Below, in pieces: positions 1 to 64,000 of a stretch of DNA of 64,000 nt. Position 1 is the first letter of the stretch. Each line of letters starts with the position of its first letter. This DNA comes from Nitrosopumilus sp. GTDB taxonomy: Archaea > Thermoproteota > Nitrososphaeria > Nitrososphaerales > Nitrosopumilaceae. The notes under the pieces are model-generated. The model did no database searches and was not told the origin of the DNA. It worked only from the letters and a program-made list of their open reading frames with translations. The stretch spans positions 960,001 through 1,024,000 of the forward strand of contig OZ242041.1 of the NCBI GenBank assembly GCA_965205215.1, read 5' to 3'. Made by a program: the position numbers and the translations under genes.

Positions 1-86
1 CCTCCGGCCCAACCAACTTTGTTTCCTAATTCCCCCCGTGCACGCCGGCCAAGTCCATGTCGGGCGGCGGCGTGGCCGTCATGCCG

Positions 87-1280
87 TCATGCCGTCCCCC
101 CTCCCGCCTCCCGGGCAATCGACTCGTCCCTCCACCTGTTGTACAGGGCCACCTTGAGCCTCACCTCCTGCACGATGTTCTCCCACTTGAGGGCCATCAG
201 GTGCTCTCCGAACAGGCGCTTGAACGCCGAAAACACGCTCTCCGCGAGCCACCTCTGGCCGTAGCCTATCCGGGTCTTCCAGCATACCTGGTTCTCCCTC
301 TTCTCCTCCGTGCTCATCAGGTCCAGGCGCGTCGCGTCCGGGCTTCCGCCCAGCTGGTCCCTTACGGATTCGCCCCCCGCGTCGCCGGATCCCCTGCCGC
401 GCGCCGTCACGTTGATCTTGTGCAGGATGCCGGGGACCATCCGGGCCCGCGCGCACGCGGCCGCATTCTCCCTCGAGCCGTACGCGGCGTCGCCGAGCAC
501 GACGTCGGGCGCGCCGCGGGCACCGCGGGGCGCGCCGCCGCCTACGCACAACGACGCGAGAGGGGGGACGCCGGACGTGAGAAGGTTCTCGTATCCCGTG
601 ACGCTGCCGCCGCTGCCGCCGCTGCCGCTGCCGCTGCCGGCGACTCCGGGAGGAGGTGCGGCCATCGGCTCCGGGCTGCCCCCGTCCCCGTCCCCGTCCC
701 CGTCCCCGGCCCCCGCGACCTGCCCGAGCAGCGCGCCGAACATGGACGAGTCGCCCACGGAGTCGTCTGTGACCTCCAGGGCCAGTATCTTCTTGGTCTC
801 CGTGTCTATCAGAATGTGCATCTTTACAAAGCCCCGCCTCTTCTTCCACTTGGCTCTCATCCACTCGCCCCTGTTGTGCTGCTTGAGGCCGCTCGCGTCG
901 AGCGCCAGTATCCTGCGCCTCTTCCTGTCGGACACCGTCACCACGCCGCCGGAATCCCGGCTTATGTCCGCGTCAAGCCTGTTGATCCGCTTGTACAGCT
1001 GGCTGTACGCGGGGGCGTTGGACTTGCCCACCATCCTGCCGACCATCCCCTCTAGCTGCCTGTACTTGACGCCCAGTGCGGACCTGAGGCCCGCGGCCAT
1101 CATGACGAGCGTCTCCGCGTACCGGTACGGGGCGCCCACCTTGCCCTCGTTTGCGCGCATTACGTCGTCCTCCCACCCGGGGTTGTACTCTATGACGAGG
1201 TTCGCCCCGCGCCTGACGTACTTTTCGTTGTCCGTCTTCGCGGCCGCGCCGCCGCGCCGCGCCCGGCTCATGGGCGGCAC
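87..1280 (-). mobile_element. IS5-family (IS903-like) DDE transposase with a Gly/Ser/Asp-rich low-complexity insertion
   Basis: Motifs YVRRG, GAPYRY, PAYSQLYKR, LDASGLK..GEW...KMHILID, GDAAY and R..AESVFSAFKRLFG match IS903-group transposases. Terminal inverted repeats were not located. Confidence 0.85.
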
Positions 1281-1362
1281 CCCTCCCCGCTCCTGCCCTC
1301 CGCAGGGGCGGGCCGCGCGCCAAGAAAACGAGCCGGATCATGATTAAATACGGACTCTGTGA

Positions 1363-1424
1363 ACCGATGTTGACGTCTGTATAGGCACACCGATGTTGAC
1401 GTCTGTATAGGCACACCGATGTTG
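1363..1424. repeat. 26-bp tandem repeat, about 2.4 copies (ACCGATGTTGACGTCTGTATAGGCAC)
   Basis: Identical units at 1363-1388 and 1389-1414, partial unit at 1415-1424. Confidence 0.9.
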
Positions 1425-1580
1425 TATGTATCGTGTCTATCTTTCGTCACATACACTTCAAGACGTGCGTGAACGTTCCTTGTCCGTTTGATCAGGTTTT
1501 ATTGATCAAATTGGAGCCTGCGCCGCCGCAGCGGGTGCCTGCAGGCAGAATTGGGAAACAAAATTCGTACTAGTTGGAAA

Positions 1581-1937
1581 TCAGCGAGGATTGTTTCTAC
1601 GCGCTTGTTCCCTCTCCATTTCGTCATTTTTTGCCGCGACCTTTACGATAAGTTTGTTCAGTTTTTCCCAGTCGGGTTCCATCAAGTCTATTATTTCCTT
1701 GTTCTCCTGCTCCGTAGGTGCCGCATCATACGTGTCCAGAAACCGGGTAAAGATTATGCCGTCAAAATAGCCATAAAAATAATCATAATACGCCGCAAAA
1801 AGAGCCCTATGATCATCAGTGTATATTACTAAATTTTTAAAGGCCTTGTTTGCGGGCACGCCATCTATGGCACGTATACGTTCGGCTGTTTTCTCATACG
1901 CCTCACGAATAAAATCTTTTACTTGATCGTTTTCCAC
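1581..1937 (-). CDS. hypothetical protein (118 aa)
   Basis: AT-rich ORF with natural composition, directly downstream of 1946..2137. Confidence 0.6.
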   Translation of the reverse strand: MENDQVKDFIREAYEKTAERIRAIDGVPANKAFKNLVIYTDDHRALFAAYYDYFYGYFDGIIFTRFLDTYDAAPTEQENKEIIDLMEPDWEKLNKLIVKVAAKNDEMEREQARRNNPR

Positions 1938-1945
1938 CTAGCCGT

Positions 1946-2137
1946 TCACCCCGACCTGGGACGCCTAGCTTCATACGTGATTGCGCATATGCGGCGGTCT
2001 ATGAACTGCACGCACGTCACGTCCATCCCCATACTATCCAGTTCCTTACACCGTTCGTTTACCCTGTACAGCAGGCTCTTCACCGTTCCCTCTTCTATGG
2101 TTTCAGTCGTCTTGACCATAAGGTGTGACTGGATCAT
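1946..2137 (-). CDS. small hypothetical protein
   Basis: Short ORF with a TTAAAT-like box upstream, co-oriented with 1581..1937. Confidence 0.45.
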   Translation of the reverse strand: MIQSHLMVKTTETIEEGTVKSLLYRVNERCKELDSMGMDVTCVQFIDRRICAITYEARRPRSG

Positions 2138-2220
2138 ACGCTATTTAACCATACGGCATAATGTGCGATCAGGAAACACAGGCGCCCAACCAATATCGTC
2201 TTAAGGAAGGACGCCCGCCC

Positions 2221-3375
2221 ATGTCCGTGAGGATTGCAGCGTTTGACGCCAAAAGCTTTCAGCGCATCAAGAGGGAATGGAGCGCGGATGGGACGACGGA
2301 GGAAAAAACTAGGGCGTTCACCTCACAGCTCGGGATAGGAGTAACCATACCTGAACCTGAAACGTTTGCCAAGAAATATGTCGAGGCGAGCCAGGATCTG
2401 CGGGAAGAGTTTGGACTCAGATATGCAACGCCCTTCTTTTCGAGCACGTGCCTGAGGGACCACCTCGACATATTCGAGGCGGCAGACTTTGCGAGCCGGT
2501 TGGTGTCCCGGGTGCAGGATCACATAGAGTCCGTGCACTGCTCGTACGTTGCGCTGCCGACCTCGGAAATCACCGACATCGAGGTAGGCGGTGTCAAGTG
2601 CGCCAAGAGCCGGATACCCACGATCAAGTTCATCGAGAGCCTTGGCCCGACGTTTTCTTATCTTACCGCGCTGAGCTACATATGGACGCACGAGGGCTCG
2701 GACTTTGGCGATCTGGAGATGCACATAGACGCCTTCAGGTCCAGGCGCACCAAAGGCTGGAGCATCGTAAAGAAGACGGCGCCCGTCAAGGTATTCTACA
2801 AGGGAGACGAATGTAACCCGTTTATCTCGTGCGCCGACATAATCGCATTCCTGGTGGACGAGACACTCACCGCCAAAAGGCTGAAGCTGTTTCCAGACGA
2901 CATCAAGAGCGCGCTTGAACCCTACAAGTTCGGCAAGACCGTGCACTTTTTTGGCCCGCGCAACATACACCACTGCGCGTGGAAGATGGACCAGATGATC
3001 AACATATCCGACCATCTGGCAGGGCCGATCGTCTTTCTGGCCATAGACCGGCTTGCCGCGGAGAACCAAGACCAGGAGGACGACGCGCAGGACGGACAGG
3101 GCGACGACAGTCCGCAAAAGCCCGACGCGTCCCTAAGGCAGGCCGAAATCTACCAGGCCGCGCTAAGCCACGCCTACCAAAAAAGCGGATGCATGAAGCT
3201 CTTCAGTACGCGGGAAGACAAGGGGATTATCAAGTCTGGGGACGTCTTCATCCCCGCAGGCCCAAACTCTGCAAAGATCGGCAGGACGCTGCAGGACATG
3301 GCCGGCATAGAGATTCTCCCCGGCCGCGAGGCTATCAATCTAATCAAAAAAACGAGTAAACGCAGTGCGAACTAG
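2221..3375 (+). CDS. hypothetical protein, possibly a remote DUF3800/RNase H-like fold
   Basis: Long ORF with ATG at 2221 (alternative 2161). The N-terminal hydrophobic strand ending in Asp (IAAFD) and PFISCADIIA resemble the DUF3800 xxADxxA motif; the family call is weak. Confidence 0.7.
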   Translation: MSVRIAAFDAKSFQRIKREWSADGTTEEKTRAFTSQLGIGVTIPEPETFAKKYVEASQDLREEFGLRYATPFFSSTCLRDHLDIFEAADFASRLVSRVQDHIESVHCSYVALPTSEITDIEVGGVKCAKSRIPTIKFIESLGPTFSYLTALSYIWTHEGSDFGDLEMHIDAFRSRRTKGWSIVKKTAPVKVFYKGDECNPFISCADIIAFLVDETLTAKRLKLFPDDIKSALEPYKFGKTVHFFGPRNIHHCAWKMDQMINISDHLAGPIVFLAIDRLAAENQDQEDDAQDGQGDDSPQKPDASLRQAEIYQAALSHAYQKSGCMKLFSTREDKGIIKSGDVFIPAGPNSAKIGRTLQDMAGIEILPGREAINLIKKTSKRSAN

Positions 3376-3650
3376 GATACCGTCATTGCGAGGGCATCCC
3401 GCTACATTTAGTACGTGACAGTGTTATAAAACCATAACTGTTGCCGGTTCCTCACGCCAGGATTCTTCCCCTCCCGCCGCGCCTGTTCCTCGGGCATGCT
3501 AGGGCCGCTCGGGGGATGATCTGCAGCAGGGACGACGGTAGCGCGACGGCAGGAACGGGCTGCGGCGGTTACCCGCAAAGTTTCATAGAGCTCTATGATT
3601 CTTTGCGGGTAACCCGGCTGCACGCCTTGGGGGCCGCCCGCGCGCCGGTT

Positions 3651-3842
3651 CTGATTGCCCCTTGCAGCGTTGCGGGTCAGGGCGGTTCGGCCGGCGGATC
3701 TGTTCCGTACCGGGCCCTGACCATACCCGGAAAGAATCATAGATCTTGTTGATTCTTTCCGGGTACGGCCTGCATGTCGTACTGGCTGGCTGCACTACTC
3801 ATCTGCAGGCCTGCCGCATCTGCCACACGTGCATCCTTGTCG
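3651..3842. repeat. ~190-bp dispersed structured repeat, copy 1
   Basis: Near-identical to 36449-36638; contains 16-bp perfect inverted arms TACCCGGAAAGAATCA/TGATTCTTTCCGGGTA (3724-3765). Confidence 0.9.
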
Positions 3843-4106
3843 TCGTCCGGCGGGGCCATCTCCTATACGATCACCGAGACGGACAACGGATATTACAAGT
3901 ATGGATCGGAGTAGGACGACAGCATGGACTCCCGCACCTACGTGGGCGGCGGGGACGTGACATCTAGGTCAGTCAGCCGCCAATAGAAGAACTCAGGATT
4001 GCCTGCTTCCCATAGATGCTTGGGGGGTCTGCGACTGCGCACACCCAAAGGTCAACCGATGACTCTGCAGTGACTACACGGTTCTGCCCTGACGCCGTTA
4101 TCCCCC

Positions 4107-5960
4107 TCAGTTCTCCAGACGTATTCTGCGCCTGATCAGGAACCTTTCGCCTGCCAGGTCCCTTACCAAGTCCCATCCTTTTGCGGTGCACGTCAGCAGC
4201 TCGGCCTCTCCGTCGACAATCCTACTCTCAAATGGGGACGGCCCTGCATCCGGCGCCCTGCCGTCCTCTGCGGTGGCATCTGCCGTCTGCGCCCCTTCCT
4301 CTGCAGCGGACGGCCTTTGGACTGTATTCTTCAAAGATGCGGCGGATGCATCTGCATCCCCTTTGCGCGCCGCACCGCCATCTTGCGCGAGCGTTACGGC
4401 GGCGGCGGCAGCCGCAGGCAGCGGCGCCCCCGGCGCCCCGTCCAGCGCGCCACCGGAAAGCATGGCATCGGGATCCAGCCCGTACATCTTGGCCTGCTGC
4501 CTCCACATCTCGACCAGCATCTTGCGCCTGTCCTCATCCGTGTCCTGCGTGACATCGGTGGACAGGAACGACTGGCTGCGCTCGTACGAGCGCCTCATGT
4601 CCTCTGTCATCTGCTCTGTAAGCTTGCCCTTGTTGGTGGTGTACCTGGCCTCCATGTCCCCCTTGTGCCCCATGAAGAACTGCCTGTACGCGTGCGTCAT
4701 GCACCCGTGACTCTCGGCAATCAGCAGCTGGCTGTCAAAGTACGCCCTCAGCGCATAGGGCCGCACCTTGAGCACGCTCCAGATCACGGGGCGCACCGCC
4801 GTTGAGATGACGTTCGTGGTCAGAAACCTGCTTGTATTGCCGTCCAGCTTGCTCCATCCCTTGAGGCGGTACCCATAGTGCGCCGCCACGAGCGGGGAAT
4901 CAGGCTTTAGCGTCTCGCCGCGCGCCATCCGCTCCCGCAAGTACCCGAGCACGTACTTGCAGCCCTCCTCTGCCAGGAATGTAAAGTACTTTTTTCTGAT
5001 CTTGCTGAGCTGCGGCCTCACCACCACCATTGCGGGGATTCTGGAGAAGCGGGTGTCGGATCCGTCCAGTACCAGGTCCGGCAGGTCGGAGAGCGCCAGC
5101 CCGTCGCTCTTGTCTGCAAGCCCCATGACCTGCGGCCTCATCCCAGAGAAGGCCATCATGCTTATGATCGCCCTGCACCGCGGATCTGCCGCATCAAGCA
5201 TCTTTCTGAGCTGCGCCCTGTCGGGCACCATCTCGTTTTGTATGCTTGTCGGCACTTCCATGTTTGCAATCCTTATCTTGCGCCGGATGTCGATGCGGTT
5301 GTATTCAAACCAGGACTTTATTGCAGTTATTGTTCCCTTGATGTATCCCGGCGCGTATTTCTTTTCTTCCATCCACGACACGTGGTCCAGCAGTATGTTT
5401 TCTGCCATCATGGGATCATCCCTTCCATCCTCTATCAGCTGCTTTGGCGTCATTCCCACTCTCTCACAAAAAATATTGAGTCGCCTGAGTCTTATGCTGC
5501 TCGTAAGGAAGCTTGACCTGCGCATGTTGTCGTGCCACCTTCTTACGTCGGGGTCGTTTAGCAACAGTTTTGGCGGATTTTTAGTCATGCGGTTCCAACT
5601 GCGTGGCCACCGATCTGATTTAAGGGGTTTTTTCTTATCCGTATTCTTTCCTGCCGGCGGCGGGGCCTCTTCAGACTCGGGCGTGTAAGCGCCGGGTTTG
5701 GTGGACGGAGTACGCGGGAATTTGGCAGTCGATTTACGACTCGGTTTACTGTTGCACGTATTACGCTTTGATTCGGTCTTTCCAGGCTTCGTAAAACTGT
5801 TCACTTGTTCGACAAACCCCTTCGGGCCCACTCTTACATCCGGATCGGGCCCGTTGCTCCTGCTTTGGTTACTGGCTCTGCTGCTGCTTTTGCTGCTCAC
5901 GCTGCTGGTACTGCAGCACGACTTTGCCGTTTGGAAGCGTGCCTGCAAACGTCCACGCAC
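4107..5960 (-). CDS. tyrosine recombinase/integrase 1 (5' end crosses the putative att site; internal ATG at 5588)
   Basis: SGMRP (catalytic R), LSK, PYALRAYF, FMGH, RYT (catalytic Y); paralogous to 6018..7430. Confidence 0.9.
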   Translation of the reverse strand: MRGRLQARFQTAKSCCSTSSVSSKSSSRASNQSRSNGPDPDVRVGPKGFVEQVNSFTKPGKTESKRNTCNSKPSRKSTAKFPRTPSTKPGAYTPESEEAPPPAGKNTDKKKPLKSDRWPRSWNRMTKNPPKLLLNDPDVRRWHDNMRRSSFLTSSIRLRRLNIFCERVGMTPKQLIEDGRDDPMMAENILLDHVSWMEEKKYAPGYIKGTITAIKSWFEYNRIDIRRKIRIANMEVPTSIQNEMVPDRAQLRKMLDAADPRCRAIISMMAFSGMRPQVMGLADKSDGLALSDLPDLVLDGSDTRFSRIPAMVVVRPQLSKIRKKYFTFLAEEGCKYVLGYLRERMARGETLKPDSPLVAAHYGYRLKGWSKLDGNTSRFLTTNVISTAVRPVIWSVLKVRPYALRAYFDSQLLIAESHGCMTHAYRQFFMGHKGDMEARYTTNKGKLTEQMTEDMRRSYERSQSFLSTDVTQDTDEDRRKMLVEMWRQQAKMYGLDPDAMLSGGALDGAPGAPLPAAAAAAVTLAQDGGAARKGDADASAASLKNTVQRPSAAEEGAQTADATAEDGRAPDAGPSPFESRIVDGEAELLTCTAKGWDLVRDLAGERFLIRRRIRLEN

Positions 5961-6017
5961 CGGATATTATCAGGCGCTCCGCGGCATCTGACTCGACTAC
6001 CGTCTGCCTGGCGCATC

Positions 6018-7430
6018 CTACGTTGCCAGCGCCACCGCCTGACCCTGCATGTTGCCGGCGCGCCTTAGCGCCTCTAGCATCAGGTCAAGCTGCTCTGGCA
6101 CTGCGTTCTGTATCATCTCGTGCATCTCCTGCTGCTTGTGCTCTTTTGCGGCCCGCAGTTCTGCGCGAGTCGCATTGCCGTTGTCCTCCAGGTCGAGAAA
6201 CTCTTCGGACCTCGCAAACGATTCGCGCATCTCCTGCGCCAGCATCTCAGGCAGCATGCCCTTGTTCGTGGTATATCTTGCCTCCATAGACCCCTTGTGC
6301 CCCATGAAGAACACCCGGAAGTCGTGGGCGATCATGCCCTTGGACTCTGCAATCAGCAGCTGCGTGTCAAAGTACGCGCGCAGCACGTACGGCCTCCACA
6401 AAAAGCGGGGGCGGAACGTCTTGCGGATCTCCTTGCTTATGTGCGGCGTGAATATGAACGCCCTGTGCGCGCGCCTGCCCATGTTCTGCGGATGCCTGTG
6501 GTCGGGCGCAATCACGGCAGAATCTCCGTGGAGCGGCTCGCCGCATGCAAGCCTGTCGTTCAGGTACGCGAGCAGCTTGGTGGTACCAGACGCCGTCAGG
6601 AACGTAAAGTACTGGTGCCTGGTCTTTGACAGCTCGGCGCGCACCGTAATCCGGCACGGCGCCCTGATGCACTTTGCCACGCCCTGGTGTATCACCACGT
6701 CGGGCAGGTCGCGCATCCGCAATCCGTCAGAACCGTCGTGATTTCCCATAACCTCTGGCCTGACGCCTGACTTTGACATCAGCGAGATCATGGCGGCAGT
6801 CCGCAGCGGCGCCCTTGCAAATACCTCTGCAAGCTCGCCCGCGTTGGGGACGCGCTCGTTCTGCAGCGTCGGCGTCTGGTTCATGTTCCTGATCTTCACC
6901 CTGCGCCTTATCTCGACGTCAAAGTGCGACAGCCATGACTTTATGGCCTTTACGTAGCTGCTGACGTAGCTTGGCGCATACTGCTTTTCCTCCATCCACG
7001 TGATGTGGTCCTCTATCAGGTTTGTAACTGTCCTGACGTCCTTCATGCCTAGGTCTGCAACTTCCATCGGAGTCATCTCGTGCGTGCGGCAGAACATGTC
7101 AAGGCGCCTGAGCATCGTGTCTGCCGTAATGGCGGATCCCCTTGACATGTTGGCGTGCCACCTGCTGATTTCCGGATTGCTCAGCATCCGGGCCTTGTTT
7201 GACGTCTTTGCAGGTCGTCTGCAGTCGTTGTCGTCGTTTCTGTGTTTGACAGTGTTGTTGTCTGTAGTGGCTGAGTTGTGGTTTCCCATATCGGTCAGCC
7301 TCTCGGCGACTTCATCCTTGCATGCCGTATGGTCTGACTTGCTTATTTCGCTTTTGCACGCGCCCGTGCGTGGGGGTTGATCGCAGTATGTATCGAGCGT
7401 TTCACAGCACGCCTTTCTGTGCGTTTCCAT
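6018..7430 (-). CDS. tyrosine recombinase/integrase 2
   Basis: SGVRP, LSK, PYVLRAYF, FMGH and RYT catalytic motifs; N-terminal core-binding region. Confidence 0.92.
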   Translation of the reverse strand: METHRKACCETLDTYCDQPPRTGACKSEISKSDHTACKDEVAERLTDMGNHNSATTDNNTVKHRNDDNDCRRPAKTSNKARMLSNPEISRWHANMSRGSAITADTMLRRLDMFCRTHEMTPMEVADLGMKDVRTVTNLIEDHITWMEEKQYAPSYVSSYVKAIKSWLSHFDVEIRRRVKIRNMNQTPTLQNERVPNAGELAEVFARAPLRTAAMISLMSKSGVRPEVMGNHDGSDGLRMRDLPDVVIHQGVAKCIRAPCRITVRAELSKTRHQYFTFLTASGTTKLLAYLNDRLACGEPLHGDSAVIAPDHRHPQNMGRRAHRAFIFTPHISKEIRKTFRPRFLWRPYVLRAYFDTQLLIAESKGMIAHDFRVFFMGHKGSMEARYTTNKGMLPEMLAQEMRESFARSEEFLDLEDNGNATRAELRAAKEHKQQEMHEMIQNAVPEQLDLMLEALRRAGNMQGQAVALAT

Positions 7431-7523
7431 GCTATCTTATTATAATCTAGCATATATAAAGATGTCTTAATTTAAGCCAGCAAGCAAGTGTTTAAAAACG
7501 GTGTCGCATCATAAGACAGCAAC

Positions 7524-7775
7524 ATGACGCTGATAGTAAAGACCTCCAGAGGCGCCAAGTACCTGTACTTTCAGGCGGGCCCAAAGTCCCTGTACATTGC
7601 GCCAAAGGACGACCCCTCAAAGGCCAAGACGGAGAACGTGAAAAAGGCCATCGAATACACGCAGGAGAGGATCAAGCACTACAACGAATCCCTTGACGAG
7701 CTTTTGCAGTTTCTTCCGCCCAAAGAGCGCAAACCATATGCCGTACCTAGCAACCGAATTCGCAACAGTACCTAG
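7524..7775 (+). CDS. small basic protein divergent from the integrase (possible DNA-binding/directionality factor)
   Basis: 83 aa, KYLYF...SLYI beta-rich N-terminus plus a helical C-terminus; TTTAAAAA box upstream; function is inferred. Confidence 0.6.
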   Translation: MTLIVKTSRGAKYLYFQAGPKSLYIAPKDDPSKAKTENVKKAIEYTQERIKHYNESLDELLQFLPPKERKPYAVPSNRIRNST

Positions 7776-8188
7776 AGACGTGGGGTAACCGTTCAATCTC
7801 TCCCAAAATTTAGGTATAGATTTCACTATAGTCAAGAGCAAAAGTTCATGAGCAAAGATTTGCTCTAGACCGAACTGCCAAGAACTGGTGACCTGTGATA
7901 GGCTGTCAAAAGAGTGACCTAACTACTGTGTCCTAGGACTGGTAAGTTATAGTGGCCTGAAATCCTCTGAAAAGCGGGGAGCTGGAGGATCAGTACTTGT
8001 ACAATAGATCTGACTGCAATGATCGGCAGTATTATAACTGCACTCGTCCATATGATCGCAGAAAATGATTATTACTCTGGAAAAATCAAGGACGGTTGGC
8101 ACCCGTAGCTCATTCGCCCGACAGCTCCCGAATTGGAAGTGGAACCGCCAACAAATATTCTTTTATACGTGTGTGGCGTATCATATTC

Positions 8189-8305
8189 ATGTCGGAAACC
8201 AAGGGCAAGGGAAAATCCACCTCCTACCAAGGTCTGCTTAAAGGGAGTGTCGAGGCGCAAGGACCAGTGGGATCAAAACCAAAACGTCTCCCGCCAGAAA
8301 ATTGA
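8189..8305 (+). CDS. 38-aa peptide coupled to the downstream membrane protein
   Basis: ATG 8189 with TTTTATA about 27 nt upstream; stop overlaps the next start (TTGA). Confidence 0.45.
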   Translation: MSETKGKGKSTSYQGLLKGSVEAQGPVGSKPKRLPPEN

Positions 8306-8850
8306 CAGATGAGCTATACACTATATCATCGGAATACATTTTATTCATAATTTTTATGGTTCCTGGTTTTATAGCGGTAAAGCTGTTTATTTTTTTCTCA
8401 TATTATGAAAAAACAATCACCTCGTTCAATACTGCATATTATAGCCTGACCGTCGGAGCAATCTCTTATTTCAGTACTCGCTTTATTTCAGATCAATCCC
8501 AGAACGAGATCTTGGTGTTTGTAGTGACAGTGATTATCTTAGCTGTAGCTGCTAGTGGGGCAGGGTGGATAAAACGAAAACTTGTGTCAAAAGGAATGGT
8601 TAGAAACAGTGCATGGGATAACTTTGTGATGAGGGAAGTTGGCACATACATAAGAGTGAAAACTGCAGACGGCAAGATTGTTTACGGCTGGTTAAAATCT
8701 GCATCGACTGATGCCCACAAAAACCACGACATCGTGATTAATGAACCATACATATTACACGAAGGGAAGGAGAAAAAGATAGGAAAATCCATGTTCATAA
8801 ATTCATTGGCTATAGTTCACATATTGATTCTAGATTCGGATCCGATATAG
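8302..8850 (+). CDS. membrane protein, DUF6338-like
   Basis: IFMVPGFI, three hydrophobic segments, then SAWDNF..YIRVKTADGKIVYGW, as in DUF6338-type proteins. Confidence 0.7.
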   Translation: MTDELYTISSEYILFIIFMVPGFIAVKLFIFFSYYEKTITSFNTAYYSLTVGAISYFSTRFISDQSQNEILVFVVTVIILAVAASGAGWIKRKLVSKGMVRNSAWDNFVMREVGTYIRVKTADGKIVYGWLKSASTDAHKNHDIVINEPYILHEGKEKKIGKSMFINSLAIVHILILDSDPI

Positions 8851-9084
8851 TAAGCGCCTTTAATCAACTATCTGCCAGACGGTGCATGAATGCTCCGATC
8901 CAAACTTCATCCCAAGGTAGTGGATCATACTAAATAGCGGTGCGCTTGGTACGGTTTGCCAAACGATCCGGCCGGGCATACATGGAATGAAGGTTATCTA
9001 ATATGCGCTATTATGATTAATTATTTAATAGTAAATTATGAAGTACTGACTTGAACTATGACGATTCAGTAAAGTGACTTAGAA

Positions 9085-9333
9085 TCAAAAACCATCAAAC
9101 GGATCTCTACTAGATGTGAGAGAGCCGGCGACACCGACAAAAACATGACGAATACACCAATACCTAGCATTTCTGTGGTCACAGTTCTCACAATCGTAAT
9201 TCCGTTCGAGACTCTCTTCACAGCATTTCTTGACGTAAAATTCTGTGTACGCGCTATCAGGCGGATATGCCGTTATCTTCCTACCGCAATTATCACATGA
9301 GAAATCTTGGTTTGTCTTCTTTTCTGCCAACAT
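9085..9333 (-). CDS. Cys-rich zinc-binding protein
   Basis: CDNC, CC and CENC motifs. Confidence 0.65.
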   Translation of the reverse strand: MLAEKKTNQDFSCDNCGRKITAYPPDSAYTEFYVKKCCEESLERNYDCENCDHRNARYWCIRHVFVGVAGSLTSSRDPFDGF

Positions 9334-9335
9334 TC

Positions 9336-9497
9336 TTACCTCATTTGCCTTTTCTGCTTCCAGTCAATGTCTTTTCTCGGTCTGTCCCAGTAAGGGCTTT
9401 TGCATTTGGGACAGACTCTGGGATTGGATTCGTTCCTTGGAACCCATTTGTGGAAACATCGTTCGCATTGGTAACCCTCCAGCATTATCTTTGTCAT
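9336..9497 (-). CDS. 53-aa zinc-ribbon protein (not in the ORF track)
   Basis: Manual translation MTKIMLEGYQCERCFHKWVPRNESNPRVCPKCKSPYWDRPRKDIDWKQKRQMR; CxxC/CPxC pairs; AT-rich TATA-like sequence upstream. Confidence 0.7.
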   Translation of the reverse strand: MTKIMLEGYQCERCFHKWVPRNESNPRVCPKCKSPYWDRPRKDIDWKQKRQMR

Positions 9498-9542
9498 GGT
9501 TTTAGTATATTACTAGTAGTATATAACTATTTTTAACCCCGA

Positions 9543-9915
9543 CGCTGGTGCGAATTCGTGACTTGCTAGGTACGACGAGAGACCTGGAAAGCTAGTGTGA
9601 GCTGATCTTCTCTAGAAACTATCTGGGGCCGACTGCATGCGGTGCAGGGCATTAGTTGAAGCCTCCTGCTAGTCCCGCCCTGTGAAAAGCGCAGCCGCGA
9701 TCTTAAAGAGTGTACTGAGAGGACGGTGGGGAAGGGGTGCTATATGGTACTAAGGGCGCTTGTGTCGCGTGACGGTAATGCATACATAGGCACAGGTGCA
9801 ATTTTTGTTGATTGGCAACAACAGAGCCCACGTTGAACGACAGACTGGCAAGCATCTTGGACAGGCGCAGCTGCTGGAGCGCACTGCCGGAACAAACTGA
9901 CGAATTGGAGGACGG
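9543..9915. repeat. left arm of a ~370-bp imperfect inverted repeat (partner 12772-13143)
   Basis: Reverse-complement alignment; 61-bp perfect core 9651-9711 = rc(12976-13036). Confidence 0.9.
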
Positions 9916-12644
9916 CGGGCAGATCGACGTACTGATCAAGGAGCGCGGCTGGCCACACGTGATCATGGAATGCAAGATCGGCAAAAAGCCGGAGGATGTG
10001 GACAAGCGGTTTGACAACACATTCAAGGACAAGACGAAACCCGGCATAGTATTTGAGGTAAAGTATCCGGAATGGCTGCGCCGCGCCGGCGCCGGAAAAC
10101 TTGAGGATGCAACGCTCTGGTACTGCGTATGGTATAACAAGCATACTAGGTTTCCGAAGGACGGTTGGCTAGAAGGTACTGCATACGATCTCGCGACCGC
10201 CGTCCAGTATTCAAGAGAGTTCAAGGGGTATGCGGAGGGTGCAACGAAACTGCATGATGCGGTCATGGAAGCGGCATCCGCAATGAACGTACTGTCGAAG
10301 AAGATACAAAAAAGTATAAGCCACATAATGGAACAGGAGCGATCCATACAGACGCATGCCACTGCAGCCCTCGTGGTCGCGGGCGCGCTGAGGTTCCACG
10401 ATACTGCAGCAGAGTCGCACGATGTCGAGCTGATTGGCAGCATGCTGGACAGCGAGGGTTACATCAACACTGCAAAACTCGTACCCGCGTGGAAGGAGAT
10501 ACTGAAACACGACTACTATCCGATATTCTCATCGGCTCTGCAGATCATAAGCGAACTGCCGCAGGATACGGCCTCGAACATAGTCAGGCTGCTGCACCGC
10601 GCCAACGGCGATCTTGCGCGCATACACCTGAGCAACTCATCCGACCTGTACGGGCAGACATACCAGCAGATAATCTCCGACAGGAAGAAACTGGCCGCAT
10701 TCTATACGAGGCCGCCGTCGGCAGCCCTCTTGGCCGCCGTCTCCGTACCTGACAAATGGCGCGATTCCGAGTCGCTGCGGAATGTGCGCGTCGCGGACTT
10801 TGCATGCGGCACGGGCACGCTGCTACACACCGTCTACAGGCAGCTTGCGGCCAATTATGAGATCGCCTCCGGGCAGCCCATGGCCTCCATGCATTCGCAC
10901 ATGATGGCCAACTGCCTGATTGGCGCCGACGTGCTGCCGATTGCAACCCACCTGACGGCCGCCGTACTGTCAAACACGTATCCAAGGCAGCCGTACGAGC
11001 AGACCCGCATATTCCAGCCCCGGCAGGGGACAACAGACCACAAGATAGGCTCGCTTGAGTGGATAACCGAGAGCGCCAAATTGGATGAGAGCGAGACCCA
11101 TCTTACCGGCGTTGGCGAGCAGGGCACGAGCACGCCGCCGGCGCACGGCTCGTGCCACGTCGTAATCATGAATCCCCCGTATTCCCGCTCGCAGGGACCT
11201 GGGGGACGTACCGGTTCAGGCAGTGATGTCGACGGGGGGGGGGGGAGACCCGGTTCAGTTGTTCACGGCGTTTGGCGCCACCGACAAAGACCGAAGAAAG
11301 ATGGGGGAACGCGCGACCGAGCTGTTCAGGCCGCCGACAAAGACCGTAACCAGAAGGACATACTGCGCGGACAAGCGCGCAGGCCTGGGCACGTTCTTCA
11401 TGGATTTGGCGCACGCCAAGCTCGGGAAGGGCGGGAGCCTGGGCCTCGTCCTGCCGATGACTGCCGCAACCGGCGTAAACTGGAGAAAGTTCCGCAGCAT
11501 CATTGAAACCGAATATACGGATGTGATAGTATTCAGCGGGAGGTTCTCTGCCGACACCGGCATGAAGGAGATCATCATATCGGCCAAGAAACTCAGGGAA
11601 GACGAGGCACCGTCCGGACGCGGGGTGTTCGTGTCCCTGGACAGGCAAATTGACACCATACTGGAGGGTGTCTGCATAGGAAAGGCGGTACGCAATCTAT
11701 CCATGCTGTCGCTTGAGGATGCCATGCAGGGGAGCACGCGCATACTGGTGGGCGATGACGAGATGGGTTCTGCACTCGACTGCCCGTTGCAGGACGGATG
11801 GCATACCGTGGACGCGGCGGACTTTACGCTGCACCAGATCGTGCAGCATTTGAGGCAGGGCAAGCTGTACCTGCCGTACATGTCGTCCCTGCTTGACCTC
11901 GCCACCACCACCATGTCTGAAATTGCGGACGTGGGTCCCTCTGATCTTCAGATTCTCGGAGGCGAGGCCCAGCCGGGAAGGACCACAAGCTATTCCGGAC
12001 CGTTCAACCTGCGTGATTATAATCCACGCAGCACATACTCGACGCTTTGGAGTAACCACAACAAAACCCAGCAGCAGATGATAGTAAGGCCGGACCATAC
12101 ACTGGAGCCGCGTAAAAACTGCAATGTCGACAGCATAAAGAGACTCTGGAGAACCAGATCGAACATACACATGAACGTCACTACCGACACCACGTCCCAG
12201 GCACTGATGATGTCCTATACGAAGAAACCCGTGGTCGGCGGAAGAGCGTGGCCGAGTGTCATCACAAAGAGGAAATACGCCAAGGGGCTTGCTGTCTGGT
12301 GCAATTCAACACTCGGCATACTGTGCAGGTGGGCAATGTCAAACCACCAGCAGGTAGGCAGGAGTACGACATCACGCACCGCCCTGAAGGACCTGCTCGT
12401 TCTGGCGCCGTCCGGACTTGCATTGCTTGGCGAGGTGTTTGACGAGTTTGCCGAAAAGAAGTTTGACCGCATAATGAACCTCTGGAAGGACCCGGTGCGC
12501 ATTGACATGGACACGCATATGCTAAACCGGCTTGGCGTCGGAGGTGTTGACTTGGATGACTTGCGCGTGCGCCTGTGCGCAGAACCATCCATGCATGGAA
12601 GAAGACAGATCACCGAGTTGGAATCTGCACTGGCAGACAACTAA
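9812..12644 (+). CDS. Type IIG-like fused restriction endonuclease/N6-adenine methyltransferase, frameshifted at a G12 tract
   Basis: PD-(D/E)xK-like IDVLI..IMECKI; FYTRP; motif I DFACGTG; motif IV MNPPY. ORFs 9812..11506 and 11223..12644 join if G12 (11234-11245) loses one G. Confidence 0.85.
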
Positions 12645-12771
12645 CAGACACTGGTAAGTTAGTGACCTGAAATTTCTGAAAAGTCGGTGATCTAGGCGTG
12701 GGGTTTGGTGGCTGCCTTTGTTGCCGTCTGTATCATGATCGGTCACTTGTTCTTGCCCTCTGGATCCTATC

Positions 12772-13143
12772 ATCTCTCAATTCGTCAGTTTGTTCCGGCA
12801 ACGCGCTCCAGCAGCTATATCTGTCTAGAATGCTTGCCAGTTTGCCGTTCAGCATGGATTCTGTTATTGCCCGTCAGCAACAATTGTGCCTGTACCTATG
12901 TATGCAGTACAGTCACGCGACACAAGCGCCGTCAGTACCATCTAGTGTCCTTTCCTTCCACCGCCCTCTCAGCATACTCTTTAAGATCGCGGCTGCGCTT
13001 TTCACAGGGCGGGACTAGCAGGAGGCTTCAACTAATACCTTACACCGTAAGTAGTCGGTCCCAGATAGTTTCCAGAGAAGATCGTCTCCATATAACTTTC
13101 CAGTTCCTTTGCCGTGTTTAACAGGTCACGACTTCGCACTAGT
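12772..13143 (-). pseudogene. right arm of the long inverted repeat: decayed copy of the RM promoter region and first ~33 codons
   Basis: Minus strand reads ...MLNGKLASILDRYSCWSALPEQTDEL vs RM TLNDRLASILDRRSCWSALPEQTDEL; start TTG is changed to CGG and a stop follows soon after. Confidence 0.85.
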
Positions 13144-13978
13144 ATCTACGAAAAAGTGCTGGTGCAAATTCGTGATATGGAATCTAGGCACACCCGCAGG
13201 CACGACGCAATCAGCAAAATGCCCACCGCGGCGGCAGGCATTGTAACCGAGGGCGCCAACAAATGGAAAACCATCATTCAGAACAGCAACCTGTACCTCA
13301 TGGCGACTAACCAGAGGGTCTGATCACGAGAGTGTCGGAGACATCCGTTCTAACCGAAGGCCTGCACGACCAGGTTTGCCATTCTAAAGATGACATCAAC
13401 TATTGTCATTATCTTTTTTGTTCGTTTCATTTTTCTACCTCCTATATGGAGTGGCGATTTTTGCAACCGCCTGAACAACACTTCTTTCCTCAAAATTTAC
13501 TATTCCTGACTTTCTCGATCAGATCCTTGGGGGACTCTGCCACCACTACATCATACTTTATGAGGTAGGTATTAAGCTTGGCTATTGGTTTAAGATGGGT
13601 AAACTTGAGTAAAGATGTGACATGCTGAATCCGCCTCCCGCATCACAGATTCATAGCAGGTTGCGCGGGAAGGCCGTACGGCGCGGATACGGTACTCACT
13701 ACCTACCATGTGGGAGTGCCGGCAATGGGATTAAAATAAGGTGGCAATGCCGTGCCTAGATTCCATATCCCAAACTTGCACCAGTACCCAACTAAGAAAA
13801 ACATATTAGTTCGATAGAAGAATTATAGACATGGTTATTGAGAATTACTTTGATATTACATTTCCATACGCAGATTTGATTCTAAATTATAGTGAGAGTC
13901 TAGCACTGGCATATTCTGGTGCGGCACTTTATGCATTAACAAAAAAAAAACGGATAACTCGGAACGATCATGCAATTT

Positions 13979-14269
13979 TTACGCATGACTAAAACGAGTT
14001 AAAAACTCTAGCCCAGCCTTTGTAAGCTGTATTTCGTAAACCATGTAAACACTCCTTCCTCCAACTTGACGGTGTTTACGCCTTATTATGATCTGGCAAG
14101 ATTCTTCTAGATCGCGCGTTATATCATACCACGAACTAATAGGAATGCCTAGTTCTTGTGCCAGACCAGTAGTTTCAGTGAAATCTTCACCTATTTTTAT
14201 AATGAAATTTTTGTCTTTCAGACACTGTAACAGAACTCGTTTATAGTGAAAATATTTCCCTTTTCGCAT
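13979..14269 (-). CDS. winged-helix (MarR/ArsR-like) DNA-binding protein
   Basis: TGLAQELGIPISSWYDITRDLE helix-turn-helix, wing, then LTKAG. Confidence 0.7.
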   Translation of the reverse strand: MRKGKYFHYKRVLLQCLKDKNFIIKIGEDFTETTGLAQELGIPISSWYDITRDLEESCQIIIRRKHRQVGGRSVYMVYEIQLTKAGLEFLTRFSHA

Positions 14270-14424
14270 TCACAAGTGATGCACCTAGAGATATTTAAAG
14301 CGTATGAGAATCGGTGGTGCGAATTCGTGATGTGGATCAGAGTCTCGACTGAAATCCACATCACAAATTCGCACCAGCACCTTGCATGATATGACATAAT
14401 AACAAGAAGTACCCATGTGTAACG

Positions 14425-14508
14425 ATGGCAAAAGCCAGTAAAGGATCAGCCGGATGGCCTAGTAAGACCGGCAATCCCTCCGGAAAGGGGAGGGACAACA
14501 ACAACTAG
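14425..14508 (+). CDS. 27-aa micropeptide MAKASKGSAGWPSKTGNPSGKGRDNNN
   Basis: Manual translation; follows a site hairpin and precedes a GC hairpin (CCCCCC-GTAA-GGGGGG). Confidence 0.45.
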   Translation: MAKASKGSAGWPSKTGNPSGKGRDNNN

Positions 14509-14811
14509 CAGGGTGCTTTTATCCCCCCCCGTAAGGGGGGCACCCTTTCCAGCAATCAACCTCATGCCATCTGCGATCACGCCTAGCCCGTGCCTGACTC
14601 TACTCAAGTATGTAATTCCCAAAATATTTGAGACTGTTTGAAAGGTGGTGTGGCATGCAGGAGGGCCAATCTGCCCTACTTTTCAGGACGGCCACCGGTT
14701 ACCGGCGGCGGCAAAGGCAGGTCCCCGTTTTGACAGCGGATTACAGGTCACCAGTTCTTGACAACACCCGCCCACGCGACGAGTTATATAGCTGTAAGTG
14801 GTGTTTAAACC

Positions 14812-15087
14812 ATGCATCGGAACATCAGATACTATAGAAACAGCCCTGACTGGAGGCCTTCCCTTGGGGAGGCCATAGACAAGGCTCACTACAGAAACAG
14901 ACACTACCACGCGGTGTGTGATCCGGCCACCGGCGCATGTACAGAACATTATGATAAGCACGACCCTCATGAGTCAATACCGTCCCTTGTGCGACACATG
15001 TGGGACAGCGACCTAGGAAGGTTTGTGTTGGTAGCTCTAGGCATAATCACCGTCGTTGGTACAGCTGCAGTAGCACTGAGAAAGTGA
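14812..15087 (+). CDS. small His-rich protein with a C-terminal membrane anchor
   Basis: TTTAAA immediately upstream, C-terminal hydrophobic helix, T-tract downstream. Confidence 0.65.
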   Translation: MHRNIRYYRNSPDWRPSLGEAIDKAHYRNRHYHAVCDPATGACTEHYDKHDPHESIPSLVRHMWDSDLGRFVLVALGIITVVGTAAVALRK

Positions 15088-15307
15088 CCGTTTCACACTC
15101 CTTTTTTTTCACTACTAAATGAACTCAAGTATACGCCTGATCGTAACGGCTCCCAAATGATATATCTCACACGGCCAAGAAATCTGGTACGAATTCGTGA
15201 CTTCACCCATTGAGAATCATGACGTGATGTCTCCTTCTGGAGGTCACGAATTCGCACCAGTACCTACGAAATACTAGTTATATAGTGCACATTCGGCATA
15301 CCCATCA

Positions 15308-17177
15308 TTGACTCCTATTGCAACCTTGAAATGGCATTTTCCGCCGACCGTGGGTGGGCCAGAGCAGGGGTTCAACGACAGTGGCAAGGAATTCTTTACG
15401 GCGGGCATTCTGGAGCACGTCGTACGGGAGATCATCCAGAACTCGCTTGACGCAAAGGATCCACGGCATCCGGACAAGCCGGTAGTTGTGAGAATGAGTA
15501 AGATCGAACTGGAGCGCAGCGCGATCAACGCCAGTTCCCTCGCAAGGCACGTGGCAGAATCGTTGAAGTCCACCCGGGAAAAGAATAATGAAAAGGGAGT
15601 CAGGGTTTACCAACGCGCACTGAAAATGCTGAAAAGCCGTAAGATACCGGTCCTAGTGGCCGTGGACGAGAACACCACAGGACTGAATGATACGCGCTGG
15701 GCCAGGCTAGTGCACGAGGAGGGCACGACAAGCAAGGACGGCCCCGCGGCGGGCGGAAGCTTTGGCATAGGCAAGAACGCCCCGTACGCAGCGTCCGCGC
15801 TCGGATTGGTGTGCTACTCGACGCATTTCCCGAGCAGGCACCGGACCGAGATGTTCATCGCCCGGTGCAAGCTCGTCTCACATGCGGATCCAGATGACAA
15901 AAACAGGCAGTTGCAGCACGTCGGCCTTGGAACGTCTGAGGATTTTGACGGGAGGCGGTACCCACCAGTCATGGGCCGCGAGATCCACGAGGCGTTCAGG
16001 CTGAAAAAAACGGGCACGGGCATATTCATAGTTGGGTTCAAGGTGGAGCGCGACTGGGAAAAGATCGTCGTGCGCTCCGTGGCACGCAACTTTTTTGCCG
16101 CCATACACGACAAAAAGCTGTCCGTCCAAGTCGGGGATTTTGAGATCACAAACGAGACGCTGAACGACTGCCTTGAAAAGGAGTCCCAGAAGGCGTACTA
16201 TGAACTGTACAGAAACTCCGAGCAGCCGATCGCCGTTGGTGGTGGGGGGGGGGGGGTGGAACTTTTGCCTGAAGATCGCCACCGGCGACGAAAAGATGGG
16301 GAACAGCGTCGCATACGTAAACCGTCGCGGAATGCTGATCACCGCCAAAAAGGGGTTCACCGAGAACCCGTTCAGTGTGCGAATTGACATAGGCAGGTAT
16401 GTCGCGGTCGTCTGGGCCGCCGACGACGACACGGACGCGCGGATTAGGGAGATGGAACCGCCGACCCACGAGTCAATAGAATACAGGCGCATAGAGGAGT
16501 CGGATCGGCGCAAAAAGATAAGCGGCCGGCTCCAAGACGTGTCGAACGAGATCCGCGAACACATCAGGAAGAAGCTGGACCTCGAGACGTTTGATCAAAG
16601 GATGGAGCTCAGAGAGCTGTCGGACATCATACCGTACGTGTCCGATCCGGACAAGGACAACAAGAACGAAGACGATGGAACGAGCAGCCAGCCGAACCAG
16701 CAGATAGGAGTCCGGACTATACAGACCGGGAAGGGGATCATGCAGGCGGACGAGGTGGAAGAAGGGAGTGATGAGGAAACAAAACCGTCAGACGGCAAGG
16801 GTGGCGGGGGAGGCAGACCGCCAGACGACCCACCACCACCCAAGACGAAAAAGACCGCATCCAACATGAAAAACGTCCGTGTGGTGCGCCATGGCGCGGG
16901 GAAGCTCCGCGTGGCGTTCGACACGAAGACGGGCGCCAGCAAGTTCGTGATCAAACCCGCTGGGGAGGAGTACAAGGACGAGGCGCCGATCACCGTTGCG
17001 GCCACCGCGGGCGTGTCGGGCACCGGTGAAGTCGAGATACTGGACAAGAATACGATACGCGTGAACGCCAAACCCTGCTCGCGCGTGGTGCTGGACGTGT
17101 CGCCGGACGGACTGTCTGAATATACCGGCTACACCATACTGGAATACAGGGCTCGGAGGAGAAAGATTTCCAAATGA
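15308..17177 (+). CDS. GHKL/HATPase-family ATPase, frameshifted at a G13 tract
   Basis: REIIQNSLDA (N box), DENTTGL (G1), GGSFGIGK (G2). ORFs 15308..16387 and 16173..17177 join if G13 (16244-16256) loses one G. Confidence 0.8.
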
Positions 17178-18007
17178 ACACCATACTCTTGCCTCACCCC
17201 GTACTGCGTCCCGACGGTACAGACTACCGGACGGGCCTGGGGTTCAACATGTCGCTGACTGGCGAGCCCAAATACACGCTGGACGACAAGATACTGGTGC
17301 CGGTGCGGTTTGACCTGGAGAGCAGGTTCGTACGGGGACTGATACGCGGCGGAAAGGCCCGCATAATCGTGGTCGTAAAGTGCTCCCGCACGTACGAGCG
17401 TATGACGCTTGACGTGGACGTCACAGAAACCACACTGAAGCTCCCACTCGCCCGCTACGCGGACAAGATCAGACTTTTGCCGTACGTGTCCGCCACGGAA
17501 TCCATAGAGCGGTTCAAGTCGCCGGAGCACCACGCCGAGTTCTCCGACGTCGAGATCAATCTGCCCGCAGGCGCCATACTAGCCCGGGGCTCCGACACAG
17601 AACTCACGATAGATGCGTTGCAGACCCTGAGCGCCGCGATACAATTGGTGCCCGACGACAGACTCGAGGACGGGCAGTACGTCATTGATGTCGGGGGCGA
17701 CTACATACAGATATACATGAACGCGAAGACCTGCCGCGGCGTCGATGCCCTGCGCAAGACCAACCGCGGCCTCCTGTACCCGTCAGTCTACATGACTGTC
17801 CTGACGCACGCCATACAGAACGTCACAGCGGATCGCACCAGAAAGTGGGAGGAGGCCCTCAGGAAGACGCTTGAGAAAAACAACATGTGGATTGACGATG
17901 AGAATGACCGGAAAAGCGAGGCGTACGTGCATGCACAAAAACTGCTAAAGCATCCGGTGAGGTTCATCACGGCGGAACCGGCAGGAGGGGCGGACGGCGA
18001 TGAGTAA
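17174..18007 (+). CDS. hypothetical protein (PHPVL N-terminus), operonic with the ATPase
   Basis: ATGA overlap with the upstream stop; overlaps the downstream start. Confidence 0.8.
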   Translation: MNTILLPHPVLRPDGTDYRTGLGFNMSLTGEPKYTLDDKILVPVRFDLESRFVRGLIRGGKARIIVVVKCSRTYERMTLDVDVTETTLKLPLARYADKIRLLPYVSATESIERFKSPEHHAEFSDVEINLPAGAILARGSDTELTIDALQTLSAAIQLVPDDRLEDGQYVIDVGGDYIQIYMNAKTCRGVDALRKTNRGLLYPSVYMTVLTHAIQNVTADRTRKWEEALRKTLEKNNMWIDDENDRKSEAYVHAQKLLKHPVRFITAEPAGGADGDE

Positions 18008-19613
18008 ACTGTACAAACTCACGCCGGGCGCGTTCCACTGGCTGAATGCCAACATAGGGCGCAACAAGGACATGTACGGCGACCCGGATGCCGACTTTGC
18101 CGGACTGCTGGAGCGGGCGGACATCCACGAGTACAGGAAGCCGACAGAAGTAGAGGTCAGGAGCGAGATGACCCTCAAGCCGCCCGAAACCGACGATCCG
18201 AAGAAGGCGCATTTTGCAGACCGCCAGGCCATGGAGTTCTACAAGTGCTTGGAGGGCATGACGCCCCGGCTGGCCTCTGACCCGGAGATCTGGGCTTACG
18301 TGAACCACTTCCATCTGCACGGATACGGGATCCTACGCTGGCCGTGGACAAGCGGCTCGCAGAAATCACACATCCGGATGCACTGGCTCACAGCCAGAAA
18401 CCAGAAGATCTACGAGTCCAGCATCTCGGGCCGTACGTGGTGGATGGTTCACGTGGCGACCAAGGCGGCCGAGGCGTCCAACGGGGCATTCACCGCCGAG
18501 CAGGCGCTCAGACTGTTCGCGGACCATCCGGAATACTACCACCGGAGTATGCAGTACGAAGTGCTCCGCAACCCGATGATACTGGCCGAATGCGTCAGAT
18601 CGCTGCTCACGGACGCCAAGGGAATCAGCCGTGACGGATACGTGCAGATTGCCCGCGAGATAAACCGCGAGGCGGGCGCCAGATTACTGGACTCGGTCAG
18701 GCAGCCCGACGTGCGCAGGCTCGTGAGGAGGTCGTCCGACAGGCTCATGCGCATGCCGGAGTTCGTTCCGGACAGGAGGAACCTCAAGGGCGTAAGGACG
18801 TACAAGGTGCTCAGCCTCGGAGCGGGTACGCAATCGACTGTGATGGCCCTCATGGCCGAGGAGGGGTGGGGCGGCCTAGAGAAACCAGACATCGCCATAT
18901 TTGCCGACACTCAGTGGGAGCCGCCGCATGTCTACGAGCATCTCAAGTGGCTCGAAAAGCAGTTGTCATACGAGGTGGTGCGTGTCACCGCCGGGAACAT
19001 ACGAGAAAACGTGCTCGCCGGCGTGACTCCTGACGGAAACCACTTTCTGGACATGCCGGTATTCCTGACAAACAGGGACGGCACCAAGTCGGTGGCCGCA
19101 AGGCAGTGCACGAACCATTACAAGATAACGCCAATACACCAAGAACTACGACGGCAGTTGAAACTGGAGCCCGGCAGGCGCGCCCCCAAAAACTTGCAAG
19201 TCGAGATGTGGATGGGCATAAGCATGGACGAGTCCCATCGCATGAAGCCGAGCCGCGATGAGTGGATAACCAATAGGTTTCCGCTAGTCGACATGAACCT
19301 CACCAGGGCGCAACTCTACGACTGGTTCGCGGAGAGGCATCCGGGGCGCGAACTACCGCGAAGCGCGTGCGTCGGGTGTCCGTACCATACCAACATGGAA
19401 TGGAAGTGGCTCAAGGAGAACGACCCCAAGTCATTCCGGGACGCGGTGTTTATAGACAGGGCAATACGCGAGGTGCCGCAGATAAAGGGCACGTTGCGCG
19501 GCGAAGGATATCTGCACCGCGAAAGAATGGAGCTGGACAGTATAGACTTCAGCGCGGTTGACGATTATGAGGACTATATGGCAAGCGAATGCGAGGGACT
19601 CTGCGGTGTCTGA
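18000..19613 (+). CDS. fusion: DUF6339-like N-terminus plus PAPS-reductase-like (adenine nucleotide alpha-hydrolase) domain
   Basis: N-terminus ASDPEIWAYVNH...RWP...ISGRTWW; C-terminus SLGAGTQS (PP-loop), FADTQWE, CT..YKI.PI, GISMDE..R, RSACVGCPY, terminal ECEGLCGV. Confidence 0.75.
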   Translation: MSKLYKLTPGAFHWLNANIGRNKDMYGDPDADFAGLLERADIHEYRKPTEVEVRSEMTLKPPETDDPKKAHFADRQAMEFYKCLEGMTPRLASDPEIWAYVNHFHLHGYGILRWPWTSGSQKSHIRMHWLTARNQKIYESSISGRTWWMVHVATKAAEASNGAFTAEQALRLFADHPEYYHRSMQYEVLRNPMILAECVRSLLTDAKGISRDGYVQIAREINREAGARLLDSVRQPDVRRLVRRSSDRLMRMPEFVPDRRNLKGVRTYKVLSLGAGTQSTVMALMAEEGWGGLEKPDIAIFADTQWEPPHVYEHLKWLEKQLSYEVVRVTAGNIRENVLAGVTPDGNHFLDMPVFLTNRDGTKSVAARQCTNHYKITPIHQELRRQLKLEPGRRAPKNLQVEMWMGISMDESHRMKPSRDEWITNRFPLVDMNLTRAQLYDWFAERHPGRELPRSACVGCPYHTNMEWKWLKENDPKSFRDAVFIDRAIREVPQIKGTLRGEGYLHRERMELDSIDFSAVDDYEDYMASECEGLCGV

Positions 19614-19935
19614 CATAGTTTCGCGGCTCTCGGACCGCCCGGTTCCATTTGGGCGCATGTCCTACGAACACGTTGACGAGTCGCCCGGACTCTACTGCTT
19701 CTGGGTCCGCGGCGCGTGCCTGTACGTCGGCATGAGCATGAACCTGAGGAGGCGCCTGAGGGAGCACTGCGAGGCGGAGGACAACGTGCAGCTCGCCGAA
19801 TACTTTGAAGCGTACGGTTCGGAGATCGGGGCGGTGACTGTATATCATGACGCCCCCGAGGCGCGCCTGCGCGAGCTGGAGTCGGAGGCGATAAGAAGGA
19901 TGCGCCCGCTGACAAACAGACAGGGGGCACCATGA
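19606..19935 (+). CDS. GIY-YIG nuclease
   Basis: PGLYCF..LYVGMS.NLRRRL.EH...LE..I...P..N; likely GTG start at 19606. Confidence 0.8.
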   Translation: MSDIVSRLSDRPVPFGRMSYEHVDESPGLYCFWVRGACLYVGMSMNLRRRLREHCEAEDNVQLAEYFEAYGSEIGAVTVYHDAPEARLRELESEAIRRMRPLTNRQGAP

Positions 19936-21146
19936 CTACCACGTATCCCGCGCTACGCGCAAGGTTCGGAACCACCGCGTACTACGTGGTGACCATGCGG
20001 GTCTCAGAACTGGTGGGCAGGATACAGTTCCCAGCGAAGCTGCCCGAGTGGGAGGATCTCTCGATTGAGGGGCAGTTTCAGAGAAAATTGGACGTCGGCC
20101 GCATCCGACGCCAGATGGCGCCATACTTTGCGACCGATGAGAGGAGATTCTCAGGCTCGCTTGTGGTGGCCGTGCAGGGGCTGACAGGGAAGGAGTTTGA
20201 GAGCATACGCGACATCACAACGAAACCACTTCCCGCCGCATACGGCACAGCCGCCAGTGACCTCGGGTTCCTGACACTCGACAGCCAGAAGCTCATTCCA
20301 CTCGACGGCCAGCACCGCGCCAAGGCGTTTCAGTTGGCTCTGGAGGAGGGGGACTCAGGGCTTGCTAACGATGGGATCTCCGTGATAATAATGGATTTTG
20401 AGAAGTCGCTCTCGAGGTATATCTTCAACAAGATCAACAAGTACGCTAGGCCGACATCAAAGGCAGGCAAACTGATAACCGACGACGACGACGCCATGGC
20501 GGTCATTACGCGCGGCCTGATAACGGATGAAATAATCCCAAGAAGGCTGGTCAACTTGGAGTCTAACTCACTGAACAAGAACGCGCACCACTTTACGCTG
20601 ATCTCCACGCTGTATGACGCCAGCAAGTCCCTGCTGTCCGTCATGCCGGTCAGGGTCGTGGGCAGATCGGAGGACATGGACCGGAAGGAGAGGGAGAGAA
20701 ACCAGAAGGAGATTGCCAAGGAATGGACCCGGTTGCTCTCTGGCATATCCGAGTGGAGAAGGGCGCTGGAAAATCCGGACAAAAAAGGGGACAATTACAG
20801 AATAAAGATGCGCCAAAAGTCTATCTTGGGAAGGCCAATAGGCCAACTGGCGCTGGTAAGGGGGTATGCGTACGCATATGGCAACACGGAGAACGCTGAC
20901 AAGGACGCGATAGTGGGCAAACTGGACAAGATAGACTGGGGCATTAAAAATGACACGTGGAGGGGTTTGTTGGTGAGGCCCAACAGCCGTATGATGTACG
21001 GCTCCCGCGTGGCGACTACCGCGTCTAAAATGATAGCGCACCTTGTCGGCGTCAGTCTTCCCAAGAACGTACAGGAACAGCTCCTTGACTCAATCCACGG
21101 GGCCGCCCGATCCCCCCGCAGAAAACTTCCAAAGCCCGTGGGCTAG
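19932..21146 (+). CDS. DGQHR-domain (DndB-like, ParB/Srx superfamily) protein
   Basis: FQRKLD..R, literal LDGQHR, F.KINKYA. Confidence 0.85.
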   Translation: MTTTYPALRARFGTTAYYVVTMRVSELVGRIQFPAKLPEWEDLSIEGQFQRKLDVGRIRRQMAPYFATDERRFSGSLVVAVQGLTGKEFESIRDITTKPLPAAYGTAASDLGFLTLDSQKLIPLDGQHRAKAFQLALEEGDSGLANDGISVIIMDFEKSLSRYIFNKINKYARPTSKAGKLITDDDDAMAVITRGLITDEIIPRRLVNLESNSLNKNAHHFTLISTLYDASKSLLSVMPVRVVGRSEDMDRKERERNQKEIAKEWTRLLSGISEWRRALENPDKKGDNYRIKMRQKSILGRPIGQLALVRGYAYAYGNTENADKDAIVGKLDKIDWGIKNDTWRGLLVRPNSRMMYGSRVATTASKMIAHLVGVSLPKNVQEQLLDSIHGAARSPRRKLPKPVG

Positions 21147-21465
21147 TTCCATGTCTACGGATCCGCGAAGGCCTGTAGGTGTAATCCTGCTTAGGTCGCC
21201 CCGCTCACACACACCCGCCGGCTATCTTAAACTCCGTGTAGTCGCATTCGGAGTACGTCGCGTCGTCTCCCCTTGGAGGGGGAGGGGGAACGTATACAGG
21301 CGGCCGCGTCCCAGTGAATGCTTGGGCATAGTTCTTGTCGCAGCGGTAGCGATACTGATGTATTTTTAAGTGGACAATCAATTAGTGAAAAAATTGTGGT
21401 CGGGATACTGTAAGCGTCCCGGTTCGCTCCCTGTCGTCTATGCATGGGCCCGATCCAGCATCCGG

Positions 21466-21549
21466 CTAGGGGCCCTTCGGGCCCATTCCACTCTTTTTCG
21501 AGTTGTTTTTGACTCGATCTTTGCCGCCTGATTCTGTGCCCGTCAACAT
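21466..21549 (-). pseudogene. putative displaced N-terminal fragment of integrase 1
   Basis: Reads MLTGTESGGKDRVKNNSKKSGMGPKGP*; crosses the att repeat in the same frame as VGPKG of integrase 1; TTAAAT at 21576-21571. Confidence 0.5.
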
Positions 21550-21713
21550 GCAGATTCGGGGGAAAGTGAGATTTAACCCTGCTGGTTGGGATCGAGCTAC
21601 TTTCGGGCTCGAACTCTGTGAATCGTAGATCTTGAGAGGCCCCGTTCCCGCCGGACGCTCGCCCGCGTCAGACGGTGATGATTATGTGTGTTTGGTCCAA
21701 ATTTTGCCCTATT

Positions 21714-21890
21714 TTGCCTGCATAAGGATCATTATAACGCATACTACAGTGTAACGCATCACAACGCTTATTTAGTATTTCGTAGGGCGGGATTTTCCCG
21801 CGCGTTATGCCGGCAAGTTTTCCGGCATAACGATCCAAATATTTGCAAAAACCCCGAAAACTTCCGGCATAATGATCCTTATACAGGCAA
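21714..21890. repeat. ~177-bp segment with 22-bp terminal inverted repeats (MITE-like or operator cluster)
   Basis: TTGCCTGCATAAGGATCATTAT (21714-21735) vs rc of 21869-21890, one mismatch; internal direct repeat TTCCGGCATAAYGATCC. Confidence 0.6.
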
Positions 21891-22310
21891 TATACGGCGC
21901 ACAAGGGGCCCTAGCGTGGGGGGGGACGCCTTGTGCGCCGCGGATCCCGCACTGCGGGACGCCCGGGTTCCCGGCGATCGCCCCTTCGGAGGCCGTAGGC
22001 GTCGCGCCCGCGGCAGACGCGGGTGCCGCCAGGATGCACGCGGGGACGGCCACGCCGGCGGCACGGCCGCGGCCGGGCCTGGCACCGCCGCTGGCCCTGT
22101 AGCCATACCGTTTACCTTCACGGCATCGCGCCGCGGGACGGCGCGGGGCCGGCCGCGCCGGAACCAGCCGCGGATCCCGGGGCGGCGCCGGATGCAGGCG
22201 GGAACGCTAGTCGGCACGCCTGGCGCCTCCACTGCGGCCTTCGTCGGGGGGGGGGGGGGTGGTGAGCGGACGAGCGGACGAGCGGGCGTTCGGCATCTTG
22301 GAAGCGGTAG

Positions 22311-25300
22311 GTGTCTGAGATGAGGCGGCGGCCTGCGCGGGCCCTGTGCCTTGCGGTAGCAGTAGTAGCAGCAGCGGCAGCGGTAGCCCTTGTGCCGGAG
22401 GTGCTCGCGGAGCCCGCCCTTGCGCAGACGGATCTGACCCTGACTCCGGCAGGAAACATCCAAGACGCCGGCGATCTCCTGCTTGACAGCCCGCACCACG
22501 TCAAGACCCTTGTGGCCTCCGGCAACACGTACGCCGCGGTGGCCGCGCAGGGTGACAAAGGCGCCCAGATAATCCGGATCACCACCGCCGGCACCTCTGC
22601 CAACATCCCCCCGACTGTAGACGCAGGGAACGCCCAGACCGCAGACGGGGGCGACACGGTAACGCTGGCCGGCACCGTCACGGACCCCGACACCGGTGAC
22701 AGCCATACGTACGCGTGGAGTGTAAGCCCCGCAACCCCCGCCATTACGATGACCAACCATACCTCGCTTACGACCACCTTCACGGCCCCCGAGGTCTCGT
22801 CTGGCACCGAGTTCATATTCGTCCTCACGGTAAACGACGGCACCGTGAACGCGACGGACACCGTCACAGTCACCGTCCGGGGCAGCGCCGCCGACACAAT
22901 CCCCGGGCACGCCTTTGTCACCACCTGGACCACCACTGCCGCCAACCAGCAGATAACGCTGCCCGTCAGCGGGTCCGGCATCATAATCGACTGGGGCGAC
23001 GGCACCCCAGACGATACCGGCGTCAACGGCGCGATCGCCCACACATACGAGGACGCCGGCACGTACACGGTCTCTGTAACCGGCGGCCTCGAGCGGTTCA
23101 ACCTGAACAACGGCGCCAGCCGTACCAGCCTGGCCTCAATCGAGCAGTGGGGCAACAGCTCGTGGACGGACATGAACGGCGCCTTTTATGGCGCCAGCAA
23201 CATGGCATACAACGCCGCGGACTCCCCCGACCTGTCCCGCGTCACCGGTATGTTCAACATGTTCCGCGGCGCCGCCGCCTTTGACGGCGACATATCCGGC
23301 TGGGAAGTCTCGTCGGTAACCGACATGTCCCACATGTTCCGCGGCGCCGCCGCCTTTGACGGCGACATATCCGGCTGGGACGTCTCCGCCGTCACCTCCT
23401 TGAACTCCATGTTCCGCGGCGCCGCCGCCTTTGACGGCGACATATCCGGCTGGGACGTCTCCTCCGTCCTACGCATGAACAAAGTGTTCTCCGGCGCCGC
23501 CTCCTTTGACCAGCCCCTCAACGGCTGGGACGTCTCGCGCGTCACCGACATGTCATCCATGTTCTCCGGCGCCGCCTCCTTTGATCAGCCCCTCGACAGA
23601 TGGGACGTCTCGTCCGTCACCCGCATGTCATCCATGTTCTCCGGCGCCGCCTCCTTTGACCAGAACCTCGGAAAATGGTACGTCACCCCGGGAACCGCAG
23701 ACTTTGACGCCTCCGGCTCCTCGCTCAACGTCACTATAATAACCGCGCAGAACCGGCCGCTGCGCGACCACAGCCCCGCCTACGCCATAGGGACCGGCGG
23801 CGACTCGGGACTCTTTGAGATCGTACGGGGATCCGACACGCTGGCCTTCAAGAGTGCCCCGACCGCCAACAGGGACTACGCGGTCAACGTGACCGCTACC
23901 GGCAGCACCGTCTTTGAGGGTGGCAACAACCACATGACGGTCACCGTGACCGTCTCCGGCGCGTCCGCCGGGATGGCAGTCGACGCCGGAGACGCCCAGG
24001 CCGCAGACGAGGGTGACACGGTCACGCTGACAGGAACCGTGCAGAACGCGGGCGGCTCCGCCACGTACGCGTGGACGGTGAGCCCCGCCACCCCCGCCAT
24101 TGCCATAAACAACGCCGACGCGCTCTCGGCCACCTTCGCGGCGCCCGAGGTCACGACGGACACCGAGTTCGTATTCGCGCTCACTGTAACAGATGGCACC
24201 GACACCGCGACGGACACCGTTACGGTCACCGTAAGCCACGTCAACAAGGCTCCGACGGCGTACGCGGGGCACGACCAGACCGTCGCGCAGGGAGCCACCG
24301 TGCAGCTTGACGGTTCGGGCTCGTCTGATCCGGACGGCGACGACCTCGACTACCGCTGGAGCTCGGTCGGGAATGTTGTCACGCTCACAGACAGAACCAC
24401 CGCAACCCCGACGTTCACGGCCCCCTCCTCTGCCTCAACATTCGTCATCTCCCTTACCGTCGTCGACGACGGGAACCTCTTCGACATGGACAACATCACG
24501 ATAACCGTCCCCGCTCTCCCAGTTGCCAAGGACTTGGTTACGGCCACCGTCCGGGGCAGCGCCGCCAGCACAATCCCCGGGCACGCCTTTGCCACCACCT
24601 GGACCACCACTGCCGCCAACCAGCAGATAACGCTGCCCGTCAGCGGTACGGGCATCACCATAAACTGGGGCGACGGCACCGCCGACAGCACCGGCGTCTC
24701 CGGCCCGACCGACCACACATACAAGGTCGCCGGCACGTACACGGTCTCTGTAACCGGCGGCCTCGAGCGGTTCAACCTGGACAACGGCGCCAACAGAACC
24801 AGCCTGGCCTCAATCGAGCAGTGGGGCAACAGCTCGTGGACCACCATGAACGGCGCCTTTCATGGCGCCAGCAACATGGCATACAACGCCGCGGACTCCC
24901 CCGACCTGTCCCGCGTCACCGACATGACCGACATGTTCCGCGGCGCCACCTCCTTCAACGGCGACATATCCGGCTGGGCCACCTCGCGCGTCACCGACAT
25001 GACCGGCATGTTCTATGGCGCCACCTCCTTTGACCAGCCCCTCGACAGCTGGGACGTCTCGCGCGTCACCTCCATGAGCAACATGTTCCGCGGCGCCTCC
25101 TCCTTTGACCAGCCCCTCGACAGCTGGGACACCTCGCGCGTCACCGCCATGATCAACATGTTCCGCGGCGCCTCCTCCTTTGACCAGCCCCTCGACAGCT
25201 GGGACGTCTCGCGCGTCACCAACACGCACGCCATGTTCCGCGATGCCACCTCCTTTAACCAGGACATATCCGGCTGGGACGTCTCGCGCGTCACCGCCAT

Positions 25301-28300
25301 GAGCGACATGTTCCGCGGCGCCGCCGCTTTCGACCAGAATCTGGGGCCCTGGTATGTGACCCCGGGAACCGCCGCGTTTGACGCCTCCGGCAGCTCGCTC
25401 AACGTCACTATAATAACCGCGCAGAACCGGCCGCTGCGCGACCACAGCCCCGCCTACGCCATAGGGACCGGCGGCGACTCGCACCTGTTCCAGATTATAC
25501 AGGGGTCCGACACGCTGGCCTTCAAGGGCACGCCGGCCCGCAATGGCGATTACCGGGTCAACATTACCGCCACCGGCACCAACGTGTTTGAGGACGGCAA
25601 CAACCACAGGACGGTCACCGTGGCCAGCTTCCTGCCATCCCACGCCTTTGTCACCACCTGGACCACCACCTCAGCCGGCCAGCAGATAACGCTGCCCGTC
25701 AGCGGTACGGGCATCACAATAAACTGGGGCGACGGCACCGCCGTCACCGGCGCGACCTCCCACACGTACGCGGCCGCCGGCACGTACACGGTCTCTGTAA
25801 CCGGCGGCCTCGAGCGGTTCAACCTGGACAACGGCGCCAACAGAACCAGCCTGGCCTCAATCGAGCAGTGGGGCAACAGCTCGTGGACGGACATGAACGG
25901 CGCCTTTTATGGCGCCAGCAACATGGTATACAACGCCACCGACTCCCCCGACCTGTCCCGCGTCACCGACATGACCGACATGTTCCGCGGCGCCACCTCC
26001 TTCAACGGCGACATATCCGGCTGGGCCACCTCGCGCGTCACCGACATGACCGGCATGTTCTATGGCGCCTCCTCCTTTGACCAGCCCCTCGACAGCTGGG
26101 ACGTCTCGCGCGTCACCTCCATGAGCAGCATGTTCCGCGGCGCCTCCTCCTTTAACCAGCCCCTCGACAGCTGGGACGTCTTGTCAGTGACCACCATGGA
26201 CTCCATGTTCTCCGGCGCCTCCTCCTTTAACCAGCCCCTCAACGGCTGGAACGTCGCCGCCGTCACCCGCATGGCCGGTATGTTCAATACCGCCACCTCC
26301 TTTAACCAGCCCCTCGACTCCTGGGATGTCTCGTCCGTCACCACCATGACCGGTATGTTCAATACCGCCACCTCCTTTAACCAGCCCCTCAACGATTGGG
26401 ACGTCTCCTCCGTCACCGACATGTCCACCACGTTCGATACCGCCACCTCCTTTGACCAGCCCCTCGACAGCTGGGACGTATCGCGCGTCACCAACATGCG
26501 CACCATGTTCTACGGCGCCTCCTCCTTTGACCAAGACATATCCGGCTGGGACGTCTCGCGCGTCACCAACATGGACGAAATGTTCGACGGCGCCGCCGCC
26601 TTCGACCAGAATCTGGGGCCCTGGTATGTGACCCCGGGAACCGCAGACTTTGATGCCTCCGGCTCCTCGTTCAACGTCACCGACATAACCGCGCAGAACC
26701 GGCCGCTGCGCGACCACAGCCCCGCCTACGCCATAGGGACCGGCGGCGACTCGCACCTGTTCCAGATTATACAGGGGTCCGACACGCTGGCCTTCAAGGG
26801 CACGCCGGCCCACAGCGGCGATTACCGGGTCAACATTACCGCCACCGGCACCAACGTGTTTGAGGACGGCAACAACCACAGGACGGTCACCGTGGCCAGC
26901 TCCCCGCCATCCCACGCCTTTGTCACCACCTGGACCACCACCTCAGCCGGCCAGCAGATAACGCTGCCCGTCAGCGGTACGGGCATCACAATAAACTGGG
27001 GCGACGGCACCGCCGTCACCGGCGCGACCTCCCACACGTACGCGGCCGCCGGCACGTACACGGTCTCTGTAACCGGCGGCCTCGAGCGGTTCAACCTGGA
27101 CAACGGCGCCAACAGAACCAGCCTGGCCTCAATCGAGCAGTGGGGCAACAGCTCGTGGACGGACATGAACGGCGCCTTTTATGGCGCCAGCAACATGGCA
27201 TACAACGCCGCGGACTCCCCCGACCTGTCCCGCGTCACCGACATGACCGACATGTTCCGCGGCGCCACCTCCTTCAACGGCGACATATCCGGCTGGGCCA
27301 CCTCGCGCGTCACCGACATGACCGGCATGTTCTATGGCGCCACCTCCTTTGACCAGCCCCTCGACAGCTGGGACACCTCGCGCGTCACCTCCATGAGCAA
27401 CATGTTCCGCGGCGCCTCCTCCTTTGACCAGCCCCTCGACAGCTGGGACACCTCGCGCGTCACCGCCATGATCAACATGTTCCGCGGCGCCTCCTCCTTT
27501 GACCAGCCCCTCGACAGCTGGGACGTCTCGCGCGTCACCAACACGCACGCCATGTTCCGCGATGCCACCTCCTTTAACCAGGACATATCCGGCTGGGACG
27601 TCTCGCGCGTCACCGCCATGAGCGACATGTTCCGCGGCGCCGCCGCTTTCGACCAGAATCTGGGGCCCTGGTATGTGACCCCGGGAACCGCCGCGTTTGA
27701 CGCCTCCGGCAGCTCGCTCAACGTCACTATAATAACCGCGCAGAACCGGCCGCTGCGCGACCACAGCCCCGCCTACGCCATAGGGACCGGCGGCGACTCG
27801 CACCTGTTCCAGATTATACAGGGGTCCGACACGCTGGCCTTCAAGGGCACGCCGGCCCGCAATGGCGATTACCGGGTCAACATTACCGCCACCGGCACCA
27901 ACGTGTTTGAGGACGGCAACAACCACAGGACGGTCACCGTCACCGTCACCGGCGTGGCCGGCGCCCCGCCATCCCACGCCTTTGTCACCACCTGGACCAC
28001 CACCTCAGCCGGCCAGCAGATAACGCTGCCCGTCAGCGGTACGGGCATCACAATAAACTGGGGCGACGGCACCGCCGTCACCGGCGCGACCTCCCACACG
28101 TACGCGGCCGCCGGCACGTACACGGTCTCTGTAACCGGCGGCCTCGAGCGGTTCAACCTGGACAACGGCGCCAACAGAACCAGCCTGGCCTCAATCGAGC
28201 AGTGGGGCAACAGCTCGTGGACGGACATGAACGGCGCTTTTCATGGCGCCAGCAACATGGCATACAACGCCACCGACTCCCCCGACCTGTCCCGCGTCAC

Positions 28301-31300
28301 CGACATGACCGACATGTTCCGCGGCGCCACCTCCTTCAACGGCGACATATCCGGCTGGGCCACCTCGCGCGTCACCGACATGACCGGCATGTTCTATGGC
28401 GCCACCTCCTTTGACCAGCCCCTCGACAGCTGGGACGTCTCGCGCGTCACCTCCATGAGCAACATGTTCCGCGGCGCCTCCTCCTTTGACCAGCCCCTCG
28501 ACAGCTGGGACACCTCGCGCGTCACCGCCATGATCAACATGTTCCGCGGCGCCTCCTCCTTTGACCAGCCCCTCGACAGCTGGGACGTCTCGCGCGTCAC
28601 CAACACGCACGCCATGTTCCACGGCGCCGCCTCCTTCAACGGCGACATATCCGGCTGGGACACCTCGCGCGTCACCGGCATGAGCGCCATGTTCCGCGAT
28701 GCCACCTCCTTTAACCAGGACATATCCGGCTGGGACGTCTCGCGCGTCACCGCCATGAGCGACATGTTCCGCGGCGCCGCCGCTTTCGACCAGAATCTGG
28801 GGCCCTGGTATGTGACCCCGGGAACCGCAGACTTTGATGCCTCCGGCTCCTCGTTCAACGTCACCGACATAACCGCGCAGAACCGGCCGCTGCGCGACCA
28901 CAGCCCCGCCTACGCCATAGGGACCGGCGGCGACTCGCACCTGTTCCAGATTATACAGGGGTCCGACACGCTGGCCTTCAAGGGCACGCCGGCCCGCAAT
29001 GGCGATTACCGGGTCAACATTACCGCCACCGGCACCAACGTGTTTGAGGACGGCAACAACCACAGGACGGTCACCGTCACCGTCACCGGCGTGGCCGGCG
29101 CCCCGCCATCCCACGCCTTTGTCACCACCTGGACCACCACCTCAGCCGGCCAGCAGATAACGCTGCCCGTCAGCGGTACGGGCATCACAATAAACTGGGG
29201 CGACGGCACTCCCGCCAGCACCGGCGTCACCGGCGCGACCTCCCACACGTACGCGGCCGCCGGCACGTACACGGTCTCTGTAACCGGCGGCCTCGAGCGG
29301 TTCAACCTGGACAACGGCGCCAACAGAACCAGCCTGGCCTCAATCGAGCAGTGGGGCAACAGCTCGTGGACGGACATGAACGGCGCCTTTTATGGCGCCA
29401 GCAACATGGCATACAACGCCGCGGACTCCCCCGACCTGTCCCGCGTCACCGACATGACCGACATGTTCCGCGGCGCCACCTCCTTCAACGGCGACATATC
29501 CGGCTGGGGCGTCTCCTCCGTCACCAACATGGCCAACATGTTCCGCGGCGCCGCCTCCTTCAACGGCGACATATCCGGCTGGGACACCTCGCGCGTCACC
29601 GGCATGAGCGCCATGTTCAACGGCGCCACCTCCTTTGACCAGCCCCTCAACGGCTGGGACACCTCGCGCGTCACCGGCATGTCATTCATGTTCTCCGGCG
29701 CCACCTCCTTTGACCAGCCCCTCAACGGCTGGGACACCTCGCGCGTCACCGGCATGAGCGCCATGTTCAACGGCGCCACCTCCTTTGACCAGCCCCTCAA
29801 CGGCTGGGACACCTCGCGCGTCACCAACACGGGCGCCATGTTCCGCGGCGCCACCTCCTTCAACGGCGACATATCAGGCTGGGACGTCTCGCGCGTCACT
29901 TTCATGACATCCATGTTCTCCGGCGCTGCCTCCTTCAACCAGCCCCTCAACGGCTGGGACGTCTCGCGCGTCACCAACATGCCTGACATGTTCCGCGGCG
30001 CTGCCTCCTTCAACCAGCCCCTCAACGACTGGGACGTCTCGCGCGTCACTGTCATGTCATCCATGTTCTCCGGCGCCGCCGCATTCAACGGCAACATATC
30101 CGGCTGGGACGTCTCATCCGTCACCGGCACCAACATGAACGGCATGTTCCGCGGCGCCGCCTCCTTCAATGTCGACATATCCGGCTGGGACGTCTCGCGC
30201 GTCACCGGCATGTCATCCATGTTCTCGGGCGCCTCCTCCTTTGACCAGCCCCTGAACTCTTGGAACGTCTCGTCCGTCACCGACATGTCATCCATGTTCT
30301 CGGGCGCCTCCTCCTTTGACCAGCCCCTCAACGGCTGGGACACCTCGCGCGTCACCCGCATGTCATCCATGTTCAACGGCGCCTCCTCCTTTGACCAGCC
30401 CCTCGACAGATGGGACGTCTCGTCCGTCACCCGCATGTCATCCATGTTCAACGGCGCCACCTCCTTTGACCAGAACCTGGGGCCCTGGTATGTGACCCCG
30501 GGAACCGCAGACTTTGATGCCTCCGGCTCCTCGTTCAACGTCACCGACATAACCGCGCAGAACCGGCCGCTGCGCGACCACAGCCCCGCCTACGGGATAG
30601 GGACCGGCGGTGACTCGCACCTGTTCCGGATTATACAGGGGTCCGACACGCTGGCCTACAGGTGCACTCCGACCGGTGACGGCCCGCACCGGGTCAACGT
30701 GACCGCCACCGGCCGCAACGTCTTTGAGGACGGCAACAACTGGAGGATGGTCAACGTGACCTTCTCCGGCGCGTCCGACGCCCTGGCAGTCGACGCCGGA
30801 ACAGCCCGGGCCGTAGACGAGGGCGCCTCGGTCACACTGGCGGGAATGGTGCAGAACGAGAGCTGCTTCGCCACGTACAAGTGGAACCAGACCTCCCCCT
30901 CGACCCCGGCCATACCCATAACCGACAGCGATACGCTCGCCGCCTCCTTCACGGCCCCTCAGGTCACGTCGGACACCCCGTTCACGTTCACGCTCACCGT
31001 AACGGACGGCTCCGTCACCAAGAGCGACACCGTTGTAATCACCGTCCGGGACTCGACGCCCGCAAACAGCGCGCCCATCGCCAACGCGGGGCCCGACCAG
31101 ACGGTAGACGAGAGGGGGGCCGTGGAACTCGACGGCTCGCGCTCGTCGGACCCCGACGGTGACCCCATCACGTACACCTGGACCCAGACGGCGGGCACCC
31201 CCACGGTATCGCTCTCCAACACCACCGCGCAGCGCCCCACTTTCACGGCCCCCGAGGTCACGTCGGACGCCGTCCTCACCTTTACGCTTGCCGTATCCGA

Positions 31301-34300
31301 CGGATCCCTGTCCGATACGGACACCGTAAGCATAACCGTCGGCAACGTCAACCGCGCGCCCACCGCGGACGCCGGGGACGCCCAGACGGTCACGCAGGGC
31401 GCCGCCGTGACCCTTGACGGCTCCGGCTCGTCTGACCCGGACGCGGGCGACACCGTCACGTACTCGTGGAGCCAGACGGCCGGAACGACGGTCACGCTCA
31501 CGGGCGCGGACACCGCCGCACCGTCGTTCACCGCCCCCGCGGGCCCCGCCGCCCTCGTGTTCAACCTTACGGTAACCGACTCGGCATCCCTGGCCGCCCA
31601 CGACTCCGTTACGGTCACCGTACCGGAGATGACAGTCGACGCCGGGTCCAACCGGACCGTAAGCGAGGACTCCTCTGTGACACTGACGGGCGCGGTGCAG
31701 AACGCGGGCGGCTCCCCCGCGTACCGGTGGACACAGGCCTCCCCCTCTACCCCGGCCATACCCATAGCCAACAACGACACGCGCGCTGCCACGTTCACGG
31801 CCCCTCAGGTCACGTCGGACACCCCGTTCACGTTCACGCTCACCGTAACGGACGGCTCCGTCACCAAGAGCGACACCGTTGTAATCACCGTCCGGGACTC
31901 GACGCCCGCAAACAGCGCGCCCATCGCCAACGCGGGGCCCGACCAGACGGTAGACGAGAGGGGGGCCGTGGAACTCGACGGCTCGCGCTCGTCGGACCCC
32001 GACGGTGACCCCATCACGTACACCTGGACCCAGACGGCGGGCACCCCCACGGTATCGCTCTCCAACACCACCGCGCAGCGCCCCACTTTCACGGCCCCCG
32101 AGGTCACGTCGGACGCCGTCCTCACCTTTACGCTTGCCGTATCCGACGGATCCCTGTCCGATACGGACACCGTAAGCATAACCGTCGGCAACGTCAACCG
32201 CGCGCCCACCGCGGACGCCGGGGACGCCCAGACGGTCACGCAGGGCGCCGCCGTGACCCTTGACGGCTCCGGCTCGTCTGACCCGGACGCGGGCGACACC
32301 GTCACGTACTCGTGGAGCCAGACGGCCGGAACGACGGTCACGCTCACGGGCGCGGACACCGCCGCACCGTCGTTCACCGCCCCCGCGGGCCCCGCCGCCC
32401 TCGTGTTCAACCTTACGGTAACCGACTCGGCATCCCTGGCCGCCCACGACTCCGTTACGGTCACCGTACCGGAGATGACAGTCGACGCCGGGTCCAACCG
32501 GACCGTAAGCGAGGACTCCTCTGTGACACTGACGGGCGCGGTGCAGAACGCGGGCGGCTCCCCCGCGTACCGGTGGACACAGGCCTCCCCCTCTACCCCG
32601 GCCATACCCATAGCCAACAACGACACGCGCGCTGCCACGTTCACGGCCCCTCAGGTCACGTCGGACACCCCGTTCACGTTCACGCTCACCGTAACGGACG
32701 GCTCCGTCACCAAGAGCGACACCGTTGTAATCACCGTCCGGGACTCGACGCCCGCAAACAGCGCGCCCATCGCCAACGCGGGGCCCGACCAGACGGTAGA
32801 CGAGAGGGGGGCCGTGGAACTCGACGGCTCGCGCTCGTCGGACCCCGACGGTGACCCCATCACGTACACCTGGACCCAGACGGCGGGCACCCCCACGGTA
32901 TCGCTCTCCAACACCACCGCGCAGCGCCCCACTTTCACGGCCCCCGAGGTCACGTCGGACGCCGTCCTCACCTTTACGCTTGCCGTATCCGACGGATCCC
33001 TGTCCGATACGGACACCGTAAGCATAACCGTCGGCAACGTCAACCGCGCGCCCACCGCGGACGCCGGGGACGCCCAGACGGTCACGCAGGGCGCCGCCGT
33101 GACCCTTGACGGCTCCGGCTCGTCTGACCCGGACGCGGGCGACACCGTCACGTACTCGTGGAGCCAGACGGCCGGAACGACGGTCACGCTCACGGGCGCG
33201 GACACCGCCGCACCGTCGTTCACCGCCCCCGCGGGCCCCGCCGCCCTCGTGTTCAACCTTACGGTAACCGACTCGGCATCCCTGGCCGCCCACGACTCCG
33301 TTACGGTCACCGTACCGGAGATGACAGTCGACGCCGGGTCCAACCGGACCGTAAGCGAGGACTCCTCTGTGACACTGACGGGCGCGGTGCAGAACGCGGG
33401 CGGCTCCCCCGCGTACCGGTGGACACAGGCCTCCCCCTCTACCCCGGCCATACCCATAGCCAACAACGACACGCGCGCTGCCACGTTCACGGCCCCTCAG
33501 GTCACGTCGGACACCCCGTTCACGTTCACGCTCACCGTAACGGACGGCTCCGTCACCAAGAGCGACACCGTTGTAATCACCGTCCGGGACTCGACGCCCG
33601 CAAACAGCGCGCCCATCGCCAACGCGGGGCCCGACCAGACGGTAGACGAGAGGGGGGCCGTGGAACTCGACGGCTCGCGCTCGTCGGACCCCGACGGTGA
33701 CCCCATCACGTACACCTGGACCCAGACGGCGGGCACCCCCACGGTATCGCTCTCCAACACCACCGCGCAGCGCCCCACTTTCACGGCCCCCGAGGTCACG
33801 TCGGACGCCGTCCTCACCTTTACGCTTGCCGTATCCGACGGATCCCTGTCCGATACGGACACCGTAAGCATAACCGTCGGCAACGTCAACCGCGCGCCCA
33901 CCGCGGACGCCGGGGACGCCCAGACGGTCACGCAGGGCGCCGCCGTGACCCTTGACGGCTCCGGCTCGTCTGACCCGGACGCGGGCGACACCGTCACGTA
34001 CTCGTGGAGCCAGACGGCCGGAACGACGGTCACGCTCACGGGCGCGGACACCGCCGCACCGTCGTTCACCGCCCCCGCGGGCCCCGCCGCCCTCGTGTTC
34101 AACCTTACGGTAACCGACTCGGCATCCCTGGCCGCCCACGACTCCGTTACGGTCACCGTACCGGAGATGACAGTCGACGCCGGGTCCAACCGGACCGTAA
34201 GCGAGGACTCCTCTGTGACACTGACGGGCGCGGTGCAGAACGCGGGCGGCTCCCCCGCGTACCGGTGGACACAGGCCTCCCCCTCTACCCCGGCCATACC

Positions 34301-36083
34301 CATAGCCAACAACGACACGCGCGCTGCCACGTTCACGGCCCCTCAGGTCACGTCGGACACCCCGTTCACGTTCACGCTCACCGTAACGGACGGCTCCGTC
34401 ACCAAGAGCGACACCGTTGTAATCACCGTCCGGGACTCGACGCCCGCAAACAGCGCGCCCATCGCCAACGCGGGGCCCGACCAGACGGTAGACGAGAGGG
34501 GGGCCGTGGAACTCGACGGCTCGCGCTCGTCGGACCCCGACGGTGACCCCATCACGTACACCTGGACCCAGACGGCGGGCACCCCCACGGTATCGCTCTC
34601 CAACACCACCGCGCAGCGCCCCACTTTCACGGCCCCCGAGGTCACGTCGGACGCCGTCCTCACCTTTACGCTTGCCGTATCCGACGGATCCCTGTCCGAT
34701 ACGGACACCGTCACAATAACGGTAAGGGACGACAACGTGAACCGCGCGCCCGTGGCGGACGCGGGGCCCGACCAGAAGGTCCGCGAAGGCGAGACCGTAA
34801 CGCTTGACGGCACGGGATCGTCGGATCCGGACGGCGACCCCCTCACGTACTCGTGGGTGCAGACGGCGGGCACCCCCGACGTGGTCCTCTCCGACCCGAA
34901 CTCGACTAGCCCGACCTTTACGGTGCCGCAGGTCGGCTCGTACATAGAGCTCACCTTCACCCTTACCGTATCCGACGGGCTGGCCTCAGATACGGACACC
35001 GTCGTCATATGCATAGTGCCCCCCAACAACCCGCCCACGGCAAACGCGGGGCCCGACCAGACGGTCACGGAGGGCGACAGGGTCCGCATGTACGCCACGC
35101 GCTCGTCGGACCCCGATGACGGCGACTACGTCAGGTATTCCTGGAACCAGACCGCCGGCCCCGTGGTCACGCTCTCAAACCCCAGCTCGTCGTGGCCCAC
35201 CTTCACGGCGCCCGAGGTTGCGTCGGACACCGCCGTCACATTCGAGCTTACCGTAACCGACAGGAGGGGGGCCACGGACACGGACACCGTCACGATAACC
35301 GTACTGGACGTCACCGTAACGGACATAGACCCGATAACCGGACTGGACGTCCCTGTGACGGACACCGACCCGATCCTCTCCATACAAAACGCGCGCGCAA
35401 GCGTAAAGCACGGTGACACCACCACCAACTACGCGTCCGACGCCTACTGCTGGGACCGCGAGGACGGGAACATCTCCAACCTCGTAACCACGTCCGTGGA
35501 GTTCCTCCCCAACGGCATCGCCGTCTTGTCCTACTTATGCACAGACAGTGACGGCAACACCGCCAGGATTGTGCTCAACGTCGCGGTGTCAGGCTCGGCC
35601 TCCCCGGTGCTGTCCTTGATCGGGCAGACGCTCGTGGAGGTCGCGCAGGACACCACGTACACGGACGCGGGAGCCACCTGCATTGACGACGTGGACGGCG
35701 ACATCAGCGGCAGGATCACCGACAACGCCGACACCGCCGTCGACACCTCCCGGACGGGCGCGTACACCGTGTTCTACTCGTGCTATGACAGCCACGGAAA
35801 CGCCGACACCGGCGTGAGGATCGTGATAGTCGAGCCCGCGGGCGCCGACTTGGCCCCCGAGCTCTCGGTGCCCGGCGACGTCACCATTACGGTGGGCGAC
35901 TCGTTCACGCCGCCCGCGGCCACATGCACCGACGCCGAGGACGGCGACATCAGCCACACCATAGGGGTCAACGACTCGGCGGTTGACACCTCCACGCCGG
36001 CCAGGTACACGGTATTCTACACCTGCACCGACTCGGCCGACAACTTTGTGTCCGGGTCGCTGCACGTGAGCGTCAACCCGTAG
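22311..36083 (+). CDS. giant secreted/surface protein: six PKD + DUF285 (BspA-like) modules, PKD/Ig-like repeats, C-terminal DUF5011-like Ig domains
   Basis: Signal peptide (RRRP + hydrophobic stretch + ALA); 25-aa [21 protein letters not shown] repeats; P.A.AG.DQTV...LDGS.SSDPDGD domains; [14 protein letters not shown] repeats. ATG 22320 is an alternative start. Confidence 0.92.
30948..34711 (+). repeat. 846-bp intragenic tandem repeat, about 4.4 apparently identical copies
   Basis: Identical shadow ORFs recur at an 846-nt period (30959, 31805, 32651, 33497). Confidence 0.95.
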
Positions 36084-36448
36084 GTCCGGCTGCCGCCGCT
36101 GCTGCTGATACGGCGCCAGAATCCGGCCTTTTGCAGGCCCGCCATCCCCGGACGCGGACTCTCCGCGCGGAACTGCGGGGGGCTTGCGCACCTGACAGCC
36201 GGATGATTGGAATTGTAACGTTTCGGCCGACAGGCGGCCCGGACCTGTTGCGCGCCCGCCCCTGAAGGATTTGGGTGAAGACGGGGCGGGCGCTGTCAGA
36301 GGCTCCTGTGCCCCGTGCCTGTGCTGGTGCCCCCCGTGCCTGTGCTGGTGCCCCCCGATGATCCCGCCGGGCAGTCCGGTATGGCGCGGCCTTGATGCGC
36401 GGGCTACTGCGCGGCTTGGCCCGCCGCAACCAGTCGCACGCGCGGGTC

Positions 36449-36638
36449 CTGATTGCCCCTTGCAGCGTTGCGGGTCAGGGCGGTTCGGCCGGCGGATCTG
36501 TTCCGTACCGGGCCCTGACCATACCCGGAAAGAATCATAGAGCTTGTTGATTCTTTCCGGGTACAGCCTGCATGTCGTACTGACTGGCTGCACTACATTT
36601 GCAGGCCCGCCGCATCTGTCTCGCATGCATCCTTGTCG
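36449..36638. repeat. ~190-bp dispersed structured repeat, copy 2
   Basis: Direct repeat of 3651-3842; palindrome at 36522-36563. Confidence 0.9.
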
Positions 36639-36908
36639 CCGGCCGGGCCCACAGGCGTGGCCGGGGCCCGCATCGCGGGCACTAGCGGGACTGATGGGGG
36701 GGGGGGAGGAGGAGAGGAACAGGGTGTCGGCAGGGGGCGGGCGGGCGTGCAACATGGGACATACTCGGTTGTTCTACCTGTCCTTTACGATCCTGCACAA
36801 TACTCAAACCCGTGCGACTATTCTCTGAAGATGAGAATGTCGGGCACCCTTCAAAGTTATTATGATGAAGTGTTTATACCGGGATAATCCAAGGAGATCC
36901 TGACATAC

Positions 36909-37649
36909 ATGACGCACCATCTCTATGTTGATGAAAGTGGCGATGAAGGTGACTATCTCGACAGCAATGAAAAGCCCATAATCGGAAGCTCTAGATATTT
37001 TATATTGGCGGGAATAATCGTAGACGCGGACACAGTACCGCGCTTCGAAGAAGAATACAATTGCATGCTCTATAACCGCTTTCGCGGGAAACCACTGCCT
37101 GGAAATTTCAAGCTGCACTACTATCCGTTGCGAAACAACAAGCCCCCGTACGACAGACTATCTGCCGAAGACAGGCAGGGCTTGGAGAATGACGTCTTTG
37201 ACGTTATAAACCGGTTGGATTGCACACTGCTTTCCGTAATCATAGACTTGGATACTCATTGTAGGAAGTATACAGAACCTATAAGTCCAAGAGCGTACAC
37301 GTTGTTACTACTGCGAGAGAGGTTTCAGTATTTTCTTGAGGAACATGATTCACATGGAGTCGTGATATACGAAAGATTCAACGCAAAGATGAAAAGGAGG
37401 ACTGAGCAAATGATCCGACGATTGCGAACCTACAACTTTCCAATTCCAACATCTTTACCCAGAATTGATCCACGTATACAAAACGGAGATCCTACACAAC
37501 AACCAATTCTAAACCTTGCCGACTTCTTTGCGTACCTTCCATACACTTACAAGACAAGCGGTCGATACTCTCCATATTATGAGTTGATTATGCACAAATA
37601 CTTCAATCTAAAAGGTGATAGATTTCATACTGGCAAAGTAGAATTATAA
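36909..37649 (+). CDS. DUF3800 family protein
   Basis: LYVDESG, FILAGII, LHY and LNLADFFAY motifs; TTTATA box upstream. Confidence 0.85.
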   Translation: MTHHLYVDESGDEGDYLDSNEKPIIGSSRYFILAGIIVDADTVPRFEEEYNCMLYNRFRGKPLPGNFKLHYYPLRNNKPPYDRLSAEDRQGLENDVFDVINRLDCTLLSVIIDLDTHCRKYTEPISPRAYTLLLLRERFQYFLEEHDSHGVVIYERFNAKMKRRTEQMIRRLRTYNFPIPTSLPRIDPRIQNGDPTQQPILNLADFFAYLPYTYKTSGRYSPYYELIMHKYFNLKGDRFHTGKVEL

Positions 37650-37773
37650 TGCGATTCCTGGGTTCACCAGAGGCTTCCCGTAGCATGCATTGCAATGCGG
37701 AACCGCGTGAGTATTACGTCCCTATGTTATAAAAGTCTTATTTCAACGGGTTCTAGTTCCAATTCGGTTGCTA

Positions 37774-38878
37774 GAGTAGCGCTCATTGAAAATTTCGCCT
37801 CATGATGGACAATCGCAGAAAAGCTTATTGATCGACGGATCGCCGGACAGTCCATGAGCGAAAGCAGCAAGAAGATCCGGGAGCTGACGGAGGCCATGCG
37901 TGCAGAAAGGGATGTCAGGATCCGCAACAGGATGATGGCGGTTCTGGGCGTACTCAAGGGCCACTCCACAAAAACCGCCTCTGATTTTGCAGACGTGGAC
38001 CGGCGCACAGTGCAGCTGTGGGTTGCCAGGTTCGACGAAGGCGGCATCGGTGGCCTCCGGGACGCTCCCGGGAGGGGCAGGGCGTCCCGCGCAAGGTACG
38101 GGCGGATCAGGAGACTTGCAGACAGGCTTGCCGGCAGGAACATGCTCACCCCGAGAAAGCTTCGAAACTGGATACGGGGAAAGCTGCACATCCGGTACAG
38201 CATGTGCAGCGTGCGCAGGATCCTGCGCTTCCTCGGGTTCTCATCCAAGAGGTCGGCCACCCTGTACGCCTCGGCTGCCGACGCAGACGCGGTAAGGCAG
38301 TGGCAGGCCGACGCCGCAGGCACGATATCCGGGGCAAAAAGGCGCGGACTGACGATCGTGGTGCAGGACGAGTCCATATTTCTCAGGACGGGGACGAACG
38401 GAAGGAAGCTGTGGTCGCGCGTCGGTGATCCCGTGACCGTCAGCCGGCACGGCAGGAGGGACAGGACCGTCGTGTTCGGCGCGCTTGCAGAGGACGGAAC
38501 CAGGCTGATGCGGCAGTATGAAAGGTTCGACGGCCCGACGTTCGTACGGTATCTCAAGAAGGTGCGCCGCAAGTGGGGCAGGGTTCTCCTCGTAACGGAC
38601 AACGCAAGCCAGCACAAGCACAGGGATGTGCGGAAATACCTGAAGAGCCACGACGGGGTGGAGATCCTGTACCTTCCCACCGCCACGCCGAAGCTCAGCG
38701 CAGTCGAGTCCGTATGGAGGGATGCAAAATACAGGCTTGTCACTTCAGAGCACTACGAGACACGAGAAGATCTGACGCATGCGGTGTCAGAATACTTCAG
38801 GACGTGCCCAATCAGGCTTGACATATACAAATTCTTGTACCGTTGTGTGTGAGGCGAAATTTTCAATGATCGCCACTC
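37774..38878 (+). mobile_element. complete IS630-family insertion sequence
   Basis: ~29-bp TIRs GAGTAGCGCTCATTGAAAATTTCGCCTCA / TGAGGCGAAATTTTCAATGATCGCCACTC flanked by TA (CTAG context at both ends). Confidence 0.92.
37854..38852 (+). CDS. IS630 transposase
   Basis: N-terminal HTH, QDES, DNASQH, YLPTATPKLSAVE..W. Confidence 0.93.
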   Translation: MSESSKKIRELTEAMRAERDVRIRNRMMAVLGVLKGHSTKTASDFADVDRRTVQLWVARFDEGGIGGLRDAPGRGRASRARYGRIRRLADRLAGRNMLTPRKLRNWIRGKLHIRYSMCSVRRILRFLGFSSKRSATLYASAADADAVRQWQADAAGTISGAKRRGLTIVVQDESIFLRTGTNGRKLWSRVGDPVTVSRHGRRDRTVVFGALAEDGTRLMRQYERFDGPTFVRYLKKVRRKWGRVLLVTDNASQHKHRDVRKYLKSHDGVEILYLPTATPKLSAVESVWRDAKYRLVTSEHYETREDLTHAVSEYFRTCPIRLDIYKFLYRCV

Positions 38879-39158
38879 TAGGATCAGTTGAATGGCAGAT
38901 GTCATCCTCCGGCATGCTGCCATGGAGACATGTTACATCCACGCGAGTGCCGTCGCGCTCGGGAGGTCGACGGATCACGCAACCCGCTGGCCGGTTGGAC
39001 TCGCACGGTGACGGGACGGCTCCAGATGCAGAATACATACATCATACTTGGTGCGAGATTATGGTCTGGGTGCGGTTGCAGTCATTTTGCCAAAAGACGG
39101 GCATCATGCTGGCCGACATATCACGCGCCCCACAAGCCACAATGTGGACCGGACGGCC

Positions 39159-39947
39159 TCACCGCATTCCGAGATACAGCCGTCCAAGCTCCTGGTGCGC
39201 CAGCAGCTCTTCTGGGGTTCCGTCAAAGACGTTCTTGCCGTTTGCCAAAAGGTACACAGAGTCTCCCAGCCTCAGCGCGCGCCTGACGTTCTGCTCCACC
39301 AGAATCACGGAGATGCCAAACTCGTCCCTCATCTGCCTTATCTTTGAGAGAACCTCCAAGGCGAGCTTGGGCGACAGGCTGGCAGTCGGCTCATCAAACA
39401 GCATGACGGTGGGCCTCCTGATGAGCGCCATGCCCATCGCGAGCATCTGCCGCTCCCCACCGCTGAGCGTTTGCGCCTTTGAGTTCTCGTACGTCCTCAG
39501 TATGGGGAACGTCTCTAGTATCTCAGGCACCCTCTCTGTGAACTCTCTTGCATCCAGCGTGTACGCGGCCATGACAAGGTTCTCCCTGATCGTGAGGTTG
39601 GCAAAGACGTTGTTGACCTGCGGCAGGTACGCTATCTTCTCCCTTGCTATCTCGTGTGGTGTGAGTTCGGTGATCGGCCTGTCATGGAACCTTATTTGTC
39701 CCTCATATATGGCGCACAGCCCGAATATGCTCTTTAGCAGCGTGCTCTTGCCGCTCCCGTTGGGCCCGACTACAACGGTGATCTCTTGCTCCATTGCCTC
39801 AAAATGCACGTCAAAAAGTATGTGGCTGCTTGCATAGCCGGAGCTCAGCGTACTGACCCGGATGATGGGGCTGTTGCCGCCATCCTCCCTGCCGCAGTCT
39901 CCCCCTCTGCTAGTGTTGGTGCCGGTGCCGTCGGCAGTCTCGTGCAT
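39159..39947 (-). CDS. livF: branched-chain amino acid ABC transporter ATPase
   Basis: GPNGSGKST, LSGGERQMLAMG, DEPT, VEQN; ATG at 39947. Confidence 0.9.
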   Translation of the reverse strand: MHETADGTGTNTSRGGDCGREDGGNSPIIRVSTLSSGYASSHILFDVHFEAMEQEITVVVGPNGSGKSTLLKSIFGLCAIYEGQIRFHDRPITELTPHEIAREKIAYLPQVNNVFANLTIRENLVMAAYTLDAREFTERVPEILETFPILRTYENSKAQTLSGGERQMLAMGMALIRRPTVMLFDEPTASLSPKLALEVLSKIRQMRDEFGISVILVEQNVRRALRLGDSVYLLANGKNVFDGTPEELLAHQELGRLYLGMR

Positions 39948-39948
39948 C

Positions 39949-40707
39949 CTACTCACCCAAGTACGACTCCACGACCCTTGGATCCTTGGTGACCTCATCC
40001 GGATCGTCCTCCGCGATGATCTTGCCCTTGTTGAGTACAAAGACGCGCTCTGCATACTGCAACGAGATGTCCAGCCTGTGCTCGATTATCAGAAACGTGA
40101 TCTTTTGCTCCCTGCAGATCCTCTTGATCCTCTCAAAGATCTCGTGCGCCAAGGTGGGGTTCACCCCGGCAATGGGCTCGTCCATCAGGATCATCTTGGT
40201 GTCGGCCATCATGGCTCTGCCGAGCTCTAGCAGCTTCTGCTGCCCACCGCTGAGGTTCCTGCTCCAGACGACCCCCTGTCCGGTCAGGCTTACCATCTCC
40301 ATGATCTCCGAGGCCTTGTCCGCCACCCTCTCCTCGTCATGCCTCCATCTTGACCTTGTCGGGGCCGCAAGGAATTCCTCGCCGCGGTTTTTGTCGCTTG
40401 ACACCAGAAAGTTCTCCTCCGTCGTAAGATTCCTAAACGGCTGCGGTATCTGCCACGTCCTGACCAGCCCTGTCTTGAATGTATCAAACAACCCCTTCTG
40501 CGTGATGTCGGTCCCGTCAAACGTGACGCTGCCTGCGTCTGGTTCCAGAAGCCCGGAGATCACGTTTATCAGCGTGGTCTTGCCGCTCCCGTTGGGCCCA
40601 ATCATCTGGTATATCTTGCCCGCTTCTATCCCCATGTCGATCTTATCAAGGACAACCATGCCGCCGAACTGCTTTCTGATGCCGGAGAGCGACAGTATCG
40701 TTGCCAT
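39949..40707 (-). CDS. livG: branched-chain amino acid ABC transporter ATPase
   Basis: GPNGSGKTT, LSGGQQKLLE, DEPIAGVNP, DPRVVESYLG. Confidence 0.92.
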   Translation of the reverse strand: MATILSLSGIRKQFGGMVVLDKIDMGIEAGKIYQMIGPNGSGKTTLINVISGLLEPDAGSVTFDGTDITQKGLFDTFKTGLVRTWQIPQPFRNLTTEENFLVSSDKNRGEEFLAAPTRSRWRHDEERVADKASEIMEMVSLTGQGVVWSRNLSGGQQKLLELGRAMMADTKMILMDEPIAGVNPTLAHEIFERIKRICREQKITFLIIEHRLDISLQYAERVFVLNKGKIIAEDDPDEVTKDPRVVESYLGE

Positions 40708-41026
40708 TACATTTGGAAAACCGCTGCATGATTAAGGCTTTCTGCAATATCCAAGACGTCTCAGAGGCCGCCCGGCCGGTGGATTGACCCCTGCAGATGG
40801 ATGTGAGAGGGGAGCGAGAGGGGGAGGCGGTAGCGGCGGGGCTTCCGGGGTATGTGTATCTGAATGGAGGTTTGTACCAGGGCCTGCGATATGTAGATTA
40901 ACTTTGAGTTTCCCCTCACTGGAGATGAGATCCGGTAATTTGCAGCAGGCAAGCCAGCGGGACACACATCCCCGAACCGCCGCCGCCGGGGAAGAGGCAG
41001 AGTCGCTCGCGTAACGGAGACATGAA

Positions 41027-41965
41027 TTGGCTCTCGATCCCATATTCTCTGATGCAGTCATATTTGCAAGCCTTCTGTCGCTCTTGAGCATAGGCCTGAC
41101 GCTCACGTACCTCACCACGCGCGTCCCGAACTTTGCGCACGCCTCCTTTGCCACGATCGGCGTCTACATGGCGCTGGTCGCGACCCACATCTGGGGGGTC
41201 ACCCCGTACGTCTCGATCCCGGTCGCGTTTGTGGTGTCCGGGCTGGTCGCCGTCTCCCTGTACGTCTTCATACTAAAGCCCCTGATACGGAAGGGAGCCT
41301 CGCAGGCGATCCTGATGATCGCCACGCTTGCCTTTGACCTGATACTGATTGCGGGACTGAACATCTTCGCGGACTTTGTGGTACAGACGTTCAGGATCGC
41401 ATCAAGGGAGTTTACGCTGCGCAGCTACGACGCCGAGCTGATGGGCCTCCCGCTGATAGTCTTCGCGGCGCCCGCCACCATCGCCGTCCTGTCGCTGACT
41501 CTGTACATAGTGCTAAAGAAGACAAAGTTTGGCATTGCGATGCGGGCCGCCACCGAGAACCAGGATCTCTCGGAGACCGTGGGGATCAACGTAAATCTCA
41601 TCTACGTCGTCTCCTGGATGCTGGGAGGTGGACTTGCAGGGGTGGCGGGCGCGCTCATGGCCCTGTGGTTCCAAGGGGATCCGAACCTGGGCCCGTTGAT
41701 GATCCCAAGCGTCTTTGCCGCTAGCATCGCGGGGGGCTTTCTGAGCATTTACGGCGCGATTGCAGGGGGCCTGCTGCTTGGGTTTACGGAGGTTCTGGGA
41801 ACCAGGTTTCTTGCCGGCGAGTTTGGAGCCTGGCTCATCGCGTACCGTCCGCTCATCCCGCTTGTGTTCATCGTGGTGACCCTGATGCTGGCGCCCCGGG
41901 GGATGGCGGGAATTAACTGGTCGAAGCTGAGAAGGAGAGTGAGGAGACATGGTTCTGGAGACTGA
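41027..41965 (+). CDS. livH: branched-chain amino acid ABC transporter permease
   Basis: GLTL...NFAH, TKFGIAMRA, multiple transmembrane segments. Confidence 0.9.
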   Translation: MALDPIFSDAVIFASLLSLLSIGLTLTYLTTRVPNFAHASFATIGVYMALVATHIWGVTPYVSIPVAFVVSGLVAVSLYVFILKPLIRKGASQAILMIATLAFDLILIAGLNIFADFVVQTFRIASREFTLRSYDAELMGLPLIVFAAPATIAVLSLTLYIVLKKTKFGIAMRAATENQDLSETVGINVNLIYVVSWMLGGGLAGVAGALMALWFQGDPNLGPLMIPSVFAASIAGGFLSIYGAIAGGLLLGFTEVLGTRFLAGEFGAWLIAYRPLIPLVFIVVTLMLAPRGMAGINWSKLRRRVRRHGSGD

Positions 41966-43028
41966 AGCCATATTCATCATAGACCTGCTTGCAATATTCG
42001 CGGTCTACGTGATCGTCAATCTGAGCCTGAACATGGAGTTCGGGTATACGGGGATCCCGAACTTCGGCAAGGTGCTAGCAGTTGGGGCGGGGGCGTTCGT
42101 CGCCGCGTCGATCCCGGGCAGGATATTTGCAGCCATGGCGGGCATCGAGGGGGATTATGTACTTGACAACCTCGCCATCGTTTCCCAAGTCAACGCGTGG
42201 CTGGTGGACAACACTGGAATCGGGTTTGCCATCTTCTTCCTGACGCTGGGAATAGCCGCCGCCGTGGGAGGGGGACTGGGAATCCTCACGTCATATCCTG
42301 CGATACGCATGCGCGGCGACTACCTCGCCATCACGCTGCTGGCATTTGGCGAGAGCATCCGAATAATCGGAAACAACTTCACCCCTCTTGCGGGCGGGAC
42401 GCTGGGAGTCCAGCTGCCGGACCCGCTGTCCTTCCTACCCGACGAGATCCGCTTCTCGGTGGCCACGCTGGGGCTGGTTCTCATTGCGGCTGCCGTCTTT
42501 GTCTTCAGCGAGAAGATGATCCGCTCGCCGCTTGGAAGGGTGCTTCGGGCCGTCCGCGACAACGAGGTCGCCGCGGAGTCCCTGGGGAAGGACACGGCGC
42601 GGATCAGGATGAAGGTGATCATGATATCGGCCGCGCTCGCCGCGGTGGGCGGCGCGCTGTACGCGTTCTACGTGGGCGGGGCCATTGCGTTTGCATACGA
42701 CAGGGCGAGCTGGACGTTCTGGCCGTTCCTCATGATTCTGATAGGCGGGCTTGCAAACAACAAAGGGGTCCTGTTCGGCACACTGATCTTCGTCACCGTG
42801 CGAAAGCTCATCATCTTCTTCAAAGACTCCTTTGAGGGACTGGTCCCCTTTGACATCATCTGGCTTGACTTTCTGCTACTGGGTGTGATACTGCTGGCGA
42901 TACTGTTGTACCGCCCGCAAGGGCTGTTCGTGGAAAAGCCTACCGCGACGATCGGGAGGGGTGCGGGACGCGTCAGAAAGGGGCGGGGCGGGGCGGGAAG
43001 AAGGCTGTTCGACTTTCTTTTCAGATAG
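41949..43028 (+). CDS. livM: branched-chain amino acid ABC transporter permease
   Basis: SLN..FGYTG..NFG, RGDYLAITLLAFGE, GRVLRAVRDNE..A.SLG. Confidence 0.92.
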   Translation: MVLETEAIFIIDLLAIFAVYVIVNLSLNMEFGYTGIPNFGKVLAVGAGAFVAASIPGRIFAAMAGIEGDYVLDNLAIVSQVNAWLVDNTGIGFAIFFLTLGIAAAVGGGLGILTSYPAIRMRGDYLAITLLAFGESIRIIGNNFTPLAGGTLGVQLPDPLSFLPDEIRFSVATLGLVLIAAAVFVFSEKMIRSPLGRVLRAVRDNEVAAESLGKDTARIRMKVIMISAALAAVGGALYAFYVGGAIAFAYDRASWTFWPFLMILIGGLANNKGVLFGTLIFVTVRKLIIFFKDSFEGLVPFDIIWLDFLLLGVILLAILLYRPQGLFVEKPTATIGRGAGRVRKGRGGAGRRLFDFLFR

Positions 43029-43302
43029 GCCGCGCAGGCCCGGCCCAGAATCCTGGTCTGGCTCTCGATACTTGCCTGTGCTTCTTCCAAGACCCTTCCT
43101 AGATCTCGACTCGGGCCTGCATTTCGTTTAGAATCCTCTCTTGGGCGTGGGAGGAGGATTCCCTCCGGCGCCTGCCGTATGGGGGCAGGATCTAAGGTTT
43201 GCGACCAATTTTTCTACGCTAATTGATCGTCATCCTGCGTCACACAGCTTAAACCCGAGGCTGTGCCAAGCATTTAAGAACTATGCACGCCGGTGTGTGG
43301 CA

Positions 43303-45765
43303 TTGGATTCAAAGAAGGGCGCCGCGATCGGGGTTGGAATAGCCGTGGTAATTGCTGCTGCCGTGGCGGCAGGCATGATGGGTTCGGCTCCCGTGGATGA
43401 GGCGGATGATCAGGTAGCTCCGGATAACGAAGGCATGCCGGAGGCGCCGGCCGTTGAGGAGGCGGTAGTGGAAGGAGGGGACGGGCTCTCAGGCGACGTT
43501 ACGATAGGGCTGATCCTGCCGCTCACGGGGGATCTGGCGCACAAGGGCCACGAGAACTGGGAGGGCTCAAAGTTCGGGCTGCAGCAGTTCAACAGGTACC
43601 TTGAGGAGAGGGGCGAGCAGTGGCGGCTCAGGATGGTCTCAGAGGACTCTGCGACCAACCCGGTCGTGGCGCTCGAGAAGCTCACCTCGCTCAAGGCAAA
43701 GGGGATTGACATCGTGGTCGGCCCCGAGACGAGCTCCAACATACGAAACATCAAGGGCTACGCGGACTCCAACAACATGCTACTGTTCAGCTGCTGCTCA
43801 ACTGCTCCCGCGCTCTCGATCCCGGGCGACAGCGTCTACCGCCTGGTTCCAAACGACACGTTCCAAGGGACGGCAATCGCAAAGAAGATCCAGCACGACG
43901 GCGCCCAGGTCCTGGTTCCGATGTGGAGGGGCGACGCCTGGGGCGACGGACTCACAGAGGCCACGGCAAAGTCCATCGGGGAGCGCGGCCTTGCGGTGGC
44001 GGAGGGGGTGAGGTACAACCCCGAGTCGCCGGAGCTCTCCGCGTCCGTGTCGCTGCTGGCCGCGCAGGTGCAGGAGATGGCAGAGGATTACGATACTGAC
44101 AAGATAGCAGTCGCGATATTCGGCTTTGGCGAGACGGTAAACGTGGTGCAGGCGGCGGCGCAACATGACATACTTGACGACGTCAGGTGGTACGGCGGGG
44201 ACTCCAACGTAAAGGAGATCGGGTTCATCGAGGATCCGATAGCGTCCGAGTTTGCAAACAAGGTCCAGTTTACCGCCAGCCAGTTCTCAATATCGGAGAA
44301 CGAGGTTACAGAACAGATTGATGCCCACGTGCTAGAGGCCCTGGGACGGGAGGGGTACGCCTACATCAACACGTCCCACGACGTGGTGTGGCTCCTCGGA
44401 CTTGCCATACTGGAGGCGCAGAGCACGGACGTGGATGCGGTAAAGGCAGTGCTTCCGGAGGTGGCCTCCAAGTACTCGGGCGCCCTTGATTCGGTAGATC
44501 TGAACGAGGCCGGCGACCTCAGCGGCGCGGACTATGGGGTCTGGAGCATAATAGACAACGAGTGGGTGCTCGCCAGCGTGTATGACTTTGAGACCGACTC
44601 CATAGTAGATCCGGCCGGCGATGCGGCCGGACTCTCAGGCGACGTTACGATAGGGCTGATCCTGCCACTCACGGGGGATCTGGCGCACAAGGGCCACGAG
44701 AACTGGGAGGGCTCAAAGTTCGGGCTGCAACGGTTCAACGAGTACCTCGAGGAGAGGGGCGAGCAGTGGCGGCTCAGGATGGTCTCAGAGGACTCTGCGA
44801 CCAACCCGGTCGTGGCGCTCGAGAAGCTCACCTCGCTCAAGGCAAAGGGGATCGACCTCGTGGTCGGCCCCGAGACGAGCGCAAGCATACGAAACGTCAA
44901 GGGCTATGCGGACTCCAACAACATGCTCCTGTTCAGCTGCTGCTCCAGCGCGCCAGCGCTCGCGATCGCAGGCGACAGCGTCTACCGCCTGGTTCCAAAC
45001 GACACGCTGCAGGGCACGGCAATCGCAAAGAAGATCCAGCACGACGGCGCCCAGGTCCTGGTTCCGATGTGGAGGGGCGACGCCTGGGGCGACGGGCTCA
45101 TGGAGGCCACGGCAAAGTCCATCGAGGAGCGCGGCCTTGCGGTGGCAGAAGGGGTGAGGTACAATCCCGAGTCGCCGGAGTTCTCCGCGTCCGTGTCGCT
45201 GCTGGCCGCGCAGGTGCAGGAGCTGGCAGAGGATTACGAGACTGGCGAGATAGCAGTCGCGATATTCGGCTTTGGCGAGACGGTAAACGCGGCCCAGACC
45301 GCATCCCAGTACGACATACTTGGTGACGTCAGGTGGTACGGCGGGGCCTCCAACGTAAAGGAGATCGGGTTCATCGAGGATCCGATAGCATCCGAGTTTG
45401 CAAACAAGGTACGGTATACTTCCAGCCAGTTCTCAATATCAGAAAACGAGATCACCAAAAAGATAGATGCCCACGTGCTAGAGGCCCTGGGACGGGAGGG
45501 GTACGCCTACATCAACACGTCCCACGACGTGGTGTGGCTCTTCGGACTCTCCATACTGGAGGCGCAGAGCACGGACGTGGATGCGGTAAAGGCAGTGCTT
45601 CCGGAGGTGGCCTCCAAGTACTCGGGCGCCCTTGATTCGGTAGATCTGAACGAGGCCGGCGACCTCGGCGCCGCGGACTATAGGATCTGGAGCGTCATAG
45701 ACAACGAGTGGGTGATTGCCGACGTGTACGACTTTGAGACAGATTCCATAGTGCCCCCGGCCTGA
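43303..45765 (+). CDS. ABC substrate-binding protein (LivK-like) with two tandem binding domains
   Basis: N-terminal anchor, two IGLILPLTG...VVGPETS domains; likely TTG start at 43303. Confidence 0.9.
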   Translation: MDSKKGAAIGVGIAVVIAAAVAAGMMGSAPVDEADDQVAPDNEGMPEAPAVEEAVVEGGDGLSGDVTIGLILPLTGDLAHKGHENWEGSKFGLQQFNRYLEERGEQWRLRMVSEDSATNPVVALEKLTSLKAKGIDIVVGPETSSNIRNIKGYADSNNMLLFSCCSTAPALSIPGDSVYRLVPNDTFQGTAIAKKIQHDGAQVLVPMWRGDAWGDGLTEATAKSIGERGLAVAEGVRYNPESPELSASVSLLAAQVQEMAEDYDTDKIAVAIFGFGETVNVVQAAAQHDILDDVRWYGGDSNVKEIGFIEDPIASEFANKVQFTASQFSISENEVTEQIDAHVLEALGREGYAYINTSHDVVWLLGLAILEAQSTDVDAVKAVLPEVASKYSGALDSVDLNEAGDLSGADYGVWSIIDNEWVLASVYDFETDSIVDPAGDAAGLSGDVTIGLILPLTGDLAHKGHENWEGSKFGLQRFNEYLEERGEQWRLRMVSEDSATNPVVALEKLTSLKAKGIDLVVGPETSASIRNVKGYADSNNMLLFSCCSSAPALAIAGDSVYRLVPNDTLQGTAIAKKIQHDGAQVLVPMWRGDAWGDGLMEATAKSIEERGLAVAEGVRYNPESPEFSASVSLLAAQVQELAEDYETGEIAVAIFGFGETVNAAQTASQYDILGDVRWYGGASNVKEIGFIEDPIASEFANKVRYTSSQFSISENEITKKIDAHVLEALGREGYAYINTSHDVVWLFGLSILEAQSTDVDAVKAVLPEVASKYSGALDSVDLNEAGDLGAADYRIWSVIDNEWVIADVYDFETDSIVPPA

Positions 45766-46342
45766 CGTTCGCCACGACCGAATTCTGGCCGCCGTCGTCA
45801 AAACAAACCCGGAGCGTACCGGGCCATGGGCCGTTTGGGTTCCTCTGCGGCGGTCATCCGATCGAGGGAGCTGGCCGTCCACAGGGACGGGTTAAAGAAC
45901 GGAGCAGCCGAGGAAGTCATGCGCGGCGATGCCTGCAATCAGCGGAATCTTGTACCTGGCCTTCAATTATCTTGACTGGACCTGTCATGTTCATAAAGGG
46001 TTTCACCCGGCCATTACGGGCCGCAGTATCCACGGGTCGCCAAGGCGTGCGATGGCCAAAATAGACCATTAGCGTGCCCGCACGGACAGGACCGTGCCGG
46101 ATATCCCGGCATCCTGCCTCAGAATATCGTGATCATGGACAGGCCCGAGGCGGCAGTCAGTGTCGGCATACGTCCCGACGACTTCATCAAAGACCCTGCA
46201 TCCCACCATTGGTCTCTCCGAAGAGAGTGTCCCTGTCTCAAAAAACACGAAAAAGAAGACAAAAATCGCGTTGGCCAGCACGATGGCTTGACAACACCGC
46301 GCGCATGATTAGTCTTTTAAGACGGCTATGCGCAGGCACGAC

Positions 46343-46406
46343 GGCCGCGATGAAGAATCAGAGTTATGTCTGAGATGATGATGTAAAGGCATTTGTCTGA
46401 GCAGGC
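46343..46406 (+). ncRNA. candidate C/D-box guide sRNA
   Basis: Box C ATGAAGA (46350), D' CTGA (46370), C' ATGATGA (46375), D CTGA (46397), short terminal stem, CTTTTAAG upstream. The guides are complementary to UAACUCUGA and CAAAUGCCUU, recalled as 23S rRNA H69-H71 sequences. Confidence 0.7.
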
Positions 46407-46478
46407 TGCTATACGGACGGACACCGGCGTGGTTGTACTGCTGTGGGGCGTCCCAACCGCAGAGATTTATTTTAGCAT

Positions 46479-48152
46479 GTGCCGCATTTAGCCATGCCCG
46501 AGATATGGCTCAATTACGGGGCGGCGGAGGTGGTCTTGGAGATAATGGCCGAGAACTTGGAGGAGACGATCAATTCAGGCGGCAGCGGCAGCGACAACAG
46601 CATGGTAAGCAAGGTCGGAAGCCTTGGAGGGGAGTCGGTGATGCCGCCTGGCTCCGCTGGAGATGATGGCGATGGTGGCGATGGTGGCGATGGTGGCGAT
46701 GGTGGCGATGGTGATGGCGATGGTGATAGCGATGGTGGTGATGGTGATGATGGTAACAGCGGTGGTAGAGATACCGCCGCTGAAGGCGGCGGGGATAACG
46801 GCGATGCCGATAGCGGTGATGAGGACAGCACGGGCCACGGCAACGGAGATGCCGGCTCGGGCGTCGACATGCCTGCTGAACCCGCCGCCGACAGCAATGG
46901 CGGAACCGACGCCCTGCCTGACGGCGACGCCGACGGCCGCGCCGGGGCCGGCGGCAGCAGTATTGATGGTACCGATGACAATGCCAGTGACGACGACGCC
47001 GGCGGCAAAGCCTACGATGGCGTTTCTGTCACCACCGCCGCTGGCAGCATGGCGCGCGCAAGAGACCACATCTCCGCTCCGCGCCAGCTAGAATCCGTCG
47101 AGATCTCCGATATCCTGCGTGACATCGACGTGGCAAGACCCTTCGATCTGGTCCTGCTGCACGACTCGCAGGCGGTGCGGCAGGTGGTGTCTTCCGTGTT
47201 TATGATGTGCGAGCAACGGGCGGCCCAGTTTCCAGGCATATTGGCCGACCGGGACGTCCTGCCTGCCATAAAGCCCGGACTGCCGGAGGGAAGCGTGGCG
47301 GCCGAGTTCTCTGCTGATGTGATCGGAGGCGGGCATGGCCATGCCGGCGGCGGCAGCGACAACAACGCAGGAGATGCGGCCGACCTCGACGCGGCCGGGA
47401 AAAAACGCAACCTGATCTTTGTGGCCGAGGCCGAGTTTGACGGATTGTTCGGGTACGAGACCGTGTCGACCCGGCTGCTTCGCCGGTTCGGATCCGACGA
47501 GATGCTTGCCGCGTATGCAAAGCGCGACGGAAACATGCCGTCGCCGGGCCGCCGGACTGGAAGCTTTGCAGAGGCGGTAAAGTTTGCCGACCGGTTCGAG
47601 ATGGGCGGGATCGACATAGTGGCAAGCTCGGGCGGCATATCTGACATCTTCACCGGGCACCCGTCTGAGACCGCCGCAAAGGCCTCCGCGTCACTCGAGT
47701 CCGGCTTTATGCTGGACGTGGAGCAGCAGAGGACCCTGATTGCAAGCACGGGCAAGGCGTCAAGCAACGCCACGCTCGGCGACGCCCTCTCCTCAGTGTG
47801 GAACTGCCACCAGGCGGTGCGCGACCGCGGGCTGCTCGTGCTGGTGGCCGAGTGCGCGCGCGGCCTGGGGCCGGACGCGATCCGGATGCGCGTGGAGGGG
47901 GTGCTGCAGCCGGAGGAGCTCCCCAACCCGTCCACATACGTGGACGGCATGGAGGAGCTGCTGTTCCTGCAGGAGGTGCAGAAGCGGTGCCAGGTCGCGC
48001 TTGTCTCGGTACTGCCGGAGATGTACACCAAGAGGCTCGGACTGGTCTCGCTTGGGGGCATGCAGGAGTCCGTCACATACCTCAAAAAGACGCAGGGCGC
48101 GCGGCAAAAGGCCTCAGTCGTTATGGACGGGTCGCGCCTGCTGCTAAGGTAG
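46479..48152 (+). CDS. LarA (lactate racemase)-domain-like conserved protein with an acidic low-complexity insertion
   Basis: MPEIWLNYG N-terminus, FDGLFGYE, G.LVLVAEC..GLG. Confidence 0.7.
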   Translation: MPHLAMPEIWLNYGAAEVVLEIMAENLEETINSGGSGSDNSMVSKVGSLGGESVMPPGSAGDDGDGGDGGDGGDGGDGDGDGDSDGGDGDDGNSGGRDTAAEGGGDNGDADSGDEDSTGHGNGDAGSGVDMPAEPAADSNGGTDALPDGDADGRAGAGGSSIDGTDDNASDDDAGGKAYDGVSVTTAAGSMARARDHISAPRQLESVEISDILRDIDVARPFDLVLLHDSQAVRQVVSSVFMMCEQRAAQFPGILADRDVLPAIKPGLPEGSVAAEFSADVIGGGHGHAGGGSDNNAGDAADLDAAGKKRNLIFVAEAEFDGLFGYETVSTRLLRRFGSDEMLAAYAKRDGNMPSPGRRTGSFAEAVKFADRFEMGGIDIVASSGGISDIFTGHPSETAAKASASLESGFMLDVEQQRTLIASTGKASSNATLGDALSSVWNCHQAVRDRGLLVLVAECARGLGPDAIRMRVEGVLQPEELPNPSTYVDGMEELLFLQEVQKRCQVALVSVLPEMYTKRLGLVSLGGMQESVTYLKKTQGARQKASVVMDGSRLLLR

Positions 48153-49253
48153 GAGCGGGATGCCCGACGGGATCGGGGCGCACAGTACCGCGAGCGCCAC
48201 TATCCCCAGGTATGCCACCTTTCTGTTGGACGGGAGCTCCGACACGTCGTCCAGGGGGCTGGCGCTCGGGTTGCGCGAACTCATGAACAGTATCAGTATG
48301 GCCATTATCCAGTATCCCAGTATGACGAGCACCGCGAGGCTCCCGTAGGTGGCGTACCTGTGCAACTTCTGGCCCATCAGCGTCCTTGCCATGTGCCCCC
48401 CGTCGAGCTGCCATGCGGGCAGCAGGTTGAGAAACGTGATCAGGAACCCTATCCACGCCGCAAACAGTATGGGCGTCATTATCACCTCCCCGCCCTCGAC
48501 TCCCTTGCCGAACGCGGCCAGGCTTGCCGTCATCAGGAGGGGCTCGCCCAGGTTCCACTCGCCGAGCGCGTTGGACTCGAAGAGGCCGGCGGCCACGTCG
48601 TCTGCTATGACGGGGGCCGTGTACGCGCCGTACACGGACACCATGACGGCGACCACAAGCCCGGCCACGGGGCCCGCTATGGCCACGTCAAAGAGTATGG
48701 GGCGGTTTATCGTCAGGCCCCTCGACTGGATGAACGCGCCAAACGTTGGGATTCCAATTACGGGCAGCCCCGGTATAAAGTAGGGCCACGTCGTCTTCAG
48801 GCCGTGCATGCGCGCGGCGACGAGGTGCCCCGCCTCGTGCACCCCGAGTATGCCGAGCAGCGCCAGCGTGTATATGACCGCCATGCTGAGCGGGTCGCCT
48901 ATCTCGATTACGGTGTTGGTGCCGGCCGTGCGATAGAACCCGTCGATCATCACGAATGTGACCACGACGCCGAAGAGCAGCCGCGGCGTCCACGACGAGT
49001 TGAGTATCCTGCCGCCCTTCTCCTTTTTGTAGAACTTTTGCACGATGATGTGCCGCGAGCCGCCTGACTCGACCAGCCTTGCGACGTATCCTGTGCCCTC
49101 CAGCGCCTTGGCCAGCCCCTCGAACTTCTCCCTTACTACATGGTCGCTTATGCTGAACTCTAGAGAAAACTCCGTCTTTGTCATCGAGTCGACCGCAAAC
49201 GCGGAGTGCACCATCTGTATGACGGCCGCATGCGGTCCGTCCTCCCCGTCCAT
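48144..49253 (-). CDS. site-2 protease (M50) family
   Basis: HEAGH, AIAGP, NLLPAWQLDGGH. Confidence 0.92.
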   Translation of the reverse strand: MDGEDGPHAAVIQMVHSAFAVDSMTKTEFSLEFSISDHVVREKFEGLAKALEGTGYVARLVESGGSRHIIVQKFYKKEKGGRILNSSWTPRLLFGVVVTFVMIDGFYRTAGTNTVIEIGDPLSMAVIYTLALLGILGVHEAGHLVAARMHGLKTTWPYFIPGLPVIGIPTFGAFIQSRGLTINRPILFDVAIAGPVAGLVVAVMVSVYGAYTAPVIADDVAAGLFESNALGEWNLGEPLLMTASLAAFGKGVEGGEVIMTPILFAAWIGFLITFLNLLPAWQLDGGHMARTLMGQKLHRYATYGSLAVLVILGYWIMAILILFMSSRNPSASPLDDVSELPSNRKVAYLGIVALAVLCAPIPSGIPLLP

Positions 49254-49338
49254 GTCAAGTGTGGGCGGTGCGGCTCTTATTGTCTCTTGCTTGCCGCAGC
49301 GGACTTGAATTAAATATCGTCGCCGCCAATTTGCGCGC

Positions 49339-49836
49339 ATGCAGGTGATCCTCAGGAGCGTGGGAGGTTGTAGCATACGAAGGGCCGACGTGTCCGACAT
49401 AGTCCCCGTGATGGAGGTCAACCTGCGGACGCTGCCGGAGCACTACTCGGACTATTTCTACGAGGCCATACTCTCGGAGCTGCCGGAGGCCTTCCTGGTG
49501 GCCGAGGCCGACGGCCGCCACGTCGGGTACATCATGTGCAAGATCGAGCACGGCTTCTCCAACTTTAAGAGGCTGGGCTTTGTCAAGAAGGGGCACATGG
49601 TATCCGTCGCCGTGCTTGACCGGTACCGCAGGGGCGGGATCGGACGGGCCCTGGTCGAGGAGGCCACGAAGGGCATCGCCGTGCGCGGGTGCGACGAGTT
49701 CTACCTGGAGGTGCGGTGCAGCAACACCGGCGCCGTAAAGCTGTACGAGGATCTCGGCTTTGAGGTTCGGCAGAGGCTTGGCGCGTACTACAAGGACGGG
49801 GAGGACGCGTACCTGATGTCCCTTGAGATGAACTGA
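49339..49836 (+). CDS. N-terminal acetyltransferase (Ard1/RimI-like GNAT)
   Basis: LPEHY, GHMVSVAV..YRRGGIG, LEVRCSN, YYKDGEDAY. Confidence 0.92.
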   Translation: MQVILRSVGGCSIRRADVSDIVPVMEVNLRTLPEHYSDYFYEAILSELPEAFLVAEADGRHVGYIMCKIEHGFSNFKRLGFVKKGHMVSVAVLDRYRRGGIGRALVEEATKGIAVRGCDEFYLEVRCSNTGAVKLYEDLGFEVRQRLGAYYKDGEDAYLMSLEMN

Positions 49837-49969
49837 TCTTTTTGCGCGACGCGGGCGGCGGTGGCGACGACGACGACGGGGCGCCCCGCCTGATCACGAG
49901 ATTGCAGGCGCGGCGCAGCGCCTCCCGCGCCAACCATGTTGCGTCCATGGCGTATGCGTAACATCTAAA

Positions 49970-51700
49970 ATGGCCGTACCGGGTCCGTTCGGTGTGAAGG
50001 TAAGGGTATCTGGAACCGCCAAGCCCGGAGTTGAGATGTTGTGCGGGTTCGCGTTCTCTGATGACAAGGGACTGCCCCGCTTTGTGAGCGCGGGCGGACA
50101 CGGCAATGCCGTACCTGACAAGGACCTTGCATCGGCCCTGAGGCAGACTGCCCGGGACGTGGCAGGCAAGCAGGGCAGGATTGCCGTGATTCCGGTCCCG
50201 TCCAAAAGGCCGGCAAGGCGCCTGCTTGTCGCGGGTCTTGGAAGCCACAAGGAGGCCACGTACGACGCGGTGCGCCACGTGTCCGGAAAGATTGCAAAGA
50301 AGGCGGCGGAGCTAAAGCTCGGGGAGTTTGCCGTCGTGGTACCGCGGCTTGGAGCCGGTTCCACGCAGGCCGGAGCCGCCTCTGCCATTGTGGAGGGCTC
50401 GAAGATGGCCACATACAAGTTTGACAGGTTCAAGGGCGCAGGCGGTGACGACGGCGACGTCGGTGACGACGGCGACGGCGACGGCGGTTTCGGATATGGC
50501 GCAGAGGGCGGGGGCGCGACTCGCGGCTCTTCCCCGCCCGTCACCAGATCGGGACTGGTCTCCGAGGTGCTCTCGGCCGGGGACGCGGCAGGCCCCGACT
50601 TGGTTATCGTGTGCGACGGCCCGCCAAAGAAGGAGCAGAAGAAGAAGGGGGAGACGCTTGACGACGTATCGAAGGCGGTGCGGACATCCTCCGTGATATC
50701 AGACGGCAACCTGTTCGTGCGCAGCGTGGCAAACCTGCCCCCGAACGAGTGCACTCCCCAGACGCTTGCCGACATTGCGCGCGGGATCGCCAGAAAGGAC
50801 GGCCGCCTCAAGTGCACCGTGGTGTCAAAGGGCGCCCTCAAGAGGCGCGGCTTTGGGGGCATCACGGCGGTGGGGCAGGGCAGCAAGAACGAGCCCAAGC
50901 TGATAATACTCGAGTACAGGGGCGCCCCGGGCCGCAGGAGCGGTCGGGCCTCTTCTGCCGCCGCCGCCGGGCCGATTGTTCTGGTCGGCAAGGCCGTCAC
51001 GTTTGACACGGGCGGGATATCGCTCAAGCCGGGGGCCAGCATGGACGAGATGAAGTTTGACAAGTGCGGAGGTTGCACAGTCCTTGGCATAATCAGGACG
51101 GCCGCCAAGCTGCGGCTGAAAACCGACATCGTGTGCATAGTTCCCGCGGTGGAGAACATGCCCGGCGGCGAGTCGTACAGGCCCGGCGACATCATACGGC
51201 TGTACAGCGGCAAGACTGCGGAGATACTGAACACGGACGCGGAGGGCAGGCTCATCCTCGCAGACGCCCTTGCATACGGGGAGCGCCACCACAGGCCCAG
51301 GGAGATAATCGACTTTGCCACGCTGACCGGAGCGTGCATCGTCGCGCTGGGAAACGACGTGGCCGGAATGGTCTCAAACGACTCGGGCCTGGCAGATGCA
51401 ATCAGGCAGTCCGCCGCGCGCACCTCCGAGTCGGTATGGGAGCTCCCGCTTGACCAGAACTACATGGACATGATAAAGTCGCCCGTGGCCGACATGAGGA
51501 ACATGGGGATCGGGAGGGCCGCGGGCACCATTGTGGCGGCCGCATTTCTGAGAAACGCGATAGAGGACACGCCGTGGGCGCACCTGGACATAGCCGGGGT
51601 GGCCTGGACGCAGACGTCCACAAAGTCGCGCTCCTACAAGTCAAAGGGGGCCACGGGGTTCGGGCTGCGGCTCGTAATGGATCACCTGCTTGAGCAGTGA
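49970..51700 (+). CDS. pepA: leucyl aminopeptidase (M17)
   Basis: GKAVTFDTGG, MKFD, NTDAEGRL, WAHLDIAG. Confidence 0.95.
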   Translation: MAVPGPFGVKVRVSGTAKPGVEMLCGFAFSDDKGLPRFVSAGGHGNAVPDKDLASALRQTARDVAGKQGRIAVIPVPSKRPARRLLVAGLGSHKEATYDAVRHVSGKIAKKAAELKLGEFAVVVPRLGAGSTQAGAASAIVEGSKMATYKFDRFKGAGGDDGDVGDDGDGDGGFGYGAEGGGATRGSSPPVTRSGLVSEVLSAGDAAGPDLVIVCDGPPKKEQKKKGETLDDVSKAVRTSSVISDGNLFVRSVANLPPNECTPQTLADIARGIARKDGRLKCTVVSKGALKRRGFGGITAVGQGSKNEPKLIILEYRGAPGRRSGRASSAAAAGPIVLVGKAVTFDTGGISLKPGASMDEMKFDKCGGCTVLGIIRTAAKLRLKTDIVCIVPAVENMPGGESYRPGDIIRLYSGKTAEILNTDAEGRLILADALAYGERHHRPREIIDFATLTGACIVALGNDVAGMVSNDSGLADAIRQSAARTSESVWELPLDQNYMDMIKSPVADMRNMGIGRAAGTIVAAAFLRNAIEDTPWAHLDIAGVAWTQTSTKSRSYKSKGATGFGLRLVMDHLLEQ

Positions 51701-51716
51701 GCTACGTCGCGCGCAA

Positions 51717-51848
51717 CTAGTACCCGCGGCTGTTCCTGTCCGGCTTGCCCACGTTGGGGTTTCTCCAGCCGTGCTTTTCCATCATGTGGTTGAGCAGCCT
51801 GATGTCGTTGTCGCACCGTTCGCCGCATACGGAGCACGTGGGACTCAT
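51717..51848 (-). CDS. small C2H2 zinc-finger protein
   Basis: MSPTCSVC...LLNHMMEKH; TTAATAT upstream. Confidence 0.6.
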   Translation of the reverse strand: MSPTCSVCGERCDNDIRLLNHMMEKHGWRNPNVGKPDRNSRGY

Positions 51849-52170
51849 GGCATGCGCGGCGCGCGCGGCCGATATTAACCGTGTGCCTTGTAGCGGTGAC
51901 GATGGTGGCAACGACGATGGCGGCAACGACAATGGCAATGATGATGATGAAAATGCCAGCACTGTTGCTTCCCAAGGGCTCTCGCATCTTAGTAGCACAA
52001 CAGCGACATCAGGTTTGACTTCCAAGTTCGGAACGGGATTGGGTCGCGCCCTGACGCTATGGCCGGCTTGGCCCGTGTACTCGACGCCTGCCTATTAACG
52101 TAACGGATCCCGTCCCGCGGCGCGCATGGGCGCACGCAAGTATAAAGCGAGGCCGCCCCACACATGGTTC

Positions 52171-53967
52171 ATGACACACAGGGTGGCCGTCCTTGACACC
52201 GACCTCTGCCAGCCGCGCAAGTGCGGGCTGGAGTGCATAAAGTACTGCCCCGTCAACAAGTCCGGCGCCGACTGCATCACGCTGGACGAGGAGGGCACGA
52301 AAAAGGCCCGCATCGACGAGGACATCTGCAACGGGTGCGGCATCTGCGTCAAGGTGTGTCCTTTCGAGGCCATTACGATAGTAAACCTCGCCGAGGAGCT
52401 GGCGTCCGACAAGGTCCATCAGTACGGCCCCAACTCGTTCCGCCTGTATCGGCTGCCCGTCCCGAGGAAGGGCGAGGTGATGGGCCTGCTGGGCCGCAAC
52501 GGCATGGGGAAGAGCACCATCGTGGGCATACTGTCCGGAAACATAATGCCCAACCTGGGCAGGTACGAGGACCCGCCCCAGTGGGACGAGATTCTCAAGT
52601 ATTACGGGGGCACCGAGCTGAAGGGCCACTTTGAGCGCATCATGCGCGGCGACGCCGCGTTCTCCATCAAGCCGCAGCAGGTCACCATGCTGGCGTCGGC
52701 CTTTGAGGGCACGGCGTCGGAGCTGATCGCAAAGTACGACCAGCGCGGGGTCGCGCGCCAGATGATCCGGGACCTGGACCTCGCAAACTCCGTGGACCGC
52801 AGGCTGTCGGAGCTCAGCGGGGGCGAGCTGCAGCGGGTGGCCGTGGCAGTCGCCGCGTCAAGGGACGCCGAGTTCTACTTTTTCGACGAGCCGTCCTCGT
52901 ACAACGACGTGTTCCAGAGGATCGGCGTGGCCAGGGTCATACAGGATCTGGCCAAGATCGGCAGGAGCGTGATGGTCGTGGAGCACGACCTGACGCTGCT
53001 TGACTTTCTGAGCGACTACATCGAGGTGGTCTACGGGGAGCCCGCCGCGTACGGCATAGTGTCAAGCGTGCTCTCGACCAAGGTGGGCGTCAACGTCTTC
53101 CTTGAGGGGTACCTGCCTTCCGAGAACGTCAGGTTCAGGGACAAAAAGTTCTCCTTTGACGCGTCGTCCGCGTCGCAGCCTGACGACGCGTTCGTGACGG
53201 GCGACGTCATAGTGTCCTATCCGAGCCTTGAGAGGAGGTACGAGTCGTTCTCCGTGAGCGTGGGGCCGGGGCGGGTCCGCAAGGGCGAGATCCTGGGGGT
53301 GATGGGGGCAAACGCGCTGGGCAAGACCACGATGATGAAGATGATTGCGGGCGCTGAGAAGCCCGACTCCGGCGCGGTGGACTCGAAGATAAAGCTGGCC
53401 TACAAGCCCCAGTACCTACAGGGCTCCTCGTCGGACGCCGAGGTCGTGTCCCTGCTGTCTGAGGCAAACGGGGATCCGATCGAGGGGAGCATGGAGGAGG
53501 AGCAGATCATCGACCCGCTGCGCGTCAAAAAGCTGTACAACAAGGCCGTCTCTCACCTCTCCGGGGGCGAGCTGCAGAAGGTGGCCGTCGCCGCGTGCCT
53601 GCTGCAGAAGGTGGACCTGTACGCGCTCGACGAGCCGTCTGCATTCCTTGACGTGGAGGACAGGATAGCGCTTGCAAAGTTCATACAAAAGTTCGTCAGG
53701 TCGTTTGGCAAGTCCGCGATAATCATCGACCACGACCTGCAGCTCATGGACCTGATATCCGACAGCATGATAATATTCGGCGGCGAGCCGGGCGTCCGGG
53801 GGGAGGCGACGGGGCCCATGCCCAAGAAGGAGGCCATGAACAGGTTTCTCAGCTCCCTTGACATGTCGTTTAGGCGGGATGAGAGGAGCATGCGGCCGCG
53901 CGTCAACAAGCCCGGCAGCAGGCTTGACAAGTCGCAGAAGACGGAGGGGAGGTTCTACTATGCGTGA
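52171..53967 (+). CDS. ribosome recycling ATPase ABCE1/RLI
   Basis: N-terminal Fe-S Cys clusters, two ABC domains with LSGGELQ. Confidence 0.96.
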   Translation: MTHRVAVLDTDLCQPRKCGLECIKYCPVNKSGADCITLDEEGTKKARIDEDICNGCGICVKVCPFEAITIVNLAEELASDKVHQYGPNSFRLYRLPVPRKGEVMGLLGRNGMGKSTIVGILSGNIMPNLGRYEDPPQWDEILKYYGGTELKGHFERIMRGDAAFSIKPQQVTMLASAFEGTASELIAKYDQRGVARQMIRDLDLANSVDRRLSELSGGELQRVAVAVAASRDAEFYFFDEPSSYNDVFQRIGVARVIQDLAKIGRSVMVVEHDLTLLDFLSDYIEVVYGEPAAYGIVSSVLSTKVGVNVFLEGYLPSENVRFRDKKFSFDASSASQPDDAFVTGDVIVSYPSLERRYESFSVSVGPGRVRKGEILGVMGANALGKTTMMKMIAGAEKPDSGAVDSKIKLAYKPQYLQGSSSDAEVVSLLSEANGDPIEGSMEEEQIIDPLRVKKLYNKAVSHLSGGELQKVAVAACLLQKVDLYALDEPSAFLDVEDRIALAKFIQKFVRSFGKSAIIIDHDLQLMDLISDSMIIFGGEPGVRGEATGPMPKKEAMNRFLSSLDMSFRRDERSMRPRVNKPGSRLDKSQKTEGRFYYA

Positions 53968-54085
53968 CGCGGCCCGCGCAGGCCGCGGGGCGGCCGTTCT
54001 GACTCCCCCACCGCCACCACCGCCGCCACGCGCACGCGCCGGTTCGTCCATATTGCGCCCGGCGGCCACCGTCCCGTGACGCACC

Positions 54086-54961
54086 ATGACCCGCATGCTG
54101 AAGCGAGCGCTGGAGGACGTCCTGACCGAGTCGGAGGCGGCCGAGTTCGTGTCCGCGTTCGACCAGATAGGGGAGATAGTCGTGGTGCGCATACCGGATA
54201 CGCTGCTTGAGAGGAGGTTCGAGATCGGCAGGGCCCTGCTAGACGAGATAAAGATCGTAAGGAGCGTGTTCTGCCAGGCGTCTGCAGTCGACGGCGAGTA
54301 CCGCACGCGCAAGCTGGAGCTTATCGCGGGGCTAGACGACACCACCACCACGTATAGGGAGTCCGGCTGCCGGTTCGTGGTGGACGTGGAGGGCGCGTTC
54401 TTCTCGCCCCGGCTCTCGCACGAGAGGGAGCGCATAGCCTCGCTCGTGCGGGACGGCGAGTCCGTGCTGAACATGTTCGGCGGCATCGGCATGTTCTCCG
54501 TGATTGCCGCCATGAAGACGGCGTGCACCGTATACAGCGTGGACTCGAACCCCGTCGCGTCCGGGCTGTGCGAGAGGAACGTGGAGCTGAACGAGCATTA
54601 CGGGCGCAAGAACCGGAAAAAGGGGCGCAAGATGGCCGGCCGCGTGATCCCGATATGCGGCGAGGCCTCGCAGGTGGTTCGGGACAGGTTCGACGGCACG
54701 TGCGACAGGACGCTCATGCTGCTGCCTGAGAGGTCCGACGAGTTTCTGGGCTCGGCGGTCCGGGCCACTGCCGACGGCGGCGTCATACACTACTACTCGC
54801 ACGTACACTCGGACTCCAAGGGGGACGCGGCCGCGCTCTCCGAGCGGCACTATCTGGACGTGGCGCCCGTGCGCTCTGAGATACTGGGCTCGAGGATAGT
54901 CAGGGCCGTGGGGCCACGGTATTACCAGACCGTGGTGGACGCGGTGATACGCAAGGGCTAG
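54086..54961 (+). CDS. Trm5/Taw2 (Met-10+-like) SAM-dependent tRNA-modifying enzyme
   Basis: FDQIGEI, FFSPRL..ER.RI, NMFGGIG, GGVIHYY. Confidence 0.88.
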   Translation: MTRMLKRALEDVLTESEAAEFVSAFDQIGEIVVVRIPDTLLERRFEIGRALLDEIKIVRSVFCQASAVDGEYRTRKLELIAGLDDTTTTYRESGCRFVVDVEGAFFSPRLSHERERIASLVRDGESVLNMFGGIGMFSVIAAMKTACTVYSVDSNPVASGLCERNVELNEHYGRKNRKKGRKMAGRVIPICGEASQVVRDRFDGTCDRTLMLLPERSDEFLGSAVRATADGGVIHYYSHVHSDSKGDAAALSERHYLDVAPVRSEILGSRIVRAVGPRYYQTVVDAVIRKG

Positions 54962-55263
54962 GGGGCGCTGCCGCCGTTTCCGTCTTTACTTTTGTCACCG
55001 ATGCCGCTGCCATCATTGTCTCCATCACCGCCCACGTCACCCGTGTCATCGTAGGAGGTTATCGTGGCCGACGTGGCGCGGGTCGTCGCCGTCACGTACC
55101 CTATCCACGCTATCACCCCCAGTATGCCCCCGACTATCATCAGCATGGAGAGCTGCTGTATTATGGGGCTCCACTCTGAGAGCATCAGCAGGTACGCGTA
55201 TACGAAGAACCCTGCAATTGACAACGAAAATATCATGATGCCGGTCCCCTTGCGCCTGTCCAT
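54958..55263 (-). CDS. small two-helix membrane protein
   Basis: Two hydrophobic segments, ..WIGY..ATT, Asp/Gly tail. Confidence 0.75.
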   Translation of the reverse strand: MDRRKGTGIMIFSLSIAGFFVYAYLLMLSEWSPIIQQLSMLMIVGGILGVIAWIGYVTATTRATSATITSYDDTGDVGGDGDNDGSGIGDKSKDGNGGSAP

Positions 55264-55458
55264 GCCGTGGGGCTCTGCGGTAGTTATTTAATGGTAATCG
55301 GTTGTGGCGAAGGGCTTGCGCAGGCCGCACCTGGGGCCGGGCCGGTGACTCTTCGGACTGCCTTGCGCCTTGCGGCGTGCGCCTTGGAGGATGCTTGGCA
55401 CGCGCGGCCGCGGACTTGACACGATGGACTTGCAGCATGTGTGACGCCGTCTGCGCCC

Positions 55459-56571
55459 TTATTCTGCCGGCGGTGCAGCGCCGACCGCGTTGGGTATCTT
55501 CACCGCCATTGCAAATCCGGCCACTATTGCAATGATGGCAAAGTACATCACGGCCACGTACCCGTACGCGAGCGCTATGGCGCCCGCCGCAACGGGCCCG
55601 ATCACGGCCGCGATTGATATCGTGCTGCTGAAGATGCCGGTGCTGGTGGACTTGGGGTTGTTGTCCATGAGGTGGAAGCTGCCCCCCACGTACAGGAACG
55701 CCCACGTGAACCCCACCAGGGCCATGAACGGCATGGCCTGCCACCACTGGTCGATCATAGCCAGCCCCACAAACACGAACGCGGTCATCCCTATCCCGAC
55801 CTTGAACTTTGTCACGTTTGAGATGTGTATGCGAAACGCCATCAGGTTCATCACCACGAACGCCGTCGCCGTGTTTGCCACGTATACCACGGAGACCTGC
55901 CAGAGCTCGGCGCCCATGGACTCGGTCAGCATCAGGGGCAGGACGGTCCAGGCCGCGACGGCCCCCACGTGCCTCATGAGCAGCGCGAGGAACAGGAACC
56001 TGTTGTTCTTTATGACCCGCTTGGTGGTGCCGGGTGCCGTCTCCTTCGGCGGCCTCGTATCGGACAGTCTTGAGGAGCTTGCAAGCCCCGCCGCAAACAG
56101 GCCCGCGCTGGCAAGGAATATCAGGTCCGTGTCGTTTGCAATGCCGGCGGCAACTATGCCGGCAAGCCACCCCAGGGCGTGGAACGACACGACTGACGCC
56201 ACCTTCTTCTTGTGCCGGCCCGCCTCGTACGCGTACGCGAGCAGGGGCGGGATCATCACGCCGGTGGCCACCCCTCCCGCGATCCTTGCAAGCAGCAGCA
56301 TGTGCGCGTCGTCTGCAAAATAGTGCAGGGCGTGCACTATGGCGCACGCGGCCAGCCCGGCCCTTATGAACAGGAGGCGGTGGCCCCGCTTGTCAGACAG
56401 CCGCCCAAAGTACACCTCGGAGACTATCTGCGCCATGCTGAACGACGCCACTATGATGCCGATCTCAAATATCGCGTCGGTCACGCCGCTTGCTATCACC
56501 GGCATGAACATCAGCACCGCCGATATCCCGGCGTGCTGGAAAAAGGTGGTAACCCTGATGTGGTTGTCCAT
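55459..56571 (-). CDS. MFS transporter
   Basis: GRLSDKRG motif A, about 12 hydrophobic segments. Confidence 0.9.
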   Translation of the reverse strand: MDNHIRVTTFFQHAGISAVLMFMPVIASGVTDAIFEIGIIVASFSMAQIVSEVYFGRLSDKRGHRLLFIRAGLAACAIVHALHYFADDAHMLLLARIAGGVATGVMIPPLLAYAYEAGRHKKKVASVVSFHALGWLAGIVAAGIANDTDLIFLASAGLFAAGLASSSRLSDTRPPKETAPGTTKRVIKNNRFLFLALLMRHVGAVAAWTVLPLMLTESMGAELWQVSVVYVANTATAFVVMNLMAFRIHISNVTKFKVGIGMTAFVFVGLAMIDQWWQAMPFMALVGFTWAFLYVGGSFHLMDNNPKSTSTGIFSSTISIAAVIGPVAAGAIALAYGYVAVMYFAIIAIVAGFAMAVKIPNAVGAAPPAE

Positions 56572-56810
56572 ACCCGACGGCGTCAGTGACATGTTGGGGG
56601 CGCCGTGACAGGCCTGTTTTATTTGGAGCATGTACCGCCGCCCGCGCCGCGCCGCGGGCCTGCACTGTCGTGATGACTGCCGGTGACGGCGCGGCGATCA
56701 CGATGACTGCGCCCCGGCAGCCTTTCTGGCGCAGTCGCGGCGCATGCCCGCCGCGTCCTGCCGCTCTGACTCGAGTAGATTTTTATTCAATTTGGGGCGT
56801 GAGTGACTGC

Positions 56811-58487
56811 ATGGGGCTGGACTACTGCACGATACGCTCAAAGGTTCTGCGGGCCCGCAAGCTTGTCATACGCGGCACCGCGGCAGCCGGCTCCGGGCAC
56901 CCCGGCGGCTCGTTCTCCATGGCCGAGATACTGGGCTGCCTGTTCTACAAGCACATGCGGTACGATCCGCGCAACCCGCAGTGGGAGGACAGGGACCGGC
57001 TCGTCCTCTCAAAGGGGCACGCGGCGCCAGGACTGTTCTCTAACATGGCAGTGGCCGGGTACTTTGCAGAGTCCGAGATTGACACGCTCCGGGCGTTTGG
57101 AAGCAGGCTCCAGGGCCATCCGGACCTAAAGTGCCCCGGCGTCGAGTTCTGCGGCGGCTCGCTTGGGACCGGGCTCTCGTATTCTGTGGGGGTCGCGCTC
57201 GCGGCCCGCCTGGATTCCAGGCCCTGCCGCGTATACTCGGTAATCGGGGACGGCGAGTCCGACGAGGGCCAGATATGGGAGGCCGCCATGGCCGCCTCCA
57301 AGTACGGGGTGGACAACCTGACCGTCTTCCTCGACCGCAACTTTATCCAGCAGGACTCGTACACGGAGCGCGTCATGCCGCTTGACTCCCGGCTGGGGGA
57401 CGCCGAGGAGATATCTACAATGTGGCTCGACCAGGACAGGTGGAGGACGGGCGACAAGTGGCGCGCGTTCGGATGGAACGTGATCGAGATTGACGGGCAC
57501 CGCATAGAGCAGATTGACGACGCCATAAAGAGGGCCCGGGCGCACGGGGGAGCCCCGACCATAATCATATCGCGCACCATAAAGGGCAAGTCCGTCGAGC
57601 ACATGGAGGACAACCCGCAGTGGCACGGCAAGGCGCCCGCAAAGGACATGGTGCCGATAATCAACGCAGAGCTGGAGTCCCAGTCGATAATAGCGCCGTC
57701 GATAATAGCCGGCGACATGACGGATTTGGCCGCCGAGGTCGTACGGTGCGCCGAGGGCAGGGCCGACTACATCCACCTCGACGTGATGGACGGCAGGTTC
57801 GTCCCAAACAAAACGTTCCTGCACGAAAAGGTAAAAGAGCTGAGGCCGCTCACGCTGATCCCGTTTGACACGCACCTCATGATAGAGGAGCCCCACAGGC
57901 ACGTGCGCCAGTACGTGGACGCCGGCAGCGACATAGTTACGGTGCACGCAGAGGTCACGGACGGCGACACGTTCGGCGAGATATCCGACATGCTGCGCGA
58001 GAACGGCGTGGGCGTGGGCCTTGCAATCAACCCGGACACGGAGCTTCCGGGGTGGTCGCTGGGGTTCCTTCCCAGGATAGACCAGATCATAGTTATGTCG
58101 GTGGTGCCCGGCAGGTCGGGCCAAAAATACATCGAGTCGACCCACCAGAAGATGGCGCGGCTCATGCCCATACTTGGGGACAACGGCTTTGCCGGGTACG
58201 TGGAGGCCGACGGGGGCGTAAACCTTGAGAACGTGGCGTCGGTGTTTGCCGACGGCGCCCGCGCCTTTGTGGGCGGCGGCGCCATCGTGTCGACCCCGGA
58301 CGTGCGCGCGTCCATACGCGGGTTCAGGCAGGCGGTCGCGACCGCAAGGCGGAGGATGCTGCTTGACCTGGCCGACAGCCTCGGGGGCAGCGACCTTGTG
58401 GAGCGCTGGATAAACCTGCACGTGGTGGGCGCCAGGCCGGCCGAGGTCAGGACGATCGCGCAGGAGGCGGGATACGTTGCCAGGTGA
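56811..58487 (+). CDS. transketolase N-terminal subunit fused to ribulose-phosphate 3-epimerase
   Basis: SGHPGG, LSKGH, GSLG, GDGE..EG; then IAPSI, HLDVMDG.FVPN, MSVVPG, DGG. Confidence 0.93.
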   Translation: MGLDYCTIRSKVLRARKLVIRGTAAAGSGHPGGSFSMAEILGCLFYKHMRYDPRNPQWEDRDRLVLSKGHAAPGLFSNMAVAGYFAESEIDTLRAFGSRLQGHPDLKCPGVEFCGGSLGTGLSYSVGVALAARLDSRPCRVYSVIGDGESDEGQIWEAAMAASKYGVDNLTVFLDRNFIQQDSYTERVMPLDSRLGDAEEISTMWLDQDRWRTGDKWRAFGWNVIEIDGHRIEQIDDAIKRARAHGGAPTIIISRTIKGKSVEHMEDNPQWHGKAPAKDMVPIINAELESQSIIAPSIIAGDMTDLAAEVVRCAEGRADYIHLDVMDGRFVPNKTFLHEKVKELRPLTLIPFDTHLMIEEPHRHVRQYVDAGSDIVTVHAEVTDGDTFGEISDMLRENGVGVGLAINPDTELPGWSLGFLPRIDQIIVMSVVPGRSGQKYIESTHQKMARLMPILGDNGFAGYVEADGGVNLENVASVFADGARAFVGGGAIVSTPDVRASIRGFRQAVATARRRMLLDLADSLGGSDLVERWINLHVVGARPAEVRTIAQEAGYVAR

Positions 58488-59484
58488 GCCCGTCCTGACT
58501 GACATGCGCACCGCGTACGCCGAGGCCCTGGTGCGCGAGGGCAGGGGCAACCCGGACGTCGTGGTGATGGGGGCCGACACGACGGACTCCCTGAAGACCT
58601 CCAAGTTCGGCAGGGAGTTTCCCGACCGCTTCTTCAACGTCGGGATCGCGGAGGGCAACCTCGTCACTATATCGGCGGGGCTTGCCGCGTCCGGCAAGAC
58701 CGTGTTTGCAAGCACGTACGCCATATTCCTGCCGGGGCGCGCGGTGGACCAGATCCGCAACAACGTGGCGTACCCGTCGCCCGGCGGACGCGGCGGGCTC
58801 AACGTGAAGCTGGTGGCCTCGCACGGCGGCCTCTCGGTGGGCCCCGACGGCGGGTCGCACCAGCAGCTGGAGGACATCTCGATAATGAGGACGATCCCAA
58901 ACTTCCGGGTCATGATCCCTGCCGACACCGTGGCAGTCTCGGCCCTGACGCGCATGATGGCCGCGGAATACGGCCCGTTCTACATGAGGATGGCCCGCTC
59001 AAAGACGCCGCTTGTGTATGATGATGATGATAACGACGGCAGCAGCGCCGACAAGCGGTTTGAGGCGGGCCGCGCAAACGTCCTGCGCGACGGCTCGGAC
59101 TGCACGATAGCCGCCTGCGGCATCACAGTAAGCATGGCGCTCGAGGCCGCCGACCTGCTGCGGCGCGAAAAGCAGATGTCCTGCCGCGTCCTTGACATGT
59201 TCTCGGTAAAGCCGATAGACGGGCGCGCGCTTGAAAGGGCGGCGCGCCAGACGGGCCGCATACTCACCGCCGAGGAGCACAACATCATAGGGGGGATGGG
59301 CTCGGCAGTGGCCGAGTCCGTGTCCGAGTCGTACCCGGTCCCGATAAAGCGCATCGGCGCGCTCGACGCGTTCGGCGAGTCGGCCCGCGACGCGGAGGTT
59401 CCCCTCCTCCTGCAAAAGCACGGGATCACACCGTTTAATATGGCGCAGCAGGCAGGCGCGCTCGAGAGGTTGCCTGAGAGATGA
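58477..59484 (+). CDS. transketolase C-terminal subunit
   Basis: FFNVGIAE, GPDGGSHQ, EEHNIIGG.G. Confidence 0.93.
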   Translation: MPGEPVLTDMRTAYAEALVREGRGNPDVVVMGADTTDSLKTSKFGREFPDRFFNVGIAEGNLVTISAGLAASGKTVFASTYAIFLPGRAVDQIRNNVAYPSPGGRGGLNVKLVASHGGLSVGPDGGSHQQLEDISIMRTIPNFRVMIPADTVAVSALTRMMAAEYGPFYMRMARSKTPLVYDDDDNDGSSADKRFEAGRANVLRDGSDCTIAACGITVSMALEAADLLRREKQMSCRVLDMFSVKPIDGRALERAARQTGRILTAEEHNIIGGMGSAVAESVSESYPVPIKRIGALDAFGESARDAEVPLLLQKHGITPFNMAQQAGALERLPER

Positions 59485-60140
59485 AGATATTTCTTGACAC
59501 GGCCGACATCAGGCTCATCAGAAAGTACAACGACATGGGGCTCGTGGACGGCATTACGACAAACCCGTCCCTGCTTGCAAAGGCCGGCGGTGATCCTGCC
59601 GGCGCAATGGCCGAGATATCCGACGTGATAAAGGGCGACGTCAGCCTGGAGGTGGTGGCCACCGACAGCGACGCGATGGTCGAGGAGGGGCGCAGGCTGC
59701 GCCAATACGGCGACAACGTGGTGGTGAAGGTGCCCATGACCCCCGACGGCCTGGCCGCATGCCGCCGCCTGTCGTCTGAGGGCATTCCCGTGAACGTCAC
59801 GCTGGTGTTCTCCACGAACCAGGCCATACTGGCCGCCAAGGCGGGCGCCAGGTACGTGAGCCCGTTCATAGGGCGCATCGACGACACGGGCCACGACGGC
59901 ATGCAGCTGATCGAGGATTTGGTGGGGATATTCCAGAACTACGGCTTTGAGACCCAGATACTGGTGGCAAGCGTGCGCCATCCCGTGCACGTAAAGGAGG
60001 CCGCAATGCTGGGCGCCGACGTCGTGACGCTGCCCCCTGCCGTGCTTGAAAAGATGCTGCACCACCCGCTCACGAAGATAGGGCTGGACAACTTTCTTGC
60101 CGACTGGGCAAAGCTGACCGGTCAGGGATCGTCCTCCTAG
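59481..60140 (+). CDS. transaldolase / fructose-6-phosphate aldolase family
   Basis: FLDTAD, GITTNPS, VVKVP, YVSPFIGR. Confidence 0.95.
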   Translation: MKIFLDTADIRLIRKYNDMGLVDGITTNPSLLAKAGGDPAGAMAEISDVIKGDVSLEVVATDSDAMVEEGRRLRQYGDNVVVKVPMTPDGLAACRRLSSEGIPVNVTLVFSTNQAILAAKAGARYVSPFIGRIDDTGHDGMQLIEDLVGIFQNYGFETQILVASVRHPVHVKEAAMLGADVVTLPPAVLEKMLHHPLTKIGLDNFLADWAKLTGQGSSS

Positions 60141-60309
60141 TCCTGACATTACGGAACCCCGGTTTTACTGCGTTATCGTCCGCGCCTAGTCCCTGCCGTC
60201 TTTGTCTCTCCCCCTCCTCTTGGACGACGGCCTGCAGCCCGGCTTGCAAAATATTGACTCGCGCGCACGTGTCAGCCTGCAGAAAATGAAAAAGTGGTTT
60301 GCACGAATG

Positions 60310-60564
60310 CTACTTTGAGGACTTGGACTTGGTTCCCCTGCCGGCACTCATGCTGCCCTTGTACTTTGGCCTGTTCTTTGGTTCTGGGACGTCCTTGAGC
60401 TTTCTGGAGCCGGTTCCCCTGCCGGACGTGATCGTCCTCTCACCGGCTGCACTCTTGCGCGCCGCTTGGATCTTCTTAAACTCCTCACCCGTCCACTTTT
60501 GGGGGTTGTTGTCGACCTCTATGGTGCCTGTACCCCTGCCAGTTCGGATTCTGATCTTGACCAT
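60310..60564 (-). CDS. small Lys/Arg-rich protein with three GRGT motifs
   Basis: 84-aa ORF with an AT-rich upstream region. Confidence 0.65.
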   Translation of the reverse strand: MVKIRIRTGRGTGTIEVDNNPQKWTGEEFKKIQAARKSAAGERTITSGRGTGSRKLKDVPEPKNRPKYKGSMSAGRGTKSKSSK

Positions 60565-60669
60565 GTCACGAGTTGAATTAACTTGTATTTATCATGTTCC
60601 ATGATCATATGATCTGCGTGCTTGCGGGCCCGCACCTGCTTGATATATGCGCGGCCGCATAACAGGTAC

Positions 60670-61566
60670 ATGAGGGGCATTCTGTATGCGGTGATCCCCG
60701 CAGTCGTGCTGGGCCTGGTATTGGCAAACGCCTTTTACGGGCACGTGCTGTTCGGGTACGCGTACGACCGCGCGATAAACAAGTATTCGGTGTACGTGCA
60801 CCTGCAGCCGGGGTGGGAGAGCCATCCGGGCAACATACTGTTTGACGTCACAAACGTGTGGTCCGGCCCCGCGGCCGCCGCTGCGGACACCTACCTGCCC
60901 GGCTCCACGGACCCCGACGACATCTCGTCGCTGACCTCGTACAACCGCAACCAGCTCCAGCACCAGAAGTCCAAGCCGTACGTGGAGCTCCGGCACGAGT
61001 TCAGCGGCTGCGAGACCCAGTGGCGCCCAATCCCGTACAGGTATGCCGCAGATACGCTGCGCAGCTGGTCGGAGGTTGCAAGCGGCGCGCAGGCCGGGGG
61101 CTCGGACGGGGAAGGGGCCGGGCACGTGGAGCCCGCGTTTGCCGAGGCCGGCGCGGGCGATCCATACGTGATGGTGTTCCCGAACGCTCCAAACGCGGCG
61201 TACGGCCCGGACGAGCAGTCCGAGCTGGTGCGGGACGGGTACGCGCAGATCATACCTGTCTGCGTGGCATCCGGGGCGGCGGGGCAATCCACGTACGACT
61301 ATGCAATAATGGTAAACGATCCGGACATCGGGTTTGACGCGTACTTTGTCAGGTCCGCCGAGGACGCGGCAGCCCACGTCTCGTCGGGCCGCAGCGGGGT
61401 TCCGGCGTTCTACGAGAGCCCCGGATGCCACGTCACGAACCACAACAGCTTTGCCGGGACGTGCCACGGGGTGGAGCACGGCTCCGGACTGCTGATAATC
61501 GTGCCAGACATGCTTGACCTGTCGCTTACAAAGGTGCGCGTCGGGCTGCATGAGCGTCCGCAGTAG
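60670..61566 (+). CDS. hypothetical exported/membrane-anchored protein
   Basis: N-terminal hydrophobic helix; ATATAT box about 26 nt upstream of ATG 60670. Confidence 0.75.
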   Translation: MRGILYAVIPAVVLGLVLANAFYGHVLFGYAYDRAINKYSVYVHLQPGWESHPGNILFDVTNVWSGPAAAAADTYLPGSTDPDDISSLTSYNRNQLQHQKSKPYVELRHEFSGCETQWRPIPYRYAADTLRSWSEVASGAQAGGSDGEGAGHVEPAFAEAGAGDPYVMVFPNAPNAAYGPDEQSELVRDGYAQIIPVCVASGAAGQSTYDYAIMVNDPDIGFDAYFVRSAEDAAAHVSSGRSGVPAFYESPGCHVTNHNSFAGTCHGVEHGSGLLIIVPDMLDLSLTKVRVGLHERPQ

Positions 61567-61677
61567 CCGCGCCCCCCCCTCCCTCACGCGTCGAGGCGCG
61601 CATGCTCCGCGCCCTGCTGCTGCTGCCGCCCCCGCCGGCCCCGCACGGGCCTGCGGCCGCCGCGTGCGCCGCCGTGC

Positions 61678-62718
61678 CTAGTTGGTCATCCAGCCGCGCC
61701 GCTTGAAATACGCAATCATGAGTATGGCCGGTATGATCGACGCCAGCACCAGTATTGCAAACGGCGTGAACGCGCCCAGCGCGGAGTCCGCCCCGGACGC
61801 GCCCGCAATGCCGCCCGGGAGACTCACGTTCATCCCATAGAACGTGCCTATCACGGTGGCCGGTATGGCGAGCGTGAATATTATGGTGAGCATGCTCAGC
61901 ACCTTGTTTGTCTTTTCGGTGCTCAGCACGTAGTTGGTGTCCTTGTAGATCTCCATGGTCTCCCTTGACTCCTCCAGGGTCTCTATCACCTTGTCTATGT
62001 GGTCTATTATGTCGTCGTACAGCAGCATCGTGTCCTCGTCCTTTCCGTCTGAGAACTTTTGTACGCACTTTGCTATCTCCTGGACGAACCTCTTGAGCGG
62101 GTTTGCAATTCTTCTCTGCCTGTTGATCTCCCTCCTGAGCATGGCAATGCTCCTTGCGGCCGACATGCTCTCATCAAACACCCTGTCCTCGAGATCATCG
62201 AGGTTGGCGATTATCTTTCTTGACGTGTGCATCAGGTCGTCCACCAGCTCGTCGATTATGGTGTGCAGCAGCATGCTGGTGGGGCCGCTGAGCGGGCTGC
62301 CTCCCTTGTACGCGTCAAGCCCTCCCTGCTTTGCGGTCCTGACCAAATCCGTCAGCGGCTTCAGGTCCCCCTGGTGGACCGTAATCAGAAAGTCCTTGCC
62401 GACGAACATCGAGAGCTGGCTGTTCCTGAGGATGCCGCCCTTCTGGGCCAGCGGCGGGAAGTGCAGTATGACAAAAAAGTGGTCCTCGTAACTGTCAAGT
62501 TTCGGAAGCTCGAACTTTGTGAGGCAGTCCTCCACGTTGAGCTCGTTGAGGCCGTACTCCTTTACGATCGTCTCCAGGCGCTCCCTGTCGGGGTTCTCAA
62601 GATCCGTCCATGTCAGCTTCTTGCCCTCGATCTTCTGGGTCCTCTGGGGGCTCTCCGCGCCGCCGTCCTCTGCCTTGGCCCCGCCCCTGAGCCTCTTGGT
62701 AATGAACTCTCTCTTCAA
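61678..62718 (-). CDS. corA: CorA-family Mg2+ transporter
   Basis: W.DL..P, PKLD.Y, LTII, YGMN signature, two C-terminal transmembrane helices. Confidence 0.93.
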   Translation of the reverse strand: MKREFITKRLRGGAKAEDGGAESPQRTQKIEGKKLTWTDLENPDRERLETIVKEYGLNELNVEDCLTKFELPKLDSYEDHFFVILHFPPLAQKGGILRNSQLSMFVGKDFLITVHQGDLKPLTDLVRTAKQGGLDAYKGGSPLSGPTSMLLHTIIDELVDDLMHTSRKIIANLDDLEDRVFDESMSAARSIAMLRREINRQRRIANPLKRFVQEIAKCVQKFSDGKDEDTMLLYDDIIDHIDKVIETLEESRETMEIYKDTNYVLSTEKTNKVLSMLTIIFTLAIPATVIGTFYGMNVSLPGGIAGASGADSALGAFTPFAILVLASIIPAILMIAYFKRRGWMTN

Positions 62719-63661
62719 ATCGTAGAGTAGGTTTTTGGATCAAATTTAAAGCGATCGACCTTGTCGGCGCCGTCCGGCCTTTCTCCGCCGGTCCGGGCCG
62801 CGCCCCGCCGCACGAGCCCCCCCCCAAAATGGCACCCAGTCCGTTGGAACCCTCACGAGGGATCGGCTTCATCCACCCCCACCACCATTATCATCACCAC
62901 CCCCACCACCATGGCTGGTTCGGAAAGTGCTTTCCTGCGTGACGCTCGGCGCCGGGGAGATTCACGGGTTCGCATGCGGGCACACGGGAGCCGGCTGGTG
63001 CGACTTGACGGCGCCGTGCAGCAACCGCAGCAGCAGCAGCAGCAGCTGTTGTACATGGGCTTTTTTCGCCGCACTGTGCCTGCATGGCGCGGTACGGCCT
63101 GATAATCCGCCGCCTATTTGAACGGCAACAGGTAGTTCATCCCGTACCATGTTATGGCAAGCGCGATTCCCATCCCGAGCCACCAATAACGCATAGCCTG
63201 CGTTTTAACTGCTTGATAATAAATCTACAGCCGGTGCCGCGGCTCTTTATGCTTGGGGGATACGGCCGATTCCGCCGCGTTGCGCTGCTGGGCGGCATTA
63301 ATTATCATAATGACAACGGCAATAACGGCTGTAGCAACGCCCCCGATGCGGTGGTGGTACGCACCGGCGCACAATCGCCACGCCCGCCGCCCACGGGCCG
63401 GGGCGCAGTGGCATTCGCAGGTGACTGCATTCTCGAATGTGCGTCGAGTGTTTCCCCGTGCTTGGCGTGTTGCGTAATTCGTCGACCTCTGGGACAGACT
63501 GGATTGCAGATGGCCGGCACGCCCCGTGGCTGCGCACTGCAGTCGGGCGGCCTGTTCCATGCCGCGGAACCGCACCCTCCGGGCGGAGCGGATTGCGGAA
63601 CTGCGCAGCGCGTTGGCCAAAGAAGGACAACCCATAAATCCCCTAGCACCGTATACGCACT

Positions 63662-64000
63662 ATGATTAGCTCGCGCAGGATAACGTATATCGTCATCGGC
63701 GCAATGGCGGCATTCATCATGTTCAGCGTCGTGTCTGTAGGCCCCAAGCCGGTACATACGCCGTCGGCAGTCATATCCATAGCGGAGGGATCGTTTCTGC
63801 AAGGGTGCGAGGCAGAGGGTATCTGCTACATACCGCAAGACCTCACGATACGAAAGGGCGCCACCGTAACATGGACCAACGACGACACGGAGCTGCACAC
63901 AGTAACGAGCGGCGCCTCCAGCGAGACTGCGGCACTCGAGTTCGATTCCGGGATCATGGAGGTCGGGGGATCGTTTGAGCACACGTTTGAGAGCGCGGGC
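63662..64000 (+). CDS. plastocyanin/azurin-like cupredoxin (truncated by the window end; not in the ORF track)
   Basis: Manual translation ...GCEAEGICYIPQDLTIRKGATVTWTNDDTELHTVTSG...FDSGIM..GGSFEHTFESAG. Confidence 0.88.
   Translation, partial: MISSRRITYIVIGAMAAFIMFSVVSVGPKPVHTPSAVISIAEGSFLQGCEAEGICYIPQDLTIRKGATVTWTNDDTELHTVTSGASSETAALEFDSGIMEVGGSFEHTFESAG

Follow-up and report, generated by a model that had tools for sequence, protein, structure and literature searches.

A divergent integrase gene split at its own att core in a probable tandem array of integrated elements at tRNA-Met of a Nitrosopumilus genome

A minus-strand ORF of a Nitrosopumilus genome (positions 4107-5960, 617 aa, GTG start) encodes a protein, here called integrase 1, and is read through a short repeat that recurs on the far side of a neighboring element, B, next to a short ATG-started peptide. 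This arrangement raises the question of what divided the gene. The preliminary description proposed that B was inserted inside the integrase gene of a paralogous element and that excision would restore it, and named tandem integration at a tRNA outside the window as the alternative. The window is the whole stretch analyzed, 64,000 nt of contig OZ242041.1; the source genome (G000) comprises 2.1 Mb. The features of the window are listed in Table 1.

Sequence search located the 13-mer CCCTTCGGGCCCA at both ends of B, and the left copy was read on the minus strand as ...DVRV-GPKG-FVEQ..., which reproduced the repeat pair and the read-through reported before. Taken alone, one 13-mer direct repeat inside 26 kb is unremarkable. 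Within 26 kb, 49 families of direct repeats of at least 13 nt were found, and the two matches in the window at ≤1 mismatch (0.22 expected) were equaled in 2 of 100 window shuffles, as would suit a chance repeat that is read in frame by coincidence. However, a genome-wide search that took in the tRNA genes revealed only three copies in 2.1 Mb, all on the plus strand and within 40 kb, and the first was the 3' end (last 13 nt) of tRNA-Met(CAT) at G000:941454-941527 (Rfam tRNA match, 57 bits), located 24.3 kb left of window position 5818 and 18.5 kb left of the window itself. Because the copies are so few, on one strand and close together, and because the first is the tRNA-Met end, the 13-mer is not a chance repeat. 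The right flanks of copies 1 (at tRNA-Met) and 3 were also 89% identical over 147 nt, and homologous leader-core-integrase fusions exist elsewhere, as described below. The copy count, the tRNA-Met identity and the flank homology refuted coincidence, to which we assign a negligible probability.

The tRNA-Met loci of relatives indicated how far the inserted DNA extends. A conserved sRNA was found 44 nt after the tRNA at five of seven such loci, and blastn with four of those five loci placed the sRNA and the next genes at window 46343-47672. The sRNA-like gene at 46343 was 87-90% identical to the downstream flank of tRNA-Met in the four relatives, and its 13 sub-threshold Rfam matches were all to C/D-box families. 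Since the sRNA adjoins tRNA-Met in relatives and here lies at window 46343, the ~64.8 kb from tRNA-Met to window ~46300, missing in relatives, has been inserted. Very probably, a ~64.8-kb array of tandemly integrated elements follows tRNA-Met(CAT), and the window holds its middle and right portions; this account fits better than insertion into an integrase gene. The three copies of the last 13 nt of tRNA-Met would cut this array into element A (tRNA-Met to window 5830, 24.3 kb), element B (5831-21472, 15.6 kb) and segment C (21486 to ~46300, ~25 kb), the last with an eroded right att site and without an integrase body. The GC content was 0.55 in A, 0.54 in B and 0.63 in C, compared to 0.60 in the genome.

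Table 1. Features of the window, with coordinates in window positions
Feature	Position	Strand	Basis
DDE transposase (IS) inside element A	87..1280	-	Pfam DDE_Tnp_1, E 3.3e-19
Palindrome-rich segment, downstream of integrase 1	3641..3850	.	in common with segment C 36439-36646
int(C)1, body of integrase 1, distal end of element A	4107..5817	-	ORF, homologues and fold
att copy 2, A/B junction	5818..5830	+	identical to last 13 nt of tRNA-Met(CAT)
43 in-frame codons from the left end of B, GTG 5960, upstream of V codon	5831..5960	-	
GGATCGGGCCC, inverted-repeat partner of 21446-21456	5842..5852	.	sequence inspection
Integrase 2, 470 aa, intact, integrase of element B	6018..7430	-	paralogue of integrase 1, 42% identical
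DUF6338 protein, B cargo	8302..8850	+	Pfam, E 2.3e-12
Type IIG-like methyltransferase region, two overlapping ORFs split at G-run 11229-11245	9812..12644	+	
Defense-type operon of B	15308..21146	+	PADLOC and Pfam
GGGCCCGATCC, inverted-repeat partner of 5842-5852	21446..21456	.	sequence inspection
att copy 3, B/C junction	21473..21485	+	CCCTTCGGGCCCA copy
int(N) module: 22-codon leader (ATG 21549), TTAAAT box (21576-21571), conserved upstream palindrome	21486..21618	-	
MITE-like repeat, 30-nt terminal inverted repeats	21694..21898	.	inverted repeat I6
4590-aa surface protein, cargo of segment C	22311..36083	+	Pfam DUF285, PKD
Palindrome-rich segment copy, matching that after integrase 1 in A	36439..36646	.	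blastn
C/D-box sRNA-like gene, host flank, right limit of array	46343..46402	+	blastn to relatives; Rfam

Integrase 1 had 736 homologues at E≤0.001, some of which are named 'site-specific integrase' in their sources. No Pfam family, PF16795 included, matched it at E up to 10, the NCBIfam XerA model gave only 19.3 bits (cut-off 220), and sequence and profile searches of the PDB found no recombinase. An AlphaFold2 model starting at the att core was built from an alignment of 23 sequences (mean pLDDT 69.4). The first 81 residues were below pLDDT 50, and most of residues 82-460 were above 70, with dips at 193-199, 320-333 and 391-401. Foldseek returned 31 PDB structures similar to the model at E≤0.001, with XerA 5hxy (E 3.7e-7), IntI 2a3v, Xer 4a8e, Cre and XerH at the top, and the model displayed the two domains of the tyrosine recombinase fold, a helical core-binding domain and a catalytic domain. 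R232, K277, R362 (within Y359-A-L-R362), H389 and Y397 were invariant in the 23 homologues and stood in the expected order; by pattern only, they would be the catalytic R-K-HxxR-H/W-Y set. The modeled fold identifies integrase 1 as a divergent tyrosine recombinase of the Xer-like type.

The peptide and box described to the right of B were found again: on the minus strand, ATG 21549 opens MLTGTESGGKDRVKNNSKKSGMGPKGP, which ends in GPKG and is followed by a stop, and TTAAAT lies 27 nt before the ATG. When B was taken out in silico and its flanks were joined at the repeat, an ATG-started ORF of 595 aa was obtained, in agreement with the continuous, promoter-bearing integrase proposed earlier. An ORF of 595 aa likewise resulted when the tRNA-Met-proximal leader was fused to int(C)1 instead. 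G000 contains six copies of the int(N) module, which is not host sequence because it was absent from all 40 other genomes of the genus searched; 12 further copies in 3 other genomes brought the total to 18 in 4 genomes. Eight of the 18 adjoined complete tRNA genes (Met ×3, Val ×3, Ile ×2), five adjoined only a short tRNA-tail-like sequence, two were fused to an uninterrupted integrase ORF, and three were truncated or unclear. At G000:1998160-1999971, a homologous leader is fused to an uninterrupted integrase ORF of 603 aa, and leader-core-integrase fusions were also found at loci L024/L125 and L027 of another genome; the cores at all of these loci are tRNA-Ile or tRNA-Lys-like 3' ends. Sequence comparison with these homologues, which the preliminary description had suggested, indicates that the 21549 peptide is a genuine N-terminus of the integrase 1 family.

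What splits the integrase 1 gene is its own design, with att inside the gene. In the uninterrupted relatives the att site is part of the ORF. Here the two ends of the element hold the leader module, next to tRNA-Met, and int(C)1, at the following core 24.3 kb further on; integration takes off only 22 codons and the promoter, leaving every folded domain with int(C). In the proposed layout, a promoter/operator module would be followed by the 22-codon leader, an att core that is an antisense copy of the tRNA 3' end and is translated M/V-GPKG, a disordered linker of ~80 aa and the recombinase. Recombination with the tRNA would leave the module and leader beside it, and int(C), now lacking a promoter, would end up at the opposite end of the element; integrase 1 would thus be detached from its promoter and 22-codon leader. 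Two such elements in tandem would produce a junction bearing the int(C) of one and the int(N) of the next. In a ~104.6-kb array at tRNA-Ile, the core TCATCGGGCCCA was present at the tRNA as well as at a split integrase of 577 aa and at an intact, leader-bearing integrase of 603 aa. No excision product was seen in the assembled contigs, which show the assembled form. At two related loci, L026 and L028, a tRNA in sense orientation immediately precedes int(C), and a simple antisense att model does not explain these loci.

The 22-codon leader is probably translated. The frame from leader to core was open in all seven aligned modules, and the substitutions were conservative and codon-like, with I/V/D at one position, third-base changes only in R and G codons, and K kept. 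The TTAAAT box at -27 from the leader ATG also fits the promoter spacing expected if that ATG were the first codon of a leaderless archaeal mRNA. In a second reading, which we consider doubtful, the leader is untranslated, translation begins at an ATG or GTG that overlaps the att core at its edge, and promoter, operator and 5' UTR make up the whole 135-nt module; integration would then unplug the promoter without splitting the protein. This reading would account for the A before TGGGCCC, forming an ATG at the core edge, in six of the seven modules, for integrated copies that start with GTG-GGC-CC (integrase 1, G000:1991434 and L023), for database homologues annotated from the core edge (e.g. 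MGVGPRGP..., MVAGLKGLG...), and for conservation that is strongest upstream of the TATA box. The first leader codon in three of the seven aligned sequences was ACG, then TTG. Genes of this family are routinely annotated with wrong starts, and annotators should be aware of this.

Element B, which carries defense genes and an intact integrase 2, is an ordinary element of the tRNA-targeting kind, and both of its ends carry the 13-mer matching the tRNA 3' end. All five integrase-2-type genes of G000 had a convergent match to a tRNA 3' end (13-16 nt) located 139-259 nt past the stop; therefore, B targets tRNA ends, not integrase genes. Second att copies were found for the integrase-2-type elements at tRNA-Val(CAC), tRNA-Arg(GCG) and tRNA-Lys(CTT). 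B resembles pNOB8-type and lambda-like (type II) elements in that its integrase gene is uninterrupted and the att site, located 187 nt beyond the stop codon, adjoins tRNA 3'-end sequence, whereas Pfam Phage_integrase did not match integrase 2 and the left att partner is the end of another element, not a tRNA body. The inverted repeats in Table 1 would flank the reconstructed attP of B. As a classical element, B would occupy the int(C)/int(N) junction position via the same tRNA-Met core.

The preliminary description had read the locus in another way: B would insert specifically into the integrase gene of a paralogous element, parasitizing or switching it, excision would reactivate the gene, and the left end of B would supply a replacement N-terminus. 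The geometry of this proposal stands, as int(C)1 and the leader module adjoin B precisely and taking B out restores the 595-aa ORF. The 617-aa ORF and integrase 2 share a strand, with 57 nt between the end of integrase 2 and the GTG, so int(C)1 could be expressed by read-through, and an uninterrupted junction of this kind is known elsewhere in G000, so a target for B could have existed. However, the 13-mer is the tRNA-Met 3' end and has a copy in the tRNA itself, the leader beside that tRNA gives the same 595 aa, and the integrase-2-type genes all lie beside tRNA 3'-end sequences. The same order would also result if B had integrated first at the tRNA and A and C had later used its attL and attR; in another possible order, an A-C tandem would have formed before B arrived, and B may then really have entered a rebuilt integrase gene. 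The alternative GTG start is in frame, with 43 codons before the V codon, but these codons had no similarity to the leaders or N-termini of homologues. In a related contig (run X1), an 11-nt insertion after 5850 would break this frame, and by our own estimate an open stretch of 43 codons occurs by chance about 1 time in 8. The extension is probably fortuitous. Nothing found here speaks for B deliberately targeting an integrase gene, and we regard such an insertion as improbable.

Comparable behavior occurs in bacterial systems of a different family. Myxophage Mx8 alters its own integrase gene, intP, by integrating at an att site in the 3' end of that gene, and with the circle junction promoters of IS and ICE, expression depends on the joined (circular) form. 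Among archaea, the 'suicidal' (type I) integrases of the SSV, pTN3 and pT26-2 type resemble integrase 1, as they have att inside the integrase ORF and int(N) becomes separated from the catalytic int(C) when they insert at the 3' end of a tRNA. Passages of PMC8371274 and PMC7253208 describe this split, with the catalytic domain in int(C), and present self-splitting integrases as being of single origin and mainly from hyperthermophilic archaea; the former states this origin for the Phage_integr_3 (PF16795) clade. In contrast, integrase 1 comes from a mesophilic, sponge-associated Nitrosopumilaceae archaeon, has no detectable homology to these enzymes and a fold like that of Xer, IntI and Cre, with no SSV integrase structure among the fold matches listed. 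Its core is 12-13 nt instead of 40-50 nt, and its split spares the folded domains. Tandem arrays of the integrase 1 family rebuild an intact gene, whereas such rebuilding is predicted for suicidal integrases and, in a passage of Badel et al. (PMC7253208), is reported as never observed.

For integrated elements of Thaumarchaeota, sections of Krupovic et al. 2019 (PMC6563490) give att sites of 8-26 bp, tRNA 3' ends as the main target (39/68), arrays formed via site re-use, an element inside an element (NitEve-E7 in E6) and one SSV1-like split integrase (NitEve-E3). All of these features have counterparts in the present array; these sections do not mention an integrase family with att in a 5' leader or rebuilt junction genes, and the supplementary tables may list relatives.

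It is an evenly balanced question whether this family in mesophilic, sponge-associated Nitrosopumilaceae evolved an att site inside its own gene independently, with tandem tRNA arrays rebuilding the complete integrase gene at junctions and B sitting in such a junction. If so, integration would unplug the promoter and leader without destroying the enzyme, and B would re-silence the rebuilt integrase, placing the body 57 nt downstream of integrase 2. It is moderately novel to find integrases split in this way beyond the SSV family, in a mesophilic thaumarchaeon, and to find rebuilt tandem junctions. With the same logic at work in a mesophilic ammonia-oxidizing archaeon, in recombinases that look unrelated, and with the rebuilt-junction state present as well, this genome provides a natural system for asking how such elements control excision. 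The elements account for ~65 kb (tRNA-Met) and ~105 kb (tRNA-Ile) of strain-specific DNA, and the array DNA of this sponge symbiont encodes defense systems and a giant adhesin.

The palindrome-rich segments of A and C were 92.9% identical over 210 nt (blastn), and relatives of this segment, which contains inverted repeats (I4, I9, I13), were found near other integrase genes. The int(C) expected after the copy in C was missing (tblastn of integrase 1 against 36000-46400, best E 1), and no right att core of C was recognizable. The basis for C as a candidate third integrase-1-type element is its leader module and this one common segment. Part of C, an ABC transporter operon, could be host DNA moved there. 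In the surface protein of C, Pfam DUF285 matched 16 stretches and K319L-like PKD 19.

In element B, the methyltransferase region matched PADLOC REase_MTase_IIG (E 4.9e-8), and its G-run belongs to repeat family D12. The defense-type operon contained PDC-M33A (two ORFs, split at G-run 16240-16256), PDC-M33B, PDC-M33C fused to an SspD-like PAPS-reductase domain, and a DndB-like protein, with PADLOC E-values of 5.7e-67, 4.2e-16, 1.3e-30, 6e-17 / 1.3e-15 and 2e-26 and Pfam matches to DndB (E 2e-36) and DUF6339 (E 1.4e-18). Copies of the MITE-like repeat, 87-89% identical, were found at G000:1109692 and 1227627.

The 13-nt repeat CCCTTCGGGCCCA at 5818-5830 and 21473-21485, the ORF reading, the promoter box and the 595-aa join claimed in the preliminary description were all reproduced. 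Integrase 1 lies in a minus-strand ORF of 617 aa with a GTG start (4107-5960), read as V-GPKG-FVEQ across the left copy, and computed joining at the repeat gave an ORF of 595 aa with an ATG start. Repeats of 13 nt are common at this scale (49 direct-repeat families were counted in 26 kb). The genome (2,098,239 bp, one contig, GC 0.60), in which the window spans G000:C1:960001-1024000, contains exactly three copies of this one, all on the plus strand, at 941515, 965818 (window 5818) and 981473 (window 21473). Searching the tRNAs of the genome for the 13-mer revealed that the first copy is the final 13 nt of tRNA-Met(CAT), according to the ARAGORN gene limits (941454-941527; Rfam tRNA, 57 bits).

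We compared the tRNA-Met loci of seven relatives. Five of them (L010, L012, L014, L015 and L016) had, about 44 nt after the tRNA, a conserved sequence carrying C and D boxes; at that place L011 had an integrase-like ORF and L013 unrelated sequence. The C/D-box sequences of four of the five (L010, L012, L014 and L016) were analyzed by blastn and mapped to G000:1006343-1006402 of the whole genome (window 46343-46402) with 87-90% identity, and the genes after them mapped to 46488-47672 with their order kept. Rfam returned 13 matches at 46343-46402, all sub-threshold and all to C/D-box families. Because the usual neighbor of tRNA-Met is found at 46343, approximately 64.8 kb sits between the tRNA and that neighbor. 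Tandem integration at a tRNA outside the window, which had been named as the alternative to an insertion into an integrase gene, is favored by this array and by the identity of the 13-mer with the tRNA-Met end. No att core or integrase-body remnant was recognizable at the right end of the last segment, C (best E 1). A VWA gene upstream was dropped as a synteny anchor, as it is not adjacent to tRNA-Met in the two closest relatives.

Segments of the tRNA-Met array and other features (window positions unless marked G000, whole genome)
Feature	Position	Strand	Size	GC	Remark
Segment A	tRNA-Met(CAT) to 5830		24,290 bp	0.55	cut by internal att copies
Segment B	5831-21472		15,642 bp	0.54	cut by internal att copies
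Segment C	from 21486		~24.8 kb	0.63	cut by internal att copies
MITE-like repeat	21694-21898		~190 nt		30-nt terminal inverted repeats
Protein with 16 DUF285 and 19 PKD-like stretches	22311-36083		4590 aa	0.65-0.70	inside array (C)
DUF3800 protein, IS630-type transposase, complete branched-chain amino-acid ABC transporter operon	36909-45765				right part of C
5S rRNA gene	51951-52070	minus			Rfam 78.2 bits
Integrase-1-type ORF	G000:1991434		577 aa		GTG start exactly on a core
Integrase-1-type ORF	G000:1998160-1999971		603 aa		leader, core and body continuous

On the right of core copy 3 (21473), the minus strand reads MLTGTESGGKDRVKNNSKKSGMGPKGP from an ATG at 21549 and then a stop, and TTAAAT is present at 21576-21571. 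The 147 nt on the right of copy 1, next to the tRNA, are 89% identical to those on the right of copy 3. Read on the integrase-sense strand, this leader module contains a palindrome that is conserved, then GGGTTAAAT, after ~20 nt more an open frame of 22 codons, and lastly the tRNA-derived core. Weaker copies were located after tRNA-Val(TAC) at 751453 and after tRNA-Ile(GAT) at 1897618, and further copies were a truncated one at 1276253-1276366 and one adjoining an integrase paralogue at ~1999902. As the module was absent from all 40 other genomes of the genus searched, it is not host sequence. The leader frame was open in all seven aligned copies, with substitutions codon-like in appearance and the consensus M-L-T-G-T-x-S-G-G-K-[DVI]-R-[VI]-K-x-D-S-x-K-x-x-M; in three of the seven, the first codon is ACG, then TTG. 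Judging from the sequence, the leader is presumably translated. The most conserved block (AACCAGCAGGGTTAAAT) is located directly upstream of the TTAAAT box (21577-21618 and other copies), in a stretch with an 8-10-bp inverted repeat (GAGTTCGA...TCGAACTC), and has the appearance of an operator through which expression of the integrase could be regulated.

Twelve more modules were reached via integrase loci in three other genomes. Five adjoin complete tRNA genes (Met(CAT) twice, Val(GAC), Val(TAC) and Ile(GAT)), one is fused to an integrase (L125, the same as L024), two are unclear (L123 and L127), and four adjoin just short sequences judged by eye to resemble tRNA-Lys or tRNA-Ile tails; only in L120 does a 12-mer match the G000 tRNA-Lys(CTT) tail exactly. 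The 18 modules of the four genomes comprise eight at tRNA genes, two fused to integrases, five at a tail-like core only and three truncated or unclear. A 17-nt stretch conserved in the module matched metagenome contigs 82 times; blastn found no true module in the 80 loci fetched, indicating chance matches.

In an integrase-1-type element, the 5' end of the integrase gene contains the att core in antisense orientation. Recombination with tRNA-Met would thus leave the leader and promoter at the tRNA and place the promoterless body at the far end of the element. The leader of segment A is at G000:941528-941591 and the body at window 4107-5817, which is exactly the layout expected from such an integration. 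The leader on the right of copy 3 would be part of the next element, C, with B sitting in the att site between A and C, and three integrations would be required under any assumed order. Recombination activity of these integrases is inferred, as is the nature of segment C.

Integrase 2, the integrase of B (6018-7430, 470 aa), is intact and ~42% identical to integrase 1 over the alignable core. Each of the five integrase-2-type genes of the genome is followed, 139-259 nt past the stop, by a convergent 13-16-nt match to the 3' region of a tRNA (Met, Lys-CTT, Lys-TTT, Val-CAC and Arg-GCG); B is thus an ordinary tRNA-targeting element. Second att copies revealed elements of 23.3 kb at tRNA-Val(CAC) and 18.5 kb at tRNA-Arg(GCG), and the array at tRNA-Lys(CTT) has three tail copies over ~98 kb (G000:605451-703699). 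The attP of B, reconstructed from the sequence, has the 13-mer within an inner palindrome, GGGCCC-TTC-GGGCCC, and is flanked further out by inverted repeats of 11 nt (21446-21456 and 5842-5852).

The preliminary description had instead placed B inside the integrase gene of another element, as a parasite or switch of the gene of that paralogous element. Removal of B does restore the ORF in silico, as a hybrid integrase gene; the GTG of the 617-aa ORF also follows the stop of integrase 2 by 57 nt, with both on one strand, so that co-transcription of the two would be possible. However, excision of A would rebuild the same gene, and no feature indicates that B selects integrase genes. The N-terminus supplied by B is probably fortuitous: this 43-codon extension has no counterpart in homologues, and in the public sequencing run X1 a related contig has 11 nt inserted that break it. 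An alignment of residues 3-43 of the 617-aa ORF to paralogues was discarded, as tblastn extends over them only by crossing stop codons, without real similarity. The finding as first framed is largely accounted for by ordinary tandem integration, and the rebuilt junction is a by-product of it.

A search with integrase 1 returned 736 homologues at E<=0.001. Integrase homologues carry the source labels Nitrosopumilus, Thaumarchaeota or Nitrosopumilaceae, and the runs containing the sequence are for the most part sponge metagenomes. Comparison of homologue N-termini gave a divided result: some annotated starts are at the att position (P0009, MGVGPRGP...; P0008 and P0011, MVAGLKGLG...), and others are at the Met equivalent to window 5588 (P0004, P0006 and P0023). 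We examined 11 of the 14 integrase loci returned from other genomes. L024 and L027 contain uninterrupted integrase-1-type genes; in L023, L025 and L031 the ORF starts at the core and the DNA upstream of it is unrelated, and the remaining loci aligned from later residues only. In L026 (Ile-GAT) and L028 (Val-GAC), the integrase body is directly preceded by a tRNA in sense orientation, through whose end the ORF stays open. Relative to L027, these two have an inverted core, and its palindromic center, TGGGCCCA, might permit both orientations.

The genome has three integrase-1-type genes, namely integrase 1 and the 577-aa and 603-aa ORFs, the latter two sharing the core TCATCGGGCCCA with tRNA-Ile at 1897618. 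The gene adjoining tRNA-Ile in relatives maps to G000:2002406-2003131 in five of six loci with the tRNA tail, and this displacement defines a second array of ~104.6 kb (G000:1897695-~2002300). The tRNA-Ile(GAT) array holds a split integrase-1-type gene and an intact one; given the array limits, the intact gene, of 603 aa, represents an internal junction.

Pfam searches with integrase 1 and integrase 2 (E up to 10) found no recombinase-related family, sequence and profile searches of PDB with integrase 1 found no recombinase, and NCBIfam gave a weak XerA match only. Integrase 1 is identified as a putative recombinase only by the fold search with its AlphaFold2 model (23 homologues; confident across most of residues 82-460), which gave 31 matches at E<=0.001, including XerA, IntI, archaeal Xer, Cre and XerH. 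The model begins at the att core, and its first 81 residues had pLDDT <50. This region is highly variable among homologues, which would explain its tolerance of any tRNA end.

For Thaumarchaeota, passages of Krupovic et al. 2019 (PMC6563490) describe short att sites, 39 of 68 elements with a tRNA as target, arrays formed by site re-use, one element within another and one SSV1-like split integrase. Suicidal integrases carry PF16795 and have a single origin, as outlined in part of a review (PMC8371274). The integrase-1 family appears to work in the same way as these type I integrases, but falls outside them by homology, and its split removes a short leader only. It also forms tandem arrays with rebuilt genes, whereas a passage of Badel et al. 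2020 (PMC7253208) reports that tandem integration restoring an intact suicidal integrase gene was not observed. A literature search combining 'suicidal integrase' and 'Nitrosopumil' found no paper.

We compared four public runs, all assembled contigs, with window 3500-22500. Contigs of X12 and X13 span both att copies as assembled. The 5830-to-21473 joint was not among the 15 joints listed out of 41, assembled contigs being blind to rare excision products. Exact patterns of the predicted B-less junction in metagenome contigs and of the predicted B circle junction in viral contigs gave no matches.

The cargo of B includes an IIG-like methyltransferase, a PDC-M33 candidate defence set, an SspD-like domain and a DndB-like protein. 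Inverted repeats of 363 nt (9545-9907 and 12778-13142, 82-84% complementary) flank the methyltransferase ORFs, and the 18-22-nt motif CTGGTGCGAATTCGTGAC occurs eight times in both orientations (9545-15265); these repeats may delimit a segment capable of inversion or represent a series of binding sites. Three runs of 12-13 G are located at 11229-11245, 16240-16256 and 22241-22257, each at the boundary between two overlapping ORFs of a single gene, namely that of the IIG-like methyltransferase, that of PDC-M33A and the ORF preceding the giant adhesin-like protein. A contig of X12 has one base less at 22246, and the runs reflect either phase variation or homopolymer assembly error. In C, the 4590-aa protein resembles a strain-specific surface adhesin, and the right part is either element cargo or relocated host DNA. 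The MITE-like repeat has copies at G000:1109692 and 1227627 with 87-89% identity.

The cargo of A, on the left of the window (L001 1751-19049), contains two CAP-domain proteins, an Hsp70-like protein, a MazE-like antitoxin and three proteins with 2H-phosphoesterase (2'-5' RNA ligase-like) domains, one of them fused to a double AAA ATPase that is IetA-like (PADLOC E 2.2e-58); it may be a defence island. Perfect palindromes of ~45 nt (GGTTACCCGCAAAG...CTTTGCGGGTAACC type) recur near integrase genes and att sites of integrated elements, at window 3567-3850 and 36439-36646 and at G000:907290, 625496-626197, 630101, 959140-959419, 1127761-1128215 and 1897977.
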